Positions 1 through 64,000 of a stretch of DNA of 64,000 nt are shown here, in pieces. The notes beneath the pieces were generated by a model. It did no database searches and was not told the origin of the DNA. It worked only from the letters and a program-made list of their open reading frames with translations. This DNA comes from a virus. Its lineage: Duplodnaviria; Heunggongvirae; Uroviricota; Caudoviricetes. The stretch is from the IMG/VR virus record IMGVR_UViG_3300028797_000094, positions 102,524 through 166,523 of that record; one strand, written 5' to 3'. Position numbers and translations under genes: made by a program. How positions within the stretch are numbered: the stretch's first letter is position 1; every line of letters begins with the position of its first letter.

Positions 1-144
1 CTTCGAGAAATCGCCGAAGTTATTGGTGTTGATATGATCGAAGATGAAGAAGAAGAATTAGTATTCAAAAATGAAAAAGATAAGGCAAGAACTGAAGAAG
101 CATTATCTTATTATTATGAGCTTCACGGATGCTAAGGAGGAATT

Positions 145-372
145 ATGAAACCTGTAGAACACATTGATGAAGTATGGGAATTCCTAGACCAATTCAAAAC
201 ACCTGAAGAATTAGAAAAAGCCTTCGGAGAAATTCCAAGCAAGTTTGGCAGCTTTGAAGTTGTTAATCCTAGCACTTATAAAGAAGATGGACAAATAGAA
301 ATTTGTAATTCATATTGGAATACTCAATATATGGATTATGACTATGACTATCATTGTGTGGAATTAGATTAA
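145..372 (+). CDS. hypothetical early protein (75 aa)
   Basis: ORF in track; RBS AAGGAGG 8 nt upstream; TAA stop; Trp encoded by TGG. Confidence 0.6.
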   Translation: MKPVEHIDEVWEFLDQFKTPEELEKAFGEIPSKFGSFEVVNPSTYKEDGQIEICNSYWNTQYMDYDYDYHCVELD

Positions 373-436
373 TGAAAACGTTTTCATAAAACTTTTTTAA
401 AAAAAGTATTTACAAATGTTTAAATATATGATATAA
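372..436 (+). promoter_or_regulatory. early promoter cassette 1: palindrome ATGAAAACGTTTTCAT, then TTTACA (408-413), 17 nt, TGATATAAT
   Basis: Near-consensus -35/-10; same architecture repeated six times. Confidence 0.7.
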
Positions 437-490
437 TGTATGTGTAAATAAGTGAATGAACAACACTCTAAAACAGAAAGGAAAAAAATT

Positions 491-802
491 ATGTCAACAT
501 TTTATGGTTTAATTGAAGGTAATCGTGGAGCTGCAACTCGTGGCGGTAGTAGAGACAGTGGATTTAGATCAAGCTGTCAATCTTGGAATGGTAGTGTTAT
601 TACTACAATGAGATACAATGATAAAGACGAATTAATAGTTCGTGTTGGAACAAGCGACGGATCAAGTTGTTATACTGATTGGAACTCACAAGATTTCGTT
701 GGAACATTTGATGAGTTTAAAGAATTATTAAAATTAAATAGAGATATTAAAGACGGCAAAGTTTCTGTTGTTAGACACAGACAAAAGAAAGAAGATAAAT
801 AA
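491..802 (+). CDS. hypothetical early protein; start moved to the ATG that has an RBS (track start 452 lies only ~9 nt past the -10 box)
   Basis: ORF in track; GAAAGGAAAAAAATT-ATG; downstream of early promoter 408-436. Confidence 0.55.
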   Translation: MSTFYGLIEGNRGAATRGGSRDSGFRSSCQSWNGSVITTMRYNDKDELIVRVGTSDGSSCYTDWNSQDFVGTFDEFKELLKLNRDIKDGKVSVVRHRQKKEDK

Positions 803-804
803 TT

Positions 805-1017
805 ATGGAAATGATTAAAGTTAATTCAAGCAATGTCGTTGCTATCGGACACGATGGCAGCGACTTGTATGTACAATATACAAGTGGAACTTATAGATAT
901 GTAGGTGTTAGTAAACAATTATTTGAAGATTTAAAAAATGCCGAATCAAAAGGTAGATTTATGAATCAATTTATTAAAGATAGTTTTAAATGTGAAAGAT
1001 TAAGAGAGGCAAAGTAA
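805..1017 (+). CDS. KTSC-domain protein (small phage protein family)
   Basis: Motif VxSSNVxAIGHDGSDLYVQYTSGTYRYVGV...SKGRFMN resembles the KTSC domain signature; tightly packed operon. Confidence 0.45.
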   Translation: MEMIKVNSSNVVAIGHDGSDLYVQYTSGTYRYVGVSKQLFEDLKNAESKGRFMNQFIKDSFKCERLREAK

Positions 1018-1311
1018 ATGAGACTTATAAAAATTCCTGTAGAGAAAAGCCATTGGTTGTTTGGTTCAAATTATAGAGAAACAAATTGTAAGTTTAATAA
1101 ACCTACTTCAAAAAGAAGATATATTAAAATACTTGAAACTTGTTTAACACCTTCAAAGGCAAGTGATATTTATCCAAATGTCAAGAATCCTTTAATGGAA
1201 CAAGTTAGAGATATGTGTAGAGAAGGTTTGTTAGATAGATTAACAGATGGTAAAGTATATTATTACAAAACTACTGCTAAAGGTTTAAGTCTTATGATGG
1301 AGGCAAAGTAG
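1018..1311 (+). CDS. hypothetical early protein
   Basis: ORF in track, abuts neighbours without gaps. Confidence 0.5.
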   Translation: MRLIKIPVEKSHWLFGSNYRETNCKFNKPTSKRRYIKILETCLTPSKASDIYPNVKNPLMEQVRDMCREGLLDRLTDGKVYYYKTTAKGLSLMMEAK

Positions 1312-1312
1312 T

Positions 1313-1609
1313 ATGAGTTGTTATTATACTTATCTTAGAGAACAATATAAAGATGTGCCAGTATATAAGTTATTAGTTGCTCACGAAGTTTATGACAAAT
1401 TGATCGAGTCAGAAGTTGTAAAATTAGAAGATGACCAATATGAAGAAGTATGTGATTATGTTTATGATTATATTATGTCTTCACAAATGTCAACAGATGA
1501 GTTAACTGATTTAATTCACGATGCTCATATCTCAGGCGAACCTATTATCGATTTAATTTTAAAAGGTCAATGGGAAGAAGCAAATGAAATCATTTATGCA
1601 AGAATGTAA
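1313..1609 (+). CDS. hypothetical acidic early protein
   Basis: ORF in track; followed by palindrome and early promoter. Confidence 0.5.
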   Translation: MSCYYTYLREQYKDVPVYKLLVAHEVYDKLIESEVVKLEDDQYEEVCDYVYDYIMSSQMSTDELTDLIHDAHISGEPIIDLILKGQWEEANEIIYARM

Positions 1610-1614
1610 GCGCC

Positions 1615-1679
1615 TGAAAACGCTTTCATTCTTTTTCTTTAAAAAAACTATTTACAAATTAAAATATTTGTGCTATAAT
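1615..1679 (+). promoter_or_regulatory. early promoter cassette 2: TGAAAACGCTTTCA, then TTTACA, 17 nt, TGCTATAAT
   Basis: As cassette 1. Confidence 0.7.
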
Positions 1680-1710
1680 GTAAATGTAAAATAAATATGG
1701 AGGAATAATT

Positions 1711-2064
1711 ATGACAGATAATGAAAAAGAAATTATTATTAAATTTTTTGAATTAAAAGCAAAACAACTTATTTGTAAGATATGGTTAGCAACAAATCAA
1801 AAGCCCGGTTATGTCAATGACGAAATTAACTTAATGATGAAAGTATTAGGAATTCGAGATAAGCTTGAAAATGTAGAAAAAGAACTATTAGACTTACTTA
1901 AGTCAAATGAAAGTTTATTTACAGGAGCTGATCTTGAAGCTTTAGCAAATGAGCAAGAGTTTAAAGTTTCTATTAAAAAGCAAGAAGAGTTTTCAAAAGA
2001 ACTATTAGGTTATGAAACAACTATAGAAGATTTATTTGAAAAACTTGAAAAGCGCGGTTATTAA
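1711..2064 (+). CDS. hypothetical early protein
   Basis: ORF in track; RBS GGAGG; downstream of early promoter 1651-1679. Confidence 0.55.
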   Translation: MTDNEKEIIIKFFELKAKQLICKIWLATNQKPGYVNDEINLMMKVLGIRDKLENVEKELLDLLKSNESLFTGADLEALANEQEFKVSIKKQEEFSKELLGYETTIEDLFEKLEKRGY

Positions 2065-2078
2065 GGAGGATTAATAAT

Positions 2079-2276
2079 ATGAAAGAAACAGAAAAACAAA
2101 AAAGAATAAAAGAAGAATTGATATTATTAAATAGAAGAGTAGAAAGACTTACAGAAGAGATCTCAAACTGTATGAACGAAATTGTCGTAATTACAGAAAT
2201 TAACTTGTGCTTAGAATCAATTTTAAAATTAAAAGAAGAATATGCTTATGCAGAAAATAGAGTAAAAGGAAATTAA
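2079..2276 (+). CDS. hypothetical coiled-coil protein
   Basis: ORF in track; RBS AAGGAGG. Confidence 0.5.
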   Translation: MKETEKQKRIKEELILLNRRVERLTEEISNCMNEIVVITEINLCLESILKLKEEYAYAENRVKGN

Positions 2277-2280
2277 AATT

Positions 2281-2592
2281 ATGATGGAAGATGTAAATGC
2301 ATTTATTACAACAGTTGCTTTAACAGCTGCAAAGTTTTATAAACATGAACTAAACGCTGAAGAAAAAAAGGAATTTGATAAAGCTTATAATGATGGAGCT
2401 TATGAAGCTTTTTTTGCCAGTGTATGTAAACATAGATTGGATACAGCAGGTAGACCATCAGGTGTAGGTATGATAGTTGAACCATATAATTATTTTGATA
2501 GATATGAGTTAAAAAAATATGGAATTAGTTCAACAAAAGATTTAATAAATCAAATAGCAAATAAATATAAGTGTTATATTATGCAAGTATAA
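2281..2592 (+). CDS. hypothetical early protein
   Basis: ORF in track; followed by hairpin terminator 2593-2622. Confidence 0.5.
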   Translation: MMEDVNAFITTVALTAAKFYKHELNAEEKKEFDKAYNDGAYEAFFASVCKHRLDTAGRPSGVGMIVEPYNYFDRYELKKYGISSTKDLINQIANKYKCYIMQV

Positions 2593-2622
2593 GAAGATGT
2601 ATAAATGCTACATCTTCTTTTT
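2593..2622 (+). terminator. intrinsic terminator: hairpin AGATGTA...TACATCT plus T-run
   Basis: Dyad followed by TTTTTT. Confidence 0.55.
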
Positions 2623-2629
2623 TATTATC

Positions 2630-2960
2630 CAAAAGATGTAGATCACTTAATCCATGTTTTAGTGGTTGCTAAAGCATGATGAAGATGATGAAGATGCAGA
2701 TGCAGTAGATCTACAAGTATTGGATAAAGCTTCATCTACATCTGAAAAATTAGTGGTCGAGCATCTGGATTATCTGATACAGAGTCTGACAGAGTCTGAT
2801 AGAGTCTGACAGAGTCAAGAGAGTCTGATCTACAGACTCTGATCTGTCGATGTAGAAATTTTAGTGGTTGAGCGATCATACAGATACTGATCTGTTAAAG
2901 CGCATCAGAGCTTAAGCGCATCGGAACCTGCAAAGCGCATCGGAGTCGCCGATTAAAGTG
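2630..2960 (+). repeat. array A: three ~90-110-bp units, each with its own dyad or direct repeats and ending in (A)TTTTAGTGGTYG; GATC-rich
   Basis: TTTTAGTGGT/AATTAGTGGT at 2657, 2747, 2859; internal repeats GAGTCTGACAGAGTCTGATAGAGTCTGACAGAGTC and GCGCATCAGAGC/GCGCATCGGAAC/GCGCATCGGAGTC; 6 GATC sites. Confidence 0.6.
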
Positions 2961-3022
2961 AAAGCGCTTTCATAAAAAAGTTTAAAAAAACTATTTACAA
3001 GTTGAACTATTTATGATATAAT
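2958..3022 (+). promoter_or_regulatory. early promoter cassette 3: GTGAAAGCGCTTTCAT, then TTTACA, 16 nt, TGATATAAT
   Basis: As cassette 1. Confidence 0.65.
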
Positions 3023-3053
3023 ATTATTGTAAAATAAAAAAGGAGAATAAATT

Positions 3054-3206
3054 ATGAAACGAATTAAGTTTAAGTATCGTGATGCAATGTCTAATTTTGA
3101 ATGGCGAGAACAAGAATGTGTTTGTTCAAGTGTCGAAGAATGTATTAAATGGTATGGTCTCGGTGAAGACTGTGATTACAAAATTTTAAGTGTAGAGGAT
3201 ATTTAA
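3054..3206 (+). CDS. hypothetical small Cys-containing protein (50 aa; below track cutoff)
   Basis: AGGAGAATAAATT-ATG directly downstream of early promoter 2995-3022; TAA stop overlaps the next start. Confidence 0.45.
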   Translation: MKRIKFKYRDAMSNFEWREQECVCSSVEECIKWYGLGEDCDYKILSVEDI

Positions 3207-3207
3207 T

Positions 3208-3387
3208 ATGCCAACAAAATTTTATGTTTATTTATATCATCCTTATGGTGTTAGTTTAATTGGGTCGGGAAGTATTGAGCATTGTCAAGAAGTTAAAGCA
3301 AAGAAAGATGCTGAATGGAAACCTGGTTATATGTGGTCTACAGAAATATTAGATCATAAAATTGAAACTTATGATATGTGGGACTAA
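3208..3387 (+). CDS. hypothetical small protein (59 aa; below track cutoff)
   Basis: ATG 1 nt after the preceding stop; open to TAA; followed by hairpin GGGACT...AGTCTC. Confidence 0.4.
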   Translation: MPTKFYVYLYHPYGVSLIGSGSIEHCQEVKAKKDAEWKPGYMWSTEILDHKIETYDMWD

Positions 3388-3436
3388 AAAAAATAGTCTC
3401 ACATATTGTATAATAATATGAAGAGGTAAATGAATT

Positions 3437-3694
3437 ATGTTGAATATGAAACAATTACACAATGAACAAAAGCAATGGTTATTTGATAAAGGTTATGTTG
3501 ATGCAAAAGTCTTAGATGCTTGTGTAGAAAATGGTTGGCAAACTTATTATGTTAATTGTTTTAATTGGTTGGTAGATAATGAAGGTAATAATGGTTGGTA
3601 TCATTTAATTTTACAGTCAAAGGAAAGCGGAAACATTTCATATAATATTGAAATAAACTTAAGAAAAGACTATGAAAAATTAATGTCAATTTAA
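3437..3694 (+). CDS. hypothetical protein
   Basis: ORF in track; middle-type promoter TGTATAAT at 3407-3414; RBS GAGG. Confidence 0.5.
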   Translation: MLNMKQLHNEQKQWLFDKGYVDAKVLDACVENGWQTYYVNCFNWLVDNEGNNGWYHLILQSKESGNISYNIEINLRKDYEKLMSI

Positions 3695-3934
3695 TGTCGG
3701 AGCCCAAATTTGGCCCACACCGCGTTTAAATAAATTAAATATAAATTATAGAGTAAGAAAAGAAAATACGACACAAGTCAAATATTGGCTTGTGGCTTAT
3801 TGATAAGGTATTATTTACGAATGATACTTTATCAATATGCTCGAAAGTATTCGTTCATAGTTTTCATAATTCATTACTCTTTCATAGGAAAGGTGCTATC
3901 AGAAATGGTAGCATCTTTTCTTTTACTACACAGA

Positions 3935-4545
3935 CAGTAGATCATGTAGCTTCATCTGGATTATCCAATTTTAGTGGTGCAGACTTCTACATCGACAGAT
4001 CATGATGAATGATCTAACAGACTGTTCTGTCGATTCATCATGTTGGATTATCCAATTTTAGTGGTCGCTACGCATCAGATAGCTTTACAGTTACTGTATC
4101 TACACGCATCGTAGCGTGCAAGTAGCCGCATCGTAGCATGCAGATACACGCATCAGAACATGCAGAGTCTGTATGCAGCGTTAAAATTAGTGGTTGCAGT
4201 AGCTTTACATCATGTTGATGAAGTAGATCTACAGAGAGATCTGTCATGATGATTCATCTACATCGAGCTATTTTAGTGGTCAGATAGAGATAACTGTTAT
4301 CTACATCGATAGATCATGTAGCTTGATTCATCTACATCAGAGTCTGATGTGCTGTTTTTAGTGGTCAGAAGAATAGATCATGTAACTGATCAGTAACTGA
4401 TCTAGAGAAGATCTAGAGAAATTTGACTTCAACTTGTTACATGATCTGTACATGATCTGTTAAAGCTTTATCCAGTTTTAGTGGTTAATAGATCATGACA
4501 GTATCTGATGTAGCTGAAGATGATCTATGACTGTCAGGTTTTTTT
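3935..4545 (+). repeat. array B: six units (86-131 bp) ending in TTTTAGTGGT, two with identical 21-mer GGATTATCCAATTTTAGTGGT; recurring words CTACATCGA, TAGATCATG, GTAGATCTACAG; 14 GATC sites
   Basis: Motif ends at 3975, 4064, 4195, 4281, 4375 and 4482; each unit has its own inverted repeat, e.g. CATCGACAGATCATGATGAATG...TCTGTCGATTCATCATG. Confidence 0.6.
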
Positions 4546-4570
4546 CAATGACGTTTTCAATGAGAAATTT

Positions 4571-4646
4571 ATGAAAGCGTTTTCACAGTTCTTTTTTAAA
4601 AAAGTTTATAAAAACTATTTACAAATAAATAAGAATATGATATAAT
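4571..4646 (+). promoter_or_regulatory. early promoter cassette 4: ATGAAAGCGTTTTCAC, then TTTACA, 17 nt, TGATATAAT
   Basis: As cassette 1. Confidence 0.7.
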
Positions 4647-4708
4647 ATTATTGTAATTGTGTATAACATATTACATAAAAAAATATTTATAGAAAGTGAG
4701 TTTAAATT

Positions 4709-5164
4709 ATGAACGAAAAAACATTTAAAGATTATTTAGAAAGAGTTAAGAAAAGTTTTGATACTGAATTTACTCAAGCAGAAAAACTATCTTGTTCTGG
4801 CAACTGTGACGGAACACTTCACGTATTTGAAATCTATGCTGAAGATAAACATCCAGAAGATACTGACTTTATTGATAACTATGTTGATTACTTTGATGAA
4901 GACTGGTATCAAGAATTAGAAGATGAATATTTAGATTACTTTATGAATACTATTGATGAAATTGAAAGTCAATTAACTGATGAAGAGTTTGAAGAAATTA
5001 CAAATGACTACTATTCACCAAAAACTGATTTTGATAAGTTTGAAGAAATTATGTTAAAATGTATTTTAGCAGCACCAGAATTTAGACGTGAGATAACAAG
5101 TGAAGATCAAGAAATAGTTGCAAAAGTTTTAAGAAGTTTAAAGAAGTTTAAGAATCAAATTTAA
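4709..5164 (+). CDS. hypothetical highly acidic protein (D/E/Y-rich)
   Basis: ORF in track; downstream of early promoter 4618-4646. Confidence 0.55.
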   Translation: MNEKTFKDYLERVKKSFDTEFTQAEKLSCSGNCDGTLHVFEIYAEDKHPEDTDFIDNYVDYFDEDWYQELEDEYLDYFMNTIDEIESQLTDEEFEEITNDYYSPKTDFDKFEEIMLKCILAAPEFRREITSEDQEIVAKVLRSLKKFKNQI

Positions 5165-5178
5165 GTTGAAGTAAGATT

Positions 5179-5258
5179 TATGAAAACGTTTTCATAAATC
5201 TTTTTTTAATTTACTATTTACATTTTTCCAATAATGTGATATAATTATATTGTATAAT
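5179..5258 (+). promoter_or_regulatory. early promoter cassette 5: TATGAAAACGTTTTCATA, then TTTACA, 16 nt, TGATATAAT, immediately followed by a middle-type TTGTATAAT box (tandem -10 elements)
   Basis: As cassette 1, plus the second box at 5251-5258. Confidence 0.6.
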
Positions 5259-5278
5259 AAATAAAGGAGAGTATGAAT

Positions 5279-5689
5279 ATGAGTTTTCAAAAATGTAAAA
5301 GTTTAAAAGTAAGCGAACGTGTTTTCGATTTGGTAGCAGAAGAACTTGACTTTGATGCAAGTGAAAACCATGTTAAGATTGATGGTTGGTTTGAAACATT
5401 TAATAATTGTAGAGAACAAGGTTTAGTTTTATTTATAGATTCAGTTGATTTTGAAAATGAAAATAAAACTGAAGGATGGTTAAAAGTTTGGGTTTGTGAA
5501 GCAAGAAACTCAGATGAGATATTAGTTATAACTTCGACAGATAGAAAAGACTGTAATATTCATAATATGTTTTCAGAAGAAGCCTATAATAATAGAAAAT
5601 ATTTTGCTTACAATGAAGAACATAAAGCAGCTGATTATATTATAAATAAAGTTAGAGAAACATTCGCCGAAGAATATGGGAGGAAATAA
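5279..5689 (+). CDS. hypothetical protein (second ATG chosen for RBS spacing)
   Basis: ORF in track (5273); AAAGGAGAG lies 9 nt before 5279. Confidence 0.5.
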   Translation: MSFQKCKSLKVSERVFDLVAEELDFDASENHVKIDGWFETFNNCREQGLVLFIDSVDFENENKTEGWLKVWVCEARNSDEILVITSTDRKDCNIHNMFSEEAYNNRKYFAYNEEHKAADYIINKVRETFAEEYGRK

Positions 5690-5691
5690 CT

Positions 5692-6099
5692 ATGAGTGAT
5701 TATGTAAGATATAAAGAAATAATGTATCCAATTACAGAAGAAGATATTAAGAAGATTGGTTTCAATGATTTTGAAGATTATTGGGATACATTTAGTTGGA
5801 ACTATGAAGAGAACGATAACTTTGAAGTTCAACGACCTATTGCCAAAGTTAATGGTGAATATGTTGATAACTATTATCTTTGCTATATTTTAAAATATGA
5901 ATATGGGGCTAACTGTGATGACTTCGGTAGAAGCAGACCATTAACTACTGCTGAGCAAGAAAAGTATAAAGAAATCTTTAGCAAGAAACTTAAAGATGTT
6001 GATCCATCGAAGTTTAGATTAGTTGACTTCTGTTATTACAATGGTTGTGATGCACCCGATTATTATTTAGAAGAAGATGATTTTAATAATGAGGTTTAA
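5692..6099 (+). CDS. hypothetical acidic protein
   Basis: ORF in track; RBS GGGAGG. Confidence 0.5.
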   Translation: MSDYVRYKEIMYPITEEDIKKIGFNDFEDYWDTFSWNYEENDNFEVQRPIAKVNGEYVDNYYLCYILKYEYGANCDDFGRSRPLTTAEQEKYKEIFSKKLKDVDPSKFRLVDFCYYNGCDAPDYYLEEDDFNNEV

Positions 6100-6101
6100 T
6101 T

Positions 6102-6431
6102 ATGGCAAGACAAAAGAATTATTATGTTAACTATAAAGAAATTGAAACTGGTAAAATATCTAAAGGTTATTTAACTCAAGGTAAATGTGAAAGAAGTGCT
6201 TTGTTTACTTTAGAACTTCATATGGATAAAACTGGTTGGGAACTAAATAGAATAACTGAAATATCTGATGAAGTATATAATAGACTAAAGAACTTAGAAA
6301 GAATTAAAAAAGAAAAGGAACACCAAGAGTGGCTTGCAAATGGTGGTAGAGAAAGACTACAACAAAAGTTAGCTAACATTGCTGCTTTAAATGCAATGAT
6401 TGATGGACCTTTTGGAAAGAATGGTTTATAA
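6102..6431 (+). CDS. hypothetical protein
   Basis: ORF in track. Confidence 0.5.
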   Translation: MARQKNYYVNYKEIETGKISKGYLTQGKCERSALFTLELHMDKTGWELNRITEISDEVYNRLKNLERIKKEKEHQEWLANGGRERLQQKLANIAALNAMIDGPFGKNGL

Positions 6432-6443
6432 GGAGGACTAATT

Positions 6444-6725
6444 ATGAAGAAACTATTTATTATAATTTTATCTATTGTTTGTTTATTATTTATCTCGGCC
6501 ACTTTAACTGGTTGTAATTTAGAAGTTGTTGATACTAACTATAAGTTCGATACTGTCCATATCTATGAAACTGGAAAGTGTTATAAGATTAAAACTTGGC
6601 GAGACTTTGAAGATGGAGATCAACTACAAGTAACGTTAGAAGATGGAACAGTATTATTAATTCATTCTACTGATTGTGCATTAGTTCACGGCGACTGTGT
6701 ATTATGTAAGGATAAGGAAAAATAA
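6444..6725 (+). CDS. putative lipoprotein
   Basis: Signal peptide MKKLFIIILSIVCLLFISATLTG-C with lipobox LTGC; RBS AGGAGG. Confidence 0.55.
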   Translation: MKKLFIIILSIVCLLFISATLTGCNLEVVDTNYKFDTVHIYETGKCYKIKTWRDFEDGDQLQVTLEDGTVLLIHSTDCALVHGDCVLCKDKEK

Positions 6726-6727
6726 CT

Positions 6728-7051
6728 ATGAAGAAACTATTTAATTTCTTAGGCTTTTTATTTCAAGCAAGTTTTGTAGTAATATTAATTTTTAATTTAA
6801 TTAAAACTGGTGAAATAGAAGATCCAGGTTTTTGGGACTATGCTTATATTATAGTAGATATAATTATAATGATTCCTCTTGTTAGTTATATGGCAGTCGA
6901 ACATTTAATTACTTTTATTATGTATACTATTAGAGATGTTAAGAAAGAACTAATTAAGTTAGAAGAACAAGAAATAAAAGAAGAAAAAGAAAAAGAAGAA
7001 AAATTAAAACAATATGATTTACAATGGAAAATCTATAAAGAAGATAAATAA
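6728..7051 (+). CDS. putative membrane protein with KE-rich tail
   Basis: Two hydrophobic segments in the translation; ORF in track. Confidence 0.5.
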   Translation: MKKLFNFLGFLFQASFVVILIFNLIKTGEIEDPGFWDYAYIIVDIIIMIPLVSYMAVEHLITFIMYTIRDVKKELIKLEEQEIKEEKEKEEKLKQYDLQWKIYKEDK

Positions 7052-7075
7052 AGAAATTGAAAAGGAGACTTAAAT

Positions 7076-7267
7076 ATGTTAGTTAAAGATATTCCTGATG
7101 GAAGTATAGTATGGAATGGTTATAGTGTTTTAGGAATCAAAGGAGCGACTCTTGATCCTGTATATGATGAATGCACAGTAGTTCAAGAGCCAGGTAATCC
7201 AATTGATTTCAGTATAGTGAAGAACGATACATGGAAAGCTGTGAGAAATAGTTTAAAGAAATTTTAA
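7076..7267 (+). CDS. hypothetical protein
   Basis: ORF in track; RBS AAAGGAG. Confidence 0.5.
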   Translation: MLVKDIPDGSIVWNGYSVLGIKGATLDPVYDECTVVQEPGNPIDFSIVKNDTWKAVRNSLKKF

Positions 7268-7285
7268 AATTTTAGAAATTTATAT

Positions 7286-7293
7286 TGTATAAT
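7286..7293 (+). promoter_or_regulatory. middle-type extended -10 (TTATTGTATAATAAT) upstream of the tRNA-like/ncRNA island
   Basis: Motif TATTGTATAAT recurs ~12 times, usually right after a hairpin terminator and 30-40 nt before a start codon. Confidence 0.5.
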
Positions 7294-7299
7294 AATAAG

Positions 7300-8130
7300 T
7301 AGTTGTAGAAACACCTTTATAAAAGAATATAAGAATATGACTATCGACGGGTAGTATGACTTAGAAGGTATTATAGAGGAAGGGTTTGAAAGCGGATGCG
7401 AGGCATGTAAGGTCCTACGTCGTAGTTTGGAGCCTAAGAGAAAATTCCGGAATATCTTGTGTATCTTACGCTGGAGTCAATTCGAATTATACGGCCTACG
7501 ATTACTTCGTCGTAGTGAATCTACTATTATAGCTCAGTAGGTAGAGCGGCCGACAATTGTCGGTGATAAACAGCGCGCGACAGCCTTGGTTCGAATCCAA
7601 GTGATAGTAGATCGACTACGGCGACTGATCATCGTCATAATAAAAATTCCTCTATAAAGAAGACCTACTGGTAATGGACTTATAGACTAATGTTGAGAGT
7701 TCTGGAAGAGTCAGTAGGTTGAGGTGGGAGCCATAGCCCAGCAACATTAGGCATAAAACATGGACAGAGACCTGGCTAATAACCGGAGATGCAATGCTGT
7801 AGCTGGAGGCAGCTTAGATATATTACTACTGATATAGTATATATTGAACCAATATTCGAGGCGAAGACATTCTTCATTACTATGCTTTAAATCCCAGTAG
7901 CACGACCTGTATCAGCAGGCGAAATGTGAAATGTGAACGGTACTATTTTTATTATTAGTGGTTAGCCAACGACGAATAAGATCTTTACAACACGGTCTGT
8001 TGAATAAGCGTTGGACAGGAACTTTAGCATCTCAAAGCTAAAAAAGAATTTAGAATCTCAAAACTAAATTCCCAAGAAAGGTAAGCTCGGCCGTTAAACC
8101 TTTACACTGATATTAAGAATAGTTTTTTTA
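7300..8130 (+). ncRNA. GC-richer non-coding island downstream of middle promoter 7286-7293; no ORF in any frame; contains a tRNA-like gene and several local dyads
   Basis: Composition visibly shifted from the ~70% AT background; six-frame track empty; repeated CGTCGTAG words; ends at the early-promoter cassette 8143-8199. Confidence 0.4.
7523..7609 (+). tRNA. tRNA-like gene with atypical anticodon arm; candidate suppressor, isotype undetermined
   Basis: 7-bp acceptor stem ACTATTA/TGATAGT; canonical D-arm GCTCAGTAGGTAGAGC; canonical T-arm CTTGGTTCGAATCCAAG. The central segment is the perfect palindrome CCGACAATTGTCGG plus ~19 extra nt, so no standard 7-nt anticodon loop is visible by eye. Confidence 0.45.
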
Positions 8131-8142
8131 TTTTATTTAATC

Positions 8143-8199
8143 TATGAAAGCGTTTTCATAAAATAAATCGTTTACAAATGTTTTTATTTGTGGTATAAT
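8143..8199 (+). promoter_or_regulatory. early promoter cassette 6: TATGAAAGCGTTTTCATA, then TTTACA, 17 nt, TGGTATAAT
   Basis: As cassette 1. Confidence 0.7.
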
Positions 8200-8234
8200 A
8201 TTATTGTAAATGATTAATGAATGAGGTGTGAATT

Positions 8235-8879
8235 ATGTATATCTTTTGGATGATTGTTGTTATTCTTATTTGTGTATGGTGTATAATTGCTTACCCAGTT
8301 ATAAATGCAATTAAAACTAATAGCGAGAAAAAAAGAAAAGAAAAAGAATTTAAAAAGAATGAAGAAGAAAGGCTCGCTTATTTACAAAGCGATAAGTATA
8401 GACAAGAACAAGAAAGACTTGCACAAGAAAGAAAGCATGAAGAAGAACTTGCTAAACGTAGAGCAGCTTATGCTGAGCAACAAAGACAAAAAGCAATTGC
8501 TGCTAAGCGAGCAAGAGCTTTAGCTGAAGCTAAGTATTTAGCTGGCTTTGCTACTATGTCTGTTAAAGAATTTTTTGCTTTACGTGAAAAGAAAAGAAAT
8601 ACAGATAACTTTACTGGCGTTTACATTCTACATAATGAAACAAAGAATATGTATTATGTTGGGCAAGCAACTAAAATATTTGATAGAGTTAATAATCATT
8701 TTACGGGCAAAGGTAATGGTAATGTTTATGCAGATTATAAATATAAAAATATATTTACAATTAAACTATTGCCGTTAGCTAAAAGTGAATTTACTTCATT
8801 AGATAAAATGGAAAAGTATTATATAAATAAATTTAATGCAAATACAAAAGGTTATAATAAAACTGCTGGAAATAATTAA
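8235..8879 (+). CDS. GIY-YIG nuclease-domain protein with N-terminal TM helix and charged coiled-coil
   Basis: GVYILHNETKNMYYVGQATKIFDRVNNHF matches the GIY...YIG...R...N motif; downstream of early promoter 8171-8199. Confidence 0.55.
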   Translation: MYIFWMIVVILICVWCIIAYPVINAIKTNSEKKRKEKEFKKNEEERLAYLQSDKYRQEQERLAQERKHEEELAKRRAAYAEQQRQKAIAAKRARALAEAKYLAGFATMSVKEFFALREKKRNTDNFTGVYILHNETKNMYYVGQATKIFDRVNNHFTGKGNGNVYADYKYKNIFTIKLLPLAKSEFTSLDKMEKYYINKFNANTKGYNKTAGNN

Positions 8880-8912
8880 AATCAAAAGTCTATGAAATAC
8901 TAGGCTTTTTAT

Positions 8913-8920
8913 TGTATAAT
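8913..8920 (+). promoter_or_regulatory. middle-type promoter TGTATAAT
   Basis: Same motif. Confidence 0.45.
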
Positions 8921-8938
8921 AGATAAGGAGTTTTTATT

Positions 8939-9472
8939 ATGTTTAAAAAATTTTTTAATTGGCTAATACAAAATATAAAAGATATATTTATAGAAAGTGT
9001 TTGTTTAATTAGTTTTAGTATAAGTTACAGTATTTGGCAAGATGATTTATTATTATTTGGTATTATTGTAAGTGGTGCAGCTTTGCTTATATCAGGTATA
9101 ATATATTTAGTTAAACATTTTAAGTATTATAAAAAAATATGTAGTGAAGAATATAAGAGTAAATTTAAAGATATATATTCTATTTATGATAGTTTATTAA
9201 AAGACGAAAAAAATTTATTTTATAACTTATTTAGAAAACACAAAATAGCCAAGACTACCAGAGATTTTCCAGATCCTGCCTGGTCGAGTAAATTTAGAGA
9301 AATTACAAAATTAGACTTAGAAGATGATGATAGTAATAAAATTATTAACTGTCAATTAATTGCAGATGAAACAGGAGCATACTATCTTTTTAGTTTAAGA
9401 AATGGTATAAGAAGATATTACACTAAAAGACTTATTAAAAAAGTTATAAAATATTATAATAAAAATATATAA
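8939..9472 (+). CDS. hypothetical membrane protein
   Basis: ORF in track; N-terminal hydrophobic segments; middle promoter 8913-8920. Confidence 0.45.
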   Translation: MFKKFFNWLIQNIKDIFIESVCLISFSISYSIWQDDLLLFGIIVSGAALLISGIIYLVKHFKYYKKICSEEYKSKFKDIYSIYDSLLKDEKNLFYNLFRKHKIAKTTRDFPDPAWSSKFREITKLDLEDDDSNKIINCQLIADETGAYYLFSLRNGIRRYYTKRLIKKVIKYYNKNI

Positions 9473-9478
9473 ATTCAT

Positions 9479-9486
9479 TGTATAAT
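9479..9486 (+). promoter_or_regulatory. middle-type promoter TGTATAAT
   Basis: Same motif. Confidence 0.45.
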
Positions 9487-9518
9487 AATATAGATATAAA
9501 TTTTATTAGGAGGCATTT

Positions 9519-10298
9519 ATGATAAATAAAACTATTTTAAACAAAAAACCTAAACAAGGATATGGCTTTGTTTATAGATATTTCTATGAGCCAGAACCAA
9601 ATTCAGACTATGTAGGAAGCACTGAATATTCTTTAAAAGAACGCGCAGGTAAGTATGGTAAAGAATATGATAAGTGTCCAGGTATATCTGATCTAATACA
9701 TAGAGTCGGATATATTAATTTAACAGTAGAGATACTTGGTGAATATCCTATAGCTGAGTTAGAACAAAAAGAACGTTACTGGCAAGAACATTTTAATGCA
9801 GTAGAGATCGGATATAATCAAAAGTATAGTAGTGAGCATAAAAAGATTACAGTTCGTTATGGTGAAACTTATTATCCAAATAACACTATGTCTAAATATA
9901 TCAAGTCAGATGATTCAACTGCTATATTTGATAGCTTTATTTATGAAGAACTATTTGCTAACGACAAACGAGAGATTGGTCCTACAAATAGAAAAGACTA
10001 TTATGATAGTCCTAAGAGTAGAATGAAAGGCTATGCTCCACTTACTTTAAATAGTGAGGATGGTAATCATACTGTCTTACAAAGAATAGCTGAATATGTT
10101 TTAGGCTATTATAAAGTAGGTATAGTTCGTTTTGGCAGTCTTTTAAACAGAGTCTGTACATTAGATAATATTGTTATTAGTGGAACTAATAAAACTTTAT
10201 TAGATGTCTGGAAAGAAAATGGTTATAAGCCAGCAGTAAAATTAAATACTGTTGCAAACAAAGTAAAATCAACATATATTCAAACAAGTTTATTTTAA
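9519..10298 (+). CDS. GIY-YIG homing-endonuclease-like protein
   Basis: GFVYRYFYEPEPNSDYVGSTEYSLKERAGKYG (GIY-YIG core); RBS AGGAGG; middle promoter 9479-9486. Confidence 0.55.
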   Translation: MINKTILNKKPKQGYGFVYRYFYEPEPNSDYVGSTEYSLKERAGKYGKEYDKCPGISDLIHRVGYINLTVEILGEYPIAELEQKERYWQEHFNAVEIGYNQKYSSEHKKITVRYGETYYPNNTMSKYIKSDDSTAIFDSFIYEELFANDKREIGPTNRKDYYDSPKSRMKGYAPLTLNSEDGNHTVLQRIAEYVLGYYKVGIVRFGSLLNRVCTLDNIVISGTNKTLLDVWKENGYKPAVKLNTVANKVKSTYIQTSLF

Positions 10299-10378
10299 TA
10301 TTTAATTCAATAAATGCGGCTTGAAATTTAACCCAGGTCGCATTTTTATTTTTCTTTAAATAAATTATATATATTTAT

Positions 10379-10386
10379 TGTATAAT
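10379..10386 (+). promoter_or_regulatory. middle-type promoter TGTATAAT
   Basis: Same motif. Confidence 0.45.
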
Positions 10387-10409
10387 ATAATATAAAGAGG
10401 TATATTATT

Positions 10410-10784
10410 ATGTTTAAAAAGAAAACTAAAAAAGATTTAGCTAAAGAAGAACCTGTTAATAATGATGTAGAACAAGAAGAAGAAATTGTTAAAAGAACTT
10501 GTCCTGATGCTAATACTGCTATTACTATTGTTAGAGATGCTATTAGAGATTATGTTTCATGTATCTGTAATATAAGTAAACAACATAGAACTGATATTAA
10601 TACTTGTGTGCAATATTTAATTGATTATGTTAAAGAACATAATGAAATAGATACTGTTATTAATAATATTGATGATAATAGTCTAATTCAATATTCTAAT
10701 ACTTTTGAGCGCAATGGTTATGTTATTGATATTAAGATTAATAAAAGTTGTGAGGCAAAACAAAAGGAAGAGCATAATGATTAA
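10410..10784 (+). CDS. hypothetical protein
   Basis: ORF in track; middle promoter 10379-10386; RBS AGAGG. Confidence 0.5.
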   Translation: MFKKKTKKDLAKEEPVNNDVEQEEEIVKRTCPDANTAITIVRDAIRDYVSCICNISKQHRTDINTCVQYLIDYVKEHNEIDTVINNIDDNSLIQYSNTFERNGYVIDIKINKSCEAKQKEEHND

Positions 10785-11151
10785 ACCTGGTCAAAAGAGA
10801 AAAACATTATATACTAATGCATTTGATTATATAAACAAAGAATTTGTATATAAAACAATAAAAAAGAATTACTATGTTATTGACTGTAGAAGTTATACTG
10901 AGGGCTATTATGGTTTCCATGATTCTACTTGGGCTATTGATGAATGTCAGTGGCTATTTACTGAAGAAGACTTGGATAAAGTAAATGATTATAATAGTGA
11001 ATCTATGTATATCCTTTATTCTGAAAGACCTTATAGTAAAGAAGAAATGCAAGATAAAGTTAAAGAATTTTTAGATGCTAAGAAACAAAGATATATCAAT
11101 AGAATTGATGAAATTATTAATCAGGTTTTAAAAGCAACTACTAATGTTTAG
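10777..11151 (+). CDS. hypothetical protein (start moved to ATG with RBS AAGGAAG)
   Basis: Same frame as track ORF 10705..11151; overlaps the preceding stop by 8 nt. Confidence 0.45.
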   Translation: MIKPGQKRKTLYTNAFDYINKEFVYKTIKKNYYVIDCRSYTEGYYGFHDSTWAIDECQWLFTEEDLDKVNDYNSESMYILYSERPYSKEEMQDKVKEFLDAKKQRYINRIDEIINQVLKATTNV

Positions 11152-11164
11152 AGGGAACTAAATT

Positions 11165-12280
11165 ATGGATTATAAAGGAATTAAAATTTATAATAAAATA
11201 ACAATAGTAGAAAAGACTATGACCACTGAAGATGGATATAACTGGCGTGGTAGAACAGTTAATCAAGGTTATGTAGTAGATACAGGAAATAAGAAGATGC
11301 TTGATACTGCTTTACGCTGGGCTGAGTGGACTTACTATGATCGAGACCTTAATGATAAATATTGGGAAGCTAGAAATAAATTTGGCCATGATAGTAAAGA
11401 AGCAAAAGAAGCTGAAGCTGCTTATGATGCCACTAGAAAAAAGATAGAAGGAATAACTCATGAATATGACAATGGAACATTTACTATTACTTTATCTGAA
11501 TCTGCCAGTGGCTCTAGTCAAGGTGGAAAGTTATCTTTCTGGAATTGTATCATTACAGCTCCTGATGGAAATAGCTTTTTAGTGGGTATTAACTCAGAAC
11601 TATTATTACATCTACTTATGTCAACTACTTTTATTAATGGAACTTGTCAAGAAAAAGTTTGGTTAGGTAGAATTGGTGGGACTCAAGTTGGTGTATTCAC
11701 TGAAGCTATGGAAGATTTTAAACAAGCTAAGTTAGATGAAGAACAAAGAACTGCTGTTAAGAATGCAAGTAATAAATATGTTCCTGGTGATATAGTAGGA
11801 ACACTAAAAGAGAAACAATTATATCTTGGAAGTATTTATAAATATTATTCTATTGAACAAGGTTATAGATATGCTGATAAATATATTGTTATATATGATA
11901 AACCAAAACTAGTTCATATTTTTAGAGGCTTCTATAAACATTGGAAAACAGGTGAAGAAGAATTAGATAGTTATTTTAATGAAACACTTACTAAGCCTAA
12001 ACGACTTGTACTTGATCATATGGATTTAGATGAGTCTGTAGCTGACTATGTTAGTAATTATACTAAACAAAAATTTGATAATTCATTAACTGATAAAAAT
12101 AAATATTCATGGTATGCAGCAGAAAATTTATTGATGTATGGCACTGATGATACTTGCGATAAAGAAGCAATTAAAAAATCATTGTCTGACTTATATGATA
12201 AATGTGAGCGACCTTATTGGACGTTAGACCGTGAATATACATTTTTAACTGAAGAAAAATATAAAGAGATGTTTAAATAA
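11165..12280 (+). CDS. hypothetical protein (371 aa); uses TGG for all Trp
   Basis: ORF in track; RBS GAGGGAA. Confidence 0.55.
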   Translation: MDYKGIKIYNKITIVEKTMTTEDGYNWRGRTVNQGYVVDTGNKKMLDTALRWAEWTYYDRDLNDKYWEARNKFGHDSKEAKEAEAAYDATRKKIEGITHEYDNGTFTITLSESASGSSQGGKLSFWNCIITAPDGNSFLVGINSELLLHLLMSTTFINGTCQEKVWLGRIGGTQVGVFTEAMEDFKQAKLDEEQRTAVKNASNKYVPGDIVGTLKEKQLYLGSIYKYYSIEQGYRYADKYIVIYDKPKLVHIFRGFYKHWKTGEEELDSYFNETLTKPKRLVLDHMDLDESVADYVSNYTKQKFDNSLTDKNKYSWYAAENLLMYGTDDTCDKEAIKKSLSDLYDKCERPYWTLDREYTFLTEEKYKEMFK

Positions 12281-12323
12281 AAACATCTTTTTTTAATTAT
12301 TTTAATTTAAAGTAATTTTTTAT

Positions 12324-12331
12324 TGTATAAT
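12324..12331 (+). promoter_or_regulatory. middle-type promoter TGTATAAT
   Basis: Same motif. Confidence 0.45.
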
Positions 12332-12361
12332 AATATAGAAGAAATATGAAAGGAAATAATA

Positions 12362-12589
12362 ATGAATAGTAAAGAATTAGTAGAAAGACTTATTAATATT
12401 CTAACTGAGGCAGCTGATCGTAGAGTTGCTGTATATAAAGTTGATGAACATGGTAATGTTGAAATTACTGGTTATAGAATTCCTGACTTAGGAGAAACAC
12501 TTAAATTTATTACTGATAGACTATATGCTATTAAAGATGAAATAGAAACTTCTGAAAATATTGCACAAGATTTAGAAGATATTAAATGA
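12362..12589 (+). CDS. hypothetical protein
   Basis: ORF in track; middle promoter 12324-12331. Confidence 0.5.
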   Translation: MNSKELVERLINILTEAADRRVAVYKVDEHGNVEITGYRIPDLGETLKFITDRLYAIKDEIETSENIAQDLEDIK

Positions 12590-12605
12590 GAAATGGAACA
12601 TAACA

Positions 12606-13073
12606 ATGATTAAGATTAAAAGAAATCCAAATGGAGATAGCAGAACAGTTACTAAGCCAGCGTCTTTTAGTGACTTTCATAAAGCTAATGTCGATCATAT
12701 TAAAGATGTTAATGCTGTGATGAAAGCTCTTGCCAGTAGATTAAGAGCTCAAGGAAAGATTCATGATAACACTAAATTAAAATATGAAAATGAATTCTAT
12801 GAAAATTATTTAGATGATATTATAAATAAAAAAGATTTTGTATCTAACACTTGGTATCAAAAACATATTCATGAAGAAAAACATCATCCATTTAGTTATT
12901 GCCATGAAGATATAAATCTATTAGATATTATAGAAACTATTGTTGACTGTACTTGTGCAGGTAAAGCAAGAAGTGGTGAAATAAGACCATTAGAATTCAA
13001 TGAAAAAATACTAAAGAAAGCTGTTACTAATACAGTTAAACTAATAGATGAAATGACTGAGGTCGAAGAATAA
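12606..13073 (+). CDS. hypothetical protein, possible HD-domain phosphohydrolase
   Basis: FHKANVDH...GKIHDNTK...HIHEEKHH resembles the H...HD...H pattern; weak. Confidence 0.3.
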   Translation: MIKIKRNPNGDSRTVTKPASFSDFHKANVDHIKDVNAVMKALASRLRAQGKIHDNTKLKYENEFYENYLDDIINKKDFVSNTWYQKHIHEEKHHPFSYCHEDINLLDIIETIVDCTCAGKARSGEIRPLEFNEKILKKAVTNTVKLIDEMTEVEE

Positions 13074-13369
13074 TGAAATATACAGTTAAAGTTAAACAAA
13101 TCATTAGTAGCAATGGAAAATATAATTCAAAAAGATATAATAAAGTTTCTAAAAGAATAATTAGATTTTTAGTAAATAATAAATTTAGTTTTTCTATAGG
13201 TCTAACTCCAAGATATACTGTAAATTGTAAGCAAGCTGAAAATTATATTGAAGTTTATGAAAAAAACATACTTCCATTTGCAGCAAATAATAAGGAATCT
13301 GAAGAGAATGAAAGATTAAATAAAATTCTTTATGATAAACTTTATAGAATGTCAAAAGGAAGAAGATAA
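13073..13369 (+). CDS. hypothetical basic protein
   Basis: ORF in track. Confidence 0.45.
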   Translation: MKYTVKVKQIISSNGKYNSKRYNKVSKRIIRFLVNNKFSFSIGLTPRYTVNCKQAENYIEVYEKNILPFAANNKESEENERLNKILYDKLYRMSKGRR

Positions 13370-13563
13370 TGACTAAGACTGAGATTGTAGAAAAAATAAA
13401 AGAACAAACAGACCATTATATTTGGGCAAGTGATATAGATTCATATATTAAAGGCTATTTAGATGCATTGTGCAATGCTTATGAAATCACTTGGGATGAT
13501 AGAATAGAAATTGAAAATATGCTAAATGAAACAGAGGAGATAGAAGATGAAGAAGAAAATTAA
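13369..13563 (+). CDS. hypothetical protein
   Basis: ORF in track. Confidence 0.45.
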   Translation: MTKTEIVEKIKEQTDHYIWASDIDSYIKGYLDALCNAYEITWDDRIEIENMLNETEEIEDEEEN

Positions 13564-13735
13564 AGACTTAACATTAGATGAAGTACACAATCTATGTCAA
13601 AAGTTTGAAAGCTGTTCAGATTGTCCGTTATGTGTTGGTGGAGATGAATATAGAGGAATGCTTCTATGTGATCCTGAACCACTTAAAGACCCAAAAGAAT
13701 TTAATAAAGAAATTGAGGTAGAAGATGAAAGATAG
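13547..13735 (+). CDS. small Cys-rich (zinc-ribbon-like) protein
   Basis: CQKFESCSDCPLC...LLC pattern. Confidence 0.4.
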   Translation: MKKKIKDLTLDEVHNLCQKFESCSDCPLCVGGDEYRGMLLCDPEPLKDPKEFNKEIEVEDER

Positions 13736-13997
13736 AAAGATATTAGTAGAAGTTACTCCAGAAGAATATGAAAAGATAGTCGCTGGAAATTTAGATGCTA
13801 CTTTAGAAACATTTTCTACTGAGCAGTTAGTCAATGAATTAACAAAAAGAACTGAAGATAAACGTGTTGTATCAGCAGGTTATAATATGGCAAGTATGGC
13901 AAGTAAAGAGATACTTGTTGGAACAATAGAATTAAGTAAAGATAGAGCACTAAGTGAGATACAAGTATTTGAATGGAGTTTAAAATTTAAATGGTAG
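13725..13997 (+). CDS. hypothetical protein
   Basis: ORF in track. Confidence 0.45.
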   Translation: MKDRKILVEVTPEEYEKIVAGNLDATLETFSTEQLVNELTKRTEDKRVVSAGYNMASMASKEILVGTIELSKDRALSEIQVFEWSLKFKW

Positions 13998-14881
13998 ATA
14001 AAAGAAAAGAAGAATTAGAATTTGGTAAACAAATGGATAGGTCACCTGACAAGCAAGAGGTTGCTGATTTAGTTGTTAAATATGAAAGAACTAATGTATT
14101 AGACCTTGGAGCTGGTACAGGTATTATTAGTAGATTAATTGCTGAGCATGAAATTCATTGTGATGCTGTTGATAATAACTTTAAAGCTGATGTTAAGGAT
14201 ACTAAATATATTAGATATTATTCAAATGATTTAATACAATTTATAAAAGATAGAATTAAAACAGATAAGACAATAGCTTATTATATGGCTAATGGCTCAG
14301 TATTAGCAAAGCCACTAAAGAAATATGATTGTATTGTTTTATCAGCAGTTCTTCATGAATTAAGTAAGAAAGATTTTAACTATTTAAAAAAGAATTTATA
14401 TAAGATAATGAGTGATGATTGTATTATCATTATTCGTGAACCTTATTATGTAAAAGTTAAACTTTGTGGTGGCACATACTATCTTCCTTATTATAGTAAA
14501 CAAGAACAAGACCTTACTATTGAAGAAATAGAAAATGTTACTTGTCCAAAATTTAAAGAACTATTTAGATCAACTAAGAAAGTTAGTGGAAGAAAAGTTC
14601 CATATCCAATTGAAGTTCTTAATATGGCATTTACTTTTTCTTATGGTGAAGCTAGTTGGGAAAGAGAAGTTAATGAATATAGATATACTTTTAGTTATAA
14701 AGACTTAAAGAAGTTCTGTGATGCTGCATATAAATATGACCACTTTATTTTAGAAGAAGTAAAGTTTGATCACAGTTATAAAAAATATTTTAATGCTTAT
14801 GGCTATTCTGACAATGTATTACAGTCTATTGATTATACTAATGGGCTATTAATTGCATTGCCAAGTAAATATGAAAAATAA
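13991..14881 (+). CDS. class I SAM-dependent methyltransferase
   Basis: Motif I VLDLGAGTGIISRL; acidic residue after beta-2 (HCDAVD). Confidence 0.55.
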   Translation: MVDKRKEELEFGKQMDRSPDKQEVADLVVKYERTNVLDLGAGTGIISRLIAEHEIHCDAVDNNFKADVKDTKYIRYYSNDLIQFIKDRIKTDKTIAYYMANGSVLAKPLKKYDCIVLSAVLHELSKKDFNYLKKNLYKIMSDDCIIIIREPYYVKVKLCGGTYYLPYYSKQEQDLTIEEIENVTCPKFKELFRSTKKVSGRKVPYPIEVLNMAFTFSYGEASWEREVNEYRYTFSYKDLKKFCDAAYKYDHFILEEVKFDHSYKKYFNAYGYSDNVLQSIDYTNGLLIALPSKYEK

Positions 14882-14903
14882 ATAGAAAGGAAACTTAATT
14901 ATT

Positions 14904-15071
14904 ATGTTAGATGAATTAGGACTTTTAGTAGAAGCTTTTAAGGATCACATCAGAGTAAATGTTACTATGAAGACTGTTGAAATTTATAATGAGCATGGAG
15001 TTCAAATGGTTCTTCGCGACTTAGACGAAGCAACATATGAAACATTTAAGAATTTGTTTTATAATTTCTAA
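14904..15071 (+). CDS. hypothetical small protein (55 aa)
   Basis: RBS GAAAGGAAA; open to TAA; followed by hairpin and T-run. Confidence 0.35.
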   Translation: MLDELGLLVEAFKDHIRVNVTMKTVEIYNEHGVQMVLRDLDEATYETFKNLFYNF

Positions 15072-15114
15072 AACTAAATAAATAATTGCCGGCAGTAAAA
15101 TGTCGGCTTTTATT

Positions 15115-15126
15115 TTTGCTAAATTA
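15115..15126 (+). promoter_or_regulatory. late-promoter box TTTGCTAAATTA
   Basis: Box recurs 11 times (10 plus, 1 minus), always 30-60 nt upstream of genes that contain TGA=Trp or are structural. Confidence 0.55.
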
Positions 15127-15154
15127 TATGATTTAAAAAAATGAGGTATAGCTT

Positions 15155-17032
15155 ATGGAAAACTTTACTGATGCATTAGTTAATGACAATATTATAGTAG
15201 CAGGTGAACCGCTTGACTTATCTAAATGCCGAGCAATTCAGACTGATGTTAAAGACATTAGAGGTGAATATGAAACTAACTACTGTATATTATATAGTCA
15301 AACAAGAGATGCTGAGCCAATATTAACAAGAGTTCAAATAAGAACTTTAATAATTAAAGAAGTAGATGGTAGACATTTTGCTCTTGGTAAGCAAGGTAGA
15401 AAAACTATGCATTTGCCAGGTGGTGGCTATGATGGAGCTAAAGATAATGGCGACCCTTGTAATACTGCTAAACGTGAAGCCTGAGAAGAATTTAATTATA
15501 ATTTAACTAATGTAAAAGACTTACATTTATATTCTTGAAAATATAGAAAAGATAAATGGGTAGAACAACATGTTAAAAATGATGAAGATAAATGATATGG
15601 CTATTTAACTATTTTAATAGTTGCTGACTATAATGGTTTATCAGATAATAATAGACCAGATGAAAGAGGCCACTGAGAATGATATCCAATAGAAGTATTT
15701 AAGAAAAATGATTTTTATAATCAAGCATTATCCTCACTAAATTTGAATGAAGCTATTCATGCAAATAAGCCTGGTAGAGATGATTTAGGTGAAATTTCTT
15801 ATTTATGTGATTCATTACAAACACTTAGAATTATTCTTTCAACTATGGAAATTCAAAAAACATATGTTAAAGAAGTTAGATGAAAACCGCAAGATGCAAA
15901 AAGAGGATATTCATCAGATAATCATAAACAATATTCTTTATCAACATCTACTAATTTAACTGGGCATGCTAAACGTAGACCTGAAAGATGAGGTTTTGGT
16001 GTTATATTAGATGGACATAGATTATCTCAATACTATAATTTAGTTCCATATAATCATGCTTATTATAAATTACCAGACCAATATATTACAAAAATAGTTA
16101 AATTAAAAGATGGTAGAGTTATTCTTAATATTAGTTATTATGGCAATCGTGAAGTACAAAATGGTGAATGACTTTATGACTATATTGTAGATTATATTGA
16201 TACTCATCCTAAATATAGTGAAGCAGCTAGAACACTAGATGACTATGTTGATTCAAAAAATCCAAGTAAATGAAAATATAGATGAAACTTATTTAAGCAT
16301 GATGATCGCTTTGCTAATATTACTCCAGATGAAATAGAAGATTTACGTTCTTTTTCGACAAATCCAATATCAAAAAATTGTCTACAACTTAAGAGACTTG
16401 ATAGACTTGATGACGTACTTGAACATTTAGCTAAATATTCAAATTTTAATGAAGAAGAAGAAAGAATTTGATTAGAAGATGAGCTATTAAACTTTGTGCA
16501 AATTCCACAAGATACTTTAGTTGGTGTTATTTTACCAAATTATTTTAAAGAAGACTACGATTTAAATAAACCTACAAATGTATATTTAGCTTGAATTAAA
16601 CAATTTGTAGCACAAAATAATTTAAAAGTTATTTGACATGAATATACACACAAAATTTATAAAAAAGAATTAGCAACTGGACAAGCTGAAGATGAAGAAC
16701 AAAGATTTAATGATTTGTTTAAAAGATTGTCTCCTGAAAGCATTGTAGACAGAGCTAAAGACTTAGTAAATAAAGTTAGTCTTAAAAAATATAGAGAAAT
16801 ACTACCAAAGGCACAAGTTGCAACAGCTATAGTTAAAAAAGCTATTAAAGCTTGTATGCAAGATCTAACTACTGAAAATTATGATGAAAAATATAAACAA
16901 GCTTTTGATATGATAGTAGATGATGCCTTTGATTGTAAGTTAAGTTATGATAAAAGTAGTTTAATAAATAATACTAGTTTAAAACATTTATTTAACTATT
17001 ATGTTCCAGATCCTCCAGCAGAAAATAATTAA
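15155..17032 (+). CDS. 626-aa late protein translated with TGA=Trp (~15 in-frame TGA); N-terminal Nudix-like motif
   Basis: Track ORFs 15155..15484 and 16715..17032 share a frame; the intervening 1.2 kb has only TGA stops in that frame; GGYDGAKDNGDPCNTAKREAWEEF approximates the Nudix box; late promoter box at 15115-15126. Confidence 0.6.
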
Positions 17033-17116
17033 AATTCCAACAATAATAATCAGCTAAATTATTTAGAGAATGCTCTATTGTATTCTTAAAATAATGTAGA
17101 GGAGAGACTGCAAATT

Positions 17117-17341
17117 ATGAATGGCGAGTTTAGACGTGATCAAATTTGTACGACTTGAACTCAGGAACAGTGAAATGCGATGTGCAAAGCCGCGCAGAGC
17201 GGACAAAAAACGCCTGAGATTGAAAGTTGGAATAATCTTTATAATACTGTAGTTTCGAAATCTGCAGATATTGTAAAAGAGTATAATGATAATTATAATA
17301 AAACGAGTTTTCCAAATCTTGCGCTAGGAGGTAATGCATAA
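17117..17341 (+). CDS. hypothetical 74-aa protein (2 TGA=Trp)
   Basis: RBS GAGGAGAG; stop overlaps the next ATG (TAATG); an antisense ORF of similar length exists, so the call is uncertain. Confidence 0.35.
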
Positions 17342-17550
17342 TGATTACGCCAGTAAATGAACGTACATATGAATTTCGTGGCTTAAGCAGCGATGCAAAG
17401 CCTACTAAGAAAGATAGACCACTTCTTGGAAATGGTTCTGTATTCGTAGAGATGGATACATTAAAAGTATTCCTTTATGATGAAGAACATGACAAGTGGA
17501 TTGATTGAACAACAGGTCCTACAATTCCTTCTCCACAGAATGGTAACTAA
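17341..17550 (+). CDS. hypothetical 69-aa protein (1 TGA=Trp)
   Basis: Translationally coupled to the upstream gene; followed by RBS AAGGAGG of the next gene. Confidence 0.4.
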
Positions 17551-17568
17551 TAAGGAGGTAAGTATTAT

Positions 17569-18054
17569 ATGTTAGATATAACTACTTATATCCTTGCTAG
17601 ACGATCTGCTTCAATTATTGCCCAACAAGCAGTTGAAGAAATTGAGCCTGAAGTTATAATTGAAGAATCATCAGGAACCTTACCACCTGATGTATTAGCA
17701 AAAATTGTTGGAGCGAATGCTGCTTATATTAAATTAGAAAATAAAATTTATAGATTAAGCAGAATAGAAACTAATAACTATAAGTTTATCAATTCTTATA
17801 CTGATGGCTCAGGGCAAGTTGTTAGTATGATAGAATTAGATATAGATAAAACGTCAGGTGAATTTACAACTAAACCTTTAATTATTCAAGGTTCATCAGT
17901 TGCAGATTTAGAAAGACGTTTAGAAGAACATATTAATGATAATAATATTCACGTGTCTGAAAATGACAGAGCATACTGGAATAATAAAGTCTCTGCCGAG
18001 GTAATTGAAATAGCTCAGGGTGAATATGATTATAAATTACATTTAAAAAAATAA
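17569..18054 (+). CDS. hypothetical late protein
   Basis: ORF in track; RBS AAGGAGG. Confidence 0.55.
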   Translation: MLDITTYILARRSASIIAQQAVEEIEPEVIIEESSGTLPPDVLAKIVGANAAYIKLENKIYRLSRIETNNYKFINSYTDGSGQVVSMIELDIDKTSGEFTTKPLIIQGSSVADLERRLEEHINDNNIHVSENDRAYWNNKVSAEVIEIAQGEYDYKLHLKK

Positions 18055-18077
18055 AAGAATAGGAGAGATTATTTATT

Positions 18078-19367
18078 ATGCCACTTTACATTTCCCAAAT
18101 TAAATTACCAAATGATGAAAATACCTATTATATTAAAGACTCCGAAGCGAGAGATTTAATTGCACAGATTCAAGGTGGAGCTTTAGTATTTGTTAAGTCA
18201 GTAGACGCTGCTTCAACTCCTTATGGTGTTCAATGAAATGATCACGGAACTACTATTACAGGTACTTTAGTAGCTAGTTCTAGCACAGAAGGTAAAATTT
18301 ATCTAGTACCACAATCAACTGGAGCTGGTAAAGATATTTTTGCTGAATATGTTACTGTTACTACAGGTGGTTCTGGAACAGAACAAGATCCTTATGTATA
18401 TGCATGAGAAAAATTAGGTGATACTGAAATCGATTTTAGTGCTTTAGGTGCATTAGCTTATGTTGATAGTATTACTTTAAATAAGCAAACAGATTCAGTT
18501 TTAGGTGCAGATACTACATTTACAGCTGCTGCAAGTTCTGTTACATTTACTGGTGGAACAGATGATACATTTGTTAAATCATATCCTGGAACTACAAGTA
18601 AATTAGAAACTACATCTATTAAAGGTGTTGGTGCAAGTGATGTTACATTTAATGCTGTTGATGGAACTCCTGGTACTGTTACTGCTACTAATACAGTATT
18701 TGGTACAGATACTACTGCTAGTAAAGTTGTTACAACTTCTAAGACTGCAACTAATTTAGTATTAGGTACAGCTACTACTGCTTCTAAAGCTACTGCTGAT
18801 ACTGCTGTTGCTTTAGCAAAAGCTGCTGCAGCTGCAACTAATGTTTCTTATATTGGTAATGCAAATACATCTAGTGTTCTTGAAACTGCATCAGTATCTG
18901 GTGAAGTATTAACATTTGGCTCAGCTGCTGTTGCTCAAAGTTCAGTAACAGGTACTAACGGTACTGAAACTATTACACCTTATACATTTACTGATGTAAC
19001 TGTTCCAGTTGTTACAAGCAATACTGAAGTTACTTTTGACGCTGTAAGTTCTGCTACAGATGTTACTGTTCCAGTTGTTTCTAGTAATGCTGCAGTTACA
19101 GCTTCTGAAGCAATTACAATTGAACCAGTTACTGCTGCAACAAGTGCTGCAAATGCAATTACAGTTGCTACAGGTTTATTAGATTCGGCAGATACTGTTG
19201 GTGCTACAGTTATGACAGGTTTAGGCACTGCTGTTACTGCAACTGCTGTTACAGGCTTAGGTACAGCTGAGGCTGCTGCTCAAACAATTACAGTTGGTAC
19301 TAATGACCAAGTTACTGCTTTAACAAGTGCAACTGATTTAACAGTTACTCCACATAGCAATAACTAA
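18078..19367 (+). CDS. fibre-like T/A/V-rich protein with HxH motif; paralog of 60105..61976 (TGA=Trp used)
   Basis: RBS AGGAGAG; shares DSFVKSYPGTTSKLETTSIKGV, TITPYTFTDVTVPVV and GAHTHTVTG blocks with 60105..61976; followed by bidirectional terminator. Confidence 0.6.
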
Positions 19368-19390
19368 TAATTAAAAAGTAATAAAGCAAT

Positions 19391-19424
19391 AAAAAAAGAC
19401 TAGATTTAATTCTAGTCTTTTTTA
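19391..19424. terminator. bidirectional terminator between convergent genes: AGACTAGATTTAATTCTAGTCT flanked by A-run and T-run
   Basis: Perfect 8-bp dyad with A7 on one side and T6 on the other. Confidence 0.65.
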
Positions 19425-19433
19425 TTTTACTCA

Positions 19434-22400
19434 TTAGAATGTATGAGTATCGTTTGTTGTCGCACCAGCTACTCTAATAACATCATTAATGTTAAAAGTC
19501 ATAGCTGTAAATATTGCAATGTTATTTGATACTTGAGCTGTTTCAGTAAGAGTATTATTTACATATAAATAAATTACTCCATTATCATCATCATTTGTAT
19601 AACATTTAATTTGTCTACTTGTTTTCTTAGTATAATCTTTTCCGCAAATATGAACAAATTTACTTGTTGGATTTCACCAAGCTTTATACAAATAGAATGT
19701 GTCTTTCTTTGTAGTATGGTCTCTTTCTACTAAACCTTTATCATTTAAGTATTTTAAATTTTCATTAGTTGAAGTAGTTTCACCATCTAAACAAATAGTA
19801 TATCCTTCACTTCTACTTGATACAGCAAAGTCGAATAATACTCACTGTGCTGTATAAATAAGTTGTGGATAATTTTTAATTGCAGCTATATGACCTTCAT
19901 GCAATCACATTTGATATTCAATATCATGTCGAGGATTATTACCTCTTGTAGTAGTTGATAGTGGAGTATCAGAATGACAACGTTGAGTTCCACCACAACC
20001 ATATTCAGATAATGCCATTGGTTTAGTTTGAGCATTTGAATAACCTAAACAAGTATTAATTCTACTAGATGGATTATTAGAATTTTGGTCAATATATCAA
20101 CCAACATATAAGTTTTGTCCAATATAATCAACATTTGGATAATTAAATGTTCCTAAACCATTTGGATAGCTATGACTTACAACATAACCAATATATCTTG
20201 AAGTATCATAACTTCTAATTAAAGCTGTATAAGTTTCAATTTGAGTTTTAGCAAAAGCAGCATCATCTGTTGTAATTTCATTTGCAAGTCCCCAGAAAAC
20301 AATAGATGGATGATTATAATGTTGTAATACCATATCTGTTATTTGAGAACTTAAATGAGTATAATAATCATTAGACATTGTTGATTGAGCTTTATTAACC
20401 CAAGGAACTTCTGTTTGAACAATAATACCTAATTCATCACACATATCATAGAATTTACGAGGATGTGGATAGTGAGCTGTTCTAATAAAATTACAACCTA
20501 ATTCATCAATAATATCAAAGTCATTTTCAATATCTTGTTCTGTTAATGCATTAGCTTTATAATCTATATCTTGGTGCATACAAACACCTCTTAAATAATA
20601 TGGTTGTCCATTTAGTAAGAAGCCTGTATAAGTTTCACCTTGAATAACACTTGAATTATTAAATACATAATCATAATATCTAATACCATAAGGTCTAGTA
20701 GCTGTAAATGTTTTAGTTTGTCCACTATAAATATCAAGAGTTATATCATATAAATGTGGATCGGCTTTACCATTTCAAAGATGTGGATTAGAAATAGTTA
20801 CATTAAATGTAATAGTTCCACTACCTGTTTGAGTATCAGTATAATGATAAGTTCCATCATCAATAGTTAAAGTTACAGTTCCAGAAGTTGGAATTGATGT
20901 TGTTATAGTAAGTGCTGCAGAAGCAGATGTTGCTGTACAGTTTATTCTAAAGCCATCATAACCATATTCTATAGCTGGAAGTATTGCACCAGTAATAACT
21001 TGAACATCGCCAAGAGTTGCATTAAAGTTAAAATCACCAGCAGCTGGAGCTAAAGTATTTCTTGTTGTATTATTTAAGATAACTTTTAAAGTATTATCAC
21101 CAACAGTAATATAATTAGTTATATCAACAGTAAATGAATTATAACCACCTCAATGAGTAGTTACTAATGTATTATTCATATAAATTTCTGCTGATTGGTC
21201 TGCATGATCAAATCATAAATAAGTTGGTTGAAGAGTTTCAATTTCAATTACTTTTGTAAATACTCAGTTGTTTCCTTTAGCATAGCCAGATGAATGTCCA
21301 TCAATAGCATTAACTGAGAATGGTAAAGTAATATTTTGTCCAGCATATCTTCAAGATCCATCTTCTGGTTGAGGTTCTTCACCATCATTATAAGTTACCC
21401 AGCTAGTAGGAATACCAGAAGTACCAATAGACCAAGAATTAGCATTTGCATGTTTAATAAATGTACCAGCAGAAGCAACTTTATTTACCCAACCAGATAA
21501 ACAGTTAGTAGTTCCAAAGCCAGCAGTTGCTAAGCATCGAATATAATTTAGATTACTACATTGAGTAAACATATAACCATAACATTCATTAACAAGTGTA
21601 GGAGCTTCTAAGTCTGGAGCTTCTGAAATAAGACATTTTTCAAACATATACCAATAACAACCTGTTGCAAGAGTAGTTGCTGGTAAAGCTGGAGCTTCCA
21701 CTAAATTAGGTGCCAAACTAAACATAGCACGATAACAGTAGTTAGTTAATGTTGTTGCAGGTAACACTAAGTTTTTAGCAGATACAACTTTAGATTGCTT
21801 AAATAATGAACAAAAGTTATAGGTGCCAGTAAGAGTATTATTTCCAACAAAATTATCCCCATAAACTAAACTCATGATATTACCTTCAATATCAAATGTA
21901 GCAGTTCCACCATCAAAACCAGAGTAGTCTGATTTACTTCCTGCATATGTATTATTTGAGCCTCTGAATCTTATAACATCACCTGCTGAAACAGAAATTG
22001 TTGCAGGAGTTGTTTTAACAGCAGTTATTGAAGTTCAAGCACCATTATTTTTACTATATTCAATTGTTCTAGCATAATTTGAACCATATGCTTGTCAGCC
22101 AATAGTACCAGCAGTTTTTACTTTGAAAGTTAAATAATCTTGTGAGTAGTCATGTTGAGGATCATAAATACAGTTTCTCATAACAACTTCACTAGTATCA
22201 TTTGATAATTCTGAATAAGTTTCTACAACAGTTGTTGCAAATATTTGAATTGGAGCATTATAAATAGCATATGCACCAGATTGACCTAATCTATAATAAA
22301 TGGTTGCATTTTGTGTTTCACAAGTAAGAGTAATAATTTCACCATTAAATGTAATCATTGGTTTCTTTAAGCCTGTATATACACAAGTTTCAGTAACTGT

Positions 22401-24224
22401 GCCTGATCTTAAACCATCTATTTCTGAATAAGCTTCAACAATTGTATCATCTGTAATGGCAAATTGTCCAGTATATAAACTAAAATTGCCACTTTCATTT
22501 AATCTATAATATGTGTCAGCTCCGGTTTCATTTGTAGTGATAGAAACATATCTACCAGTACAAGAAATAGTTGGAGGTAATACATTTGTTAATTTTACAA
22601 TTGAGAAATTTTTAATTGTAATATTTGAGTATCTATATGGATCACCATTAGCATCCATTGCGTAACCTAAACAAACCTTCAAATATTTTAAATCTTCAAT
22701 ATCTGGGAATTTATTTGAGGCTGTAAAAATAACAGCACCAGTTCTCATATTTTGACAGATAAAGTTGTTATTTGGAAGTGTTGGGTCATAAGTTATTTTT
22801 AATACATATTCTGCAGTATTATTAGTCATTGCAGTTGGGTTAATTGTAGTATTAGTATTACTACCTGTTGCAAATTGAGTACCTAAAATAACATATTTAT
22901 TAGTTCCAGTTTGTCTTATTTGAAAGCCATACCATGGAGATGGTGTAGCTCTTTTTGCAGTTAAAATATTATGGTGATTTTCATCTTGGTTTGCTGGCTG
23001 ATCTAAGAAATTAATTACAAAGTCAATATCGCAGATAAAGCCTCTTGTTGGGTCAAAAGCATAGTACTCTGTATTAATACCATTTTCAATTTCTTTACCT
23101 TCACCACCAGAACCTGATGTATCAATTTCATAACCTGTAACTACAGGATCGCCATTTTCATCATATTCGATTTCTTGAGTAGAACTATTTCCTGATGTAT
23201 CAACAGCATTATTAGTTGTTGAAGTTGGATCACCGTTTGCATCATAATTATTTGTTTGACTTGTACTAGAGCCATCTGTATTTTCAACAGTTGTACTATC
23301 TGAACTACCACTAACATCACCATTTTCATCATAATTTGTAGTAGTAGTTTCAGTAGTTACAGCACCAGTTTCCTGGTCTGGGGCAGAAACTTCAGTACTT
23401 GATTCAGTACTAGTACCATCAGCATTATTAGTAACTGTATTAGTCTCACTAGAACCATCGGCATTTGTCTGTGTTTCAGTAGTTTCGTTTGAACCATCTT
23501 GGTTTACAGTTATTGTAGTAGTTGTACTTGAACCATCTTGGTTTGTTGTTGTTTCTTCAGTTGTAGTACTAGTTGAACCGTCTTCATTAGTTGTTTGTGA
23601 AGTAGTTGTTTCAGTTGTAGCGCCAGTTTCTGGGTCTGTTGTAGTAGTTGTAGTTGTAGTTGTTACTGAGCCGTCTTCATTAACTTCAGTAGTGGTTGAT
23701 GAATTAGCTTCATAATATAAAACAATTTCTTTAGTTGCAGTTTGATTTTGATAAACTGCTTGTAGTGTAATAGTACCAGTTGCTAAAATTGTAATAGCAC
23801 CAGTATTATCAATTGTTGCATAATTATTACCACTTGTGATACTTCATGTTGGAGTAACTACAGTTGAATTATATCTTGCAATAGCATTTCCAGTAGTTCC
23901 AGTAATTGTATCAGCACATTCAATATTTAATTGATTATCATAAGAAACAGTTATATCAATTAGTTCAGTTTCTTCTTCATATTCACATTGAATTGTAATA
24001 TTTTCACTTACGACACCTTCATTAATAGTAACTTTACCAGTGCTAGGATTTAAAGAAACATAAGAAGCACCATTCATTAAAGACCATGTACCATTAACAG
24101 TTTGTCCATCATATTTACATGTACAATAAAAATATTTACCAGTAAAAGTTGAATCAGCAATTATTTCAAGATTATGTTCAGTTACGAGTACAATACTTAA
24201 TAATCTTCTTCTAATTATTCCCAT
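19434..24224 (-). CDS. 1596-aa structural protein (tail fibre/tailspike-like) with GH2-family glycoside hydrolase domain, Thr-rich mucin-like linker and BspA-like Cys-containing repeats; TGA=Trp
   Basis: Track minus ORFs 20097..20579, 21351..21875, 22095..22829 and 23844..24224 are all in one frame and separated only by TGA. GH2 signatures: CNFIRTAHYPHP, SIVFWGLANE, PHLWNGKADPHLYDITL. RBS TAGGAGG precedes the ATG at 24224. Confidence 0.65.
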
Positions 24225-24232
24225 ACTGCCTC

Positions 24233-24793
24233 CTAGTAGAATTCACCAACAACTGCTAGATTATCAACAATATTAATTTCATAAACTCTACCTACTGTAA
24301 AAGTTGGAAGTGAACCATTATTTATTTTTACATTATTTGGTAATGTTATAGCAGCACCAGCACCAGCTGTAAATCTAAGAGTATATTCAGCACAATATCC
24401 GGATGGAACTAATGCTGAATTAAAGCTGACAACCATAGCTTGAGTTAAAGTTCCAAAATTATAAACTTTATATGGGTCTAAAGTTACAGTTGTAGCTGGA
24501 GTTCCAGTTACAAGAGGTGTTCTTACAGGAGTACTACTACCACCAACAGCATAGCTAGTATTTCCAATAGTAATACCAGTTAAAGTACCAGTAGTAGAAA
24601 CTGGATTAGCTACGACATTAATAATATCAGAAGTTAATGCAATAGTTGAATTTGCTGTTAAGGTTGGAAGTTCAGCAGAATAACCATTTTTGCCTAGCAT
24701 TTCAGGCACAATAGTATAAGGTTTGCTAATTTGTTCTTCGTTAACAACTTCTGGAATGCTAATTACTTTAATTCTGTCTTGAGGAAGTGCCAT
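24233..24793 (-). CDS. hypothetical structural protein (186 aa)
   Basis: RBS AAAAGGAGAAAATT-ATG; late-type box TTGGCTAAATTA upstream on the minus strand. Confidence 0.55.
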   Translation of the reverse strand: MALPQDRIKVISIPEVVNEEQISKPYTIVPEMLGKNGYSAELPTLTANSTIALTSDIINVVANPVSTTGTLTGITIGNTSYAVGGSSTPVRTPLVTGTPATTVTLDPYKVYNFGTLTQAMVVSFNSALVPSGYCAEYTLRFTAGAGAAITLPNNVKINNGSLPTFTVGRVYEINIVDNLAVVGEFY

Positions 24794-24845
24794 AATTTTC
24801 TCCTTTTTTCCTTTCAAAATTTTAATTTAAAAATAATTTTCTATA

Positions 24846-24857
24846 TAATTTAGCCAA
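24846..24857 (-). promoter_or_regulatory. late-promoter box on the minus strand (TTGGCTAAATTA) driving 24793..19434
   Basis: Reverse complement of CTATATAATTTAGCCAA; positioned ~45 nt upstream of the minus-strand ATG at 24793. Confidence 0.45.
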
Positions 24858-24864
24858 TTTTTAT

Positions 24865-24872
24865 TGTATAAT
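24865..24872 (+). promoter_or_regulatory. middle-type promoter TGTATAAT (divergent from the minus-strand late box at 24846-24857)
   Basis: Same motif. Confidence 0.45.
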
Positions 24873-24892
24873 ATAGTAGAGGTGAAAAATTT

Positions 24893-25174
24893 ATGGAATT
24901 TTTAACAATATTTTTAATTATAATGGGGAGTCTTTTCATCTTTTGTCTAATTGGTTTATTTGTTTCTAGTAAAAGTATGGAAAAGTGGATAGAAGTTAAG
25001 TTTTTACATGAAAATAATTTAATTGATTATGATTGTTTACATGAACAAAAAGATTTATTTAATTATAATAGGTATAAAAAATCTGGTTGTCCAGCATTAA
25101 CAAATAAACTTTATAAAGCAATTTTATATGTTGAAGCTGAAGTAGCAAAGAAAGCGCAAGTGCAAAATGACTAA
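24893..25174 (+). CDS. small membrane protein
   Basis: N-terminal hydrophobic helix; middle promoter 24865-24872. Confidence 0.45.
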   Translation: MEFLTIFLIIMGSLFIFCLIGLFVSSKSMEKWIEVKFLHENNLIDYDCLHEQKDLFNYNRYKKSGCPALTNKLYKAILYVEAEVAKKAQVQND

Positions 25175-25784
25175 AAAAGAAAAGTGGAAAATTTTATTAG
25201 ATGGACTTAATTTAAAAGTTGGAGATATAATTGTAACAACTGACTGTCAAAAATACTTTAGTAATAGTGAAAAGAAAAATAGATATGTTAGATTTATTTA
25301 TACTCCGCATTTTTATAAAATTGCTGAAGAAGAGCGTGGCTATTACTTAGTTGAAAGATATAAAAATGCTTATCATGATTATGGCGACATGTATGGTGCA
25401 CATGCTCGTGCTATTTGGACTATTTTAGATGATTTTGATAAATTAGAAGATGCAAAATATTTAAAACAAACTACTATTATTTATCCAACAAGAGCAGATT
25501 ATTATAGAGCACATCCAGAGGCAAATATTTGGAAATATGATGATCCAAATTATCCTGGTGATGAGGATAAATTACAAACTTACTATGAAGTTGCAAAAAA
25601 TAAAATTTGGTTATCTTGTTGGAATTCTTTTGAAAAGAATAAAACTGAAACCTTAGAAGATGAAGTAGTTATTAGAATGAAAGATAAAGAAGCTTTTATA
25701 AAAAGAGTTAATAATTTACATCTAAATGATAATGATTATGTTGTTAGAACTGTACAAACAATAATGAATTTAGAAGAAAAATAA
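25167..25784 (+). CDS. hypothetical protein
   Basis: ORF in track. Confidence 0.5.
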   Translation: MTKKEKWKILLDGLNLKVGDIIVTTDCQKYFSNSEKKNRYVRFIYTPHFYKIAEEERGYYLVERYKNAYHDYGDMYGAHARAIWTILDDFDKLEDAKYLKQTTIIYPTRADYYRAHPEANIWKYDDPNYPGDEDKLQTYYEVAKNKIWLSCWNSFEKNKTETLEDEVVIRMKDKEAFIKRVNNLHLNDNDYVVRTVQTIMNLEEK

Positions 25785-25814
25785 ATTTAAGAATCAAAAT
25801 TTAGAAAAAAATAT

Positions 25815-25822
25815 TGTATAAT
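25815..25822 (+). promoter_or_regulatory. middle-type promoter TGTATAAT, followed by a 340-nt leader
   Basis: Same motif. Confidence 0.45.
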
Positions 25823-26152
25823 ATAATGTAGCTATGAGTGCAACGAGTTTTGCTACTATGTTAGAATTGATACAAGCTATATCAAATTCTGATTTCCTGA
25901 AACTCTAGAAGCTTCGTGGACAACCATACGAACACAAAGAAAAGTTGTCGTCTAATTAGTCTTGGACGTTAAACAAACTCATTAGAGCCTGTACTTATTT
26001 CTACAAAGACTGCAAATCTATTCCAAAACAGTCAGGCCAAATTTAAATGCGAAAACACTAACTTAGCAATACACGTATTTAAACTTGGAAGGCTCACTTT
26101 CAAAAGAAATATATGTATTGCTATTTTTATTTATAAGAAAGGAAAATTGTTT

Positions 26153-28138
26153 ATGAAAAACGAATTACAAAAAATCCTATTAGGTAAACACATTTTAGTT
26201 AATGACACACCAAATGGTGATGTTTTAAAGACTGCTTACTACAATGCTTATTTACTAAGCAATTTTGGTATTCTTGTTGACAAACCAGAACTTTTAACTG
26301 AAAATCATTTAAGAGAATTAGATGATTTCTTCCAATTAAGAGTTCCTGCATCTTTCTATTCAAATCCTCAAGACACTAAGTATTATACTCGTGATGAATT
26401 ATTTGTTAATCAAGTAGTTTCATATTGGTTAGCTTATGGTGAGGAAGACTCAAGAGTTTTTGTATTTAAGCATGATGTTCCAGAATATCCAGTTGGAGAA
26501 GATATTAAAGTTCGTAGATTTAATATTGTTTCTGAAGCAGCTGCAAAAGAAGTTTTAGCACAAATTGCAAAAGATTACTGTGCCTATAAACGTCCTTGGT
26601 CTGAAGATGAATATGCTGAATTTGAAACATTATATGATAATGGTTTCTATGCAGGCGATGAAATTCTTTGTGGTGATAATGCATTAGTATTATTTGACAA
26701 AGATTTAAAGTTTGCTAGATTTGTTTATAAGAAAGATTTAGTTAAATTAGCTGTTAATAAATTAGGCGAAAAAAGTTCATTTGATATTCCAGCTGATTTA
26801 AAAGTTATGTTAGTAGCAACTTTACCACTTGCTAAAGATTGTCCAATGTCTAAGAAACAAGCTAAGTATTACAATACACTTGTTAAGAAATGTGGAATTA
26901 AATCTTTAGTTAAAGAACAAACTAATGCTAATTCTCCATATAAGAAAGCTACTGCTCTATTAAATGAAGGAAAAGTATTAGAAGCTGCTAAAGTTTATGC
27001 TGCTAATGGTTCTTTATTTGAAAGAAATCTAAAGATGCTTTTAGCTCATGCAAACCCTGCTGAAGCTTTACAAATCTTAGATTTAATTCCTGCTAAGAAT
27101 CCAATTGTTTTATATCAAATGGTTTCTGCTATTTTAGATGACAAAGGTGGAGCAAGAACATTCACATTTGTTAAAAATCATTTAGTTAAGAGACATACTG
27201 AAACTGATTATGAAACTACTTGGAGAAAATCTAAACTTAATGATTCAACTCGTAAGTTAGTTTATAATAGAGTTATTGAAAAGATTGCTGAAGCTTATCA
27301 AGCTCAACCAAAACTTGGTAAAGTTTATGTAAGCGAAGCATTTAAGAAAGTTGGTGTTCCAATCAATACTTCTGCTACAGGTAAAGGTCTTGATGTATTA
27401 CCAGCTGGTTCAAGAATTCCAGTTAGAGGCAATGCTATTCGTACATTTGTTACTTGGAAAAATGCTTTTGATATTGACTCTTCATTAATTATCATCAAAG
27501 AAGATGGTACAATGGATAGAATGTATTTTGGAAATTACTTCTCAAGAAGTGCTGGTAGAGATAATAGAGGTTATGATATTTATTTCTCAGGTGATATCAC
27601 ATCTCCAACAGGAACTGAATATTATGACATTGAACTTGACAAACTTCGTGCTAAAGGTGTTAAGTATATTGTTCAATCTTTCTGGGGTTACAACTCAAGA
27701 TTAGATAGAGGTGAAATTTATTGCGGTTACCAAGATAAAACTAACCTTAATACACAAGTTTGGGATCCAAAGAATATGGAATTAAAGATTCATGTTCATG
27801 GAGATACAAGAGCTTATATGTCATTTGGTCTTGATTTAGAAACAAAAGAAGTTGTTATATTCAACATGTTCTTAGAAGAAGAAGACCGTGTTGTTAAAAC
27901 TGAATTAGCAGAAACAATTAAGAAATATTTAAGTCCAAGCTTCTTAGCTTTAAATATTTATGATGTAGCTGTTAATAGAGCAACTGAAGTTGTTGCAGAC
28001 CCTGCTGATGCTGATGTTGTATTTGATGATGAGTTTACAGAAGATGTAGTTGATGGTGGAAAACCAACAATTAAAGTTATTCGTAGCTATGACATCGAAA
28101 CTCTTGCTGGTTTAGCTACAGGAGCTGAATTGAAATAA
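26153..28138 (+). CDS. hypothetical 661-aa protein (standard code; ATG with RBS chosen over the track TTG start)
   Basis: AAAGGAAAATTGTTT-ATG; long ORF with TGG Trp codons; preceded by a 340-nt leader. Confidence 0.6.
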   Translation: MKNELQKILLGKHILVNDTPNGDVLKTAYYNAYLLSNFGILVDKPELLTENHLRELDDFFQLRVPASFYSNPQDTKYYTRDELFVNQVVSYWLAYGEEDSRVFVFKHDVPEYPVGEDIKVRRFNIVSEAAAKEVLAQIAKDYCAYKRPWSEDEYAEFETLYDNGFYAGDEILCGDNALVLFDKDLKFARFVYKKDLVKLAVNKLGEKSSFDIPADLKVMLVATLPLAKDCPMSKKQAKYYNTLVKKCGIKSLVKEQTNANSPYKKATALLNEGKVLEAAKVYAANGSLFERNLKMLLAHANPAEALQILDLIPAKNPIVLYQMVSAILDDKGGARTFTFVKNHLVKRHTETDYETTWRKSKLNDSTRKLVYNRVIEKIAEAYQAQPKLGKVYVSEAFKKVGVPINTSATGKGLDVLPAGSRIPVRGNAIRTFVTWKNAFDIDSSLIIIKEDGTMDRMYFGNYFSRSAGRDNRGYDIYFSGDITSPTGTEYYDIELDKLRAKGVKYIVQSFWGYNSRLDRGEIYCGYQDKTNLNTQVWDPKNMELKIHVHGDTRAYMSFGLDLETKEVVIFNMFLEEEDRVVKTELAETIKKYLSPSFLALNIYDVAVNRATEVVADPADADVVFDDEFTEDVVDGGKPTIKVIRSYDIETLAGLATGAELK

Positions 28139-29442
28139 TGCTAAATAAATTTAAACAATTTGTTGATGAATTGTTAAAAGAAAATGGAAGTAATTATAAG
28201 AAGTCCATTTTAGAAAAATATAAAGAAGATAAAGATATTTTATATTTATTGGACTTCTTATATAATCCATATATAATTACAGGAATTTCAACAAAGAAAT
28301 TAAATAAAAAGTTTGAAAATTTTGATAAAATATTAGAAGAACATTTTGATCAAAGATTATTAACAGCTGAAGGCGAAGCAGATGTATTAAAAGGCTTATT
28401 AAATTATCTTCAAACGCATAATACTGGAACTGATACAGATATTAAAATGGTTCAACAATATAGATATCTTTGGTTTAGTGAAAATGCTGAATTATTTGAT
28501 AAAATTGTTACAAAAAATCTTCCACTTGGAATTGATGCAAAAACTATTAATAAGGTTATTCCAGGCCTCATTCCAGAATTTAATGTAATGTTAGCAAATA
28601 AATACTTTGATAATCCAAGTATTGTTGAAGGAAAAGAATTTGCGTTAACTACAAAAATTGATGGTGGAAGAATTATTGCAATGAAATGTGATGGTGAAGT
28701 TACATTTTATACAAGAGCTGGTCAAAAGTATGAAGGTCTTGTAGATTTGCAAAATGAGCTTGAAAATTTGACCATGGACAACTTTGTTTTTGATGGAGAA
28801 TTAACTTTATTAGATCCTGGTAAATTAACGTCTAAGGACCAATATAAAGAAACTATGAAGATTTCACGTAAAGATGGTGAAAAGTATGGTTTAAGAATGT
28901 TGGTATTTGATTTTATGCCAGTTAGAAATTTTTTAATTCAAAACTGTCTAGTTGATTATCGTCATAGACGTGCTGAATTATCTGCAATATTTGATTTAAA
29001 TGAATTTAAATATTTTAAGTTATTACCAATATTATATAAAGGTAATGATACTTCTGAAATTATTAAATGGTTAAATTATAATATTGAGCATGGTGAAGAA
29101 GGAGTTATGATTAACTTCTTAGATTCAGTTTATGAATTTAAGCGTTCAAATGCTTTATTAAAAGTAAAGAAAATGAATGATTTAGATTTAGAAATTATTG
29201 GTTTTGAAGAAGGAACTAATAAAAACGCTGGCAAACTTGGTGCAATTTTAGTTAATTATAAAGATAATGTAGTTAAAGTTGGTTCAGGTTTTTCAGATGA
29301 ATTACGTGAAGAAATTTGGCAAAATCAAGACAAATGGCTTGGTAGAACAGTAGTTATTCAATATTTTGAAGAAACTTGTAATCAAAATGGTGGAATTTCA
29401 TTAAGATTTCCTGTATATTTAGACTATAGAACAGATAAATAA
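28138..29442 (+). CDS. ATP-dependent DNA ligase
   Basis: Motif I TKIDGGR (KxDG); nucleotidyltransferase plus OB-like C-terminal half; start overlaps upstream stop (TAATG). Confidence 0.75.
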   Translation: MLNKFKQFVDELLKENGSNYKKSILEKYKEDKDILYLLDFLYNPYIITGISTKKLNKKFENFDKILEEHFDQRLLTAEGEADVLKGLLNYLQTHNTGTDTDIKMVQQYRYLWFSENAELFDKIVTKNLPLGIDAKTINKVIPGLIPEFNVMLANKYFDNPSIVEGKEFALTTKIDGGRIIAMKCDGEVTFYTRAGQKYEGLVDLQNELENLTMDNFVFDGELTLLDPGKLTSKDQYKETMKISRKDGEKYGLRMLVFDFMPVRNFLIQNCLVDYRHRRAELSAIFDLNEFKYFKLLPILYKGNDTSEIIKWLNYNIEHGEEGVMINFLDSVYEFKRSNALLKVKKMNDLDLEIIGFEEGTNKNAGKLGAILVNYKDNVVKVGSGFSDELREEIWQNQDKWLGRTVVIQYFEETCNQNGGISLRFPVYLDYRTDK

Positions 29443-29447
29443 AATAA

Positions 29448-29470
29448 GGGACTAAATTTTAGTTCCTTTT
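29448..29470 (+). terminator. terminator GGGACTAAATTTTAGTTCC plus TTTT
   Basis: Dyad plus T-run directly before a middle promoter. Confidence 0.6.
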
Positions 29471-29472
29471 AT

Positions 29473-29480
29473 TGTATAAT
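29473..29480 (+). promoter_or_regulatory. middle-type promoter TGTATAAT
   Basis: Same motif directly after terminator 29448-29470. Confidence 0.5.
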
Positions 29481-29513
29481 AATATTGAAATAAGTTTATA
29501 GAAAGGAAAATAT

Positions 29514-29801
29514 ATGAGTAAATTTATTGGTAAAAGTTTTAATGGTTGGAATGTTGTTGCTGAAGTTAACGCTGATAAGAAACACAAGTACTTTTTCTTA
29601 GTTGAATCAAAAGCAAAAAAGACTTCAGTTCCTGGAATGATTATTGTTAGAGATAATGATATGACTGCACTTGAAAGTAATGAAAAAAGTATTGAAGACA
29701 TTTTAGAAGCAAAAGAAAAAACAAGAGCTAAAAAGCCTACAGATTTCTTTGCCCAAGAATTCATGCTTTATAGTGATTTAGAAATAAAAAATGTAAAATA
29801 A
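29514..29801 (+). CDS. hypothetical protein
   Basis: ORF in track; middle promoter 29473-29480; RBS GAAAGGAAAA. Confidence 0.5.
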   Translation: MSKFIGKSFNGWNVVAEVNADKKHKYFFLVESKAKKTSVPGMIIVRDNDMTALESNEKSIEDILEAKEKTRAKKPTDFFAQEFMLYSDLEIKNVK

Positions 29802-29835
29802 TTTAAAAAAGACTAAGAAATTAGTCTTTTTTTAT

Positions 29836-29843
29836 TGTATAAT
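29836..29843 (+). promoter_or_regulatory. middle-type promoter TGTATAAT
   Basis: Same motif after a hairpin and T-run. Confidence 0.5.
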
Positions 29844-29879
29844 ATAATATAGAAGAAAAAAATACTTGGAGGTATTATT

Positions 29880-30644
29880 ATGTTTACAGTATCATCTTTT
29901 CCAGCAAAATTTATTACATTAAATGATAATAAAGAATTTGACTTAAGAAATTATTCACAATTTATGGATGAGTATAAAATTGATTTAATTGTTAGAAGCA
30001 TGGAAGACCTGCAATATTTAATTAATAAAAACTATGTAGGGAATTTAGAAGGTATTCTTTTATGCAGTAATAAGGATACAAAATATTTTACAAAACCTTG
30101 GTTAGTTAAAAATATATCAGTAGAATATTATGAAGACTCGGATAATCTTAAATATTATAATGTTTCTTTATCATTAGATCCATATTATAATAAAAATGAA
30201 TTAGCTAAAATTTTAGCTCAAAAAATTCCAACTACTATGGACGAGTATAATAAAAGACGTCCTTGTTATGATCCATTTTGGAATGAATTTGATTTAGCTG
30301 GACCGCTTAAATATGGAACTGAAGCTTGGGATAAAGTTATGAAAGAATTAAAAGAAGATGAAAGGAAAAATAAAATGGTTAAAATTAAAGACGTTTTTGT
30401 AAACAAAGAAAAACAAACTATTGTTGTTAAATGGGAAAACGGAGAAACTACAAAAGTTACTTGTGATCCTGCTGATAAATGGGATATTGAAAAAGGTGTT
30501 GCTATTGCAATTGCTAAGTTTTATTTAGGTAATAACTTTAATGCTGGTGAATTATTTAAGCGTTATTTAAAGAAAGCTGAGAGAAGTGAAGCATTAGCTA
30601 AAAAAGAAACTAAGAAGGTAGTAAAGAAGAATGAAACTCATTAA
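29880..30644 (+). CDS. hypothetical protein
   Basis: ORF in track; middle promoter 29836-29843; RBS GGAGG. Confidence 0.5.
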   Translation: MFTVSSFPAKFITLNDNKEFDLRNYSQFMDEYKIDLIVRSMEDLQYLINKNYVGNLEGILLCSNKDTKYFTKPWLVKNISVEYYEDSDNLKYYNVSLSLDPYYNKNELAKILAQKIPTTMDEYNKRRPCYDPFWNEFDLAGPLKYGTEAWDKVMKELKEDERKNKMVKIKDVFVNKEKQTIVVKWENGETTKVTCDPADKWDIEKGVAIAIAKFYLGNNFNAGELFKRYLKKAERSEALAKKETKKVVKKNETH

Positions 30645-30906
30645 TTATATTGATATTAATAGAGCTTGTGTCTCAGCTGAACCTGAAGAAATAACGGATT
30701 ATTTAGAAAATATGTCTGAAATACAACAAATGATTGTTGCTGCATTTCCAGGCAGACCAAGTAGCCCAATTAGTAGCCATTTATTAAAAAGAGATATTAC
30801 TTTAGAAGATGGCACAGTTTTAAGAAATGCTTGGTGTTATAATCTTCAAGATGTTGGTGATGAAGAAACTCGAATTTATGAGGTAGAATTTATATTTGAA
30901 GTATAA
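30631..30906 (+). CDS. hypothetical protein
   Basis: ORF in track. Confidence 0.45.
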   Translation: MKLINYIDINRACVSAEPEEITDYLENMSEIQQMIVAAFPGRPSSPISSHLLKRDITLEDGTVLRNAWCYNLQDVGDEETRIYEVEFIFEV

Positions 30907-30918
30907 ATAGACTTTAAA

Positions 30919-31437
30919 ATGAAACCAAATAGAAATAAAAAAGTTGATAGAAAATATTATCGAGAACTATTACAAGATAAACATTATTATTTAGATCAAA
31001 TCTTGCCAAAAGGTTGGGATGATTCAGATGATAATTTTATTGACGGGCGAGAAAAGCGTTGGTTAAAAGAAAGAGAAATCTATGGTTTTGATGAACGTGA
31101 TACTTGGTGTATGGAAGCTTCATTTTATATTTGGCTATATGAACATATAACCAGATATAAAGAAATTAATTGTGTAGATATGAATTATCACAAGTTTAGA
31201 TATAAACGTAAAGAATACACACAATTAGAATTAATGGATAATATTCTTGAAAGATTAGAATTTTATTTTACGAGTGAATATCAATATAAAGAAAATATTA
31301 AAATGCCAGAAAAATTGGCAAATAATAAGTATTTTATTAAGTATGGTTTTCATGATTCTTGGAAAGAAGAACATTTAGAAATAACAAGTGAAATTGCAAA
31401 AATTTGGGCAATTATATTACCAGCTATGTGGTGGTAA
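30919..31437 (+). CDS. hypothetical protein
   Basis: ORF in track. Confidence 0.45.
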   Translation: MKPNRNKKVDRKYYRELLQDKHYYLDQILPKGWDDSDDNFIDGREKRWLKEREIYGFDERDTWCMEASFYIWLYEHITRYKEINCVDMNYHKFRYKRKEYTQLELMDNILERLEFYFTSEYQYKENIKMPEKLANNKYFIKYGFHDSWKEEHLEITSEIAKIWAIILPAMWW

Positions 31438-31459
31438 TTTAAAATAGAAAGGAAAAAAT

Positions 31460-32557
31460 ATGGTTTTTAAAATTATTTTATTTGTAGTATTTATTTTAGC
31501 TACAATCGGTACAGGTATTTGGGCAATTATGTCTTTTGTTGACGATGAGAGTCCGGCAGGAAAAATTGCAGGAAGTATTTTAGCAGTAGTATTTTTGATT
31601 TTAACTATTTGCATTCCTGGAAACATTCATCAAGTTGATACTGGTGAAGTTGCTGTCGTTAGATATTTAGGAAAAGTTTCTGGTACAAGAGAAGCTGGTG
31701 TTCACTGGGATTCATATTTTACTAATAAGTATGAATATTATGATACTAAAGTTCGTGAAATTAAAATTGAAACACAGACTTACTCTAAAGATAACCAAAT
31801 CATTGGAGTAAATGCTGATTTACAATATACAATTGATGCATCACAAGTTGACAAAATTGCGACAGAATACGGCTCAATTGAAAAATTAGAGTCGAAGATT
31901 ACTTCAATCGCGCTTGACAATATTAAATCAGTATTTGCACAAAATACTGCGACTGATGTTATTAATAATAGAAGTACAATTAGTGCAAATATTTCAAGAG
32001 TTGTTGATGAAAGTATCAATGTTGGATATTATGTAAATGTTAAAACAATTGTTCTTACAAATATAGACTTTACAGACGACTTCGAAGCAGCTGTTGCTGC
32101 AAAAGTTGCACAAGAACAAAAGAGACAACAAGCTTTAATTGAACAAGAACAAAAATTAGCCGAAGCAGAAAATGCAAAACAAGTTGCTATTTTACAAGCA
32201 GAAGCAGAAGCTGAGGCAGCAACAAAGAGAGCTGAAGCTGAAGCAGAAGTTGCAAGAATTAAGGCACAAGCTGATAAAGATGTTGCACAAATTGGTGCTG
32301 ATAGTGCTGAGTACCAAGGTCGTAAAGAGGCCAGTATTGCAATGCAAAGATTAGCTTCCATTAACGGCTGGACAGTAGTTACAACTGACGAGGGAATTAA
32401 TACATTAGTTAAGCCAGATGGCACTTTAGTAAGTGATGCTGAATTAAAAGTTGGTGCAGAAAATCTTATCAAGTATTATTATACTCAACAATGGAATGGT
32501 ATCTTACCAGAAACATATATGAGTTCAGATGATGTATCAACTGTAATTATTCCATAA
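31460..32557 (+). CDS. SPFH/band-7 (prohibitin/HflC-like) membrane protein
   Basis: N-terminal TM helix, SPFH-like core, then an A/E-rich coiled coil (AEAENAKQVAILQAEAEAEAATKRAEAEAEVARIKAQADKD). Confidence 0.6.
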   Translation: MVFKIILFVVFILATIGTGIWAIMSFVDDESPAGKIAGSILAVVFLILTICIPGNIHQVDTGEVAVVRYLGKVSGTREAGVHWDSYFTNKYEYYDTKVREIKIETQTYSKDNQIIGVNADLQYTIDASQVDKIATEYGSIEKLESKITSIALDNIKSVFAQNTATDVINNRSTISANISRVVDESINVGYYVNVKTIVLTNIDFTDDFEAAVAAKVAQEQKRQQALIEQEQKLAEAENAKQVAILQAEAEAEAATKRAEAEAEVARIKAQADKDVAQIGADSAEYQGRKEASIAMQRLASINGWTVVTTDEGINTLVKPDGTLVSDAELKVGAENLIKYYYTQQWNGILPETYMSSDDVSTVIIP

Positions 32558-32585
32558 AGATATAGAGATAAATAAGTCTCCTTTA

Positions 32586-32597
32586 TTTGCTAAATTA
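32586..32597 (+). promoter_or_regulatory. late-promoter box TTTGCTAAATTA
   Basis: As above. Confidence 0.55.
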
Positions 32598-32620
32598 ATA
32601 GTAAAAGGAGACTTTTATTT

Positions 32621-33277
32621 ATGACAAATTTACAACCAATTGATGTGTTAAATTGAATAGACTCAGATTGGCAATGACAATCTTATTTTGATCAACTTAT
32701 AAAACCAGAAAATTGAACACAGTTGCATTATGGCAGTAGGGGACAAGTTGGTGATAAGCCATTACTTTCTACAATGTTTGATTCAAAAGAAACAATTGTT
32801 AGCTATTTTGTAAAACGTATACCTGCTAATTCTTATGCTTCTGCTGAACGTGCTGGAAAATGAATTTTTTATAATTTATTAAATCTTAATATTTTAAATG
32901 AATTTCTTTTAGCTGCTAAAGACGTAAAAATTCCAAGTGAAGAAGAAATTTTTAATACTAATGTACTTGGACCAAAATATCAAGTTGGATGAATTAGTAC
33001 TGGTGGAGATACTATAAATGCATCTTTTATTTTTCGTGGCAAAGGTGATGGAAGTAGAGAAAGTAGAAATCAAAAAAGAATAATGTGTGATCTTACTTTA
33101 TTATCTTTTGATCAATTTTATAGTGCACATGCAAAAAATATTTCTGATTTTTCACAATTATTAATAAAAATAAAATATGAATTACAAGATGGTATGAGAA
33201 AAATCTGACAAAGAACTCTTAATACCACATGAAAAACTATCTTAGTTGATACACGATCTTTAGCACCAAAAAGATAA
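32621..33277 (+). CDS. hypothetical 218-aa protein with 9 TGA=Trp codons
   Basis: Late box 32586-32597 then AAGGAGAC-N7-ATG; the only stops in frame before TAA at 33275 are TGA (e.g. LNWIDSDWQWQSY). Confidence 0.55.
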
Positions 33278-33387
33278 GCTAAATTAAGTACAATAGATCC
33301 CGCTGTTAATATAAAAAATTGATAGCGGTTTTAATTTTCTACAAATTTGGAGAATAACAGATAACTGACTCCAGGAAGGTGATTTTT

Positions 33388-35571
33388 ATGTTAATTACAA
33401 AGCGTGATGGAACTAAGCGTGATTTTGATAGTTCCAAGATTAGATCTGCTATTAGTAAGGCTAATAGTAGAAGTTTAGAAATGACTGAAGATGAAATTGA
33501 TCAGGTTACAAATTCAGTAGTAAGTAAGTGTGAAAAAATACAAGATTTAGATGTTGAACAAATTCAAGATTTAGTTGAAAGAACATTACTTGTTAGTAAG
33601 TTTAAAGCAACTGCAAAACAATATATCTTGTATAGAGATCAAAGAACAAGAATTAGACAAGGCAAATCTAAGTTATTAAAAGAAGTTGGCGACAAATTAT
33701 TTGGTTTTGATATTGTTAATCAAAATGCTAATGTTGACGAGAAATCTTTTGGTGGAAGAAAAGGTGAAGCAGATAGTGTAATTACAAAGCAATATGCATT
33801 AGATTATTGTATGTCTGAAAAGTCAAGAAATAATCATTTAAATAATGAAATTTATATTCATGACTTAGATTCATATGCTGTTGGAATGCACAACTGTTTA
33901 TCAATTCCATTTGATGATTTATTAGCAAAAGGTTTTAATACAAGGCAAACAGATATTAGACCAGCAAGTTCAGTAAATACTGCATTTCAATTAGTTGCTG
34001 TAATCTTCCAATTACAAAGTTTACAACAATTTGGTGGTGTTTCTGCAACTCATTTAGATTGGACAATGGTTCCTTATATTAGAAAATCATTTGCAAAGCA
34101 TTTTAAAGATGGTTTAGAATTTGTCGAGAATATAGATAATCCAAAAGAAACATTCTTCTGTTATGATGCAACAAATAGACCAATTGATGCAAAAGAATAT
34201 AAGAATTATGATGGTGCATATAAATATGCAATAAAGATGACTCAACGTGAATTAGACCAAGCAGTTGAAGGAATGTATCATAACTTAAATACTTTACAAA
34301 GTCGTTCAGGAAATCAATTACCTTTCACTTCTATTAATTATGGAACTTGTACAAGTTCAGAAGGAAGAATGGTTATTAAGTCATTACTTGAAGGAAGTTT
34401 AAAAGGTGTTGGTAAATTACATAGAACACCAATATTCCCTTGCGGTATTTTTCAATATATGAAAGGTGTTAATGATAGACCTGGAACTCCAAATTATGAT
34501 ATGTATCAATTAGCATTAAAATCTACTGCAAAAAGATTATATCCAAATTATGCAAATGTAGACTGGTCTAATAATGCTGGTTATGATAGAAACGATCCAA
34601 AAACTTATTTTAGCACAATGGGATGTCGTACTGCAAATGGTGCAGATATTAATGCTGAACCAGGTGTAAACCCACAAACTAAAGATGGCCGTGGTAATAT
34701 TTGTCCAGTTACAATTATTCTTCCAACTTTAGCAATGGAAGCTGATAGAGATGTTGAATGCTTCATGAAATTACTTGATTATAAGATTAATGAAGCAAAA
34801 GACATGTTAATTGAAAGATATGAATTCATTTGTTCACAAAGTGCAGACTCAGCTAAGTTTATGTATGAAAATGGCACAATGATGGGCTATCATCCAGAAG
34901 AAGGAATTAGAAGTGCTTTAAAACATGGAACATTAGTAATTGGTCAAATTGCTATGGCTGAAACATTACAACTCTTAATTGGCAAAAATCAATGTACTCC
35001 TGAAGGTATGGCATTAGCAAAACGTATTGAAGAATTATTTAAAAAACGTTGTGCAGAATTTAAACAAAAATATCATTTAAACTTTGGTGTTTATTATACT
35101 CCAGCTGAAAATCTTTGTTATACAGCTATGAAAAAGTTTAAAGAAAAATATGGTGTAATTCCAAATGTTTCAGATCGTGAATATTTTACAAATAGTATTC
35201 ATGTTCCAGTTTGGGAAGATGTAACTGCATTTGAAAAAATTGATATTGAATCACAATTAACAGGTTATTCTAATGCCGGTTGTATTACATATGTTGAATT
35301 ATCATCAGCAGCAACTGGAAATTTAGAAGCTTTAGAAACTTTAGTTAATTATGCAATGGATAAAGATATTCCTTATTTTGCAGTTAATATTCCAAATGAT
35401 ACTTGTTTAGATTGTGGTTATACTGGTGAATTTAATGATTGCTGCCCAGAATGTGATAGTCATAATATTCAACAATTACGTAGAGTCACAGGATATCTTA
35501 CTGGAAACTATAAAACTGCTTTCAATTATGGAAAACAAAAAGAAGTAGAAGATAGAGTTAAGCATATTTAA
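33388..35571 (+). CDS. nrdD: anaerobic ribonucleoside-triphosphate reductase (class III)
   Basis: N-terminal ATP-cone (ITKRDGTKRDFDSSKIRSAISKA); C-terminal glycyl-radical motif QQLRRVTGYLTG; Cys-rich CLDCGY...CCPEC zinc site; RBS AGGAAGG. Confidence 0.9.
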   Translation: MLITKRDGTKRDFDSSKIRSAISKANSRSLEMTEDEIDQVTNSVVSKCEKIQDLDVEQIQDLVERTLLVSKFKATAKQYILYRDQRTRIRQGKSKLLKEVGDKLFGFDIVNQNANVDEKSFGGRKGEADSVITKQYALDYCMSEKSRNNHLNNEIYIHDLDSYAVGMHNCLSIPFDDLLAKGFNTRQTDIRPASSVNTAFQLVAVIFQLQSLQQFGGVSATHLDWTMVPYIRKSFAKHFKDGLEFVENIDNPKETFFCYDATNRPIDAKEYKNYDGAYKYAIKMTQRELDQAVEGMYHNLNTLQSRSGNQLPFTSINYGTCTSSEGRMVIKSLLEGSLKGVGKLHRTPIFPCGIFQYMKGVNDRPGTPNYDMYQLALKSTAKRLYPNYANVDWSNNAGYDRNDPKTYFSTMGCRTANGADINAEPGVNPQTKDGRGNICPVTIILPTLAMEADRDVECFMKLLDYKINEAKDMLIERYEFICSQSADSAKFMYENGTMMGYHPEEGIRSALKHGTLVIGQIAMAETLQLLIGKNQCTPEGMALAKRIEELFKKRCAEFKQKYHLNFGVYYTPAENLCYTAMKKFKEKYGVIPNVSDREYFTNSIHVPVWEDVTAFEKIDIESQLTGYSNAGCITYVELSSAATGNLEALETLVNYAMDKDIPYFAVNIPNDTCLDCGYTGEFNDCCPECDSHNIQQLRRVTGYLTGNYKTAFNYGKQKEVEDRVKHI

Positions 35572-35573
35572 AA

Positions 35574-35599
35574 TAAAGCTGTAGAAGTACAGCTTTTTA
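35574..35599 (+). terminator. terminator AAAGCTGTAGAAGTACAGCTTTTT after nrdD
   Basis: Dyad plus T-run. Confidence 0.6.
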
Positions 35600-35611
35600 T
35601 TTGCTAAATTA
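35600..35611 (+). promoter_or_regulatory. late-promoter box TTTGCTAAATTA
   Basis: As above. Confidence 0.55.
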
Positions 35612-35648
35612 TTTGTAAAACCTTGAAGAATTAATAAAGGAGAAAATT

Positions 35649-36473
35649 ATGAAAAAAGAATATAGTTTACTAGAAGCTTTTGATGACTTAAATAAGTTAG
35701 ATGAAGTTAGTTATACACCACGACAATCGAGCTATTATTCTCGCCAAGCACGAGCACGATATGATAATCAACAAGAATTCTGAAAAGCTGCTAGAGAAGG
35801 AAAACTTGACTTATTTCGTTTTAATGAAGGATATTCTAATTTATTGTGAAATATGATTGAAAAAACGCCAGGTGTTGAATTTGAAGATATTTTTATGCCA
35901 CTTGGGAATGTTTATAAGTCACTTGGCATAAAAGACAATTCATTTGATGATATTAATACTTTAAAAGATAAGTCTTGTTATGGAGCAATTAAAAAATTAG
36001 ATGAGGCTTTTCCAGATAATTGAGCAGTTAAAGCATTAAAAAAAGTTTGGTGGATGCTATTTAAGGATAATATTGAGCCTGCTGAGCTTATTTATGCTAA
36101 GAAACAGCACTGAAAAGATAGTTTAAAGCAAGCAATATTAGACCTTCCTGGTGTTGATGATATACTAAAGAAATGTGTGCAAGGCGAAAGGACATATGAC
36201 TTTACTATTGATAGTACAGAAGTTTATTTGACACATAAATGATATAATGATGTTTATGATGAATATGCTGATTTAAATTGACATACTACAGAGGATTACT
36301 GAGTACAAGCAATCATAAAATATAGAAATGATCCCCAAGAAATACTTTCACCAGAAGATGCTGCTACTGAAATAAATAGAAAGTGAAAAGCAAAAGATTA
36401 TGAAGAGCGCACTAATGCTCGTGATATGGAGGATCGTTGAACAGCTGGTCATGAAGCTATACATATATATTAA
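35649..36473 (+). CDS. hypothetical 274-aa protein with 11 TGA=Trp codons
   Basis: Late box 35600-35611; RBS AAGGAGAAAATT-ATG; codon-by-codon translation reaches TAA at 36471 with only TGA interruptions. Confidence 0.55.
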
Positions 36474-36479
36474 CAAAGT

Positions 36480-36530
36480 AAGCTATATTTGGCTTACTTT
36501 TATTATATAAGCTATATTTAGCTTACTTTT
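36480..36530 (+). terminator. tandem duplicated terminator (TAAGCTATATTTGGCTTACTTTT, twice)
   Basis: Two near-identical hairpin and T-run copies. Confidence 0.5.
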
Positions 36531-36532
36531 AT

Positions 36533-36540
36533 TGTATAAT
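36533..36540 (+). promoter_or_regulatory. middle-type promoter TGTATAAT for the FNT-nrdG-methyltransferase unit
   Basis: Same motif after a tandem terminator. Confidence 0.5.
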
Positions 36541-36598
36541 AATATATAGGCAATCGGGTCAAAATAATAAAATGACCCAATAACCGGAGGTAAAAATT

Positions 36599-37279
36599 AT
36601 GAAATTAAAAAAATTAAGTGATTTGCCATATACAAAACAAGCAAGATTTATTTTTCAATCTATTACAGCTGGTATTTTAATTGCAATGGCTGGTGGTATT
36701 TATTTAAATTGTGAAAATAAATACGTTGGTGCATTTTTATTTAGTATTGGTTTAATTGCAGTTATTTTATTAGATGCTAATTTATTTACTGGAAAAGTTG
36801 GTTATATTAAAACTTGGCGAGATACTTGGAAAGCTGGAGTAATGTTATTATTTAATTTTACTGCTGCAATATTTATGGGAATGCTTTATAAAGGTCTTAA
36901 ATCAGTTGATGGTTTATATCCTGCTATGCAATTTTTACATGGCCCATTTGGTGAAGGTAGTGCAAGAATGGCTAAAACTTGGTATCAAATGTTTTTTGAT
37001 GGTTTTAGTTGTGGTGTATTTATTTATCTTGCAGTTGAACTTTATAAGAAAACACATAATATAATTCCAGTTATTCTTTGTGTAATGGGCTTTATTCTAA
37101 GTGGAACTGAGCACTGCATTGCAAACAGCTTTTATTTGGGTGCAAGTTCATTTGAATCTACTGCAGAAGCTTGGAAAGCATTTGGTTATCTTGAAATAAA
37201 TATTATAGGTAATGCTTTAGGCAGTTTAGCAATAAGGTGGCTACAAGTTAGCATAGAAAAAGATGTGGTGAATAAATAA
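36599..37279 (+). CDS. FNT-family (FocA/NirC-like) formate/nitrite channel homolog
   Basis: FSIGLIAVILLDANLFTG matches FocA FSLGLILCVVCGADLFTS; GFILSGTEHCIANSFY matches FocA SGFEHSIANMF; multiple TM segments; middle promoter 36533-36540 plus leader hairpin. Confidence 0.6.
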   Translation: MKLKKLSDLPYTKQARFIFQSITAGILIAMAGGIYLNCENKYVGAFLFSIGLIAVILLDANLFTGKVGYIKTWRDTWKAGVMLLFNFTAAIFMGMLYKGLKSVDGLYPAMQFLHGPFGEGSARMAKTWYQMFFDGFSCGVFIYLAVELYKKTHNIIPVILCVMGFILSGTEHCIANSFYLGASSFESTAEAWKAFGYLEINIIGNALGSLAIRWLQVSIEKDVVNK

Positions 37280-37887
37280 TGAGAATTTTAGATATTAAAA
37301 AATGCACAATAGCAGATGGTCCTGGAATAAGATTATCTATTTATTGTTCTGGTTGCGATTTACATTGTAAAGGTTGTCATAATCAAGAAGCTTGGGATTT
37401 TAATCAAGGAACAGATTATAAAGAATTATTAGATGAAATAATTTCTGAACTTGAAAAATCTTATTATAAGGGCATTACATTTTGTGGTGGCGAACCATTA
37501 AATCCAAAAAATGTAGATGGTTTTTTAGAAATAGCAAAACTTATAAAAGAAAAATTACCAACAAAAGATATTTGGTGTTACACTGGTTATGAGTGGGAAG
37601 ATGTTAAAGATTTAGAAATTATGAAATATATTGATGTTGCTGTTGTTGGTCCGTTTATTTTAAAAGAAAGAGATATAACAAGTAAAAATAAATGGCGTGG
37701 TAGCAAAAATCAAAGAGTGATTGATGTTAGAATGTCTTTAGCATTCAATACAAAACTTTATTTAGCAGGAATTCCAAATAATGGTGATTTTGTGCCATTT
37801 TTAGTTTATAGTGATTATTTTCCAAATGGAATGACTGATGAAGAATTTATTGAAAAGTTTTTAGAAAATAAGAAAAATAATGGATAG
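37279..37887 (+). CDS. nrdG: anaerobic ribonucleotide reductase activating protein (radical SAM)
   Basis: CSGCDLHCKGC cluster plus GGEP motif; start overlaps the upstream stop. Confidence 0.8.
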   Translation: MRILDIKKCTIADGPGIRLSIYCSGCDLHCKGCHNQEAWDFNQGTDYKELLDEIISELEKSYYKGITFCGGEPLNPKNVDGFLEIAKLIKEKLPTKDIWCYTGYEWEDVKDLEIMKYIDVAVVGPFILKERDITSKNKWRGSKNQRVIDVRMSLAFNTKLYLAGIPNNGDFVPFLVYSDYFPNGMTDEEFIEKFLENKKNNG

Positions 37888-37911
37888 AATTTTAATATTC
37901 TATCTTTTTTT
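37882..37911 (+). terminator. terminator GGATAGAATTTTAATATTCTATC plus T-run after nrdG
   Basis: Dyad plus T7. Confidence 0.6.
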
Positions 37912-37934
37912 ATTTAAAATAGTGAAGAAAATAT

Positions 37935-37942
37935 TGTATAAT
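37935..37942 (+). promoter_or_regulatory. middle-type promoter TGTATAAT
   Basis: Same motif after terminator 37882-37911. Confidence 0.5.
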
Positions 37943-37969
37943 AATATGTAAGAAAATAGAGGTAAAAAT

Positions 37970-38662
37970 ATGCCGCATACATCAGAAGATTTATTTAGAC
38001 TGCTTGGTGCAAGTAATCATACAAGCGATGAAAGAGAAGCAACAGACTTTTATGCAACAGACCCAGAATGTATTGATGACTTATTTGAAGTTGAACAATT
38101 TGGAGACACAATTTTAGAACCCTGTTGTGGATCTGGTAATCTTTCTAAAAGAATGGAAGAACTTGGAAAAACAGTAATTTCAACAGATTTATATGATCAT
38201 GGATTTGGAAAATCAGGAATTGACTTTTTTACTTATAAAGATATTGATTATGATATTATAACAAATCCACCATATATGTTTCAAACAGAATTTGTTGATC
38301 ATGCTTTAAAAGAATTAAAACCTGGCCGAAAAATGGCATTGTTTTTAAAAGTTCAATTTTTAGAGGGACAAGAAAGATTAGAAAAAATATTTAATCAAAA
38401 GAAACTTGAAACAGTTTATATTTATTCTAAGCGTGTTGCTTGTTATAAAAATGATGAGCGATATCAAAAGAATGAAGATGGAACTTTTAAGTTAGATAAA
38501 GATGGCAACAAGAAAAAGATTGGCTCTGCTGCTTGTTATTGCTGGTTTATTTTTAATACAAACTACAACGGTTTTCCAACTTTAAAATGGATTGTTCCAA
38601 AGCAAGAAGTTAATGACAAACCAAAACCATATAATTTATTTTCGGAGGTATTAAATGATTAA
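37970..38662 (+). CDS. DNA N6-adenine (or N4-cytosine) methyltransferase, NPPY class
   Basis: Motif I ILEPCCGSGNL and motif IV IITNPPY; middle promoter 37935-37942. Confidence 0.65.
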   Translation: MPHTSEDLFRLLGASNHTSDEREATDFYATDPECIDDLFEVEQFGDTILEPCCGSGNLSKRMEELGKTVISTDLYDHGFGKSGIDFFTYKDIDYDIITNPPYMFQTEFVDHALKELKPGRKMALFLKVQFLEGQERLEKIFNQKKLETVYIYSKRVACYKNDERYQKNEDGTFKLDKDGNKKKIGSAACYCWFIFNTNYNGFPTLKWIVPKQEVNDKPKPYNLFSEVLND

Positions 38663-38912
38663 ATTAAATGGAGACAAAGTTTATTTAACAGAAACAGATT
38701 TAAAATCTATGAAAGGAATTTGGGGAGCATTTAGAAGTCTTCCAAGTTATTGTGCGGATTTGTTAAAACTTGGAAATGATAAGTATGAAGAATTTAGTAA
38801 ATGGCCTGATACTTATAATGCAAAAGTTGATGATGAAATTCCATTTGAAAAATATGTTGATTTATTTAATATTGTATTTATAGAAAAAAATTATGAGGTG
38901 ACAAATGAATAA
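38655..38912 (+). CDS. hypothetical protein
   Basis: ORF in track; overlaps the methyltransferase stop. Confidence 0.45.
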   Translation: MIKLNGDKVYLTETDLKSMKGIWGAFRSLPSYCADLLKLGNDKYEEFSKWPDTYNAKVDDEIPFEKYVDLFNIVFIEKNYEVTNE

Positions 38913-39141
38913 AGTAATTATTGATGGAATTGTAACTTATGAAGATGGAGCTTGGCTAACTATAACAGCCGATGATGAAGATGTGCATTGCTATGTTCCA
39001 AGTCATGCGCCTGTATTTGAACATGATTATGTCAAAGCTGAAGGTTATTTATCTGCAAGTCATATGGACGCAAATAAATTTATAGTTACAAATATAAAAG
39101 TTTTACAAAGAGCAAAGGATAAAGCTATTAGAATCGAATAA
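38905..39141 (+). CDS. hypothetical protein
   Basis: ORF in track; RBS GAGGTGA. Confidence 0.45.
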   Translation: MNKVIIDGIVTYEDGAWLTITADDEDVHCYVPSHAPVFEHDYVKAEGYLSASHMDANKFIVTNIKVLQRAKDKAIRIE

Positions 39142-39208
39142 TAAGGCTCAAAATTTGGCCTGTATCGCGTTTTCTAATAAAATGTTATAAATTATAAGGG
39201 AGACAAAA

Positions 39209-39376
39209 ATGGAAGCTTTAAACTTGTTAAATCGACGCATTGAGCGATTAAATGAGGAGATTAAAGCCAATGCTCCAACTATTATTATTAAGTATGAACT
39301 TAAGCTTGTACAAGAAGCAATAGATAAATTAGTTGAAGTTTATGGCTTACCTGAAGAAGAAAAAGTAGCTGAATAA
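39209..39376 (+). CDS. hypothetical 55-aa coiled-coil protein (below track cutoff)
   Basis: RBS AAGGGAGA; ends at hairpin terminator GTAGCTG...CAGCTAC. Confidence 0.4.
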   Translation: MEALNLLNRRIERLNEEIKANAPTIIIKYELKLVQEAIDKLVEVYGLPEEEKVAE

Positions 39377-39393
39377 AAGCAGCTACTTTTTTA

Positions 39394-39405
39394 TTTGCTA
39401 AATTA
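39394..39405 (+). promoter_or_regulatory. late-promoter box TTTGCTAAATTA
   Basis: As above. Confidence 0.55.
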
Positions 39406-39423
39406 TTTAGTGGAGAATTTATT

Positions 39424-39948
39424 ATGAATAAGGACTTTTTAGATATTTATGAAAAATTAAGTAAATTAAATGAAAAATGATATACAGGTGAAGATCCATC
39501 TTATGAAAAAATTTGATATTCAGATTCAATTTATGAATTTAGAAACTTCATTCAAAATGTTGTAAATGAAGGAAAAATAAAAGGTCTAAGATTATGTATT
39601 TCAAATGGTCATTATTTAGCTGCAAGAGCTTCTGATTTAAATCATGATGTAATGCGTGAAGTACTTTATGAAACAACTGGAATAAGAATGACTTGAAAAG
39701 ATTCTGAAGGCAGTATAATAGGAATTCCAAAAGCAGAAAATTTTGAGTCTGATAATTATGAAATTCCTGATTTATTGGAAGATGACCCAGATTATGATAT
39801 TTATAAAGAATATTCTGGTAAAGTAATTGCAGATTGTGGTAATTTTGAAGTATATTTAATTAGGCGTAAAAGTGAGACTGATTGGAAAGGTACTGCAACA
39901 GAAGAAGCTTTTAGACCATTTATAAAAGGATATTATATTCATAAATAA
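39424..39948 (+). CDS. hypothetical 174-aa protein with 3 TGA=Trp codons
   Basis: Late box 39394-39405; RBS GGAGAATTTATT-ATG; codon walk reaches TAA at 39946. Confidence 0.5.
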
Positions 39949-39960
39949 GGAGAGTTTATT

Positions 39961-40509
39961 ATGGAAATTAAAAGACAATATGACCATGGAAAACTTGGAA
40001 ATTTTTTATTTGATGTTTGTGCAGGTTGAACAAAATTTTTAGTAAAGCATAGATGATTATATTATTTACTTGCTTGCACTTGAGGAATTATTCAAACTGT
40101 AGTTGGACTAATTATTACATTAGTTATGTTATATGCAAAATTATTTTTTAGAGAATATATTCATTTTAAAAAGTATAAATGGATATATGCAATTTCAGCT
40201 GGCCCAGAATACTGGGGTGGTTTTGAAATGGGATTAATGTTTGTTAGAGATCAAAAGTCAACAGAAAGCTATTTAGACACGCATGAATTTGGACACACTA
40301 TTTGTCAATTATGAACAGGCCCATTCTATTTATTTACTATTGCATTACATTCAGCAACAAGATATTGGGTTCAAGAATTTAGAGAAAGAAAAGGAAAGAA
40401 AAATCCTCCATATGATCAATACTGAGCTGAAGATGCGGCAAGTCAATGTGGTAAATATGCTGCTTGATATATTGATGAACATAAGAAAGGTAAGAAAGTA
40501 AATGATTAA
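39961..40509 (+). CDS. membrane zincin-like protein (HEFGH motif), TGA=Trp used
   Basis: RBS AAGGAGAG; two hydrophobic helices then GGFEMG...THEFGHTICQLW (HExxH); 5 in-frame TGA. Confidence 0.5.
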
Positions 40510-41380
40510 GAAAGTTAGATTAACAAAAGATATTAAAGAATTAGATAAACAAATTTTTGATCAAATTGTATTTGATGGAGTTATGCCAAGTCCTGAAGAT
40601 ACAAGAGACTTTACACCAGCAATGGTTGCTGCAGAAGTTAGAGAATTTCCAGAAGAATATGAAGCACCTGAAACTGAAATTTTAAATCAAGGCTCAGTAG
40701 GTTCTTGTGTTGCTCATTCTTGTTCTACAGCTTTATCAAAAGGTGAAGAAGTTAACTATGAAAAACATAAAGAATATTCTCGTGGATATATTTATGGAAA
40801 TCGTGCCGACACTGATTTTAAAGGTGAAGGTATGTATATGAGACAAGCATTAAAGCAATTAAATAAATGTGGTGATGTTTATTATACAGATTTTCCTTAT
40901 AATAAAAAATATCCAGAAGTTCAAAAATTAATTGAAGCAGAAAAAGATGCCTTAGCTGAAAAAGCTGCACCTCACAAAATTATTAATTATTATAGATGCT
41001 ATACTGAAGAAGATATTAAAGCTGCAGTTATGGATAGGGGTGGCTGTTTAATTTGTGTTCCTGTTTATACAGACTTTGCAAGAAATCTAACTAAGACTAA
41101 AACAAAAGAATTACGTGGTTATCATGCAATGATTATTGTTGGTTGAACAGCAGAAGGTCAATGAATTGTTCAAAATTCTTGAGGACAAAATTGAGGCTAT
41201 GATGGAAAATTATTAATGAGTAAAGATTATCCAGTTGATGAATATTGGGGAATTACTGTTAATGAAAATAAAGATCTAAGTGATGATCCTATTGAACCAA
41301 AACCTGTCGAAAACTGGTTAACAAGATTTTTACGTGCAATTAAAGAATTCTTTAAGAAAATATTTGCTAAAAATAAGTAG
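40502..41380 (+). CDS. papain-family (C1) cysteine peptidase, candidate endolysin or virion peptidase; TGA=Trp
   Basis: QGSVGSCVAHS (Cys site), GYHAMIIVGW (His site), QWIVQNSWGQNWGYDG (Asn/Trp site, where every W is TGA). Confidence 0.75.
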
Positions 41381-41443
41381 TTTAAGCTACTTATTTTTTT
41401 ATTAGTCTAATATAAAATAAAAATAATAATTTATTATTTTATT

Positions 41444-41455
41444 TTTGCTAAATTA
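41444..41455 (+). promoter_or_regulatory. late-promoter box TTTGCTAAATTA
   Basis: As above. Confidence 0.55.
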
Positions 41456-41512
41456 AATGATTATGGGCACAGTTTTAGTCTGTGTAGTCTTAGAATATAG
41501 GAGGCACATATT

Positions 41513-42151
41513 ATGCCATTATGATTAGAAATAGTAATAGCAGTAGTTGGTTTACTTGGTACAGTTTTAGGTGTATTAGGTATTTCAGGGTATTTAGCAG
41601 AACGTGGTAAGTTCAAAGCTAAAAGAGTAAATGAAAGAGAATTGGCAAGAGAACAAGAAGAAGAAGAAAGAAAACAACAACGTTTAACTGATTCAATTCG
41701 TACAGTTTTTAGAGAAGAATCAAAACCTATTAATGATAAGATTGAAAATATTTTTTCTGAAATCAATGAAATTAAAGTTGACCTTGCTGCAAATACAACT
41801 GGTACTGTTACAATGTTAAGAGACAGAATGAAAGCTATTTTAGATCTTTGTCGTGAAGATGGGTATGCTTCTGCAAGTACTAAAGCAAACTGACATGAGC
41901 TATATAAAACATATAGGGATTTAGGTGGAAATCATTTCTTAGAATATGTTAATGCATGGAAAGAAGAAATGGATGATTTACCAGTTACACCAGTTGAAAG
42001 AACTACAATTGATGCTGATCAATTAAGGGCACTTGGTCTTACTTTTGCAAGAGCAGCTGCTACAGCTCCACAAACGAGGGGAAAGAAAAAAGAAAAAGAG
42101 CTTGTTAGTATTGGCATAGTAGAAAATAAAGAAGACAAAGATGAAGAATAA
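41513..42151 (+). CDS. membrane-anchored coiled-coil protein (lysis-associated?), TGA=Trp
   Basis: Late box 41444-41455; RBS AGGAGG; N-terminal TM helix MPLWLEIVIAVVGLLGTVLGVLGI; track ORFs 41642.. and 41969.. are in the same frame. Confidence 0.5.
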
Positions 42152-42176
42152 AATTTAAGCAAAGGAGAAAATTGAA

Positions 42177-42542
42177 ATGGAAATCTTTTTAGAAATTTTA
42201 AAACTTTTACCAGAAATTATTTCAGCTGCTTCAGCTATTGTTGCATTCGTACTTTTAATAATTAAATCTATTAAAGATAAGAACTGAAAATTAATTACTG
42301 AGATTGCTAAGCAAGTTATGGCAGATGTTGAAGAATTTGCAAAAACTCATCCTGATATGACATCTGAAGATAAATTAAATATGGCACTTGAAGGAATTAA
42401 AACAGCTATGGAAGCTGCAGGAATTGCTTTTGATGAAAAAATTATTAAGAAATTAATTGATTATATTTCTGAAATGTGCAAATGGTCAAAGAAAGTTAAT
42501 ACTGTTGAAGTAAAAGCAACTGCTAAAAAAGCTGCAAAATAA
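42177..42542 (+). CDS. small membrane protein, holin-like candidate (1 TGA=Trp)
   Basis: RBS AAGGAGAAAATTGAA-ATG; N-terminal hydrophobic segment EIISAASAIVAFVLLII; lysis-cassette context. Confidence 0.4.
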
Positions 42543-42558
42543 TATTATATTTTAAATA

Positions 42559-42590
42559 AACGGTAAAAGTTAAATTTTACCGCTTTTTTA
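42559..42590 (+). terminator. terminator AAACGGTAAAAGTTAAATTTTACCG plus T-run
   Basis: Dyad plus T6. Confidence 0.55.
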
Positions 42591-42602
42591 TTGGAGACAA
42601 TT

Positions 42603-42698
42603 ATGAAAAAATATGAAAATGTGATATTATGATTGTTGATAATAATAATGATTATAATATTTACAATTTGACTTTTCATGAAAGGATACAATTATTAG
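42603..42698 (+). CDS. 31-aa hydrophobic peptide (2 TGA=Trp)
   Basis: RBS TTGGAGACAATT-ATG; MKKYENVILWLLIIIMIIIFTIWLFMKGYNY; sits between a terminator and the next late box. Confidence 0.3.
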
Positions 42699-42735
42699 TC
42701 ATAGTTTAGCTATGACTTTTATTTTACTTTAAATA

Positions 42736-42747
42736 TTTGCTAAATTA
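42736..42747 (+). promoter_or_regulatory. late-promoter box TTTGCTAAATTA
   Basis: As above. Confidence 0.55.
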
Positions 42748-42783
42748 AACGAGATTGAAAAAATCTTTTTAAGGAGACTTAAA

Positions 42784-43239
42784 ATGGCAAGAGATATGTT
42801 TTATAACTATGACCATCATCTTAATAGAAAAGATTATTTACAAGAAGAAATATTAGATGATGATAAAAAATTAAATAGTTTCACAGATATGCAAATCATT
42901 TATAATATTAAGGGTGAATATGTTGGTGTTTCTTGCAAAAAAGGTGCACCAATTAAACTTTATTTTGTATTTGATGGCGATATTGATGGAGATATTGATA
43001 TACTTGGTTATTTAGAAGATTTTAAATTTAGTATTGTTGACGTATTACATGAAGTTTTAATTTCTGAAGAAGATGCTGTTATTACAAGAACAGAAAACTT
43101 TAATGAAATTGAAATTTATATTCCATCAGAAAAAAACACTTTAAAACATGATGTTTATAGAATGATGTTAGACTGCACAATTGATGGTGAAAATTATACT
43201 TTATTCTCTGAAGCAGATGGAATTTTAGAGGTGATTTAA
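42784..43239 (+). CDS. hypothetical late protein
   Basis: ORF in track; late box 42736-42747; RBS AAGGAGAC. Confidence 0.55.
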   Translation: MARDMFYNYDHHLNRKDYLQEEILDDDKKLNSFTDMQIIYNIKGEYVGVSCKKGAPIKLYFVFDGDIDGDIDILGYLEDFKFSIVDVLHEVLISEEDAVITRTENFNEIEIYIPSEKNTLKHDVYRMMLDCTIDGENYTLFSEADGILEVI

Positions 43240-43240
43240 G

Positions 43241-43780
43241 ATGGCAAAATTTGTTAACATAAAAACTCAATTAAACACTGTTCCAATAAATAATTTAAAG
43301 AAAGTAATTTCTACTATTTATCAAGGCTCAAGTATTGTATTTACTTGTAAAGTTGGTGGAGATTTTAGAAAATTAGCTCAAGTTCTTTTCTGTTTTAATC
43401 AAGGTGATAATGAAAAAGAAAATGATAATGCTTATGAATATTCAGCATTTACTATTTTAGAAAGTGGTACTATTAAATGAAATGAATATTCAGAAGATGG
43501 TGTTTATTTTACAGGCACTTATGATGAACAGGGTAATATTACTGCAATTAATTTAGTTGGTAGTGCAGCTTTTACAGAAAAGTTTTATGAAAATGATTTT
43601 GATGATTTGATGGACTATAAAATTATTGCAATATATAATCCAAGAGTAGTTCCAAACGCTCCAGCAAGAATTATGAAACAACCATCTATTTTAGTTATCA
43701 GAGATGAAACTAAGAAGCAAGTAGCAATTTGTTCTGAAGATTTATTATGTTCAGAAGATTTATATTGTAGTGATAATTAA
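43241..43780 (+). CDS. hypothetical late protein (179 aa, 1 TGA=Trp)
   Basis: Track ORF 43241..43480 continues in frame through TGA to TAA at 43778. Confidence 0.5.
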
Positions 43781-43791
43781 GGAGAAAACTA

Positions 43792-46700
43792 ATGAATAGA
43801 ATTGATAACTATCAAAAAACAACATGAAAGAATGATCAAACAAGATTAAATGCAAAAAATCTTAATAACATTGAAAATGGTGTTGAAAGAGCTACTGATG
43901 CAATTAATGAACTTGTAGATGAAGTTAATGTTTTAAATATAGCTGTAGCTACTAAAGCTGACAATGCTACTGTACAAGCTTTATCAGAAGATGTTCTTGA
44001 ATTAGATAATTCTGTTGATAATATTGTAGAAAATGTTAATGAATTAGAAGAAAATAAACAAGATAAACTAACTGCTAATGGTGATGTTATTCTTAATGAA
44101 AATGAACTTTTTGTAAAAGCTAATAACTTTGCAGAATATGAGGGTGAATCTTTAAATGATATTATTGAAACTGGTACTTATAAAATTACTAATGCTTTAG
44201 ATGTTCCTGAAAATACTTCTGAAAATGGTGTTTTAAAAGTTCAAGAATTAGCTAATCAAGTTAGTCAAGAATGATTATCTGAAACTAACAGAGCATTTAG
44301 ATTATATGATAAAAATGGTGGAGTTGAATCTATTAGTTTTTATGTTAATAATGTTAAAGTGCCTCAAGGAACTGTTCATTTAGATGTGTGTGGTGTATAT
44401 GAATTACGTGGTGATTTAATTGGTCACATTGAAATTGGTGAAGGTGAAGCTGCTGTTAATAATAGAACTAAAATTATTTTAAATGGTGTTAATATTAAAT
44501 CTGATGCAGCTGCAGCAATTAACTATACACCAGAAGCTGGAAAGCTTGTTGTTGAAATTATAAATAATTCTAAAAACTATTTATTAGTTGAAAATGGCGA
44601 AGAATCTCTTGGTGCTTTACATTCAGAAAATAATTTAATGCTTAATGGTATTGGTTATTTAACAATTAAAAATAATGCAGGTCATGGTATTAAAGCTTCT
44701 GAATTAATTATTAATGGTAATATTCATGCTTATTTAGATACTTATCATGATGCTATTCATGGTGGTAAATTATTAAAGATTACTAATGGTTATTTTGAAG
44801 TTGAAAATGCAAATGATGCATTTAGTGCTTCAGAAGGAAAAACTGATGATGGTAAATTATTAATTCTTGGTGGTGAATATAAGATTAATAATTGTAAAGA
44901 AGCTGCATTTGAAGGCAAATCTGCAAATGGTATTAAGAGAATTATTAATTCTAAAATTACTTTTGGCGAAGGTTGCAATAAATTATATAATGCAAGTAAT
45001 GCTTCTGAAGAAAAATATGGTATTAAGTTTATAGCTGAAGGAACTGAAATTATTAATAATTCAGCAAAAGCTACTCCAACATTAGTAAGTTATGCAGATA
45101 TTGTTGGCCCAGCTAAAATTTTAGTTGATGGTGATCCAATTGATGTAAGTGATTATGAAATTGTTTTAACACCAGATTCTGATAAATTTGAATATGTTAT
45201 TTCAGGTGATTTTTCTGGTAAACATATTGTTGTTAATCCAACAGTTGCTGATTATAGAGTAGATTTTCTTATTAAAGATTTCTACTATAAGAGTACAGAC
45301 ATAAATGATTTAGATTCATTTATTTTACACACTGGCACAAGACGTATTAAATTTAAATCAAATGAGTTCACTTTAGCTTATTTAGAAAAAGCAGCTGGTT
45401 GTGTTTTTGAAACTGCTAAAAATATTCAATTTACAAGTAAAGGTGATATGATTATTAAGGCAGAAGATGAAGCTATCAAAGCAGAAAATGGTTATATTGT
45501 ATTAGGTAATGATGGTGTTGATAACATTATTGGAAAAGTGCAAACTTCAAGTTTACGTTTAGGTAAAGATATTGAAGATACTTTAGAATATTATCCTGGA
45601 AATAGCGATTGTGGCGTAGCTGATACTGCTGCTTATCTTGAAAAAGTAATTATTAATAATAGTGAAGATTTATATGCAAATCAAATTGTTGATACTCAAT
45701 ATCATACAGGTTTAGCTATTATTGATGAAATCACTGCTATTGAAAATACATTAGTTTATGCTCAAGCAGGTTTAGTTCATCAAAAAGAAGTAGTACTTGC
45801 TTCATATAATAATAGACCACTTATTTATATTCCAGATATGGAAATTAATGTTGAAGGTGATGTATTTGAAGTTGCTTATCCAGAAGGTGTTGAAAAAGTT
45901 ATTCCAAATATTGAACCAACTACAAGTGATTGAATTGTTTATAAAGGTGCTTATTCTAAAGAAGAAATTGATGCTAAGTTTGTAACTAAAACTGAATATA
46001 ATAGATTAGTTGCTGAATTAGATAATAGAGCTCCTAAAAAAATTGAAATTATTAATTATGTAAAAAGAAGTGATGATGATCCACGCCCAGCAAAAGATCA
46101 TGCATATTGTCCAGTTGAAATTGTTGATGAATTAACAGAAGAAACTGAAACAGTTTATGTAGCAGACTCAATTGAAGTATTTAGATATGCTTGTCCAGAA
46201 AGAATTGATATTGATGATGCCCCAGAAACTCATGGTGATTACATTAAAGATGGTCGTCAAATGTATGCAAGAGACGGTGATTTTGGTTATCCAGAAATTG
46301 ATAAAACTGGTCAATTTAACTTTAGACCTGTTTGAAATACAGAAGGTTATGTAATTGTTCCAGACAGCATCACACCAGCCGATGGATATAATAATTTTAA
46401 GACTCAATGGAATATTGGCATTCCTGGTATGTATAGAATTACAAAAGTTAATAAAGATCTAACTCTTGATTTACATGCAGTTAAAGAAGATGAAATTCCA
46501 GCACATGTTATTACTTATAAATTTATTGCTCCTGTTGATTATCCAGTAGCAAATTTACCAGAAGTTAGAGTTTTCCGTGGTGCAGACCATTGTGAAAAAT
46601 TTATGAAGTATGGTCCTGGTGCTACAAATCCTCCAGCTCTCCCAGAATTAGATAATGCTTTAATTAGTGGTAATTTATTAGTTTTAGGTGAACCTGAAGT

Positions 46701-47337
46701 TCAAGAAATTGATGGTGTAGAATATAATGTTTGAACAGTTTTAGATAAAGCATATAATGATGCAAATGGTTTACCATCTAATGATGCAACTGGTGATGTT
46801 GCTAAAGTTTACTTTAATGTAGCTGGTGACCTTGCTGCAGGTTATGCTTGCGAAGTTTCGGCTAAAAAGGTTAATAATAACTATAATAAACTTAATAACC
46901 CAACTGATGCTAAGAAATATTATACTTTAACAAAAGTTGCTGGTGATATTGAAGTTACTTTAAAAGTTGTTCTTGATTTACCAGATGTTACATTAACATT
47001 TGTAAATAATGCAAATTATGTTATTGAAAATACTGCTGAAAGTGGTGCAGCTATCACTGGCCCAGTTATAATTAATGCTTTAAAAGATTTCCAATTTAAA
47101 GTTGATCATAATTTAAATAATAAAGATGTTCCTCACCCATCTGCAATTACTGCAGTACTTATTAATGGTGTTGAAAGCACAATTCTTCAAACAAGTGATT
47201 TAGAAGGTGCTGATGCAGCAGTTGTTTGAAAATCTGGCAAGAATAAAGATGAATGTCGTATTAAGAAAGCTTATATTCCAGCTGATGCTGAAGGAACAAT
47301 TGTAATTACAGTTAATCCAACATATATTCCTGAATAA
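43792..47337 (+). CDS. 1181-aa tail fibre/tailspike-like protein (TGA=Trp)
   Basis: RBS AAGGAGAAAACTA-ATG; N-terminus NAKNLNNIENGVERATDAINEL is typical of phage tail-fibre N-termini; track ORFs 44359.. and 46429.. are in the same frame; codon walk of 43792-44358 finds only TGA. Confidence 0.6.
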
Positions 47338-47344
47338 AAAATTA

Positions 47345-47375
47345 AAAAAGCTTAGATTAATTTCTAAGCTTTTTA
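47345..47375 (+). terminator. terminator AAAAGCTTAGATTAATTTCTAAGCTTTTT
   Basis: Dyad plus T-run. Confidence 0.6.
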
Positions 47376-47388
47376 TTTAAGTGTTTTA

Positions 47389-47400
47389 TTTGCTAAATTA
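47389..47400 (+). promoter_or_regulatory. late-promoter box TTTGCTAAATTA
   Basis: As above. Confidence 0.55.
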
Positions 47401-47431
47401 TTTGTAGAAAAAAATTCAAAGGAGAAAAACT

Positions 47432-47818
47432 ATGTCAGTAATTTCAATTCCTGGAAATATTATAGTAATTAATCGTGGAGATACTTATTCTTTTGATTTA
47501 GATTTAACAGATGAAAATGAACAAGTTTATAGATTAAAAGATAAAGATGCTCTATATTTTGGCTTAATGGATCCTCATCAAATGTTTGAAGATGCATTAT
47601 TAAAGAAAAAATTTACAGTAGAAGACTATATTGATGGTGAAGAAGGGGAATCTACTGTTATTAATATTGAAATAAAGCCAGAAGATACAATAGATTTATA
47701 TCCTGGTAAATATTATTATGCAATTAAATTAAAATTAGATCATTATGATGACGATGATGAACATATTACTGGTGTAAAAACTGTAGTTAATAAAACAAAA
47801 TTTATTATTTGTGATTAA
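47432..47818 (+). CDS. hypothetical late protein
   Basis: ORF in track; late box 47389-47400; RBS AAAGGAGAAAAACT-ATG. Confidence 0.55.
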   Translation: MSVISIPGNIIVINRGDTYSFDLDLTDENEQVYRLKDKDALYFGLMDPHQMFEDALLKKKFTVEDYIDGEEGESTVINIEIKPEDTIDLYPGKYYYAIKLKLDHYDDDDEHITGVKTVVNKTKFIICD

Positions 47819-47835
47819 AGATTGGAGGCTAAAAA

Positions 47836-50800
47836 ATGGCTGATAAAATTAGTGGAAAAATAACTAATACCACAAAAGAATTAAGTGGTTCAGTTGCAGC
47901 TGGTGGTGGTGTAAAAGATCATGAAAGACTAATTAATCGTGATAAACCAAATCAACACCCAATAGATGCAATTACAGATTTACGTAAAGAATTAAATAGT
48001 AAACTTGACTCAGAAACAGCTTTGCCTCTAATTGAAGAAGCTACAAAAGGAAAAGCTAAAGGTTTATATTTTGATGCTAAAAAAGAATTAGCAAGAAAGG
48101 CTTTTTGATATTTAACTTCTGATGTCGATCCAGTTACTGGTATGGGAACTAAAGAATCTATCATCTCAGGTCCTTATGATTTAGGTGCCGGAGGCGGTGG
48201 AGGAGGTGGCGGTGGAAGCACTACTACTGTTAAAATCTCTGTTGCTATTGATCCAGAAACAGGTGAAAAAATGTGGCCACAAAATGTAGCTGTTGGTTCA
48301 AAATGTATTATTGGAATTAATTGATCTTCTTTAAGAGATACTGAGCCAACTGGTCGTGGTGATGTTTATGTTTATGTTGACGGTAAATTAGTTGTTAATG
48401 GTAAATATAATCAAGGTATTGTTACTTTTGATTTAACACAATTTATTGTTGCAGGAAATAATAAAATTGAAGTTAGAGTAGTTGATGCTTATTCAACAGT
48501 TAAAAATCTTATTGGTTCAGTTAATGGTGTTACTTTAAGATTAACTTCTAATTTTGAAGATGATATTAGTTATACAGGTGATGTTACTTTTACTTATACA
48601 CCAATTGGTAGTATTCGTAAAACAATTTACTTTATTGTAGATGGAATTCCTTGTGGTGCTCCTGAAGTAACAGAAAAAACAAATGAACAATTAACAAGAT
48701 TACTTCCAAAAGCTGTTTTAACACATGGCTCACATACATTAAGAGTATATTTTGAAGCAGAATTAGATGGTGAAACAGTTAGATCTAATGAATTATTCTA
48801 TGATTTAATTTGTTATGAAGCAGGTAATAATACTCCAATTATTGCTTCACCTTTTGATGCTTCAGTTGAACAAGAACAATATGTATCTTTCAATGTTAGA
48901 TATAGAGTTTATACTCCAGGTAAAAATACTTCAACAGTTATTTTACAAATTGATGGAGTTGACCAAGAACCTATTACAGTTGGAACAGGTTTCCAAAATT
49001 GAGAAAATAGATTTGATAATGTTGGTTCACACACATTAAAAATTAAAACTGGAACAGTTGAAAAAACATTTATTATTTATGTTCATGAAACAACTATTCA
49101 TGTTGAACCAGTTACTGCAGCTTTAGCATTATCATTAAGTGCTTATGGTAGAAGTAATACTGAAGCTATTGATAAACGTACTAAATGAGATGATTTAGAT
49201 CATAATATTTCTGGTACATTAACTGGATTTAACTGGGTTTCAAATGGTTGGTTATTAGATGAAAATAATAATACAGTTTTAAGAGTTTCTGGTGATGCTC
49301 GTGTTGAAATTGACTATAAACCATTTGAAAAAGACTGTACTGTTACAGGTAAAACATTTGAATTTGAAATTGCTACAAGAGATATTAAGGACTTTGAAAG
49401 TAGAATTATTGAATGCTTAGACGGTACTGATTCTATTACATATTCACAAGGATATGCAGGTGAAGATACTCGTCAATTAAGATTTATTGTTGCTAATGTA
49501 GATAATGAAAAATTTGCTGCAAAAGTAACAGGTGTTCATGGAAACTATTTATTTGTTTTTGATGGAACTGACTGAGATTTAGATAATACTAAAGTTACAT
49601 TTGAACAATTAGAAGATGAATATGGTATTAGTCTTGAAGAAATTGGTAGTTCACATGATGAAACTTCACATTATTTAGCAGGTGATAGAATTTCTATTTA
49701 CTATGCTGTTGCTGGTAAAGGTTTCTATTTAACTTCACAATTAGCAAGATTACAATCTCAACAATCTGCTTTATCAACTCAATATAAAGAAGGTGACAGA
49801 GTAAGATTATCATTTGTAGTTGAAAAACGTACTGAAGGAACTGAAACATTTAGAACAAGATTAATTTATATGTATATTAATGGTATTCTATCTGGTGTAA
49901 GTAGATATGTTGAAGGTGACACTTTTAAACAAACTCCTCCAAGTATTATTAAAATTGGTTCAAATGATTCTACAGTAGATATTTATAATTTAAAGATTTA
50001 TGATAATAACTTGACAAGACAACAAATTGTTAATAACTGAATTGCAGATATTAATGACCCTGTTGAAAAAGCAAGATTATATAAACATAATGATAACTAT
50101 GATGATTCTGGAAATATTACTGTTGAAAAAATCGCTGCTTTAGGTGATTTACCTTATATGACTTTAATTGGCCCAGACCTACCAGCATATAAGAAAGATA
50201 GAAAATATATGCAAGTTGATTATGTTAACTTAGCAGACCCAGATAGAGATTTTACAGCTGAAAATGCAAGAGTAGACGTTCAAGGTACGTCTTCACAATA
50301 CTATTTTAGAAAGAACTTCAAGATTAAATTTGAAGGTGGTTTCTATGATGATAATGGAAACTGAAGTGAACATTATAAAATGCGTGGAGATGATTCTAAG
50401 AAAGAAAAAACATTTACATTTAAAGCTGACGTTGCTTCTTCAGAAGGTACTAATAACGTTGAATTAGTTAGATATTTTGAAGATACTAAGAATTGGTTCT
50501 CACCTCCTGAATTATTACCAGATGAAGATATTCCAGGAAGCACAGATAGTAAAAAACGTATCCGTGTTGGTATTGATGGTTTTCCAATTGTTATGTTCCA
50601 TAATGATGGTGAAAAAACATATTTCTATGGAAAAATGAATTTCAATAATGACAAGGATAATAAGAGAACATTTGGCTTCAAAGATGGTGATGAATGTTGA
50701 GAATTTATTAATAATACTACACCACTTGTATTATTTAAAACAAATGATTTAGCTGACTGAGCTTCTTCATTTGAATCTCGTTACCCAGAAGAATATGGCG

Positions 50801-53800
50801 ATGATGAACATCCATATGGTACTGGTGCAGGTGAATTAGATAAATTACAAGAATTATTAGATTGAATTATTCAAACTAAACGTTTAGATACAGATTCAGA
50901 AGAAGAAAAAGCAAGAAAATTAAATAAATTTAAAACTGAGTTCACATTACATTTTAATAAGAATTCTACATTATACTATTATTTATTTACTGAATTATTC
51001 TTAATGGTTGACTCACGTGCAAAGAATGCAATGCTTTGCTATTATAAGAGCAGACAAGCAGGTGATGGTGGAAATAGATGATTCTGACTTCCATATGACA
51101 TGGACACTGCTTTAGGTATCAACAATGAAGGTCTTTTAGTATTTAACTATGATAAAGAAGATACTGATTTACAAGAAGGTGCATATATTTATAATGGCCA
51201 AGATTCAGTATTCTGAAACAATGTAAGAGATGCATTCCAACCAGAATTAAAAGCTATGTATGAACAATTACGTTCTAATGGCGCTGGTGATGGGGCTCCA
51301 GTTTGAAGTTTTGATACCATTGAAAAATATTATCAAGATCATCAAGCTAAATGAAGTGAATCAATTTTTAATGAAGATGCTTATACTAAATATTTATATC
51401 CTTATATTTATAATCAAGATGCTACTTATTTAGGTATGGCTCAAGGTTCAAAAGCTGAGCAACGTAGATGGTGGTTAGCAAATAGATTTAGATATATGGA
51501 TTCTAAATACTTAACAGGAGATGCAAAAGGAACTACTTTAATGCTTCGTGCTTATGCAAAGAGTAATTTTGAAGTTGTACCTTATATTAACTGTTATGTA
51601 ACAGGTGTATTTGATCAAGCAATTGATGATTTAACAGTTACTCATCGTGCTGAAAAAGATGTTAAAACTGTTATTGAAGCACCAGAGCATTGGGATCCAG
51701 CAGGTGTTGACTCAGTTGTAATTTTATATTCAGCTGATTTACTAAAAGATGTCGGTGATTTATCATTATTCCAACCTGGTTATGCAGACTTTTCTAAAGC
51801 AATAAAATTACAAAGATTAGTTATTGGTAATAAAACTGTTCAAAATGAAAAACTTCGTGGTTTAAATGTTGGTGCTAATAACTTACTTACATATTTAGAT
51901 GCACGAAACTGTCCAAATTTAGGTATTGCAGGTCAAAGTGGTACTGCTGAAGCAACTCCAACAATTGACTTAAGTAAATGTATTAGTATTGAAGAAGTTC
52001 ACTTTGAGAATACAGCTATTAAAGGTTGTATATTCCCAACTGGTGGTAACTTAAAAGAAGTTCATTTACCAAATACATTAACAAGCTTAGCAATTAGAAA
52101 TCACCCTAACTTAGAAGTATTTGAATTAGGTGATCCAAATGCTACATTAGATTTATCTAATTTAAAATCATTATGACTTGAAGATATTCCAAGCTCAGTA
52201 ATTAATTCTTATAACTATGTTATGGCTATGGCTGCAACATCTTCTATAAGATTAATTGGCATTGATGAAGTTTATTCTTCATCTGCACAAATTAAGCAAT
52301 TCTATGACAAATTAGATACTTTAACAGGTTTAGATGAAAAAGGTGATAATGTTGCAAAAGCTCAAATTACTGGTGTTATTCATGTAAATGAAATTACTTA
52401 TGCAGATTTAGTTTCATTTGAAACAAGATATCCAGAAGTAAGAATAGATGCTGAAATTGTTAGATGCTTAGTTACATTCTATAATGATGGCGAATTCTAT
52501 AATAGTGCTTGGGTAATTCAAAATAATTATCTTACTAAAGTTATTTTAGACCCAACTAAAGAATCATCTATTTCAACTGATTATACTTTTAGTAGATGAG
52601 ATGTTTGAAATAGAGAAACTTTAATTACAACAGACTTAGATGTTAATGCAGTATATACTGAATCTGTTAGACAATATACTATTAATTTTATTAAGCAATA
52701 TGATCAGGCTGTTTTTGCGCCTGGTTATGGACCAGTAGAAATAGTAGATTGAAATACTTTAGCTACGTCTCAACAATTAGTCTGAAATGATCCATCAGTT
52801 ACATTTATTAACTGATTTACTGAAGCTATTGCTGGAGAAGAATTTAACTTTAGTCGTCCAATTGATAGAGATTATACTTTATATGCTCATTGACAAGATT
52901 CATCATTGCCAACAGTTAGTGCAAGTGCAGCTTCTTACAATTTAATTGCAATTAGTGCGCATGATAATGTTGGTATTAGTGGATATCAAGTGCAATTAAA
53001 TCAAGATGAACCTGATGAAAATGCATGAGTTGATGTAATTCCTGCAGTTGAAAACTTTAATACTAATTATGAAATAGATAATTATGGAACTTATTATATT
53101 TTTGTAAAAGATAATAATGATAATGTTCAATCAACATCAATTAATTCTTATCAATTAACAACTAATACTGTTCCAGGAGTTTTAAATTATCATATACTTT
53201 ATAATGATGAAGTAGATTTAACTAACTTTATCTTAGCAGGACAAGAATTTAAAATTACTGCAAACTTTGATTCTCATTACGAAAATACAGAAATAAGTGT
53301 AAATGATATTCCATATACATATGATACTTCTGTTGCTGTATGAGAAGATAAAATTATTGATATTTTATGTACACCTAAAAAATATAGAGTTCAATTTAAT
53401 AATGGCTCTAAGGGAACTAAACCAAGTGATCAATTAATTACTTATAAAACTTTAGTTGAACATCCAGGTGCACAATATGACAAAGGTTATATTATTGAGG
53501 CATGATATAAAGATCAAACATTTACTACTATTTGAGATTTTGCAATTAAAACAGTTGAAGCTGAAGATTTAGATGTAAATGAAACTGTTCAATTATATGC
53601 TAAATGAGTAGAATATACAATGCCTACAAGATTAACAGTAGTTATTCCTGAACAATGGCCACACAGTCAAGCTGAAATAACAGACCCTTATGAGTATATT
53701 AGTGATTATTATGATTATAGAGCTGGTACTTCTTATGGTGATTTAATTCCAGATAAGACAATTTATATGGCATTTAGTATAATACCAGATTCAACACACT

Positions 53801-55089
53801 ATAATAGAGTAATTATTGATTTTGGTGATGGAAGTCCACAAGAAACTTATCAAGATGTTGGTGGTATACTTCATGTAACACATGAATATGCTGAAGCTGG
53901 CACATATATAATTGAAGTCTATGGTCGTGGTGAATATAGATTTAGTGATAACTTTAATAGTAAAACAGTAAATCCATCACGTTGTTTAGTAGATGTTGAT
54001 TTAGCTTGAGATGTAAGCTATTTAGATAGCTATGCATTTATGGCAACTAAATTAGATCATGTAGTTATGACAGATTATTTAACACGTCTTGGTGATGGTG
54101 TATTTGCAAACTGTCCATATATTACTACTGTAAATATTCCACAAAATATTAAATCTTTTGGTGGACAAGTATTTAGTGCTTGTAAAAATTTAGTATCTGC
54201 AACATTTAATTCAAAAATTGGAAGTATTGGAAATGCTACATTTAGAGAATGTTCTAAGTTAACTAATGTTATTTTACCAAATGGAATTAAGCGTATTGGT
54301 GATGAGTGCTTTAGAGCTTGTACATCTTTAATAGCTATTTCTTTACCAGATACATTAGAAACTATTGGTGCAAGTTGTTTTGAAAATTCAGGAATTACAA
54401 GTATTATAATTCCAAGTACTGTTACTTTAATTGGCACAACATTTACTGGATATATCCAAGGAAGAGCTTTTGCAAATTGTTATAATTTAGAAAAAGTTAT
54501 TATGAATACTGATAATGTTATTATTGGTAGTTCTATTTGAGATAATTGTCCAAAATTATTAACAGCAGGTCCAATTGGAAGTGAATGCAATATTGAATTT
54601 GCTTGAACTGAAAAAATTCCTGACTATGGACTATCTGGTTCAAATGATTATAATTATTTAAATAGAATTACTTTACCAAATACAATTAAAGAAATTGGGC
54701 AAGGAGCTTTATGAGGAGCTAAAATTTCTGAAATTAATTTACCTCTTGGTTTAGAAAAGATTGGTGAAGATGCATTTACTGCTACAAGAATAACATCTAT
54801 TTCAGTACCAAATAGAGTAACTTATATAGGTGATAGTTTCTGTAGAAATTGTAGATTTTTAAATAGAATTGACTTATATTGTGCTGGAAGTTTAAATCAA
54901 CCTGCAGTAAACACTAAAGCTTGGTTCTCAGGTGTTTATAAAGAACAAGCTGGTTCAGACCCTAAACTACATATATTAGAGTATTTAGATACACCAGAAG
55001 AAATTTTAGAAGCATTTGGTCCATATTTAACAGTTTGTGGCCCAACAAGTGATGATAATTTAACTTGTGTATCTGACTTACAACTATAA
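47836..55089 (+). CDS. giant 2417-aa structural protein (TGA=Trp) with poly-Gly tract, CotH-like segment and C-terminal BspA-type leucine-rich repeats
   Basis: Eight track ORFs (47836, 48142, 50158, 50380, 51436, 52222, 53620, 54040) share one frame and are separated only by TGA. VDSRAKNAMLCYYK...NRWFWLPYDMDTALG resembles CotH-kinase-fold signatures. C-terminal repeats are of the IPxxVTxIGxxAFxxCxxL type. TAA at 55087 overlaps the next RBS. Confidence 0.55.
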
Positions 55090-55099
55090 GGAGCTAATT

Positions 55100-55318
55100 A
55101 TGACTATTAATATTATTCAAACAATTACTAATAAGCTAACAATAGATGAACAATTAATAGATAGCAAAGTAAAAGAAAGCTTTGCTATCTATCCTGATGA
55201 AAATAAAGTTTTAAGAAATAAACTTACTGGAACAATTGTCCCTGGATTAATTATTGTAGCTTCAAAAGATGCTATAAATAATTATGAAGAAATAGATGAT
55301 CCAAGAATTAAGAAATAA
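55100..55318 (+). CDS. hypothetical small late protein
   Basis: AAGGAGCTAATT-ATG; track ORF 55067 is in the same frame. Confidence 0.5.
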   Translation: MTINIIQTITNKLTIDEQLIDSKVKESFAIYPDENKVLRNKLTGTIVPGLIIVASKDAINNYEEIDDPRIKK

Positions 55319-55335
55319 AATTTAAGGCTTTATTT

Positions 55336-55347
55336 ATTGCTAAATTA
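55336..55347 (+). promoter_or_regulatory. late-promoter box (variant ATTGCTAAATTA)
   Basis: As above. Confidence 0.5.
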
Positions 55348-55389
55348 TTTAGTAGATATTCAAAATATATTAAAGGAGAATATTCTAAG

Positions 55390-56040
55390 ATGGCAGAAAT
55401 TAAAACAATTCAATTTAAACGTGGTCGTAAAGCTGTTTTAGAAGCTAAACTTAAAGCAGGTGAACTTGGTGTTTTACTTGCTGGTGAACCTGCTTGAGAA
55501 ACAGATTTAGGTGGTTTAAAAATTGGTGATGGTGTTAATGCCTATGCTGATTTACCTTATATCACTGGCAGTGGTGGAGGCCAAGACAGTCGTTTTGTTA
55601 TAAATGATCCACTTGCTAATCAAGTATTATTATATGATAGTACATTAGGAAAATGAGTAAATAAAGATTTATCTGATGATAATAGTATTATTTATTTAGC
55701 TCAACAAGGTTTAACTCTTAAGGGCTATGCAAATGCTTCACAAGGACAAATGCTTGTTAAAGATAATACTAATGGTTTAACTTGGGTAAATCCAGTATCA
55801 GACCAAGTATTACAAACATATGCAGCAGCAGCTGAAGCTTCTAAAAATGAAGCAGCAGCACAAGCAATTGTAGCTGGTAATAAAGCTGTTGAGGCATCAA
55901 CAAGTGCAACACAAGCAAATCAAATTAATCAACAAACTATTGCTTGATTTAATAACAAATTCTGGTGAGGCACTTTAGCAGAATATAATGAATTAGAATC
56001 TATTGACCCAGGTACATTCTATTTTATTACAGTAAGCTAA
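55390..56040 (+). CDS. tail-fibre-like protein with N-terminal phage fibre motif (TGA=Trp)
   Basis: Late box 55336-55347; RBS AAAGGAGAAT; TIQFKRGRKAVLEAKLKAGELGVLLAGEPAWETDLGGLKIGDGVNAYADLPYI is the widespread fibre/hyaluronidase N-terminal motif. Confidence 0.55.
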
Positions 56041-56056
56041 TTTTGAGGTGATTACA

Positions 56057-56341
56057 ATGGCAAAAGTTGTATTACATCCAATTAGAGATAATCAATTAAT
56101 GATTAATAATAAGGAATTTTTTGGACTAAATGTTTCAAAAGTAATTGTTGGAGTAGAAAATTCAGAAAGAACTGAATTATTAACTGATCCAAATACTGGG
56201 TTAAATTATAGCAGAACAGCTGTTGAAGGACAAGAAATCTATAATATTTCATCACAAAAACATCATCCTTGATTTATTTTAGATTTAGAAACTGGTTCAA
56301 GAGGCTGATATCCTGGTAAACAACCAGAAGATAATGAATAA
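56057..56341 (+). CDS. hypothetical late protein (TGA=Trp)
   Basis: RBS GAGGTGATTACA-ATG; reads through two TGA to TAA at 56339. Confidence 0.45.
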
Positions 56342-56369
56342 ATTAAAAGAATAGGAGAAAGTAAATAAA

Positions 56370-59048
56370 ATGGCAAATAACAATCATTTTAATTTAACAT
56401 TAGACACTGTAGCACCAACCGGTTCTATTGCCCGTCCAAATCACTATGTAAAAGATAATACTCAAAATTTGACTATTGGCTATACTGTTGGTGATGCTAT
56501 ATTAATGAAAGTTTGATTTAATGGTAATGCTATCGGAACTGAAAGTGATACAGAATATGGTGCAGCAAACTGAGAAGCAGTTTCTCAAACAAAAGCTACA
56601 GATTTTAGTACTGATGGTACTTATTATTACCATGTACAATTTATGGATAGTGTAAATAATAAATCAGCTATTTATGATACTGCTGAAATTATTTATGACC
56701 GCACTGCACCAGTTGTTAATAGTTTAACTCTTACAGATCCAACAACTGGAAGTCATATTAGAACAAAGAGCACAACTATTAATTGGTCTTTTGCTTATAC
56801 TGAAGTATATCCAGCTCGTTATGTAATTACTGCAACTGATATGGCAACTAATATTGATGTTACTGGAAATATTCCTGCATCACCAGTTAATGGCACATTA
56901 ACATTTGATCAAGGTGCATTAGATGGCTCAAAAACTGTAACTGTTACATTATATGATGAAGCTGGCAATGTTTCTACTGCAGTTTCTCAAACAATTACAT
57001 TAGATACTCAATTAGATGTTCCAGTTATTACTGTTACTAATATTCCTGAACAAGGTGAAGAACCTATAACTATTGCAAACAATTCTTATATTAATTATCA
57101 TGGTGTTAGAGTTAATGTAACTGATACTGATACAGGTGTTGTTAAATATAGAATTTATGAAGAAATTTCAGGACAAACTCCACCAGCATATGAAACACAA
57201 ACTGCTGGCACTTTAGATGAAACTGATGATTTAACATTAAGTAATAATGATGGCGTTAAGACTATTAAAGTTGATGTTGAAGATGATTCTGGAAATACTG
57301 CTTCTGCAACATTTACTATTACTATTGATACAGTAGTTCCTGTTGTTGATATTACTTCAACTACAAGTGTTATTTCTTCACAATCTGGCTATACTACAGC
57401 ACAATTTGATTTAACAGGTACAGATGCAACTGCTGGTGTTAAAGGTTATACAATTTCATGTAATAATACTGTTATAGCTAATGCTAATACAGCTGTTCCT
57501 GCCACTTTTGATTTAACAAAAGCAATTGCTGGTTCTGCTATGATTGAAGGTAGCAATGATATTACATTAACAGTATTTGATAATGCAGGTAATCAAGCTT
57601 CTGATACAACAACTTTAATTTATGATAATACTGCTCCAACTATTACAATTGGTGCTTTACCTGGAACAAGTAATGGTTGATATAATGCTCCATTTGCAGT
57701 TCCACTAACACTTAGTGATGCAAGATTAGATGGTTTTTATATTTGAGTAAATAATACTGAAGTTGATTCTGATATTACAGGTCATTTAAAACGTACTCCT
57801 TCAGGAACATCTGTTGACCCACAAAATATTGAAGGTTTTGATAACTTAGCAGACAATGCTACTTGTTATGTACATGTAGTTGCTATTGATACAGTTGGTA
57901 ATAGTGCTAATGCATCAGCAACATTTAGTTATGATGATACAGCTCCAACTTTAACTTCTGTAATATTTAGTGCATCTGCTTATAATAGTACTTCTGCTTC
58001 ATTAACAATTACTGCAAGTGATGCAACTTCACAATTAGATAAAATGCAAGTAGTTGGCGATATTACTAATGGTACAGCAAGTGGTGACTGAGAAAATTAT
58101 TCTAGTACACGTGCTGTTACATTAACAACTGGTGATGGAAATAAAACTGTTACAGTTTATGTAAAAGATACAGCTGGTAATGTTTCAAGTGCTGTTCAAG
58201 CTACTTGTGAGCTAGATATGGCTAATCCAATAATTATTATTACATTATTTGAAGCTGATGGAGTTACTCCAAAACCAGCAGATTCACCATTAGCAACATT
58301 TGTTGCACATATTCAAGTTGGTGACGATACTGCACAAGCAACAGGTGATGTAAAATATAAAGTATTTGGTGATTATACAATTGGTAGTCAATCTTCACAA
58401 GGAACTCCTGAACCTGCAGAATATATTGATTTCGTACCAGATCAAGGACAATTATATTATACTTTAACTGGTATTTGTACTTCTAATATTACAGGTCGTG
58501 AAAATAAAGTTATTACTGTTAAAGCTTTAGATAATGCTGGAAATACTAATCAAGGTACTGCATCATTCTATTATGATACAAAAGTTCCTGAAGTAAGTGT
58601 TACAGGTATAGATTATCAAGTAATTTCTAAAGCTCATACACTTAGATATGAAGGTATTGTTGCTACAACAAAATATGCAGATGAAATGCATTTTACAATT
58701 GTACCTGATGAAGCTATTATTGCTTATAAAGTTTGTGCATATCTTGATGCTGCTGATTCTGCTTTAAATTATCCAACAAGTGGAACACAAGAAGAAAAGA
58801 ATACTTGAGTAGAGGCACAAGTTGCTATTCCAAATACTGCTGGTTCAATTCATATGAGTGGATCTGCAAGTTCAGCTGCTGATATTGAATGTATGATTAA
58901 AGGCGCTGACTATGAAACTGCATTAGTTGCTCGTGGAGCTGTTGCAGGTTCAACTGCTGAAGGTGCTCATATTGTTGTAGTTTATGTAAAAGACTTAGCT
59001 GGTACATGGTCAGCAATTGCTGATTATACAGTAGTTAATGAAGGATAA
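56370..59048 (+). CDS. 892-aa Ig-like-repeat structural protein (TGA=Trp)
   Basis: RBS AGGAGAAAGTAAATAAA-ATG; track ORFs 56643, 58218 and 58854 share the frame; recurring D-R/N-T-A-P-V/T repeat boundaries typical of bacterial Ig-like domains. Confidence 0.6.
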
Positions 59049-59093
59049 TAAATAAGCTTTAATTAGCTTATCTATTGTGAAAGGTGATTATAT

Positions 59094-59582
59094 ATGACAG
59101 ATTTTGTAGATCTAGATTATAGAGAATACTCAACACCAGAAATTAATTATAAATCAATCAAAATAAATAATGTTGATGTTGCTTTGAGTGGCACTGCAAA
59201 TGTATCATTTCAATCACCTTATAATAGAATTGATATTGTAATGCGACCCATAGAGCATACACCAAGTTATTATGAAGTTAGAATTACAAAAGAAAATGAA
59301 GCATATGATATAGGTTTAGGAAATTTAGCTTATATGAATCAAAGTGTTCCACTTAATGCTGATACTTCTTTTTCTATAAATGTTAATTCTACAAATTTTA
59401 ATAAGGGTGATGGTTTATATAGAATTAGTTTATATGCAAAAAGTAGCGTTGATGGTAGTTGAGATGTTACTTATATGTTATTTGGTTTAAATGAATCAGA
59501 ACCATTTATGCCAAGTGACTCAGATGACTTTGAAGTATTGACTATCAGAGACATACCAAATAATAGCGAGGAGACAGAATAA
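59094..59582 (+). CDS. hypothetical late protein (TGA=Trp)
   Basis: RBS AAAGGTGA; track ORF extends through one TGA to TAA at 59580. Confidence 0.5.
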
Positions 59583-59584
59583 AT

Positions 59585-59884
59585 ATGGCAAATTTTGTTT
59601 CAAAACATACAGGGGCTCAAATTGAAGCCGCATTAGATAAAGCAGCCGAATTAGATTTCACTTATGTAACTTCTGAAACTATTGGTGGAAAAGTTTATAA
59701 AGTTTTTTATAAAGTTAGACCAATTTCAGGAAATGAAGGTAATCAGGTTTATGGTACTGCTTTTCATCCAGATACTGGTGAACAAATGGTAGTATATAAT
59801 GATAAAGGAACTTGTTCAATTAGAAAAGCAAGCGACCCAAACACTATTTCCACTAGTGAAGTTGAGAATTTATTTAATAATTAA
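59585..59884 (+). CDS. hypothetical late protein
   Basis: ORF in track. Confidence 0.5.
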   Translation: MANFVSKHTGAQIEAALDKAAELDFTYVTSETIGGKVYKVFYKVRPISGNEGNQVYGTAFHPDTGEQMVVYNDKGTCSIRKASDPNTISTSEVENLFNN

Positions 59885-59901
59885 AAAGGAGTTAGTAAAA
59901 A

Positions 59902-60102
59902 ATGCCAGACAACACAAAAATTGAAAGAATTAAAATCGGCTCAGTAACACATGAAATTGTTGATGCGACTGCTTTGCATGAAGTTAAAACTATTAATGGT
60001 GCCGCAATTAATGGTAGTGGTAATGTTACATTATCTGATATTGGTGTTACAAGTATTTCTGATACTGAAATTACAAATTTATTTGAAGGGAGCGGTAATT
60101 AA
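59902..60102 (+). CDS. small late protein of the KIxIGS family
   Basis: ORF in track; RBS AAAGGAG. Confidence 0.45.
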   Translation: MPDNTKIERIKIGSVTHEIVDATALHEVKTINGAAINGSGNVTLSDIGVTSISDTEITNLFEGSGN

Positions 60103-60104
60103 TT

Positions 60105-61976
60105 ATGGCAACAACAGTTAAAAAATATTTAGATCTTGAAGGTTTAGAAACCTTAGTCAGTGAAATTAAGTCTGAAGATGCTAAGAAGGTAGACAAATTA
60201 TCTAGTGATCAAACACATAGCTCTGCTTTATATAAAATTGCAACAAATGCACAAGGACAAGTTATTAGTGCAACTGCTGTTGCAAAAGCTGATATTACTG
60301 CTTTACAAATTCCTGGTGAAGATACAAACCAAAAAGTTAAAGCAGACAGTGTAACATTTGGTAATAATGATGTTATTGATATTGTTGGTGGAGATAATAT
60401 TAGTGTTACAGGACTTGCTTCTGGAACAGGCGCTCCAAAAATTACTATTGCTTATACTGGTGCTGCAACAGATCATAACCAAACAGTTAAATCTGGAAGT
60501 GTTACTTTTGGTGCAGATGAAATTATAAATATTAAAGCTGATACTACTTCAGGCAATCCAATTACTGTTACTGGTAATGCTACAAATAAAGAAATTACTA
60601 TTAAACATGGTACAACAACTGCTGCAAGTGCTGCTGCTGTTAAAGTAGGTAAAGATGAATGAGGTCATGTTGTTTTAGGTAGTCAAATTCAATATAGTGA
60701 AATTGGTGGAACTCCAACTATTGGTGATGCTACTTTAACTATTCAAGCTAATGGTACTTCTAAAGGCACATTTAAAGCTAATGCTACAACTGATGCAACT
60801 ATTAATATTACTGCTGCTGATTTAGGCTTAGAAAGTGCAATGCATTTCAAAGGTAAATTTGATAGTCTTCCTGCAGTTACTAATTATAGTGCTGGTGATG
60901 TAGTTCTTGTTGGTACAAAAGAATATGTATTAAATGAAGTTTCAGGAACTAAATCATGAGTTGAACTTGGCGATGAAGGCTCACATGCATTAAAGACTAT
61001 TACTATCACTGGTACTAATGGTTTAACAGGTGGTGGTACTTTAGAAGCAAATAGAACTATTTCACACAGTACTTATAATTCTGCTACTGCTGCTGCAATT
61101 GCAGTTGGTCGTGATGAATATGGTCATGTAGTAATTGGTTCTGCTTTAGGAACTGCTGATGCTGGTGCACATACACATACAGTTACTGGTTCAGTTTCTG
61201 TTGCTAATACAGTTACCGCTAAATCAGACAAATATCTAAAAGTTGCTACAACTAATAGTGATTCATTTGTTAAATCATATTCACCAACATCAAGTAAATT
61301 AGCTACAACTTCTATTGCTGGTGTAAGCGGTTCAACAACTGCTTCAAAAGCTACTGCTGGAACAGCTGTAGTTTATGGTACTGCTGATGTTGGTACTGCA
61401 GTTACTTATGGTACTGCTGATGTTGACACCGCTGTTACTTATGGTACAGCTGATCGTGCTTCTTCTGCTACAACAGTTATAACAGCTTGTTCTTTAAATG
61501 GAACTGCTTATTCTGCAAGTTATGATAGTACAAATAGTTGTTTAGAATTAACTGCTTTAACTCTTACAGCTACTCCAGGTAGTGTTTATGAAGCTGTTAA
61601 TTCAAATAAGACTTTAACTCCTGCAAAAGCTTCAACTAAGACTTTAACTCCTGCAAAAGCTGCTGATACAACTCGTACAATTACTCCATATACATTTTCT
61701 AATGTTACTGTTCCAGTTGCTGCTTCTGCAGTTACTGTTGCAACTGGTTCTTTAAGTGATAGTGGCTCTGGTGCAAGTGTAGTAACTGGTTTAGGAACTC
61801 CTACAACTGGAACTGCTATTGGTAGTGTTTCAATTAGTGCTGAAGCTTCATCAAGTACTGGTGCTGTAGCATTTGTTCAATCAATTACAACTGGTAGTAC
61901 AAGTGCTAATTTAGCTGATGGTACTGCTGTAAGTGCTGGTACTCATAGCCATACAGTTACTGGTGGTTCACTATAG
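60105..61976 (+). CDS. fibre-like protein with HxH motifs (GAHTHTVTG, GTHSHTVTG); paralog of 18078..19367; TGA=Trp
   Basis: Track ORF 60105..60662 continues in frame through TGA to TAG at 61974; shares sequence blocks with 18078..19367. Confidence 0.6.
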
Positions 61977-62048
61977 TAATTATTTAGCTTAGAAATAAAG
62001 TTAAAGCAATCTTAATAGGTTGCTTTTTCTTTTTATAACTTATTTTTA

Positions 62049-62060
62049 TTTGCTAAATTA
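62049..62060 (+). promoter_or_regulatory. late-promoter box TTTGCTAAATTA
   Basis: As above. Confidence 0.55.
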
Positions 62061-62086
62061 ATTGATTATAAAAAGGAGAAACATTT

Positions 62087-62512
62087 ATGCCAAGAATGCC
62101 CCAATATAGAAAAGATAGTGTTAGTGAACAATATATTATTATTCCACAAAATATACCTACTCCAACACCAACACCAGAGCCTACTCCAGTAATTGGTGCA
62201 TATATTTATTTTTATAATGATAGTTATATTCCTAAAGAAATTGATAATAATTGAGCAAAAAATGAAATAAATTATTCAATTAAAGATACTGGTATTAAGC
62301 ATACTTATAGTACTATAAAAGATTCATACCTTGCTTTTGCCTACCCAAGTGAATTAGGTGAATTAAAACATATTTATCAAAATAAAGCACTTTTTGATTT
62401 ATTAGATAATTTTGAAATGAGCCTTGTTGAAAAAGATGGTATGAAATATTATTTATATTGCTTTAAAGATATAATTATTGCTGGTACTGACGAATTTGAA
62501 TTTTTATGATAA
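62087..62512 (+). CDS. hypothetical late protein with PTPTPTPEPTP linker (TGA=Trp)
   Basis: Late box 62049-62060; RBS AAAGGAGAAAC; ends in TGATAA, so the C-terminal residue is uncertain. Confidence 0.45.
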
Positions 62513-62526
62513 AGGAGATTTAATAA

Positions 62527-62892
62527 ATGGCAACTTATGTAAGATTTGGTGCAGGATTTAATATTACTACAAACTCAGCAATTGATAAAAGATTTGTATT
62601 ATCAAAAGCAGAAATGAAAGTTGCAAATCCTAATGGTTTACCAACAGTTTATTTTGCACTTTGTACAGATGACAAAAAAATGTATGTATATGATAAAAAT
62701 TCAGAAGCTGATGATGTAACTGGAAAATATCATCCACTTGAAGAATATCTTGATTTTACTACAGAAAAAGCAGAAGAACAACTTAATGAAGTTTTAAGTA
62801 ATTCTGAAACAATAACTGATATTCAAGACAGCATTGATGCTTTGACTGAAGAGATTGAAGAAATTAAAATGGATGGTGGAGAAATTGAATAA
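62527..62892 (+). CDS. hypothetical late protein
   Basis: ORF in track; RBS AAAGGAGA. Confidence 0.5.
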   Translation: MATYVRFGAGFNITTNSAIDKRFVLSKAEMKVANPNGLPTVYFALCTDDKKMYVYDKNSEADDVTGKYHPLEEYLDFTTEKAEEQLNEVLSNSETITDIQDSIDALTEEIEEIKMDGGEIE

Positions 62893-62902
62893 TTTTTAAC
62901 TA

Positions 62903-62930
62903 AGAGAGACTTTTATAGTTTCTCTTTTTT
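62903..62930 (+). terminator. terminator AGAGAGACTTTTATAGTTTCTCTTTTTT
   Basis: Dyad plus T-run. Confidence 0.6.
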
Positions 62931-62933
62931 ATT

Positions 62934-62945
62934 TTTTGCTAAATT
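62934..62945 (+). promoter_or_regulatory. late-promoter box TTTGCTAAATTA
   Basis: As above. Confidence 0.55.
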
Positions 62946-62999
62946 ATATGATTTGAAATGATAATCAATAAAACTTCTTGAAATGATAGGAGAGCATCT

Positions 63000-63209
63000 A
63001 TGAAAAAACAAAATGCAGTGATCAAGACCGATTTGGCCGAAAATTGAGAAAAAGCAAAGAATTACATTCCAGATCAATTTACGATTATTGTATATGAGTA
63101 TGAGGATGCTTCTCCTAAGATAAAAATTGGGGACGGCATCCATACAGTTGGAGACCTTCCCTTTTTAATTTCTGAAAAAGAAGTTATTGATAGTACATTA
63201 ATTTTATAG
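63000..63209 (+). CDS. small protein with KIKIGDGxHTVGDLPF fibre-repeat motif (1 TGA=Trp)
   Basis: Late box 62934-62945; RBS TAGGAGAG. Confidence 0.45.
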
Positions 63210-63220
63210 GAGGACTAATA

Positions 63221-63526
63221 GTGGCAAATAAAATTTCATTAGTAAAAATTGATAGTAATTTTTATCCAATTACACTTCCTTATATTGAATGTAATGCTGC
63301 AGCTGATGCTGTAAATAAAGGTTCTTATACAGTATCTGGTTTTACTGTTGAAGCTGGCGCACAAATACAAGTAAATTTTAAAAATGATAATACGACAGGT
63401 GCACCAACAATTACAATAAATAGTGTTGGAAAAACAATTGTTGGTTATGGCGTTTTTGCTGGCTCATTATTTAGTGCTGGTATTTTAACATTAATATATG
63501 ATGGAACATATTGAGTTATAAAATAG
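63221..63526 (+). CDS. small late protein, paralog of 63538.. (GTG start, 1 TGA=Trp)
   Basis: RBS ATAGGAGGACTAATA-GTG; shares ALPY..C......K......V.F.N.NT.AP motif with the next gene. Confidence 0.45.
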
Positions 63527-63537
63527 GAGAATAAAAT

Positions 63538-64000
63538 ATGGCAAATATTCAAAAAATTAAAATAGGAAGTAATACATATTCTGTCGCTCTACCTTATGGT
63601 ACTTGCTCTACAGCAGTTGGAACTAAAGTTAAAGCAGTTTCAATTAACAACTATCCAACGAGTGGATATGCTGCTGGCGATCAAATTGTAGTTTATTTTG
63701 AAAACGGCAATACTAATAGTGCTCCTCAATTATCAATAAATAGTGGTACAGGTTTAAATGTTTTAGCTTATACTAATGCTGGTACAAATGCTACTAATTG
63801 GCGAGCTGAAGCTGTTATTCATTTTACATTTAATGGTACTGCTTGAGTTATTAATAGTATTGGAGCTTTTGATTCAGCAACATGCACAGTTGCAGGCGGT
63901 GGATTAAGTAAAGGTACTGCTACAGGTGGCGCTTTGACAAAAGGCACTGCATCAGGCGGTGGACTTTCTGGTGGTGGATTAACAAAAGGAGCAGGTGAAG
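63538..64000 (+). CDS. late protein with Gly-rich (GGGLSKGTATGG...) repeats; partial, runs off the window end (TGA=Trp)
   Basis: RBS ATAGGAGAATAAAAT-ATG; track ORF extends through TGA at 63844. Confidence 0.45.

What the first reader, a model, noticed from the sequence alone, without database searches (positions are those of the whole stretch)
2630..2960. Array A of hairpin units terminated by TTTTAGTGGT; GATC-rich
This non-coding stretch lies between a terminator and early promoter 3. It holds three units, each ending in the conserved (A)TTTTAGTGGT(Y)G. Each unit carries a different short tandem or inverted repeat: GAGTCTGACAGAGTCTGATAGAGTCTGACAGAGTC, GTCTGATCTACAGACTCTGATCTGTCGATGTAG, and GCGCATCAGAGC/GCGCATCGGAAC/GCGCATCGGAGTC. 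GATC occurs 6 times in ~340 bp, versus ~1 expected at this base composition. It is not explained by coding, promoters or terminators. Possibilities are a replication origin with iterons, binding-site decoys, or a small-RNA array.
Basis: seen in the sequence. Interest (0 to 1): 0.7.

Follow-up and report, generated by a model that had tools for sequence, protein, structure and literature searches.

The report
Phage intergenic TTAGTGGT repeat arrays
Two non-coding stretches in the early region of a novel rumen/gut phage are degenerate tandem repeats whose only invariant part is the one-strand word TTAGTGGT; related phages carry similar elements in the same kind of terminator-to-promoter gap, the function is unknown (most likely protein-binding sites), and the GATC richness is a by-product.

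Summary
TTAGTGGT occurs 10 times on the + strand between 2659 and 7955, against 1 other + copy and 1 - copy in 64 kb. There are 3 copies in array A, 6 in a second array B (3917-4560), and 1 in a tRNA-linked RNA locus. Both arrays lie between an intrinsic terminator and a strong early promoter. They are non-coding in codes 11 and 4 and match no Rfam family, tRNA, CRISPR or known phage DNA.

The GATC excess (20 observed, 3.4 expected from base composition) is fully predicted by the GAT/ATC-rich vocabulary (Markov expectation 21.8). Single units do not fold better than shuffles; only whole arrays do, equally on both strands.

The closest relative lacks arrays A and B. At least eight more distant phages carry related 160-470 nt elements in the same kind of slot, with the order CACTAAA, (TATCCAGAA)TTTAGTG, CACTAAA. 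In the three elements where both could be located, the last word sits exactly 35 nt before the -35 hexamer.

My best reading (about 0.4) is a lineage-specific cluster of DNA protein-binding sites upstream of early promoters, tandemly expanded in this phage. A structured read-through RNA is the main rival (about 0.25). A replication origin is unlikely. Interest is moderate.

The parts
2591..2626 (+). Intrinsic terminator of the upstream early operon (11-bp stem AAGAAGATGTA/TACATCTTCTT plus T-run). Its stem already uses the array vocabulary (GATGTA/TACATC).
2620..2975 (+). Array A. It has four degenerate units. TTAGTGGT is at 2659, 2750 and 2861. Sub-repeats are GAGTCTGAYA x3.5 (2780-2816) and GCGCATCRG x3 (2897-2946). 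GC is about 38-40%, against about 27% in the flanks.
2958..3022 (+). Early-promoter cassette: palindrome TGAAAGCGCTTTCA, an A-rich tract, TTTACA (2994), 17 nt, then TATAAT. The same cassette precedes all six strong early promoters.
   Evidence: (D8, D16)
3886..3925 (+). Terminator (GGAAAGGTGCTATC...GGTAGCATCTTTTC plus T-run) that immediately precedes array B.
3917..4560 (+). Array B, the paralogue of array A, with seven units. TTAGTGGT is at 3971, 4058, 4187, 4273, 4358 and 4478. The extended word TTATCCA(A/G)TTTTAGTGGT is at 3960, 4047 and 4467. Sub-repeats have periods of 22 nt (4101-4164) and 11 nt (4383-4420 and 4438-4459). It contains 14 GATC.
4568..4646 (+). Early-promoter cassette downstream of array B (palindrome ATGAAAGCGTTTTCA, TTTACA at 4618, TATAAT).
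7953..8111 (+). Tenth motif copy (TTATTAGTGGTTAGCCA). It starts a block that is nearly identical in three phage contigs, inside a promoter-driven, tRNA-containing non-coding locus (about 7295-8135). It is predicted to pair with CACTGATA at 8104.

Best explanation
Arrays A and B are tandemly expanded members of a lineage-specific family of non-coding elements. These elements fill terminator-to-promoter gaps in the early region of this group of rumen/gut phages.

The functional core is a short asymmetric word, TTAGTG(G), often extended to TATCCA-RWW-TTTAGTG. The rest of each roughly 86-nt unit drifts by slippage, small duplications and inversion of hairpin arms.

I think the word most likely acts on double-stranded DNA as the binding site of a sequence-specific protein, either a phage early regulator or a host factor. 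The arrays would then be multi-site regulatory or architectural regions upstream of early promoters P2994 and P4618. They could set, shut off or insulate those promoters.

Shown here:
- the arrays and the motif;
- selection on the motif;
- the gap position;
- membership of a family;
- fixed promoter register of one site in three relatives.

Inferred only: that the word is read on DNA, which protein reads it, and the regulatory outcome.
For: 1. The motif is under selection. The 8-mer is intact in all 9 array copies, while the aligned units average 34% column identity.
2. A family exists. Eight related contigs (L099, L222, L223, L226-L229, L231) carry a 160-470 nt element after a terminator; in seven of them that terminator ends a conserved 64-68-aa gene, and in L228 the gene was not compared. 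A recognisable early promoter follows in five; L223's differs, and L228 and L231 end at the contig edge. The elements share words with the window arrays: CATCTGGATTATCC, GATTCATCAT, and ATGTAGCTT(T)CATCTGGATAAAGCTT. TTAGTG/CACTAAA density is 10.6 per kb inside them, against 1.3 per kb outside.
3. In these relatives the word occurs in both orientations, at spacings from 3 to about 75 nt, without any covariation. In the three elements where both could be located, the last CACTAAA starts exactly 35 nt before the -35 hexamer (L099, L222, L229). L226 has a perfect 7-3-7 palindrome, CACTAAAATATTTAGTG. These are properties of DNA sites tied to a promoter.
4. No sigma-70-type promoter lies between the upstream terminator and either window array. 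None was seen by eye in the relatives' elements either. Yet the same phages do give their real non-coding RNAs a canonical promoter.
5. Fold stability is the same on both strands once composition is allowed for. The units share no consensus fold.
6. Many sub-repeats have periods of 10, 11 or 22 bp.
7. The last motif copy lies 133 nt (array A) and 140 nt (array B) before the -35 hexamer.
Against: - The arrays are GC-rich islands (38-43%, against about 27%), like the genuine RNA genes of these phages.
- They contain no TATA or ATAT at all.
- The 10th copy, and a TTAGTGGATA word in the relatives' 600-nt promoter-driven RNA, lie inside transcribed structured RNA. There they form helices (UAUUAGUG/CACUGAUA, with a wobble-swapped variant in L095, and CCAC-loop-GUGG).
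- In the window all nine array copies point the same way and have no inverted partner, unlike in the relatives.
- Only 2-3 of the six strong early promoters have an array upstream.
- No DNA-binding protein could be named; the neighbouring proteins have no detectable domains.
- Motif spacings (85-129 bp) are not in helical phase.
Confidence: 0.4

Rival explanations
1. The arrays are structured non-coding RNA. They would be transcribed on the + strand, by terminator read-through, antitermination or an unrecognised phage promoter, as multi-hairpin RNAs. The repeated single-stranded UUAGUGGU tag would be a processing site or a multivalent binding site (sponge or scaffold) for a protein or RNA.
For: - The arrays are GC-rich islands in an AT-rich genome, as at the tRNA locus and the relatives' large RNAs.
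- All copies are co-oriented with transcription.
- Whole-array fold z-scores are -4.0 and -7.1.
- The motif is mostly unpaired at the 3' end of each unit.
- The 10th copy lies in a promoter-driven RNA locus and pairs with a downstream CACURRUA.
- In L098 a promoter-to-terminator RNA of about 560 nt occupies the same slot upstream of the homologue of the 151-aa gene.
- A T7 run at about 4537-4543 could end an array B transcript.
Against: - Each array starts directly at the T-run of a good terminator, with no promoter.
- Per-unit folds are not better than shuffles.
- The units share no consensus structure.
- The plus/minus fold difference equals that of shuffled sequence.
- There is no Rfam match even at E<=10.
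- No significant antisense match exists to anything else in the window.
- In relatives the helix strands never covary, and one of them is in fixed register with a promoter.
Confidence: 0.25
2. The arrays are neutral or selfish repeat expansions. Hairpin-prone DNA of the terminator/promoter cassette would have been amplified by replication slippage and cassette recombination, with no function for the phage beyond spacing.
For: - The closest relative (75-90% nucleotide identity in the flanks) lacks arrays A and B; the whole 1711-6443 segment is replaced.
- The units are full of micro-duplications and swapped arms, for example 18 nt at 2840-2857 that are perfectly complementary to 3985-4002.
- The restricted vocabulary explains the GATC count.
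- The early region is hyperplastic and bounded by repeated promoter cassettes, like the T4-type PeSL cassettes (PMC2839356, PMC4122927).
Against: - An 8-mer kept perfectly in 9 of 9 units, while the flanks have diverged to about 34% column identity, is not neutral.
- The same words and the same order recur in at least 8 divergent phages whose flanking proteins are only 45-70% identical.
- One kilobase of junk inside a densely packed early region would be unusual.
Confidence: 0.15
3. The arrays are a replication origin, with iterons plus an adjacent AT-rich unwinding region, activated by the neighbouring early promoter.
For: - Direct repeats are present, including three 20-22-bp copies of CRCGCATCRKARCRTGCA at a 22-bp spacing (4101-4164).
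- TTATCCA (the first 7 nt of a DnaA box) occurs 5 times in the arrays.
- A region of 19-22% GC follows array B.
- A strong promoter is adjacent, as at the T4 and T7 origins (my own knowledge).
Against: - Full DnaA boxes with up to 1 mismatch are at chance level in the window (25 found, 24.2 expected), and only 2 lie in the arrays.
- Cumulative GC skew rises steadily through the region.
- There are two arrays carrying several different mini-repeats, rather than one iteron type.
- The arrays are absent from the closest relative.
- No initiator, helicase or primase gene is adjacent; the neighbours have no domains.
- The GATC clustering is not specific.
Confidence: 0.08
4. The arrays are a CRISPR-like array, a type III antitoxin (ToxI-like) array, a degenerate tRNA array or a self-cleaving ribozyme array.
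For: - The layout of conserved word plus variable segment superficially resembles repeat/spacer arrays.
- The modal unit length of 85-87 nt is tRNA-like.
- Phages are known to carry pseudo-ToxI repeats (my own knowledge).
Against: - The conserved part is only 8-21 nt long. Spacing is irregular (85-129 nt), and the 'spacers' share vocabulary with each other.
- ARAGORN and Rfam find no tRNA, ribozyme or CRISPR-DR signal, even at E<=10.
- The ten neighbouring proteins have no significant Pfam domain, so no toxin is recognisable by Pfam; cas genes were not searched for specifically.
Confidence: 0.02

Closest known systems
Untranslated repeat regions of the phage T5 pre-early (first-step-transfer) region, including the injection stop signal region
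   Same: Both are virulent phages whose early region is driven by host-type promoters. [quoted passage not shown]
   Different: The T5 regions keep the same repeat order in nearly all T5-like phages and carry eight paired DnaA boxes. Here the closest relative lacks the arrays, DnaA boxes are at chance level, and a single one-strand 8-mer is the conserved feature. Whether this region lies in a terminal repeat could not be tested.
Mycobacteriophage L5 'stoperators': asymmetric 13-bp repressor sites in one orientation relative to transcription (my own knowledge, Brown et al. 1997)
   Same: Both are short asymmetric words in intergenic DNA, with all copies in one orientation relative to the direction of transcription. 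In both cases a plausible role is blocking or insulating transcription.
   Different: Stoperators are dispersed one per intergenic gap across the genome and have a known repressor. Here 9 copies are clustered in two arrays, no binding protein is known, and related phages carry the word in both orientations.
PeSL (promoter-early stem-loop) mobile regulatory cassettes of T4-type phages
   Same: Both are repeated promoter-plus-stem-loop cassettes that bound variable small early genes. Segments are swapped between close relatives at these cassettes (PMC2839356, PMC4122927).
   Different: PeSLs are cassettes of about 50-70 bp and correspond to the TGAAAGCGYTTTCA-plus-promoter unit here. The TTAGTGGT arrays are an additional element of 0.3-0.6 kb, upstream of some cassettes only.
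Iteron-type replication origins (lambda ori, P1 oriR) and GATC-rich sites such as P1 pac and oriC (my own knowledge)
   Same: Both show direct repeats, some at a 22-bp spacing, an adjacent AT-rich region and many GATC.
   Different: There is no single iteron family, no initiator gene next door and no skew change. The element is not conserved in the closest relative, and the GATC count is explained by the vocabulary.
REP/BIME intergenic repeat clusters of enterobacteria (my own knowledge)
   Same: Both are clusters of imperfect palindromes placed after operon ends. GTAG/CTAC-type words are frequent, and the elements vary between strains.
   Different: REPs are 35-40-nt units in alternating orientation, scattered over a bacterial chromosome and linked to a RAYT transposase. 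Here all copies sit within 5.3 kb of a phage genome, and no transposase is seen.

Membership tests
CRISPR array | Near-identical repeats of about 23-50 nt at regular spacing, separated by unique spacers | tested here: not met
   Only 8-21 nt are conserved. Spacings are 85, 86, 87, 91, 111, 120 and 129 nt. The intervening segments share words with each other.
Type III toxin-antitoxin RNA antitoxin (ToxI/CptI-like) | Tandem, nearly identical 34-45-nt repeats next to an endoribonuclease toxin gene | tested here: not met
   The units are heterogeneous and 62-129 nt long. The ten neighbouring proteins have no significant Pfam domain; among PHROGs one matches a family of unknown function.
Any Rfam RNA family or tRNA | Covariance-model match at or near the gathering score | tested here: not met
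   cmscan of 2500-8400 at E<=10 finds only the tRNA at 7523-7609. ARAGORN finds nothing in the arrays.
Iteron-type replication origin | Three or more copies of one 17-22-bp iteron in helical register | tested here: inconclusive
   One set of three 20-22-bp repeats at a 22-bp spacing lies at 4101-4164. It is only one of at least six different mini-repeats.
Iteron-type replication origin | DnaA boxes, an adjacent unwinding element and a skew or strand switch | tested here: not met
   TTATCCACA with up to 1 mismatch: 25 found against 24.2 expected, 2 of them in the arrays. Cumulative GC skew is monotonic. An AT-rich region is present, but it is the promoter cassette.
Iteron-type replication origin | Conserved in related phages as an essential cis site | tested here: not met
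   Arrays A and B are absent from IMGVR_UViG_3300021400_000048, which is 75-90% identical in the flanks.
T5-type untranslated repeat / injection-stop region | [quoted passage not shown] | tested here: met
   compared with 10.1101/866236.
T5-type untranslated repeat / injection-stop region | The same order of repeats in relatives, and paired DnaA boxes | tested here: not met
   The closest relative lacks the arrays. More distant relatives keep only the word order CACTAAA-TTTAGTG-CACTAAA. DnaA boxes are at chance level.
T5-type untranslated repeat / injection-stop region | Location in a long terminal repeat at the first-injected end, with DNA entry pausing there | not testable with these tools
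   The genome ends are unknown. The window is an internal piece of a contig of 0.2-1 Mb, and at least 8.9 kb lies upstream of it.
Stoperator-like repressor sites | An asymmetric site in one orientation relative to transcription | tested here: met
   10 of 10 copies between 2659 and 7955 are on the + strand, which is the coding strand of all neighbouring genes.
Stoperator-like repressor sites | Sites dispersed through the genome and a cognate repressor | tested here: not met
   The copies are clustered in three loci, with only 2 other copies in 64 kb. No repressor could be identified.
PeSL-type promoter/stem-loop cassette | A repeated stem-loop plus early promoter that bounds variable genes | tested here: met
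   This is met by the TGAAAGCGYTTTCA-plus-TTTACA-N17-TATAAT cassettes at all six strong early promoters. The TTAGTGGT arrays themselves are extra to that cassette.

The most novel reading that the evidence does not exclude
The arrays are a new kind of phage-encoded multivalent decoy. Nine tandem copies of a recognition word, on DNA or on read-through RNA, would titrate a host factor such as a regulator, a nucleoid protein or a defence sensor early in infection. In relatives, that factor would normally see a single structured site (CACTAAA...TATCCAGAATTTAGTG). The tandem expansion in this phage would then be the footprint of an arms race.
Probability: 0.12. Interest if true: 0.75.

Novelty: new variant of a known kind. 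Interest (0 to 1): 0.42.

Why it matters
If the word is a protein-binding site, these elements give a handle on how an uncultured group of large rumen/gut phages controls its early promoters. That group also recodes TGA and carries several large unknown RNAs. The elements also show a cis-element being amplified from one structured site to a nine-copy array. If the arrays turn out to be RNA, they would be a new phage non-coding RNA class with a repeated tag. Either way the finding is a lead rather than a solved mechanism, and it does not open a long-standing question directly.

Tried and rejected
1. Known phage DNA. Megablast and blastn of the arrays and of the tRNA locus against 50,697 phage records gave no match. 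tblastn of a 663-aa protein gave only remote hits.
2. Motif-pair pattern scans. 
3. Scans with conserved blocks of the tRNA-linked locus. These found three relatives in IMG/VR and nothing in GTDB genomes. The two of these contigs not seen before (L220, L221) lack TTAGTGGT.
4. Coding potential. This was rejected under code 11 and code 4.
5. tRNA, ribozyme or any other Rfam family. Rejected.
6. DnaA-box cluster. Rejected.
7. GATC-specific selection. Rejected.
8. Strand-specific RNA folding. The plus-minus energy difference equals that of shuffles.
9. A common fold for the units. RNAalifold predicts 0 pairs.
10. An anticodon-loop mimic (CCA-AUUUUAG-UGG). Only 4-5 of the 10 copies can form it.
11. 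A cis partner for the motif within the arrays. None was found, even allowing G-U pairs.
12. Antisense targets elsewhere in the window. The longest matches (<=14 nt) are within the null range.
13. SNPs between samples as a test of selection. 8 differences in 5.3 kb, none in the arrays; this is not significant, since about 1.5 would be expected there.
14. Literature search for the motif string. It returned only unrelated primers.

Full report
**What the window is.** The window is a 29.7% GC phage sequence with no close relative among 50,697 deposited phages. It encodes an anaerobic ribonucleotide reductase and an ATP-dependent ligase. Near-identical contigs occur in three other metagenome assemblies (ENA ERZ27257207 and ERZ27257203, Logan SRR10393135), and a 963-bp JGI contig (3300028887) overlaps only the region just after array B. 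The source contig is 0.2-1 Mb long. The first 8 kb is a typical early region. It holds small + strand genes, six strong TTTACA-17-(TG)nTATAAT promoters at 409, 1651, 2994, 4618, 5217 and 8171, and intrinsic terminators.

**Checking the observation.**
- TTTTAGTGGT occurs 7 times exactly, always on the + strand, between 2657 and 4485.
- The 8-mer core TTAGTGGT is at 2659, 2750, 2861, 3971, 4058, 4187, 4273, 4358, 4478 and 7955. There is only one further + copy (46664, in a gene) and one - copy (23307) in 64 kb.
- The finding is therefore one of two paralogous arrays: A (2620-2975, 3 copies) and B (3917-4560, 6 copies). A lone copy sits in a third non-coding locus.
- Spacings are 91 and 111 nt in A, and 87, 129, 86, 85 and 120 nt in B.
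- Each array starts at the T-run of a terminator (2591-2619; 3886-3921). Each ends at a conserved promoter cassette: the palindrome TGAAAGCGYTTTCA, an A-rich tract, then the promoter.
- Neither array is coding, even with TGA read as sense.

**Anatomy of the units.** The units are diverged copies of a module of about 86 nt.
- Their 3' parts align as (A/G)(C/A)TTCATCTACATC, a variable insert, then WTTTTAGTGGT.
- Overall column identity is 34%, while the 8-mer is invariant.
- Each unit carries its own micro-duplications: 10-nt GAGTCTGAYA x3.5, 22-nt CRCGCATCRKARCRTGCA x3, and 11-nt GTAACTGATCW and TACATGATCTG x2.
- Hairpin arms have been exchanged. For example, 2840-2857 is perfectly complementary to 3985-4002.
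- Several words are strongly one-stranded: TTAGTGGT 9:0, CGCATC 7:0, ATCTACA 8:1, AGAGTCTG 6:1.
- The arrays are GC-rich (38-43%, against about 27%) and contain no TATA or ATAT, against about 10 per kb elsewhere.

- *GATC.* There are 20 in the two arrays, against 3.4 expected from base composition and 1.76 per kb in the rest of the window. But the count predicted from the GAT, ATC and AT frequencies is 21.8. CATC, CAGA, TCTG, ATCT and CATG are similarly enriched. GATC is part of a restricted vocabulary, not a selected site.
- *Hairpin units.* Whole arrays fold better than dinucleotide shuffles (z -3.96 for A and -7.14 for B). The minus strands do so equally (-3.82 and -6.52). The plus-minus energy difference is exactly what shuffles give. 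Single units are not significant (z from +1.1 to -1.25; only 4366-4485 reaches -3.1). RNAalifold finds no shared fold.

**What the arrays are not.**
- They match no Rfam family at E<=10 and no tRNA.
- They lack CRISPR-like or ToxI-like regularity.
- Neighbouring proteins have no recognisable domain.
- DnaA boxes are not enriched, and there is no GC-skew turn.
- They have no antisense targets in the window.
- No cis partner for the motif exists in the arrays.

**Comparative evidence: the closest relative.** This is IMGVR_UViG_3300021400_000048, with 73% amino-acid identity in a 371-aa protein and 75-90% nucleotide identity in the flanks.
- Window 1711-6443 is replaced there by other small genes. 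Arrays A and B are therefore absent.
- It does have a gap element of about 130 nt with two GATGCGCC words, the complement of the array A word.
- Only the 10th motif copy is conserved. It opens a block, TTATTAGTGGTTAGCCA(G)ACGACGAATAAGATC..., that is nearly identical in three contigs. The roughly 330-700 nt before it differ completely between them.
- That locus has its own promoter and contains a tRNA or tRNA-like gene.
- The fold pairs UAUUAGUG with CACUGAUA. The relative has CACUAGUA there, which keeps the helix through swapped wobble pairs.

**Comparative evidence: more distant relatives.** Homologues of the 151-aa gene downstream of array B, and then of a 64-68-aa gene, led to eight contigs from other samples: L099, L222, L223, L226, L227, L228, L229 and L231.
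- Each has the layout small gene, terminator, GC-rich element of 160-470 nt; an early promoter follows wherever the contig extends far enough.
- The elements share words with the window arrays: CATCTGGATTATCC, GATTCATCAT, and ATGTAGCTT(T)CATCTGGATAAAGCTT.
- They have a common order: CACTAAA, then 3-46 nt, then (TATCCAGAA)TTTAGTG, then 59-75 nt of hairpin-prone sequence, then CACTAAA.
- In the three elements where both could be located, the last word starts exactly 35 nt before the -35 hexamer.
- Word density is 10.6 per kb inside the elements and 1.3 per kb outside.
- L226 has the minimal form, a perfect palindrome CACTAAAATATTTAGTG.
- The extended word TATCCA-RWW-TTTAGTG recurs in the window as TTATCCA(A/G)TTTTAGTGGT at 3960, 4047 and 4467.
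- The same core also sits in a conserved, promoter-driven RNA of about 600 nt in these phages, as CCAC(N)TTAGTGGATA.

**Interpretation.** Selection clearly acts on the word. The family has persisted over large divergence, and it lives in terminator-to-promoter gaps.

Arguments for a DNA site:
- There is no promoter for the element in the window arrays, and none was seen in the relatives.
- The word occurs in both orientations without covariation.
- One copy is in fixed register with the promoter.
- L226 has a perfect palindrome.
- Fold stability is strand-symmetric.
- Sub-repeats have 10-, 11- and 22-bp periods.

Arguments for RNA:
- The arrays are GC-rich and depleted of TATA.
- All copies are co-oriented with transcription.
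- The word occurs in helices inside bona fide RNAs of the same phages.
- In L098 a large RNA occupies the same slot.

I commit to a multi-site protein-binding region upstream of early promoters (0.40). A read-through structured RNA with a repeated tag is second (0.25). A neutral or selfish expansion follows (0.15), then a replication origin (0.08), with CRISPR-, ToxI-, tRNA- or ribozyme-type arrays essentially excluded (0.02). The remainder is for something not considered here.

**Comparison with known systems.**
- The best anatomical analogue is the set of three untranslated repeat regions in the T5 pre-early region (10.1101/866236). It differs in conservation and in its DnaA boxes.
- The one-orientation asymmetric word recalls mycobacteriophage L5 stoperators (my own knowledge).
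- The surrounding promoter and stem-loop cassettes behave like the PeSLs of T4-type phages (PMC2839356, PMC4122927).
- The arrays fail the membership tests for CRISPR, type III antitoxins, Rfam families and classical iteron origins.

**Verdict.** This is a real, non-random, lineage-specific cis-element family, tandemly expanded in this phage. The GATC emphasis and the origin reading are not supported, and the mechanism is unresolved. I rate it of moderate interest (0.42) and as a new variant of a known kind (phage intergenic repeat or regulatory arrays).

Noticed in passing
window 15152-17032, 23007-23720, 32594-33277, 35619-36473, 39328-41380, 43777-47337, 47833-55089, 56355-59048, 60099-61976: TGA appears to be a sense codon in a subset of genes. 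With TGA read through, giant ORFs appear: 2419 codons with 31 in-frame TGA, 1187 with 6, and 898 with 6. They have tail-fibre or adhesin-like sequence. Stop-free coverage rises from about 0.65 to 0.88-0.97 in the 32-56 kb bins (0.68 to 0.87 in the last bin). Most early and replication genes (NrdD and others) have no in-frame TGA. This is the pattern described for recoded gut phages (10.1101/2021.08.26.457843). No UCA-anticodon tRNA was seen in the window.
   Followed up: partly
window 7264-8135 (tRNA-like gene at 7522-7610): A promoter-driven, GC-rich (40-45%) non-coding locus. It contains an odd tRNA-like gene: Rfam tRNA at 47.5 bits, ARAGORN 'tRNA-???', a malformed anticodon loop and a long extra arm. 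The relative L095 has tRNA-Thr(TGT) at the same place. The 5' block (7300-7620) and 3' block (7953-8111) are conserved, and TTCGTCGT (about 7517) can pair with ACGACGAA (about 7970). The middle 330-700 nt is completely different in three contigs. In L086 it carries a 64-aa ORF and a second tRNA-like piece. There is no Rfam family for it. It may be a new tRNA-linked large RNA.
   Followed up: partly
L098:3785-4395, L222:235-830, L223:1-590, L226:1845-2470, L227:2093-2480, L229:1861-2480, L231:1618-2000 and 2262-2470: A conserved, promoter-driven structured RNA, about 600 nt in most contigs (shorter in L227), lies upstream of the 64-68-aa gene in the related phages. It has no Rfam match in the three contigs that were scanned (L098, L222 and L223 were not all scanned; L098 at gathering score). 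It contains an invariant CCAC(N)TTAGTGGATA hairpin. In L231 a promoter-plus-gene cassette (2073-2261) has been inserted into it.
   Followed up: partly
L220:2215-3590 (minus strand) and L221:720-1400: Two further IMG/VR jumbo-phage contigs (230 kb and 167 kb) share the 5' block GGAGTCAATTCGAATTATACGGCC. It is followed by different GC-rich structured regions of 0.65-1.3 kb. One of them ends in a T-arm/acceptor-like GCAGGTGCAAATCCTGCCGGCCCCTCCA. There is no Rfam hit at E<=0.1.
   Followed up: no
window 371-437, 1608-1679, 2958-3022, 4568-4646, 5175-5245, 8120-8199: All six strong early promoters carry the same upstream palindrome, (A)TGAAARCGYTTTCA(T), about 20-25 nt before the -35 hexamer, plus an A-rich tract. 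Segment swaps between relatives occur at these cassettes, as with the PeSLs of T4-type phages.
   Followed up: partly
window 7624-8076 versus L086:12916-13762: Two otherwise identical assemblies of the same phage (100% identity over 7.6 kb) differ by a complete replacement of the segment right after the tRNA-like gene. This suggests a strain-level recombination hotspot.
   Followed up: no
window 8920, 9590, 29960, 36680, 38050 (approximate): A second promoter class lies directly after terminators, upstream of presumed middle genes. It has the form (T)ATTGTATAATA, an extended -10 without a clear -35.
   Followed up: no
L090:7581-7998 and L093:9583-10000: In the 50%-identity relatives, a 418-nt non-coding stretch just upstream of the homologue of the 663-aa protein carries GCTTATTTCAA three times. 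This may be another repeat element, and it was not examined.
   Followed up: no

What the first reader, a model, noticed from the sequence alone, without database searches (positions are those of the whole stretch)
7523..7609. tRNA-like gene with canonical D/T arms but a palindromic, non-canonical anticodon arm: candidate UGA suppressor
The 87-nt element has a 7-bp acceptor stem, a textbook D-arm (GCTCAGTAGGTAGAGC) and a textbook T-arm (CTTGGTTCGAATCCAAG). Between them lies the perfect 14-nt palindrome CCGACAATTGTCGG plus ~19 nt of G/C-rich sequence. This does not fold into a 5-bp stem with a 7-nt loop by eye and contains no obvious TCA anticodon. It sits in a middle-promoter-driven non-coding island, exactly where a recoding phage would be expected to place its suppressor tRNA so that late genes only become translatable after middle expression. 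It could be an unusual suppressor (long variable arm, 8-9-nt loop, or modified decoding), a tRNA-like regulatory structure, or a pseudo-tRNA.
Basis: seen in the sequence. Interest (0 to 1): 0.7.

Follow-up and report, generated by a model that had tools for sequence, protein, structure and literature searches.

The report
tRNA mimic inside large phage RNA
The tRNA-shaped element is real but has no anticodon loop, so it is a structural or processing tRNA mimic on a conserved helix inside an ~830-base non-coding RNA island of a UGA-recoded jumbo phage, not the phage's UGA suppressor.

Summary
Window 7523-7609 (+) scores 47.5 bits on the Rfam tRNA model (E 5e-7). It has a 7-bp acceptor stem and canonical D and T arms. 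In place of an anticodon arm it has a 6-bp hairpin with an AAUU tetraloop, followed by 20 extra bases.

The suppressor reading fails on four counts:
- ARAGORN finds no anticodon.
- The ends are sealed by a further 14 base pairs of leader-trailer helix.
- There is no encoded CCA.
- In six related phage lineages the anticodon/variable region is replaced wholesale, and none carries UCA. The acceptor stem, T stem and extension helix are kept by compensatory changes.

The element is one domain of a GC-rich (40-49% against a 20-29% background), promoter-to-U-run non-coding island at about 7300-8130. The island is conserved and syntenic in relatives. It ends in a 172-nt module (7947-8118) that also occurs alone inside phage tRNA arrays. 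Nothing except the tRNA model matches Rfam, so this is not GOLLD, ROOL or YrlA.

Best reading: a non-decoding tRNA mimic, most likely an RNase P / RNase Z punctuation site, otherwise a displayed tRNA-shaped handle like the tRNAs in GOLLD linkers.

TGA recoding of late genes is real. No suppressor tRNA lies in the window or within 10 kb beyond either end.

The parts
7264..7293 (+). Promoter-like site (TTAAAA, 18-nt spacer, TATAAT; the -10 hexamer is at 7288-7293) at the start of the island
   Evidence: Consensus scan. The same 'TTGTATAAT' motif precedes the homologous islands in L001, L022, L006, L025, L032 and L033. Inferred, not shown to be active.
7303..7500 (+). 5' domain of the island, closed by UGUAG/CUACR. 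It includes an inner hairpin with a GACG loop and the invariant block 7473-7499 (GGAGUCAAUUCGAAUUAUACGGCCUAC).
   Evidence: RNAalifold on 5 relatives: 28 pairs, 4 of them compensatory. The block is invariant in 5 sequences.
7507..7522 (+). 5' strand of the extension helix ('ES'): UCGUC GUAGU ga AUCU
   Evidence: Pairs with 7609-7624. The helix is 99% paired in 5 sequences. Across 8 cassettes, 8 of 21 pairs have compensatory changes and the 2x2 internal loop is invariant.
7523..7609 (+). tRNA-like domain: 7-bp acceptor stem, D arm and T arm with G18G19 / UUCGAAU elbow nucleotides, discriminator A, no CCA
   Evidence: Rfam RF00005 at 47.5 bits. ARAGORN 'tRNA-???'. The T stem has compensatory changes in 3 of 5 pairs.
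7549..7564 (+). Hairpin in the anticodon-arm position: GCCGAC-AAUU-GUCGGU (6 bp plus a tetraloop). It contains the 14-nt palindrome and has no anticodon loop.
   Evidence: Sequence and MFE/centroid fold. The position is hypervariable among relatives.
7565..7584 (+). 20-nt over-long 'variable region', GAUAAACAGCGCGCGACAGC, with the GCGCGC palindrome at 7573-7578
   Evidence: Sequence. Treated as an insertion by the tRNA model. Specific to the W/L025 lineage.
7610..7624 (+). 3' strand of the extension helix: GAU cg ACUAC GGCGA
7625..7946 (+). Middle domain of the island. It is GC-rich and specific to the W/L006/L011 lineage; L001/L022 carry an unrelated middle domain.
   Evidence: About 90% identical in L006 and L011, but with no covariation to test a fold. 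No similarity to the L001 middle. Structure not established.
7947..8118 (+). Conserved 3' module: closing stem P1, GGUUAG, P2, a P3 hairpin with loop UUUACAAsAC, a variable hairpin, and the invariant AAAGGUAAnnnCGGCCGUyAAACCUUUA
   Evidence: Own covariance model R1 gives 159.8 bits here and 18 copies in the loci. 22 of 32 pairs have compensatory changes; 86% of cells are paired against 44% or less in the slid controls.
8120..8135 (+). U-rich run (UAGUUUUUUUAUUUU) directly after P1 of the module; probable 3' end of the transcript
   Evidence: Sequence. The same run follows island-type modules in L001, L006, L011, L016/L022 and L025, but not array-type modules. The terminator scan did not flag it, so this is inferred.

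Best explanation
The element is a non-decoding tRNA mimic. It sits at the tip of a conserved 21-bp coaxial helix made of the 7-bp acceptor stem plus 14 bp of leader-trailer pairing, interrupted by an invariant 2x2 internal loop. That helix is one domain of a primary transcript of about 830 nt (about 7300-8130). The transcript is a string of independently closed RNA domains: a 5' domain, the tRNA-like domain on its helix, a middle domain, and a conserved 3' module.

Most likely mechanism (inferred, not shown): host tRNA-processing enzymes read the acceptor/T-arm minihelix and the D/T elbow. These are exactly the parts under selection. RNase P would cut at 7522/7523. RNase Z would cut after A7609, because no CCA is encoded. 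The cuts would punctuate the transcript into a 5' RNA and a 3' RNA that carries the conserved module. This copies what flanking genuine tRNAs do for the same module in phage tRNA arrays. The anticodon arm is irrelevant to these enzymes, so it is free to drift or be swapped.

Confidence breaks down as follows. That this is an embedded, non-decoding tRNA mimic of a larger phage ncRNA: about 0.85. That its job is RNase P/Z punctuation: about 0.4, which is the confidence given for this entry.
For: - tRNA-like fold.
- No anticodon loop; the arm is 6 bp plus a tetraloop.
- Selected parts: acceptor plus extension helix is 99% paired with compensatory changes, and the T stem has five different but always complementary sequences with an invariant UUCGAWU loop.
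- The anticodon/variable region is unrelated in W/L025, L001, L022, L006 and L033.
- Island evidence: a GC-rich non-coding stretch of 40-49% against 20-29%, a promoter-like site, a U-run, and syntenic homologues behind the same lipoprotein gene.
- The 3' module sits between genuine tRNAs in the arrays of L002/L024/L026, L003, L012 and L020/L031. In L003 an orphan 5' strand of the extension helix is fused to a real tRNA-Asp directly upstream of the module. So a real tRNA and the mimic occupy the same slot.
- Most genuine tRNAs read in these arrays encode CCA; the mimic does not.
- Precedents: M. smegmatis YrlA, with a 7-bp acceptor-like stem continuing into a longer stem, is cut by RNase P in vitro and is cleaved and CCA-tailed in vivo (PMC4201824). 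mascRNA needs an extended acceptor stem formed by leader-trailer pairing for RNase P maturation of MALAT1 (PMC8457004).
Against: - There are no expression or RNA-end data; cleavage is pure inference.
- The helix, including its acceptor-like part, is also kept in two cassettes whose cargo is not tRNA-shaped (L032 and the second cassette of L025). The helix therefore has a role that does not need a tRNA shape.
- A fully paired leader and trailer can slow bacterial RNase P (my own knowledge, not tested here).
- In the window the conserved module lies about 340 nt downstream, not adjacent.
- L022 has a mismatched acceptor stem and L006 a weakened D stem, which looks like some decay.
- There are only six independent lineages, so the covariation statistics are modest.
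Confidence: 0.4

Rival explanations
1. The mimic is an unprocessed structural or display domain. It stays in the intact large RNA and presents a tRNA elbow or minihelix as a handle for a partner: the ribosome, a tRNA-binding or tRNA-modifying protein, or another RNA domain. This would resemble the phage tRNAs sometimes found in the linker of GOLLD RNA. The palindromic loops of the variable arm could mediate symmetric RNA-RNA contacts.
For: - The extension helix is conserved in all 8 cassettes whatever the cargo, as expected of an architectural helix that displays a variable tip.
- The organisation parallels GOLLD: a variable 5' part, a universally conserved 3' part, a phage setting, links to tRNA islands, and tRNAs in the linker (PMC12286853).
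- Palindromes occur in the cargo loops: ACAAUUGU and GCGCGC in W, ACAUGU in L006, CCCGGG in L033. Palindrome-to-palindrome switching marks intermolecular kissing loops in OLE and GOLLD.
Against: - There is no match to GOLLD or ROOL models even at E<=10.
- L001 and L022 have no palindromic loop, and the invariant CGGCCG of the module is broken in L006.
- The palindrome argument is post hoc.
- No partner is identified.
Confidence: 0.3
2. The element is a decaying tRNA gene, a relic of a tRNA array that degenerated into this island. It is carried along without any function of its own.
For: - tRNA fragments and recombination scars litter the relatives: an extra T-arm-like hairpin in L006, a lone T-arm fragment after the second cassette of L025, and the orphan helix strand fused to tRNA-Asp in L003.
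- The tRNA shape is lost entirely in L032 and in L025 cassette 2.
- The acceptor stem is degenerate in L022.
- The anticodon region is destroyed in every lineage.
Against: - Compensatory substitutions keep the T stem (five sequence versions) and the acceptor stem paired across lineages whose neighbouring sequence has diverged or been replaced.
- The elbow nucleotides (GG in the D loop, UUCGAWU in the T loop) are invariant.
- The tRNA model still scores 46-47 bits in W and L001.
Confidence: 0.2
3. The element is an unusual functional decoder: a UGA suppressor, a quadruplet or long-loop reader, or an intron-containing tRNA.
For: The phage does read TGA as sense in late genes, and no ordinary suppressor tRNA lies in the window or within 10 kb of either end.
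Against: - There is no 7-nt loop, no U33 and no UCA anywhere between the D and T arms.
- Opening the hairpin gives a 6-nt loop (CAAUUG) or an 8-nt loop (ACAAUUGU) without tRNA loop signatures.
- Close relatives change the 'anticodon' freely: UGU in L001 and UGA in L022 on the same arm, both with G33. Others lack an arm altogether.
- The ends are sealed and no CCA is encoded.
- ARAGORN cannot type it.
Confidence: 0.02
4. The element is a bacterial-type Y RNA (YrlA family), in which a tRNA-like module sits on a stem that binds a Ro60/Rsr protein.
For: The general layout is the same: a tRNA-like D/T/acceptor module with a reduced anticodon arm, closed by a long stem. YrlA RNAs do occur in phages (PMC4201824).
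Against: - The Rfam YrlA model RF02553 does not hit the element even at E<=10.
- The GNCGAAN0-1G motif is absent by eye.
- No TROVE/Rsr gene was found next to the island or among the 15 ORFs scanned with Pfam.
- The element is embedded in an 830-nt RNA, whereas a Y RNA is a stand-alone RNA of about 110 nt.
Confidence: 0.03

Closest known systems
GOLLD RNA (Rfam RF01998), with phage tRNAs embedded in its linker region
   Same: A large (~0.8 kb) phage-borne structured RNA. It has a variable 5' part and a strongly conserved 3' part, an evolutionary link to tRNA islands, and a tRNA-shaped insert inside the RNA (PMC12286853; PMC5737381).
   Different: There is no sequence or structure match to the GOLLD or ROOL covariance models even at E<=10. 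The conserved 3' part here is only 94-193 nt across the copies found and also exists as a stand-alone small RNA. The insert here cannot decode. Multimerisation is untested.
YrlA-type bacterial/phage Y RNAs (Rfam RF02553)
   Same: A tRNA mimic with D arm, T arm and acceptor-like stem, a reduced anticodon arm, and both ends continuing into a long helix. One member with a 7-bp acceptor stem is an RNase P and CCA-adding-enzyme substrate (PMC4201824).
   Different: No model match. No Rsr/Ro60 gene nearby. No GNCGAA motif. Here the mimic is an internal domain of a much larger RNA.
mascRNA / menRNA tRNA-like elements of MALAT1 and NEAT1
   Same: A tRNA-like element without a functional anticodon, embedded in a long non-coding transcript. 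Its acceptor stem is extended by leader-trailer pairing. It serves as an RNase P/Z cleavage signal that defines the ends of the flanking RNA (PMC8457004).
   Different: Those are eukaryotic nuclear RNAs and are evolutionarily unrelated. Processing of the phage element is only inferred.
Stable non-tRNA RNAs co-transcribed and co-processed with phage tRNA clusters (T4 species 1 and 2 RNAs; recalled from memory, not checked here)
   Same: Small structured RNAs of unknown function lying inside a phage tRNA cluster and released by the tRNA-processing machinery. That is the situation of the 3' module in L002, L003, L012 and L020.
   Different: No sequence comparison was made. The resemblance is one of context only.

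Membership tests
Functional (decoding) tRNA, including Sup-UCA | Cloverleaf recognised by a tRNA covariance model | tested here: met
   RF00005 at 47.5 bits, E 4.9e-07
Functional (decoding) tRNA, including Sup-UCA | 5-bp anticodon stem with a 7-nt loop (U33, purine 37) carrying an assignable anticodon; UCA for a UGA suppressor | tested here: not met
   ARAGORN gives 'tRNA-???' with a 2-base anticodon. The fold gives 6 bp plus an AAUU tetraloop. No UCA lies between the D and T arms. No relative has UCA.
Functional (decoding) tRNA, including Sup-UCA | The anticodon arm is conserved among orthologues | tested here: not met
   The region is unrelated in W/L025, L001, L022, L006 and L033.
Functional (decoding) tRNA, including Sup-UCA | 3' CCA end, encoded as in most of the genuine tRNAs read in the related phage arrays | tested here: not met
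   A7609 is followed by GAUCG, which pairs with the leader. Most of the array tRNAs whose sequences I read end in CCA; one (L017 Met) does not.
Functional (decoding) tRNA, including Sup-UCA | Aminoacylation and suppression activity | not testable with these tools
   Needs an acid-urea northern or aminoacylation assay and a UGA reporter.
GOLLD RNA | Match to the family covariance model (RF01998) | tested here: not met
   No hit at gathering score or at E<=10 on 7290-8130, on 6500-9000, or in the related loci.
GOLLD RNA | Phage or prophage location near tRNA islands, a conserved 3' region with a variable 5' region, and occasional tRNA in the linker | tested here: met
   The island layout and the 3' module inside tRNA arrays, set against the description in PMC12286853. 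This is resemblance in organisation only.
GOLLD RNA | Homo-oligomeric nanocage | not testable with these tools
   Needs cryo-EM or SEC-MALS of the transcript.
ROOL RNA | Match to the family covariance model (Rfam ROOL family) | tested here: not met
   All 4227 Rfam families were scanned. Only tRNA hit.
YrlA / bacterial Y RNA | Match to RF02553 | tested here: not met
   No hit on the element at E<=10. The only weak RF02553 hits were on genuine tRNA pairs in L002.
YrlA / bacterial Y RNA | Encoded next to a Ro60/Rsr (TROVE) gene | tested here: not met
   The neighbours are a lipoprotein, membrane proteins and GIY-YIG nucleases. Five large ORFs scanned gave ligase, NrdD, methyltransferase and NUDIX hits, and one gave no Pfam hit. 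The rest of the 237-kb genome was not readable.
tmRNA | tRNA-like domain formed by the 5' and 3' ends, plus a tag reading frame | tested here: not met
   ARAGORN finds no tmRNA. The 'GCC AAC GAC GAA UAA' in the 3' module loses its frame through 1-nt indels in L001 and L002, and the stretch covaries as helix P2.
Theta / HDV-like ribozyme next to phage tRNAs | HDV-like fold with its cleavage site within 5 nt of a tRNA 3' end | tested here: not met
   No Rfam HDV-type hit. The sequence after A7609 is the paired 3' strand of the extension helix. Family description from PMC10879173.

The most novel reading that the evidence does not exclude
The island may be a previously undescribed class of large, modular phage RNA, functionally akin to GOLLD and ROOL but unrelated in sequence. 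In this reading a conserved 21-bp helix acts as a 'cargo slot' that displays exchangeable tips: a tRNA mimic, or other hairpins. The palindromic loops (ACAAUUGU/GCGCGC, ACAUGU, CCCGGG) would drive symmetric RNA-RNA assembly. The universally conserved 3' module, otherwise a stand-alone RNA in tRNA arrays, would be the functional core. Because it is found in stop-codon-recoded jumbo phages, it could even interface with translation.
Probability: 0.25. Interest if true: 0.8.

Novelty: new variant of a known kind. Interest (0 to 1): 0.55.

Why it matters
It removes a false lead: this is not the UGA suppressor of a recoded phage. The real suppressor must be looked for in the unread ~170 kb of the genome.

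It also uncovers an unannotated RNA locus, with three points of interest:
- A tRNA mimic is kept by selection for its acceptor, T arm and elbow only. That is a bacterial-virus counterpart of mascRNA and YrlA.
- A conserved helix carries interchangeable cargo.
- A strongly covarying 94-193-nt RNA module is absent from Rfam and from 185,579 reference genomes, yet recurs in phage tRNA arrays directly after tRNA-Gly(UCC).

Large phage RNAs near tRNA islands (GOLLD, ROOL) still have no known function. An independent, simpler and modular example gives a new handle on what such RNAs do and on how phages use the tRNA shape outside decoding.

Tried and rejected
**Searches that found nothing**
- Rfam at E<=10 on the island alone, on 6500-9000, and on three related loci. 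Nothing but tRNA matched, so GOLLD, ROOL, YrlA, HDV-like ribozymes, group I introns and riboswitches are rejected.
- blastn of the island against 50,697 deposited phage genomes gave no match.
- Exact and degenerate DNA patterns in GTDB species genomes gave 0 hits for the module and 0 for the T-arm-plus-helix junction.

**Readings rejected**
- tmRNA-like reading of 'GCC AAC GAC GAA UAA' in the 3' module. The frame is not conserved and the stretch is a covarying helix.
- Alternative anticodon arms built from the 20-nt extra segment, working back from the T stem. There is no complementary 5' strand and no UCA (by reading).
- Long-range pairing of the invariant block UUAUACGGCC (7487-7496) with the module loop GGCCGUUAA, and of GGAAGGGUUUGA with UUAAACCUUU. 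The L006 substitutions are not compensated, and the stand-alone modules lack those partners.
- Symmetric kissing by the module's CGGCCG. It is broken in L006 (CAGCCG).

**Inconclusive or limited attempts**
- Origin from a particular tRNA isotype. The best identities to 47 genuine phage tRNAs are only 0.67-0.75 and are spread over Ile, Trp, Thr, Met and Asn.
- Middle-domain fold. Three sequences about 90% identical show no covariation, so no conclusion is possible.
- A link between the module and recoding. The short loci are uninformative; apparent TAG-sense gains in L023 and L031 arise because those loci are mostly tRNA genes.
- Walking the genome for a suppressor tRNA. Only 10 kb beyond each window end could be fetched, and it holds no tRNA.
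Full report
**1. The observation**

The sequence at 7523-7609 (+) is as described.
- A 7-bp acceptor stem, ACUAUUA/UGAUAGU, followed by U8 and A9.
- A D arm GCUC-AGUAGGUA-GAGC carrying G18G19.
- A T arm CUUGG-UUCGAAU-CCAAG, and discriminator A7609.
- Between the arms: G, then GCCGAC-AAUU-GUCGGU (7549-7564, holding the 14-nt palindrome at 7550-7563), then the 20 nt GAUAAACAGCGCGCGACAGC.

The Rfam tRNA model scores 47.5 bits (gathering score 29; E 4.9e-07 for the window). It treats the extra segment as an insertion. ARAGORN reports 'tRNA-???' with a two-base anticodon. This is the only tRNA-type feature in the 64 kb.

**2.

The flanks pair with each other. UCGUC-GUAGU-ga-AUCU (7507-7522) pairs with A-GAU-cg-ACUAC-GGCGA (7609-7624). 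This lengthens the acceptor stem into a 21-bp coaxial helix with one 2x2 internal loop. With the flanks, the segment folds exactly this way at -48.8 kcal/mol, z -5.8, and 0 of 200 shuffles fold as well.

The element lies in a non-coding stretch of about 7300-8130 whose G+C is 40-49%, against 20-29% around it. The stretch starts after a promoter-like TTAAAA-18-TATAAT (7264-7293) and ends in a U-run (8120-8135). No Rfam family other than tRNA matches this stretch. That held at E<=10 and with the laxest filters. No deposited phage genome resembles it.

**3. Relatives**

I anchored on neighbouring proteins and on conserved DNA words. This recovered homologous, syntenic islands behind the same small lipoprotein gene and the same TTGTATAAT motif:
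- L001 (= L004 = L021), from a 223-kb IMG/VR contig.
- L022, L006, L025, L032 and L033.

Across them the extension helix plus acceptor stem is 99% paired. In a table of all eight cassettes, 8 of the 21 pairs show compensatory changes, and the internal loop (G,A opposite C,G) never varies. The T stem exists in five different, always complementary versions: CUUGG/CCAAG, ACAGG/CCUGU, AUCGG/CCGGU, ACUGG/CCAGU and GUCAG/CUGAC. All have an invariant UUCGAWU loop and GG in the D loop.

The segment between the D and T arms, by contrast, is unrelated from lineage to lineage:
- W and L025: the palindromic hairpin plus GCGCGC.
- L001: a hairpin GGUGC-UGUGUAA-GCAUC with G33. ARAGORN calls it Thr-UGU, but it folds as a 10-bp stem with a 5-nt loop.
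- L022: the same arm with one base changed, called Ser-UGA, plus a duplication.
- L006: a 4-bp stem with the loop ACAUGUAA and a second T-arm-like hairpin. ARAGORN finds no tRNA.
- L033: a 3-bp mini-arm and a long hairpin with a CCCGGG loop. Again no tRNA is called.

Two cassettes keep the helix but carry non-tRNA cargo. L032 has a 42-nt AU-rich insert, and the second cassette of L025 has an insert of about 170 nt. No version has UCA.

**4. Why it is not a suppressor**

A decoder needs a 7-nt anticodon loop that is conserved among orthologues. It also needs a free or processable CCA end. Here the loop is absent, and the 'anticodon' changes or vanishes among close relatives. The ends are sealed by a selected helix, and no CCA is encoded. 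Most of the genuine tRNAs I read in the related phage arrays do end in encoded CCA.

Reading TGA as sense raises ORF coverage from 46 to 66 kb. It also fuses same-frame ORF fragments into 1181-, 2417- and 892-aa genes with TGA far outnumbering TGG, for example 31 TGA against 10 TGG in 47836-55089. ORFs in the first 15 kb, where the island lies, contain almost no in-frame TGA. Public gene calls give the same 2417-aa product. So a suppressor, or some other UGA-reading device, must exist. It is not in the window or in the 10 kb beyond either end. The remaining ~170 kb of the genome could not be read.

**5. The rest of the island**

The 5' domain (7303-7500) is closed by UGUAG/CUACR. It contains a covarying hairpin and a 27-nt invariant block.

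The middle domain (7625-7946) is shared only with L006 and L011. It shows no informative variation. L001 and L022 carry a different, equally GC-rich middle.

The 3' module (7947-8118) is the most conserved part. A covariance model built here finds 18 copies, 16 of them distinct. Of its 32 pairs, 22 have compensatory changes. In the fitted alignment 86% of cells are paired, against 44% or less when partners are slid. Its 3' segment AAAGGUAAnnnCGGCCGUyAAACCUUUA is essentially invariant.

The same module occurs on its own inside dense tRNA arrays of other large phage contigs, directly after tRNA-Gly(UCC) and usually before tRNA-Met or tRNA-Pro (L002/L024/L026, L012, L020/L031). In L003 it follows tRNA-Asp instead, and in L023 a degenerate tRNA-Gly-like stretch. 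It also occurs as minimal 94-114-nt versions behind their own TATAAT (L013, L014). It is absent from 185,579 reference bacterial and archaeal genomes.

In L003 an orphan 5' strand of the extension helix, with the first bases of the mimic, is fused at AGCUC to a genuine tRNA-Asp that directly precedes the module. These islands and tRNA arrays have therefore exchanged parts.

**6. Mechanism**

Three things are shown:
- A tRNA-shaped domain whose acceptor stem, T arm and elbow are under selection, while its anticodon side is not.
- A conserved helix that seals it.
- Membership in a multi-domain non-coding island that is evolutionarily tied to tRNA arrays.

The function is inferred. The selected parts are the determinants read by RNase P, RNase Z and the CCA-adding enzyme. 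I therefore think the domain most likely serves as a punctuation mark that lets host tRNA-processing enzymes cut the primary transcript, as flanking tRNAs do for the module in arrays. The probability is about 0.4.

There are precedents. M. smegmatis YrlA has a 7-bp acceptor-like stem continuing into a longer stem. It is cut by RNase P in vitro and is cleaved and CCA-tailed in vivo (PMC4201824). mascRNA requires an extended acceptor stem from leader-trailer pairing (PMC8457004).

The main rival, at about 0.3, is that the RNA stays intact and the helix displays the tRNA shape as a handle or cargo. This would be like the tRNAs in GOLLD linkers (PMC12286853). The retention of the helix in cassettes with non-tRNA cargo favours this rival. 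A neutral relic (about 0.2) is disfavoured by the compensatory changes. A Y RNA (about 0.03) fails the model, motif and neighbourhood tests. A decoder (about 0.02) fails the anticodon-loop, orthologue-conservation and CCA-end tests.

**7. Comparison and novelty**

The island works like, or is organised like, three known kinds: GOLLD with embedded tRNAs, YrlA, and mascRNA. It is a member of none of them; the membership table lists each test.

The tRNA mimic itself is a new variant of a known kind. The island, the cargo helix and the 3' module are not in Rfam and appear undescribed. I found nothing matching in the papers searched, though that search was not exhaustive.

**8. Limits**
- There are only six independent lineages.
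- Alignments fitted to a model lean towards that model.
- There are no expression data.
- The biome is unverified. The accession series and the anaerobic NrdD gene at 33388-35571 suggest an anaerobic gut or rumen source.

Noticed in passing
window 7947-8118 (+); also L002 4515-4687, L003 3135-3327 (-), L012 1417-1583 (-), L020 5386-5519, L013 1337-1450 (-), L014 1117-1210, L017 376-489 (-), L018 261-425: A strongly covarying RNA module of 94-193 nt: P1, P2 and P3 plus the invariant AAAGGUAAnnnCGGCCGUyAAACCUUUA. It is not in Rfam. It occurs alone in phage tRNA arrays directly after tRNA-Gly(UCC), and as mini-genes with their own TATAAT. It is absent from GTDB reference genomes. Function unknown.
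   Followed up: partly
window 15155-17032, 19434-24224 (-), 43792-47337, 47836-55089, 56370-59048 versus 1-14900: TGA is a sense codon, most likely Trp since TGA far outnumbers TGG, in late or structural genes only. ORFs in the first ~15 kb carry almost no in-frame TGA and end in TAA or TAG. No suppressor tRNA lies in the window or within 10 kb either side.
   Followed up: partly
window 8235-8879 and 9519-10298 (+): Two GIY-YIG-type nuclease ORFs lie directly downstream of the RNA island. The first matches Pfam PF01541 at 2.8e-08 and has an N-terminal membrane or coiled segment; the second is GIY-YIG by motif only. They are absent at this position in L001, so they are probably mobile homing-endonuclease-like insertions.
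   Followed up: no
L025 1552-800 (-) and L003 3800-3410 (-): A shared insertion follows the tRNA mimic: a 64-aa ORF (MRKRKDNYILKNKQGLYLSNTYK...) plus a GC-rich RNA-like stretch. In L025 a second copy of the extension helix then follows, carrying a ~170-nt non-tRNA cargo. In L003 only an orphan 5' strand remains, fused to a real tRNA-Asp.
   Followed up: partly
window 7480-7489, 7550-7563, 7573-7578, 8088-8093; L006 about 6655-6665; L033 about 1255-1260: There is an unusual density of palindromes in loops and conserved single strands: AAUUCGAAUU (invariant), CCGACAAUUGUCGG, GCGCGC, CGGCCG (invariant except in L006), ACAUGU in L006 and CCCGGG in L033. Symmetric kissing contacts as in OLE and GOLLD are possible, but the evidence is mixed.
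   Followed up: partly
L001 775-1030 and L022 3150-3400: A different ~250-nt GC-rich (45-49%) middle domain replaces the window's middle domain in the L001/L022 lineage. It is conserved between those two, has no Rfam match, and was not analysed further.
   Followed up: no
window 55390-56040 (+) and 47836-55089 (+): A 216-aa ORF has a weak Mtd_N (DGR major tropism determinant) hit, according to public precomputed Pfam marks. It sits next to a 2417-aa LRR/Flg_new protein. This may be a diversity-generating or tail-fibre region.
   Followed up: no
window 7620-7637: GGCGA (the 3' end of the extension helix) can alternatively pair with a second UCGUC at 7633-7637, forming a local 5-bp hairpin with the loop CUGAUCA. 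The same is possible in L006 (GACGA/UCGUC). This may be an alternative conformation competing with the outer part of the helix. It is absent in L001.
   Followed up: no

What the first reader, a model, noticed from the sequence alone, without database searches (positions are those of the whole stretch)
15155..64000. Late-gene-specific stop-codon recoding: TGA read as Trp only in genes downstream of the TTTGCTAAATTA promoter class
About 15 kb of early genes (145-15071) are tightly packed standard-code ORFs. They end mostly in TAA and, wherever I checked, encode Trp with TGG (for example all Trp in 11165..12280). In contrast, genes following the late box need TGA decoded as a sense codon to stay open. 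15155..17032 has ~15 in-frame TGA and 32621..33277 has 9; one frame is held with only TGA interruptions over 4.8 kb in 19434..24224 and 7.2 kb in 47836..55089. The identity is Trp, not Gly or Cys: in the papain-family peptidase 40502..41380 the invariant motif NSWGxxWG reads QWIVQNSWGQNWGYDG with every W encoded by TGA. Standard-code genes (nrdD, nrdG, ligase, methyltransferase, FNT channel, SPFH) are interleaved with recoded ones (32621.., 35649..). So this is per-gene recoding tied to temporal class, not a code-4 host. This matches the lytic-gene recoding described in some uncultivated gut phages (crAss-like and Lak-like lineages) and predicts a phage-supplied UGA decoder, the tRNA-like gene at 7523 being the candidate.
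Basis: partly seen in the sequence, partly recalled or inferred. Interest (0 to 1): 0.85.

Follow-up and report, generated by a model that had tools for sequence, protein, structure and literature searches.

The report
Late phage genes read TGA as tryptophan
This is part of a very large, uncultured rumen phage whose late (tail-fibre and lysis-type) genes spell tryptophan mostly with the stop codon TGA while its early and middle genes never do; this trick is already described for other gut phages, and the molecule that reads TGA was not found here.

Summary
Under code 4 the window gives full-length genes of up to 2,417 codons; under code 11 the longest is 737. Thirty genes behind the motif TTGCTAAATTA carry 118 in-frame TGA and 39 TGG. 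Forty-six early or middle genes carry 104 TGG and no internal TGA; one probably ends in TGA. TGA+TGG is 14.0 and 14.2 per 1,000 codons in the two classes, and off-frame TGA density is equal.

TGA means Trp. It sits on the conserved Trp of papain-family and GH2 structures. In orthologues of the 2,417-aa protein, 23 of 31 TGA align with TGG.

The motif is the only invariant block in the orthologous intergenic region of four relatives, one of which uses the standard code. The promoter class therefore appears older than the recoding, which rises as GC falls (orthologue: 0, 5, 11, 31 TGA).

The tRNA-like gene at 7523 has no UCA anticodon, only a 6-nt palindromic loop. No suppressor tRNA lies within 81 kb, and no RF1 or TrpRS domain appears among the 64 standard-code proteins scanned.

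Verdict: a clean new member of the known class of TGA-recoded large gut phages (Borges et al.). The promoter-level resolution is a modest addition. The decoder remains unidentified.

The parts
145..15071 (+). Early/middle standard-code block: about 31 genes with no internal TGA; Trp is always TGG. Gene 12362-12589 probably ends in a true TGA stop.
   Evidence: It continues at least 8.4 kb upstream in L001, where the roughly 18 genes beyond the window start hold no in-frame TGA.
397..8199 (+). Six early promoters of host sigma-A type: TTTACA, about 17 nt, TGnTATAAT. The -10 elements start at 429, 1671, 3014, 4638, 5237 and 8191. Each sits in a repeated intergenic cassette of about 90 nt.
3407..37942 (+). 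Second promoter class, tttatTGTATAATaatat, with no -35 element. Thirteen sites: 3407, 5251, 7286, 8913, 9479, 10379, 12324, 24865, 25815, 29473, 29836, 36533, 37935. All stand before standard-code genes.
7523..7609 (+). tRNA-like gene: 8-bp acceptor stem, normal D and T arms, anticodon arm GCCGA-CAAUUG-UCGGU (6-nt loop, no UCA) and an extra region of about 20 nt. Not a recognisable UGA suppressor.
   Evidence: the same slot holds tRNA-Thr(UGU) in L007, L011 and L096.
15115..19367 (+). Late unit 1: motif at 15115-15126. Genes (TGA count): 15155-17032 NUDIX-domain protein (13), 17117-17341 (2), 17341-17550 (1), 17569-18054 (0), 18078-19367 fibre-like (2).
19434..24857 (-). Late unit 2, minus strand: motif variant TTGGCTAAATTA at 24846-24857. 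Genes: 24233-24793 (no Trp) and 19434-24224, a 1,596-aa protein with a C-terminal GH2 domain (12 TGA, 9 TGG).
24865..32557 (+). Middle standard-code block, including DNA ligase (28138-29442) and an SPFH protein (31460-32557): 0 TGA, 35 TGG.
32586..33277 (+). Single-gene late cassette: motif at 32586, gene 32621-33277 (7 TGA, 1 TGG), lying between the SPFH gene and nrdD.
33388..35571 (+). nrdD, standard code (0 TGA, 3 TGG).
35600..36473 (+). Single-gene late cassette: motif at 35600, gene 35649-36473 (9 TGA, 2 TGG). A class-2 promoter at 36533 follows it.
36533..39376 (+). Standard-code block: FNT channel, nrdG, DNA methyltransferase and small genes (0 internal TGA).
39394..42542 (+). Late, lysis-like units: motifs at 39394 and 41444. 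Genes (TGA/TGG): 39424-39948 (3/1), 39961-40509 membrane protein with an HExxH motif (6/3), 40502-41380 papain-family peptidase (4/2), 41513-42151 protein with an N-terminal transmembrane helix (2/1), 42177-42542 protein with an N-terminal transmembrane helix (1/1).
42736..55318 (+). Late units with motifs at 42736 and 47389. Genes (TGA/TGG): 42784-43239 (no Trp), 43241-43780 (1/0), 43792-47337 (6/1), 47432-47818 (no Trp), 47836-55089, a 2,417-aa LRR-bearing fibre or adhesin (31/10), 55100-55318.
55336..64000 (+). Late units with motifs at 55336 (ATTGCTAAATTA), 62049 and 62935. Genes (TGA/TGG): Mtd_N/tail-tip protein 55390-56040 (4/2), 56057-56341 (2/0), 56370-59048 Ig-like repeat protein (6/2), 59094-59582 (1/0), 60105-61976 fibre-like (2/0), 62087-62512 (2/0), and others. 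The recoded module continues at least 8.9 kb beyond the window (L004: 18 TGA, 6 TGG).

Best explanation
The window is about 64 kb of a phage of at least roughly 200 kb, with low GC (30%), from a rumen sample, most likely virulent, infecting a bacterium that uses the standard code (probably a Firmicute). Its genes fall into three promoter classes. Genes behind host-type sigma-A promoters and behind the TGTATAAT class are written in the standard code. Genes behind the motif TTGCTAAATTA, which reads as an extended -10 element (TGcTAAATT), are fibre, adhesin, peptidase and membrane (lysis-like) genes, and they use UGA for about 75% of their tryptophans. These proteins can therefore be completed only after the infected cell has been converted to read UGA as Trp. 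Recoding thus adds a translational lock on top of late transcription. The converting factor is inferred to be a phage-encoded UGA suppressor tRNA charged by TrpRS, possibly helped by lowering RF2 activity. It is inferred to be encoded in standard code outside the 81 kb that could be read. On the evolutionary side, the promoter class came first. TGG-to-TGA changes then accumulated only in late genes, under strong AT pressure, once a decoder existed.

Shown here: the sense use of TGA, its Trp identity, the exact partition by motif, the conservation of the motif, and the graded recoding among relatives. Inferred: the timing (late), the promoter function of the motif, the host's code, and the nature of the decoder.
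For: **TGA is needed for long ORFs.**

**TGA means Trp.**
- Peptidase TGA codons 215, 221, 227 and 231 align with W of PDB 3ois and 5jt8.
- GH2 TGA codons 1150, 1376, 1461 and 1517 align with conserved W of 7kgz and 8ges.
- In orthologues at about 50% identity, 23, 19+4 and 18+6 of the 31 TGA align with TGG or TGA.
- TGA+TGG is 14.04 versus 14.16 per 1,000 codons in the two classes.

**Partition by promoter.**
- Late genes hold 118 TGA and 39 TGG. Standard genes hold no internal TGA and 104 TGG, with equal off-frame TGA density; p = 9e-34.
- All 11 intergenic late motifs are followed by units whose Trp-bearing genes carry in-frame TGA.
- All 19 sigma-A-type or TGTATAAT sites precede standard-code genes.

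**The motif is conserved.**
- It is the only invariant block in the orthologous intergenic region of four phages.
- It marks the same methyltransferase/55-aa gene boundary in L096.

**Standard-code host.**
- One early gene probably ends in TGA.
- Relative L093 uses TGA as a real stop in late genes that carry the same motif.
- Strong Shine-Dalgarno sites and TTTACA-17-TGnTATAAT promoters.
- The best ligase matches among cultured phages come from Geobacillus, Brevibacillus, Clostridioides and Bacillus phages.

**Competition with RF2.** Sense TGA is followed by T in 19% of cases, against 41% for late-gene TGG (p = 0.009).

**Gradient.** The orthologue holds 0, 5, 11 and 31 TGA. The three relatives' loci have 36, 33 and 33% GC and the whole window 30%.

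**Literature.** The same logic is described by Borges et al..
Against: - No suppressor tRNA was found in the window, in 8.4 kb upstream, in 8.9 kb downstream, or in about 21 kb of the closest relative.
- No RF1, PCRF or TrpRS domain was found among 64 standard-code proteins.
- 'Late' is inferred from gene type and motif only; there are no expression data.
- Most late proteins have no family hit.
- The partition is not absolute in a relative: L096 has one in-frame TGA, at codon 61, in a standard-class gene.
- Late genes still keep 25% TGG.
Confidence: 0.85

Rival explanations
1. The host itself uses code 4 (a Mycoplasma- or Spiroplasma-like bacterium), so TGA as Trp is simply the native code and nothing is switched.
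For: The genome has low GC (30%), and TGA is the majority Trp codon in 30 genes.
Against: - 46 window genes and 18 upstream genes use TGG only (104 versus 0 in the window) at the same Trp frequency, with normal off-frame TGA density.
- One early gene probably stops at TGA.
- A relative with the same late motif uses TGA as a stop.
- Early promoters, RBS and the nearest cultured-phage ligase homologues point to standard-code Firmicutes.
Confidence: 0.03
2. The recoding is real but not a regulatory device. It is a passive by-product: once a suppressor is present late in infection, AT-biased mutation (TGG to TGA) is tolerated in late genes and purged elsewhere.
For: - Graded series of 0, 5, 11 and 31 TGA in one orthologue as GC falls from 36 to 30%.
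- GC3 is only 9.0% in late genes against 14.9% in standard genes.
- The late motif is already present in the standard-code relative.
- The first TGA is often far from the 5' end of the gene.
Against: - This does not explain why the decoder should be delayed at all.
- Membrane and lysis-like genes carry a TGA within the first 4-37 codons.
- Borges et al. report a specific enrichment in lysis genes in other clades.
- The two views are not mutually exclusive.
Confidence: 0.35
3. UGA is decoded without a canonical suppressor tRNA. Candidates are the non-canonical tRNA-like RNA at 7523 inside a conserved non-coding transcript of about 950 nt, or manipulation of RF2 (an early ArfA-like 60-aa protein) combined with near-cognate reading by host tRNA-Trp(CCA).
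For: - No suppressor tRNA(UCA) lies within 81 kb.
- The odd tRNA-like gene sits in the early, standard-code region, within conserved processing flanks.
- A similar hairpin-plus-linker tRNA-like gene occurs in another rumen phage, L059.
- The protein at L001:2731-2913 matches the ArfA KGKGS[YF]xRK motif (24.3 bits, E = 2e-5).
- Sense TGA avoids the TGAT context.
- Borges et al. detect suppressors in only 35% of code-4 phages.
Against: - The tRNA-like loop (CAAUUG) cannot pair with UGA.
- The equally recoded closest relative has an ordinary tRNA-Thr in that slot.
- The ArfA match is below Pfam's cut-off and covers only the C-terminal motif. NCBIfam gives no hit and PHROGs only a weak one.
- About 130 kb or more of the genome is unseen, and a normal suppressor could lie there.
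Confidence: 0.1
4. The pattern is an artefact: an assembly chimera, pseudogenes, or frameshifted fragments wrongly joined by reading through TGA.
For: None found.
Against: - Identical sequence appears in independent assemblies (ENA ERZ27257203, ERZ27257207 and ERZ27256849, and Logan SRR10393135).
- Domains run continuously across TGA, with W in homologues.
- Orthologues in four other phages keep the same frame, with TGG at those sites.
Confidence: 0.01

Closest known systems
TGA-recoded (code 4) large gut phages of the Jade, Sapphire and Agate clades (Borges et al., bioRxiv 10.1101/2021.08.26.457843)
   Same: - Low GC and a genome of roughly 130-210 kb; animal-gut source; hosts predicted to use the standard code.
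[quoted passage not shown]
- Recoded modules scattered over the genome.
- Close relatives that use the standard code.
- TGA nearly unused as a stop.
- A suppressor tRNA is often not detectable.
   Different: - Clade membership could not be tested, because no terminase lies in the reachable sequence.
- No suppressor tRNA/TrpRS/RF1 operon was seen next to the lysis-like cassette here.
- Here the recoded set coincides exactly with one conserved promoter motif, down to single-gene cassettes. That paper does not analyse promoters (0 mentions).
TAG-recoded crAss-like and Lak phages
   Same: Stop-codon recoding restricted to late genes, in a phage whose host uses the standard code.
   Different: - Those phages mainly reassign TAG to Gln and infect Bacteroidetes.
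- This phage reassigns TGA to Trp.
- It has strong Shine-Dalgarno sites and sigma-A-type early promoters.
- The best cultured-phage ligase matches are Firmicutes phages.
Mycoplasma/Spiroplasma code 4 and their phages
   Same: UGA is read as Trp.
   Different: There the whole genome uses TGA. Here two of the three gene classes never do.
Temporal promoter classes of large virulent phages (T4 late promoter TATAAATA with gp55; the SPO1 sigma cascade) - from general knowledge
   Same: Distinct -10-like motifs without a -35 element mark later gene classes. Early genes use host-consensus promoters.
   Different: No phage sigma factor or RNA polymerase has been identified here. The coupling of one promoter class to a different genetic code is not a feature of T4 or SPO1.

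Membership tests
Stop-codon-recoded phage, TGA to Trp, late-gene restricted (Borges-type) | In-frame TGA is required for full-length genes | tested here: met
   Longest open frame 737 codons under code 11 and 2,418 under code 4; 118 in-frame TGA in 30 genes.
Stop-codon-recoded phage, TGA to Trp, late-gene restricted (Borges-type) | TGA positions align with Trp in homologues | tested here: met
   Papain-family and GH2 PDB alignments; 23 of 31 TGA align with TGG in an orthologue.
Stop-codon-recoded phage, TGA to Trp, late-gene restricted (Borges-type) | Recoding is present in structural and lysis genes and absent from early and replication genes | tested here: met
   0 internal TGA and 104 TGG in 46 genes including nrdD, nrdG and ligase; 118 TGA and 39 TGG in fibre, peptidase and membrane genes.
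Stop-codon-recoded phage, TGA to Trp, late-gene restricted (Borges-type) | The host uses the standard code | tested here: inconclusive
   The evidence is indirect only: TGA is avoided in early genes, one TGA stop is probable, a relative uses the standard code, and promoters, RBS and ligase homologues are Firmicute-like. There is no host assignment.
Stop-codon-recoded phage, TGA to Trp, late-gene restricted (Borges-type) | A phage-encoded suppressor tRNA(UCA) or other code-change genes (RF1, TrpRS) | tested here: not met
   None in the 81 kb that could be read. This feature is absent from 65% of published code-4 phages, so it does not strictly define the class.
Stop-codon-recoded phage, TGA to Trp, late-gene restricted (Borges-type) | Low GC, with TGA nearly abandoned as a stop codon | tested here: met
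   GC is 29.7%. Stop codons are 66 TAA, 9 TAG and at most 1 TGA.
Jade, Sapphire or Agate clade (terminase phylogeny) | Large terminase falls inside the named clade | not testable with these tools
   No terminase lies in the window or its flanks, and the clade sequences are not in the searchable collections. INPHARED gave no close hit.
Phage of a code-4 host | TGA is used as Trp in all gene classes | tested here: not met
Code 25 (TGA to Gly) phages of Absconditabacteria or Gracilibacteria | TGA aligns with Gly | tested here: not met
   TGA aligns with Trp or aromatic residues.
Selenocysteine recoding | Rare UGA at Cys/Sec positions, with a SECIS element and a tRNA-Sec | tested here: not met
   Up to 31 UGA per gene, aligned with Trp; no tRNA-Sec.
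UGA suppressor tRNA (for the gene at 7523-7609) | A 7-nt anticodon loop carrying UCA | tested here: not met
   The loop is CAAUUG (6 nt). ARAGORN reports 'tRNA-???', and the Rfam alignment shows a shortened loop.

The most novel reading that the evidence does not exclude
This phage lineage switches the cell to reading UGA as Trp without a canonical suppressor tRNA. It would use an unrecognised RNA (the anticodon-less tRNA-like gene embedded in a conserved early non-coding transcript of about 950 nt), or an RF2-directed protein such as the early ArfA-like peptide, or both. The conserved TTGCTAAATTA promoter class would then define the regulon that depends on that switch.
Probability: 0.1. Interest if true: 0.8.

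Novelty: new member of a known kind. Interest (0 to 1): 0.4.

Why it matters
- **Annotation.** Standard-code gene calling would shred more than half of this window into fragments. Code-4 calling is needed only for one promoter class.
- **A clean example.** Two genetic codes in one genome are split gene by gene along a conserved promoter motif. Relatives run from the standard code to 75% TGA.
- **An open question made testable.** Is late-gene recoding a timing lock or tolerated drift? Codon counts across this family, and TGA-to-TGG reversion if a host is found, would address it.
- **What the motif offers.** It gives a practical handle for predicting which genes depend on the code switch.
- **Still open.** The missing decoder remains the unsolved part. 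In the papers read here, only TAG reassignment had direct metaproteomic support.

Tried and rejected
**Close deposited relatives.** Megablast of 19 kb, and tblastn of lineage-specific proteins, against INPHARED phages found no close relative.

**tRNA and RNA searches.**
- ARAGORN at relaxed thresholds and with introns gave only noise inside coding regions.
- Rfam at gathering and at E-value thresholds, on the window and on the non-coding regions, found only the tRNA. There was no ROOL, GOLLD or group I intron hit.

**Other loci.**
- A viral-contig scan with protein 9519-10295, and one with the methyltransferase 13991-14878, returned nothing.
- The 80 nrdD loci are mostly other phage lineages. 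They hold tRNA arrays but no tRNA(UCA).
- A crude comparison of ORF coverage under codes 11, 4 and 15 did not discriminate between those loci and was dropped.
- Generalising the motif/TGA link across loci gave only 3 extra exact sites, all with TGA.

**Protein families.**
- PHROGs and Pfam left most late proteins unannotated.
- The ArfA-like hit could not be strengthened with PHROGs or NCBIfam.

**Readings rejected.** Code-4 host, code 25, selenocysteine, and frameshift or chimera artefact.

Full report

Yes. With TAA and TAG as the only stops, open frames of at least 100 codons cover 21,863 codons, the longest 2,418. With all three stops they cover 15,371 codons, the longest 737. A code-4 gene model gives a tightly packed map, almost all on the plus strand.

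- Thirty 'late' genes (11,179 codons) hold 118 in-frame TGA and 39 TGG.
- Forty-six other genes (7,697 codons) hold 104 TGG and five apparent TGA.
- Four of those five lie upstream of the real RBS and ATG. The fifth is seven codons before the end of gene 12362, and the next gene's ATG follows it, so it is most simply a true TGA stop.
- Fisher's test on TGA against TGG gives p = 9e-34.

Two controls argue against a compositional artefact. Off-frame TGA is equally frequent in both classes (81 and 83 per 1,000 codons). The sum TGA+TGG is the same (14.04 and 14.16 per 1,000 codons), which is what a one-for-one replacement of the Trp codon predicts.

The 4.8-kb frame at 19434-24224 is on the minus strand. 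Otherwise the description holds.

**2. What does TGA encode?**

Three independent lines say Trp.
- **Peptidase.** Gene 40502-41380 is a papain-family peptidase (Pfam PF00112, E = 2e-15). Its TGA codons 215, 221, 227 and 231 fall on the VGW, W-I and NSWG-x-x-WG tryptophans of PDB 3ois and 5jt8.
- **GH2 domain.** The C-terminal 640 residues of the 1,596-aa minus-strand protein match GH2 glucuronidases and galactosidases (E = 2e-71). TGA codons 1150, 1376, 1461 and 1517 align with the conserved W of 7kgz and 8ges. The remaining TGA sit at variable positions, often aromatic.
- **Orthologues.** I fetched orthologues of the 2,417-aa protein from four IMG/VR phages and aligned them codon by codon, at about 50% protein identity. 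Of the window's 31 TGA:
  - 23 align with TGG in L093;
  - 19 align with TGG and 4 with TGA in L092;
  - 18 align with TGG and 6 with TGA in L094.

Gly, Cys and Sec are excluded.

**3. Is it tied to a promoter class?**

Yes, exactly so within the window. There are three classes of intergenic signal.
- **Early class.** Six sites read TTTACA, about 17 nt, TGnTATAAT, between 429 and 8191. This is a textbook sigma-A promoter with an extended -10 element.
- **Second class.** Thirteen sites read tttatTGTATAATaatat, without a -35 element, at 3407-12324 and 24865-37935.
- **Late class.** Eleven intergenic sites read (t)TTGCTAAATTA. They usually follow a hairpin and T-run directly, and lie 18-57 nt before the ATG.

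Every transcription unit that starts at one of the 11 late sites contains Trp-bearing genes with in-frame TGA. Every first gene after the 19 other sites is in standard code. The motif can be read as an extended -10 variant, TGcTAAATT; that reading is my inference.

Two single-gene cassettes show the resolution. Gene 32621-33277 (7 TGA) lies between the SPFH gene and nrdD. Gene 35649-36473 (9 TGA) lies between nrdD and a TGTATAAT promoter at 36533, which restarts standard-code genes.

The motif behaves as a conserved functional element.
- In the orthologous intergenic region of four phages, whose flanking protein is only about 50% identical, TTGCTAAATTA is the only invariant block. The upstream hairpins differ in sequence.
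- In the closest relative (L096) a variant, TTAGCTAAATTA, marks the same boundary after the methyltransferase and the 55-aa gene. The next genes hold 3 and 2 TGA and no TGG.

'Promoter' and 'late' remain inferences from position and gene content. That content is fibre-like repeat proteins, Mtd_N and tail-tip domains, an LRR adhesin, a GH2 domain, the peptidase, an HExxH membrane protein, and two small proteins with N-terminal transmembrane helices.

**4. What is the element, and who is its host?**

- **Same phage elsewhere.** Exact-protein look-ups find this phage in three ENA assemblies and one Logan run. One contig is 120 kb and others fall in the 0.2-1 Mb bin.
- **Relatives.** They lie on contigs of 146-239 kb in sequence sets whose accessions I recognise, from memory, as rumen metagenomes; this was not checked. 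This is a huge phage lineage. It has no close deposited relative.
- **Extent of the blocks.** The standard-code block continues at least 8.4 kb upstream, and the recoded block at least 8.9 kb downstream.
- **Host.** There is no direct assignment. Consensus sigma-A promoters, strong AGGAG ribosome-binding sites, and ligase homologues that are closest, among cultured phages, to Geobacillus, Brevibacillus, Clostridioides and Bacillus phages (about 40% identity) point to Firmicutes.
- **A standard-code relative.** Relative L093 carries the same late motif. Its late genes have no internal TGA, and three of them end in TGA. Both the lineage's ancestral code and the cells it infects are therefore best taken as standard.

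**5. A graded series**

In the 2,417-aa orthologue the TGA/TGG counts are:

| Phage | TGA/TGG | GC of the locus |
|---|---|---|
| L093 | 0/45 | 36% |
| L092 | 5/34 | 33% |
| L094 | 11/28 | 33% |
| Window | 31/10 | 30% (whole window) |

Within the window, GC3 is 9.0% in late genes and 14.9% in the others. The promoter class therefore appears to predate the recoding. TGG-to-TGA replacement tracks AT pressure, but only where it is tolerated. This repeats, in another lineage, the Agate example of Borges et al.. It also keeps open the question of whether the recoding is a timing lock or tolerated drift.

**6. The decoder**

- The gene at 7523-7609 is a good tRNA-like fold (Rfam 47.5 bits, 8-bp acceptor stem, normal D and T arms).
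- Its anticodon arm, however, is a perfect palindrome, GCCGA-CAAUUG-UCGGU, with a 6-nt loop and no UCA. About 20 unpaired nucleotides follow it.
- It sits in conserved flanks that can base-pair with each other. In L007, L011 and L096 the same flanks hold an ordinary tRNA-Thr(UGU), and that phage is recoded too.

No other tRNA lies in the 81 kb that could be read. No RF1, PCRF or TrpRS domain appears among 64 standard-code proteins.

One hint suggests that RF2 still competes for these codons. Sense TGA is followed by T in 19% of cases, against 41% for TGG in the same genes (p = 0.009). From general knowledge, UGAU is a strong termination context.

The most likely decoder is still a suppressor tRNA encoded in the unseen part of the genome, at least about 130 kb. 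Borges et al. detect one in only 35% of code-4 phages.

**7. Comparison with what is known**

Late-gene-restricted TGA-to-Trp recoding in low-GC gut phages of standard-code hosts is published. So are scattered recoded modules and standard-code sister genomes. Large surveys of jumbo phages also list TGA recoding.

This window meets the defining sequence features that could be tested. The host's code is only inferred, and no code-change gene was found; that feature is also missing from most published cases. Clade membership (Jade, Sapphire or Agate) cannot be tested here.

What this analysis adds is modest:
- an exact coincidence of the recoded set with one conserved promoter motif, down to single genes;
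- the presence of that motif in a standard-code relative;
- the +4 context bias.

Borges et al. do not mention promoters at all, and a full-text search found no paper linking a late promoter to recoding.

One caveat applies. In L096 a standard-class gene has an in-frame TGA at codon 61, so the partition is not absolute across the family.

**8. Verdict**

This is a new member of a known kind, with moderate interest.

Noticed in passing
window 7268-8216 (also L007:425-1640, L011, L096): An ORF-free, GC-richer stretch of about 950 nt starts at a TGTATAAT promoter and carries the tRNA slot. Several blocks are conserved between the window and its closest relative: 'ggagtcaattcgaattatacggcctac' 5' of the tRNA, 'tattagtggttagcca..acgacgaataagatctttacaacacg.tctgttgaataagcgttggac', and 'caagaaaggtaagctcggccgttaaacctttacact'. 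The middle part is variable. Rfam finds only the tRNA. This is a candidate large non-coding RNA with an embedded tRNA. A gene with a GIY-YIG endonuclease domain follows at 8235-8879.
   Followed up: partly
window 7523-7609; L059:1151-1234; L068:17211-17289: tRNA-like genes have intact acceptor, D and T arms, but a short hairpin replaces the anticodon arm and a linker follows: a palindromic hairpin and about 20 nt in the window and L059, a weaker hairpin and about 10 nt in L068/L069. ARAGORN reports them as 'tRNA-???' with a 2-base anticodon. They recur in unrelated rumen phage contigs. Function unknown.
   Followed up: partly
window 2592-3054 and 3694-4709 (also 7955): Ten of the window's 12 copies of TTAGTGGT (2.05 expected) lie in three early ORF-free, GC-rich islands, all on the plus strand. 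Each copy starts a unit of about 85-130 nt made of internally repetitive, hairpin-prone sequence. This could be an array of small RNAs or iteron-like repeats.
   Followed up: partly
L001:2731-2913 (5.7 kb upstream of the window start): An early, standard-code 60-aa protein has the C-terminus KPKKGKGSFTRRKKHK, which matches the ArfA (RF2-recruiting ribosome rescue factor) motif. Pfam PF03889 scores 24.3 bits against a cut-off of 25.5 (E = 2e-5). A link to RF2 and UGA is speculative.
   Followed up: partly
window 370-449, 1616-1705, 2952-3058, 4567-4656, 5166-5268, 8130-8200: The early sigma-A-type promoters sit in a repeated cassette of about 90 nt. The cassette also holds a palindrome (a)tgaaagcg(c/t)tttcat about 45 nt upstream of the -35 element. 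It may be an operator or a processing site.
   Followed up: no
L096:8704-9177: In the closest relative, the homologue of standard-class gene 12606-13073 has an in-frame TGA at codon 61, inside a conserved region (the window has Lys there). The partition of recoding is therefore not absolute across the family.
   Followed up: partly
L068:15964-16035 and L069:9263-9334: A tRNA with anticodon UUA (an ochre, TAA suppressor) occurs in tRNA clusters of another nrdD-bearing rumen phage.
   Followed up: no
window 55390-56040: A late protein has an Mtd_N (major tropism determinant) N-terminal domain and a phage tail-tip C-terminal domain. Such proteins are typical targets of diversity-generating retroelements. 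No reverse transcriptase or template repeat was looked for.
   Followed up: no
window 31460-32557 and 36599-37279: The phage carries an SPFH/Band-7 protein and a formate/nitrite-transporter-family channel among its standard-code middle genes, next to nrdD and nrdG. The channel has a weak holin-family hit (E = 5e-4).
   Followed up: no

What the first reader, a model, noticed from the sequence alone, without database searches (positions are those of the whole stretch)
33388..37887. Phage-encoded FNT (FocA-like) channel embedded in the nrdD-nrdG module
The gene order is nrdD (33388..35571), a recoded hypothetical (35649..36473), an FNT-family channel (36599..37279) and nrdG (37279..37887). The channel's start overlaps nothing but its stop abuts nrdG, so they form one transcription unit from middle promoter 36533. 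The 226-aa protein carries both FNT signatures (LLDANLFTG against FocA GADLFTS, and SGTEHCIANSF against FocA SGFEHSIANMF). It is shorter than cellular FocA (~285 aa). Class III ribonucleotide reductase uses formate as its reductant, so a phage-borne formate channel coupled to nrdDG is a coherent auxiliary metabolic module that I do not recognise as described. It also points to a strictly anaerobic host.
Basis: partly seen in the sequence, partly recalled or inferred. Interest (0 to 1): 0.7.

Follow-up and report, generated by a model that had tools for sequence, protein, structure and literature searches.

The report
Phage formate-type channel beside anaerobic RNR
A large gut or rumen phage carries a stripped-down member of the formate/nitrite channel family fused into its anaerobic ribonucleotide-reductase genes, an arrangement repeated in many unrelated phages, which suggests the phage imports formate, the chemical reductant that this enzyme consumes to make DNA building blocks.

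Summary
ORF 36599..37279 encodes a 226-aa FNT-family protein: Pfam PF01226 at E=1.7e-20, an AlphaFold model at pLDDT 93, and only FocA/HSC/NirC/PfFNT among the top PDB fold matches. It keeps the central His, the omega-loop Thr and the hydrophobic pore constrictions.

It lies between nrdD and nrdG and overlaps nrdG (TAATG). It sits behind a promoter-like motif that occurs 7 times in the window.

The linkage is not an accident of this genome:
- 62 of the 80 best IMG/VR loci encoding a relative have nrdD and/or nrdG within 5 kb (median gap 24 bp), in several gene orders and at least three NrdD clades.
- Every adjacent NrdD whose finger loop was readable has the MGCR motif of formate-dependent class III RNRs.
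- In cellular genomes the same short FNT subfamily is common in gut Clostridia and Bacilli, but only 1 of 80 loci is nrd-linked.
- Instead, 13 of 80 cellular loci sit inside purine operons next to purN, another formate/C1-consuming pathway.

Most likely function: a formate/formic-acid conduit feeding the phage's NrdD. Transport itself is untested, and nitrite or hydrosulfide are not excluded.

I found no description of this module. The only published phage FNT is a cyanophage focA-nirA nitrite pair. This is a new variant of a known kind.

The parts
33388..35571 (+). nrdD, class III (anaerobic) ribonucleotide reductase with an N-terminal ATP-cone, the finger-loop motif STMGCRT (formate type) and a C-terminal glycyl-radical domain
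   Evidence: Pfam NRDD 9.8e-149, ATP-cone 9.7e-21, Gly_radical 4.9e-8. NCBIfam TIGR02487 above its cutoff. Best solved relative is the formate-requiring Prevotella copri NrdD 8p23, E=6e-122 (PMC11226230). MGCR begins at residue 410 (Cys412).
35575..35596 (+). Terminator-like hairpin directly after nrdD
   Evidence: 9-bp stem followed by a T run; sequence.
35649..36473 (+). ORF274: 274-codon ORF readable only if TGA codes for an amino acid (9 in-frame TGA). Function unknown. Lies between nrdD and the FNT gene only in this phage.
   Evidence: No Pfam or PHROG family. Absent from this slot in relatives, where nrdD abuts the FNT gene. Weak homologues (32% over 143 aa) lie downstream of the FNT in L001-L003 and L017.
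36475..36530 (+). Two tandem terminator-like hairpins after ORF274
   Evidence: First hairpin 36475..36500. The second, near-duplicate hairpin was read by eye from the sequence.
36532..36550 (+). Promoter-like motif TTGTATAATAATATATAGG (extended -10 type) upstream of the FNT gene
   Evidence: 7 matches in the window, all on the + strand, against 0.16 expected. Another copy lies at 37934, before the next gene.
36586..36590 (+). Shine-Dalgarno GGAGG, 8 nt upstream of the FNT start codon
   Evidence: Read directly from the sequence.
36599..37279 (+). Short FNT-family channel gene (226 aa). Pore residues: F48, L52, L62, T64, F165, E171, H172. Basic vestibule residue: R123.
   Evidence: PF01226 E=1.7e-20. 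AF2 pLDDT 93.4, pTM 0.88. Foldseek PDB hits HSC, FocA, NirC and PfFNT at probability 1.0. Invariant columns across 65 homologues. Alignment to FocA and HSC.
37279..37887 (+). nrdG, radical-SAM activase of NrdD. Its start codon overlaps the FNT stop codon (TAATG).
   Evidence: TIGR02491 4.2e-50 above cutoff. Fer4_12 1.4e-43. Overlap shown.
37883..37911 (+). AT-rich hairpin (GATAGAAT / ATTCTATC) followed by a T run, overlapping the nrdG stop codon; probable end of the FNT-nrdG transcript
   Evidence: Read directly from the sequence. Not called by the scanner, which requires at least 3 G-C pairs.

Best explanation
[quoted passage not shown] It is co-transcribed and translationally coupled with nrdG, and it belongs functionally to the phage's class III ribonucleotide reductase module.

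Proposed mechanism:
1. The protein inserts into the host membrane. By analogy with the family it forms a pentamer.
2. It conducts formate/formic acid down its gradient into the infected cell.
3. NrdD, which has the MGCR finger loop of the formate type, oxidises one formate to CO2 for each dNTP made. That sink keeps the gradient inward.
4. dNTP supply for replicating a roughly 237-kb genome is thereby uncoupled from the host's own formate production.

The retained central His fits uptake competence. The missing N-terminal cytoplasmic domain implies gating that does not depend on PflB.

Shown here: family membership, fold, conserved pore residues, and phage-specific, recurrent nrdDG linkage.
Inferred: the substrate, the direction of flux and the oligomeric state.
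For: Family and fold:
- Pfam PF01226 above its threshold.
- AF2 model at pLDDT 93.4 with six TM helices, TM2 and TM5 broken at LFT (62-64) and EH (171-172).
- The top 50 listed PDB fold matches are all FNT channels.

Pore residues:
- Columns invariant in 65 homologues: F48, L52, L62, T64, G65, N86, F165, H172, A175, G204, N205, G208.
- E171 and K66 are conserved in at least 90%.
- F48, L52, L62, T64, F165 and H172 align to the FocA/HSC pore residues.
- Position 123 is K or R in every row displayed. This was read by eye from one row in three.

Linkage:
- Close and distant relatives sit directly beside nrdD/nrdG.
- 62 of 80 IMG/VR loci are nrd-linked, with a median gap of 24 bp and six gene arrangements, all co-oriented.
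- After dereplication at 90% identity, 36 clusters are linked and 10 are not.
- Linkage occurs in at least three NrdD finger-loop clades; clades A, A2 and C show both main orders.
- Every linked NrdD with a readable finger loop has MGCR. That is the formate-dependent type (PMC9669993).
- The closest solved NrdD is experimentally formate-requiring (PMC11226230).

Phage specificity: only 1 of 80 cellular loci is nrd-linked.

Independent pointer to formate/C1:
- 13 of 80 cellular loci place the gene inside purE-purC-purF-purM-[FNT]-purN-IMP cyclohydrolase-purH-purD.
- Formate feeds formyl-THF and purine synthesis in Clostridia (PMC4536278).

Expression unit: promoter-like motif, Shine-Dalgarno site, TAATG overlap and a downstream hairpin.

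GC content: the FNT gene is 29.8% GC, like the rest of the genome, so it is not a recent acquisition.
Against: - No transport data exist for any member of this short subfamily.
- FNT pore residues are shared by formate, nitrite, hydrosulfide and lactate channels. Sequence alone therefore cannot assign the substrate (PMC8914244).
- The protein scores far below the FocA and generic FNT equivalog cutoffs of NCBIfam.
- The position aligned to FocA Asn172 (numbering from my own knowledge) is Gly139.
- The N-terminal domain that gates FocA is absent.
- Only 27 of the 80 closest viral NrdD relatives carry the channel, so NrdD works without it.
- 18 of 80 viral FNT loci have no nrd gene within 5 kb.
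- FNT channels are bidirectional, so export cannot be ruled out.
- Both surveys saw only the best 80 loci of larger hit lists, and many loci share ancestry.
Confidence: 0.6

Rival explanations
1. The channel carries a different small anion, such as nitrite or hydrosulfide. Its job would be to export it and so protect the oxygen- and NO-sensitive glycyl radical of NrdD and the Fe-S cluster of NrdG. It would not supply reductant.
For: - Sequence and fold matches to the hydrosulfide channel HSC and to NirC are as good as those to FocA.
- FNT pore residues do not discriminate between substrates (PMC8914244).
- One JGI relative is auto-named NirC.
- The only published phage FNT is read as a nitrite transporter (PMC8115048).
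Against: - No nitrite- or sulfide-metabolising gene lies beside any of the loci examined.
- The cellular homologues sit in purine operons next to a formyl transferase. That fits formate but not nitrite or sulfide.
- All linked NrdDs with a readable finger loop are of the formate-consuming type.
Confidence: 0.15
2. The protein acts mainly as a membrane dock or regulator for NrdD, paralleling the FocA-PflB partnership between a channel and a glycyl-radical enzyme. It would channel substrate or control enzyme activity by contact, rather than simply raising cytoplasmic formate.
For: - NrdD is a glycyl-radical enzyme. RNRs and the glycyl-radical enzyme family that includes pyruvate formate-lyase are structurally related (PMC9669993).
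- FocA is gated through its cytoplasmic face (PMC8914244). That PflB is the partner in this gating is my own knowledge.
- Gene adjacency is very tight, with overlapping stop and start codons.
Against: - The FocA element that engages the cytoplasmic vestibule is the N-terminal domain (PMC8914244). This subfamily lacks it: TM1 starts at about residue 10, and many members start directly with TM1.
- Two thirds of close NrdD relatives lack the channel.
- The same subfamily works in purine operons without any NrdD nearby.
Confidence: 0.1
3. The protein is a membrane-perturbing phage factor (holin-like, superinfection exclusion or proton-motive-force dissipation). It happens to derive from an FNT scaffold, and its position near nrdDG is only inherited synteny.
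For: - A weak sub-threshold Pfam hit to Phage_holin_5_2 (20.8 bits against a cutoff of 29.2, over 23 residues).
- 18 of 80 viral loci are not nrd-linked and lie among uncharacterised phage genes.
Against: - All channel-forming residues are invariant over sequences only 30-60% identical. That would not be expected for a mere membrane disruptor.
- Linkage recurs in different gene orders and different NrdD clades.
- Cellular members lie in housekeeping operons.
Confidence: 0.05

Closest known systems
FocA of E. coli, Salmonella and Vibrio (formate channel of the focA-pflB operon; PDB 3KCU, 3KLY, 3Q7K, 9G49)
   Same: - Same Pfam family and same fold.
- Same pore constellation by alignment: Phe/Leu constrictions, omega-loop Thr, S-loop Glu-His, basic vestibule residue.
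- Both are encoded beside a glycyl-radical enzyme whose chemistry involves formate.
   Different: - About 60 residues shorter.
- Lacks the N-terminal cytoplasmic gating domain.
- Gly replaces the Asn of the FocA 'CN' motif.
- Far below the FocA equivalog scores (51.6 against 290.1 bits).
- The partner enzyme consumes formate (NrdD) rather than producing it (PflB).
- Encoded by a phage.
HSC (hydrosulfide channel, C. difficile, PDB 3TDO) and NirC (PDB 4FC4)
   Same: HSC gives the best full-length sequence and fold matches (query residues 7-210; TM-score up to 0.75). It is a Firmicute FNT with the same Thr/His core.
   Different: HSC and NirC are linked to sulfite or nitrite reductase genes (my own knowledge). 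No such genes lie near any locus examined here. Identity is about 22%.
Cyanophage focA-nirA auxiliary metabolic genes (Gazitua et al. 2020, PMC8115048)
   Same: A phage-encoded FNT-family gene, co-transcribed with the enzyme that uses the transported anion.
   Different: - That gene is a full-length copy 86% identical to the Prochlorococcus host gene. It is paired with nitrite reductase and read as nitrite uptake for nitrogen assimilation.
- The present one is a divergent short subfamily paired with class III RNR in gut or rumen phages.
- It has no PHROG family.
- Only one auto-annotated viral counterpart is in BFVD.
Phage nrdD-nrdG modules (for example T4) with introns and homing endonucleases
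   Same: Formate-type NrdD plus its activase as a phage nucleotide-metabolism module. The nrdD-nrdG interval is a landing site for endonuclease genes in relatives.
   Different: As far as I know, the classical modules contain no transporter. About a third of the closest relatives of this NrdD add the channel.

Membership tests
FNT family (Pfam PF01226, TC 1.A.16) | Significant full-length match to the family profile, above the curated threshold | tested here: met
   PF01226 E=1.7e-20, 73.9 bits against a gathering score of 34.6; residues 14-210 on profile positions 18-231 of 240.
FNT family (Pfam PF01226, TC 1.A.16) | Six-TM aquaporin-like protomer with TM2 and TM5 each broken by a loop (omega loop and S loop) | tested here: met
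   AF2 model at pLDDT 93.4. Helices 10-37, 41-57/63-69, 73-103, 128-152, 156-167/173-181 and 188-225. The top 50 listed PDB hits are all FNT channels, probability 1.0, TM-score 0.60-0.75.
FNT family (Pfam PF01226, TC 1.A.16) | Central pore His (FocA H209) and omega-loop Thr (FocA T91) | tested here: met
   H172 and T64 are invariant in 65 homologues. They align to the EH and LFT motifs of FocA and HSC.
FNT family (Pfam PF01226, TC 1.A.16) | Hydrophobic constriction residues (FocA F75, L79, L89, F202; numbering from my own knowledge) and a basic vestibule residue (K156) | tested here: met
   F48, L52, L62 and F165 are invariant and align to the corresponding FocA/HSC positions. Position 123 is K or R in all rows displayed (read by eye).
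FNT family (Pfam PF01226, TC 1.A.16) | Homopentameric assembly and monovalent-anion conductance | not testable with these tools
   Needs multimer modelling or biochemistry.
FocA proper (NCBIfam TIGR04060 / NF008069 equivalogs) | Score above the equivalog cutoff | tested here: not met
   51.6 bits against 290.1 (TIGR04060) and 19.3 against 440 (NF008069). The generic TIGR00790 also fails, at 56.5 against 232.3.
FocA proper (NCBIfam TIGR04060 / NF008069 equivalogs) | N-terminal cytoplasmic domain that gates the channel (PMC8914244), and linkage to pflB | tested here: not met
   TM1 starts at about residue 10. Query residue 19 aligns to FocA residue 36. No pfl gene was found in any locus examined.
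Formate-dependent class III RNR (NrdD with an MGCR finger loop) | NRDD catalytic domain, C-terminal glycyl-radical domain and adjacent NrdG activase | tested here: met
Formate-dependent class III RNR (NrdD with an MGCR finger loop) | Single-cysteine finger loop with an upstream Met (MGCR) rather than a double-cysteine CCR loop (PMC9669993) | tested here: met
   STMGCRT, with MGCR at residues 410-413, in the window. MGCR is present in every FNT-linked NrdD whose loop region was in the fetched DNA.
Formate-dependent class III RNR (NrdD with an MGCR finger loop) | Formate required for turnover | not testable with these tools
   Inferred from the motif and from the 6e-122 match to the formate-requiring P. 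copri NrdD (PMC11226230).
Published viral focA auxiliary metabolic gene (cyanophage focA-nirA) | Host-like full-length FocA/NirC next to nirA under NtcA control | tested here: not met
   No nirA nearby. The protein is a short, divergent subfamily. GenBank phages hold one unannotated 26%-identical fragment. The paper is PMC8115048.

The most novel reading that the evidence does not exclude
Phages of gut and rumen anaerobes have repeatedly attached a dedicated reductant-supply channel to their anaerobic ribonucleotide reductase. On this reading, formate availability is a real bottleneck for viral DNA synthesis in these hosts.

The same uncharacterised, N-terminal-domain-less FNT subfamily would be a formate importer for nucleotide synthesis in Clostridia and Bacilli, where it lies in purine operons.

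In the strongest form, the channel also docks onto NrdD, as FocA does with PflB.
Probability: 0.45. Interest if true: 0.7.

Novelty: new variant of a known kind. Interest (0 to 1): 0.6.

Why it matters
- It would be a clear case of a virus encoding both an enzyme and the membrane channel that feeds that enzyme its stoichiometric reductant. Formate would then be a currency limiting phage replication in anaerobic gut ecosystems.
- It gives a concrete, testable function to a widespread, unstudied short FNT subfamily. That subfamily was found at 578 or more loci in the species-genome collection and in 169 IMG/VR stretches.
- It links two nucleotide pathways through formate: dNTP reduction in phages and purine formylation in bacteria.
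- It predicts that FNT-carrying phages infect hosts, or live in niches, where internal formate is scarce but external formate is available. This bears on formate cross-feeding with methanogens in the rumen.
- Rough scale, my own inference: a 237-kb genome needs about 4.7e5 dNTPs. A burst of 50-100 virions would therefore consume tens of millimolar-equivalents of formate in a cell of about 1 fL.

Tried and rejected
- Megablast of the module against GenBank phages found nothing.
- tblastn of the channel against the same collection found one unannotated 26%-identical fragment from human faeces, with no useful context.
- PHROGs has no family for the channel.
- Cluster members carry no source names.
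A 14-sequence alignment worked.
- The holin idea was rejected: the sub-threshold 23-residue hit is outweighed by the conserved channel residues.
- A recent host-to-phage transfer was rejected. GC content is ameliorated, and viral and cellular sequences interleave in a rough neighbour-joining tree, which is too crude to say more.
- Neighbours of the 18 viral loci without nrd genes were uninformative.
- ORF274 and the TGA-rich ORF at 32621..33277 match no Pfam or PHROG family.
- The generic sigma-70 scan is at background, so I rely on the repeated phage motif instead.
- The idea that TGA-free nrdD, FNT and nrdG mark 'pre-recoding' early genes is not general. In relative L004, both nrdD and the FNT gene contain an in-frame TGA.

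Full report

Yes. The window holds co-oriented ORFs at the stated coordinates:
- nrdD at 33388..35571
- a 274-codon ORF at 35649..36473
- a 226-codon ORF at 36599..37279
- nrdG at 37279..37887

Pfam assigns the 226-aa product to Form_Nir_trans. The match is PF01226, E=1.7e-20, 73.9 bits against a gathering score of 34.6, and it covers nearly the whole profile.

nrdD matches NRDD, ATP-cone and Gly_radical. nrdG matches the NrdG equivalog.

The middle ORF contains nine in-frame TGA codons and ends in TAA. Across the window, many genes can be read only with TGA as a sense codon, while others have none. This is therefore a phage with mixed stop-codon recoding, a known phenomenon (PMC11210395).

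The FNT stop codon and the nrdG start codon overlap as TAATG.

The identical protein, in the same four-gene arrangement, was assembled independently from several samples. One assembly is a 237-kb contig.

**2. Is it an FNT channel?**

phmmer against PDB sequences finds only FNT channels: Vibrio FocA, C. difficile HSC, Salmonella and E. coli FocA, and NirC. The alignments superpose LFTG on LFT(S/G) and SGTEHCIAN on SGFEH(C/S)IAN.

An AlphaFold2 model built on 65 homologues has mean pLDDT 93.4 and pTM 0.88. It shows six transmembrane helices. TM2 is broken at residues 58-62 and TM5 at 168-172. That is the omega-loop and S-loop architecture of the family.

In the Foldseek search of the PDB, all 50 listed top hits are HSC, FocA, NirC or PfFNT, at probability 1.0.

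Across 65 homologues (30-71% identical), these columns are invariant: F48, L52, L62, T64, G65, N86, F165, H172, A175, G204, N205 and G208. E171 and K66 are conserved in at least 90%.

Via the alignments, F48, L52, L62, T64, F165 and H172 correspond to the pore-lining Phe/Leu constrictions, the Thr and the central His of FocA. The FocA numbering is from my own knowledge.

Position 123 is K or R in every row displayed, read by eye. It matches the vestibule Lys.

Differences from FocA:
- There is no N-terminal cytoplasmic domain. TM1 begins at about residue 10, and query residue 19 aligns to FocA residue 36.
- Loops are shorter.
- Gly139 stands where FocA has the Asn of its 'CN' motif.
- Scores fall far below the NCBIfam FocA, NirC and generic-fnt cutoffs.

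It is a member of the family, but not a FocA or NirC orthologue.

**3. Local anatomy**

Terminator-like hairpins follow the gene upstream of nrdD (33300..33328), nrdD itself (35575..35596) and ORF274 (36475..36500, with a near-duplicate hairpin just after it).

At 36532 lies TTGTATAATAATATATAGG, an extended -10-like motif. It occurs seven times on the + strand against 0.16 expected, including once just before the next gene at 37934.

A GGAGG lies 8 nt before the FNT ATG. An AT-rich hairpin plus a T run overlaps the nrdG stop codon.

So FNT-nrdG is most simply one transcript with translational coupling. In this phage, nrdD is probably transcribed separately.

**4. Comparative evidence from the channel side**

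A search of about 5.8 billion proteins found 189 relatives, all 126-250 aa, and all of the 120 listed carry PF01226. Their contexts:

| Relative | Identity to window FNT | Arrangement |
|---|---|---|
| 62% relative | 62% | nrdD-FNT, overlapping |
| 52% relatives | 52% | nrdD-FNT-nrdG, all overlapping |
| 47% relative | 47%; its NrdD is only 30% identical to the window's | nrdD-FNT-nrdG |
| 38% relative, in a different kind of phage (Sipho_Gp157, Thy1, dUTPase) | 38% | nrdD-LAGLIDADG-nrdG-FNT |
| 33% relative | 33% | bacterial housekeeping context, no nrd |

A scan of IMG/VR found 169 stretches encoding a relative, and the best 80 were kept. Of these 80:
- 62 have nrdD and/or nrdG within 5 kb.
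- The median distance to the nearest nrd gene is 24 bp.
- All are on the same strand.
- Arrangements: nrdD-nrdG-FNT (36), nrdD-FNT-nrdG (16), nrdD-FNT (5), nrdG-FNT (2), FNT-nrdD (2) and FNT-nrdD-nrdG (1).

After clustering the channels at 90% identity there are 36 linked and 10 unlinked clusters. At 70% the figures are 31 and 10.

The linked NrdDs fall into at least three finger-loop clades: STMGCRT/ATMGCRT, PCMGCRS and S(L/P)MGCRA. Their identity to the window's NrdD ranges from 24% to 91%. The STMGCRT, ATMGCRT and S(L/P)MGCRA clades each show both main gene orders.

Every linked NrdD whose loop lay within the fetched DNA carries MGCR.

**5. Comparative evidence from the reductase side**

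The 80 viral NrdDs closest to the window's (65-84% identity) split as follows:
- 27 have the channel: 18 as nrdD-FNT-nrdG and 9 as nrdD-nrdG-FNT.
- 53 do not.

In the channel-less pairs, nrdD and nrdG abut. Forty of 47 gaps are 55 bp or less.

Five pairs have inserts of 0.7-0.9 kb. By their GIY...YIG or HNH-type sequences these look like homing endonucleases. That identification was made by eye and not HMM-tested.

The result is negative.

The channel is therefore an optional add-on that is gained and lost, not an obligatory subunit.

**6. Cellular homologues**

They come mostly from gut and rumen Clostridia and Bacilli: Ruminococcus, Oscillospiraceae, Lachnospiraceae, Erysipelotrichaceae and Acholeplasmataceae. 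A few are from Methanomassiliicoccales.

Of the best 80, only one (L150) is nrd-linked. Its NrdD is 68% identical to the phage's, so it is probably a phage or prophage contig.

Thirteen of the 80 lie inside a purine operon: purE-purC-purF-purM-[FNT]-purN-IMP cyclohydrolase-purH-purD (Pfam confirmation).

Purine synthesis takes two formyl groups from formyl-THF. In Clostridia, formyl-THF is made from formate. A pfl deletion in C. thermocellum is rescued by 2 mM formate (PMC4536278).

Two independent genomic contexts thus connect this subfamily to formate-consuming steps of nucleotide synthesis.

**7. Mechanism**

Class III RNRs with the single-cysteine MGCR loop use formate as the stoichiometric reductant (PMC9669993). 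The closest solved relative of this NrdD, from Prevotella copri, requires formate experimentally (PMC11226230).

In FocA, the central His is needed for pH-dependent uptake, and Asn or Gln variants only export (PMC8914244). The His is invariant in this subfamily.

The best-supported reading is a formate/formic-acid conduit that feeds the phage NrdD during replication. NrdD acts as the sink that keeps flux inward. I put this at about 0.6.

Steps shown: family, fold, residue conservation, linkage and NrdD type.
Steps inferred: substrate, direction, pentamer formation and timing of expression.

Rivals:
- Export of another anion, nitrite or hydrosulfide, to protect the radical enzyme (about 0.15).
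- A docking or regulatory role like FocA-PflB (about 0.1). This is weakened by the missing N-terminal domain.
- A membrane-perturbing factor (about 0.05).

**8. Comparison with what is known, and novelty**

The literature library yielded one published phage FNT. It is a cyanomyophage focA, 86% identical to the Prochlorococcus gene, next to nirA, and interpreted as nitrite uptake (PMC8115048).

Searches combining formate or nitrite transporter, phage and nrdD or ribonucleotide reductase found nothing relevant.

PHROGs has no family for this protein. BFVD has one auto-named viral counterpart of 191 aa. GenBank phages hold one unannotated fragment.

The protein family is known. The short subfamily and the RNR-plus-channel module appear undescribed. 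I classify this as a new variant of a known kind.

**9. Limits**

- Both surveys saw only the top 80 loci of longer lists, ranked by similarity to this window.
- Many loci are related by descent, so the counts are not independent events.
- Some IMG/VR contigs may be prophages or mis-binned.
- 'Strictly anaerobic host' is not established. The evidence is the presence of nrdDG and the gut and rumen origin of the cellular homologues.
- The host is unknown. A Firmicute is suggested only by where the cellular homologues occur.

Noticed in passing
window 1..64000; for example 15155..17032, 19434..24224 (-), 32621..33277, 35649..36473, 39424..41380, 43792..59048: Mosaic stop-codon recoding. Many long ORFs are readable only with TGA as a sense codon (up to 31 in-frame TGA in a 2417-codon ORF). 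Neighbouring genes, including nrdD, the FNT gene and nrdG, have none. In relative L004, nrdD and the FNT gene each carry one in-frame TGA, so the partition differs between related phages.
   Followed up: partly
window 7523..7609 (+): A tRNA gene (Rfam RF00005, 47.5 bits) with an aberrant 6-nt anticodon loop (CAAUUG) and a long variable arm. ARAGORN cannot assign an anticodon. No ordinary UCA suppressor tRNA was found in this 64-kb window, despite TGA being used as a sense codon.
   Followed up: partly
window 35649..36473: The recoded 274-codon ORF sits between nrdD and the FNT gene only in this phage. It is bracketed by terminator-like hairpins. Weak homologues (32% over 143 aa) lie 1.4-2 kb downstream of the FNT gene in relatives L001-L003 and L017. 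This points to a local rearrangement or a moron-like insertion. Function unknown.
   Followed up: partly
window 3406, 7285, 9478, 12323, 29835, 36532, 37934 (+ strand): A repeated motif, TTGTATAATAATAT..., occurs 7 times against 0.16 expected. It is probably a phage promoter class of the extended -10 type. It is not present directly upstream of nrdD.
   Followed up: partly
L102, L104, L108, L109, L114, L126 and seven further cellular loci (13 of L097-L176): In Ruminococcaceae- and Oscillospiraceae-type genomes, the short FNT gene is embedded in the purine de novo operon, between purM and purN. I did not find this association described.
   Followed up: partly
L012/L013 4481..5263; L222, L223, L226, L245, L259 (nrdD-nrdG gaps); L021, L072, L081, L082, L088, L089: The nrdD-nrdG interval of related phages is a landing site for LAGLIDADG-, GIY-YIG- and HNH-like endonuclease genes. 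In several relatives the nrdD match is interrupted at about residue 414, right beside the MGCR finger loop. That suggests introns or inteins at the active site.
   Followed up: no
window 31460..32557; also L001 1..128: A Band_7/SPFH membrane-scaffold protein with an N-terminal TM segment lies just upstream of the nrd region and is conserved in relatives. Its role in the phage is unknown.
   Followed up: no
window 37279..37887: NrdG has an extension of about 50 residues beyond the 154-aa NrdG model (residues 155-202). It is absent from the 173-176-aa NrdGs of relatives.
   Followed up: no
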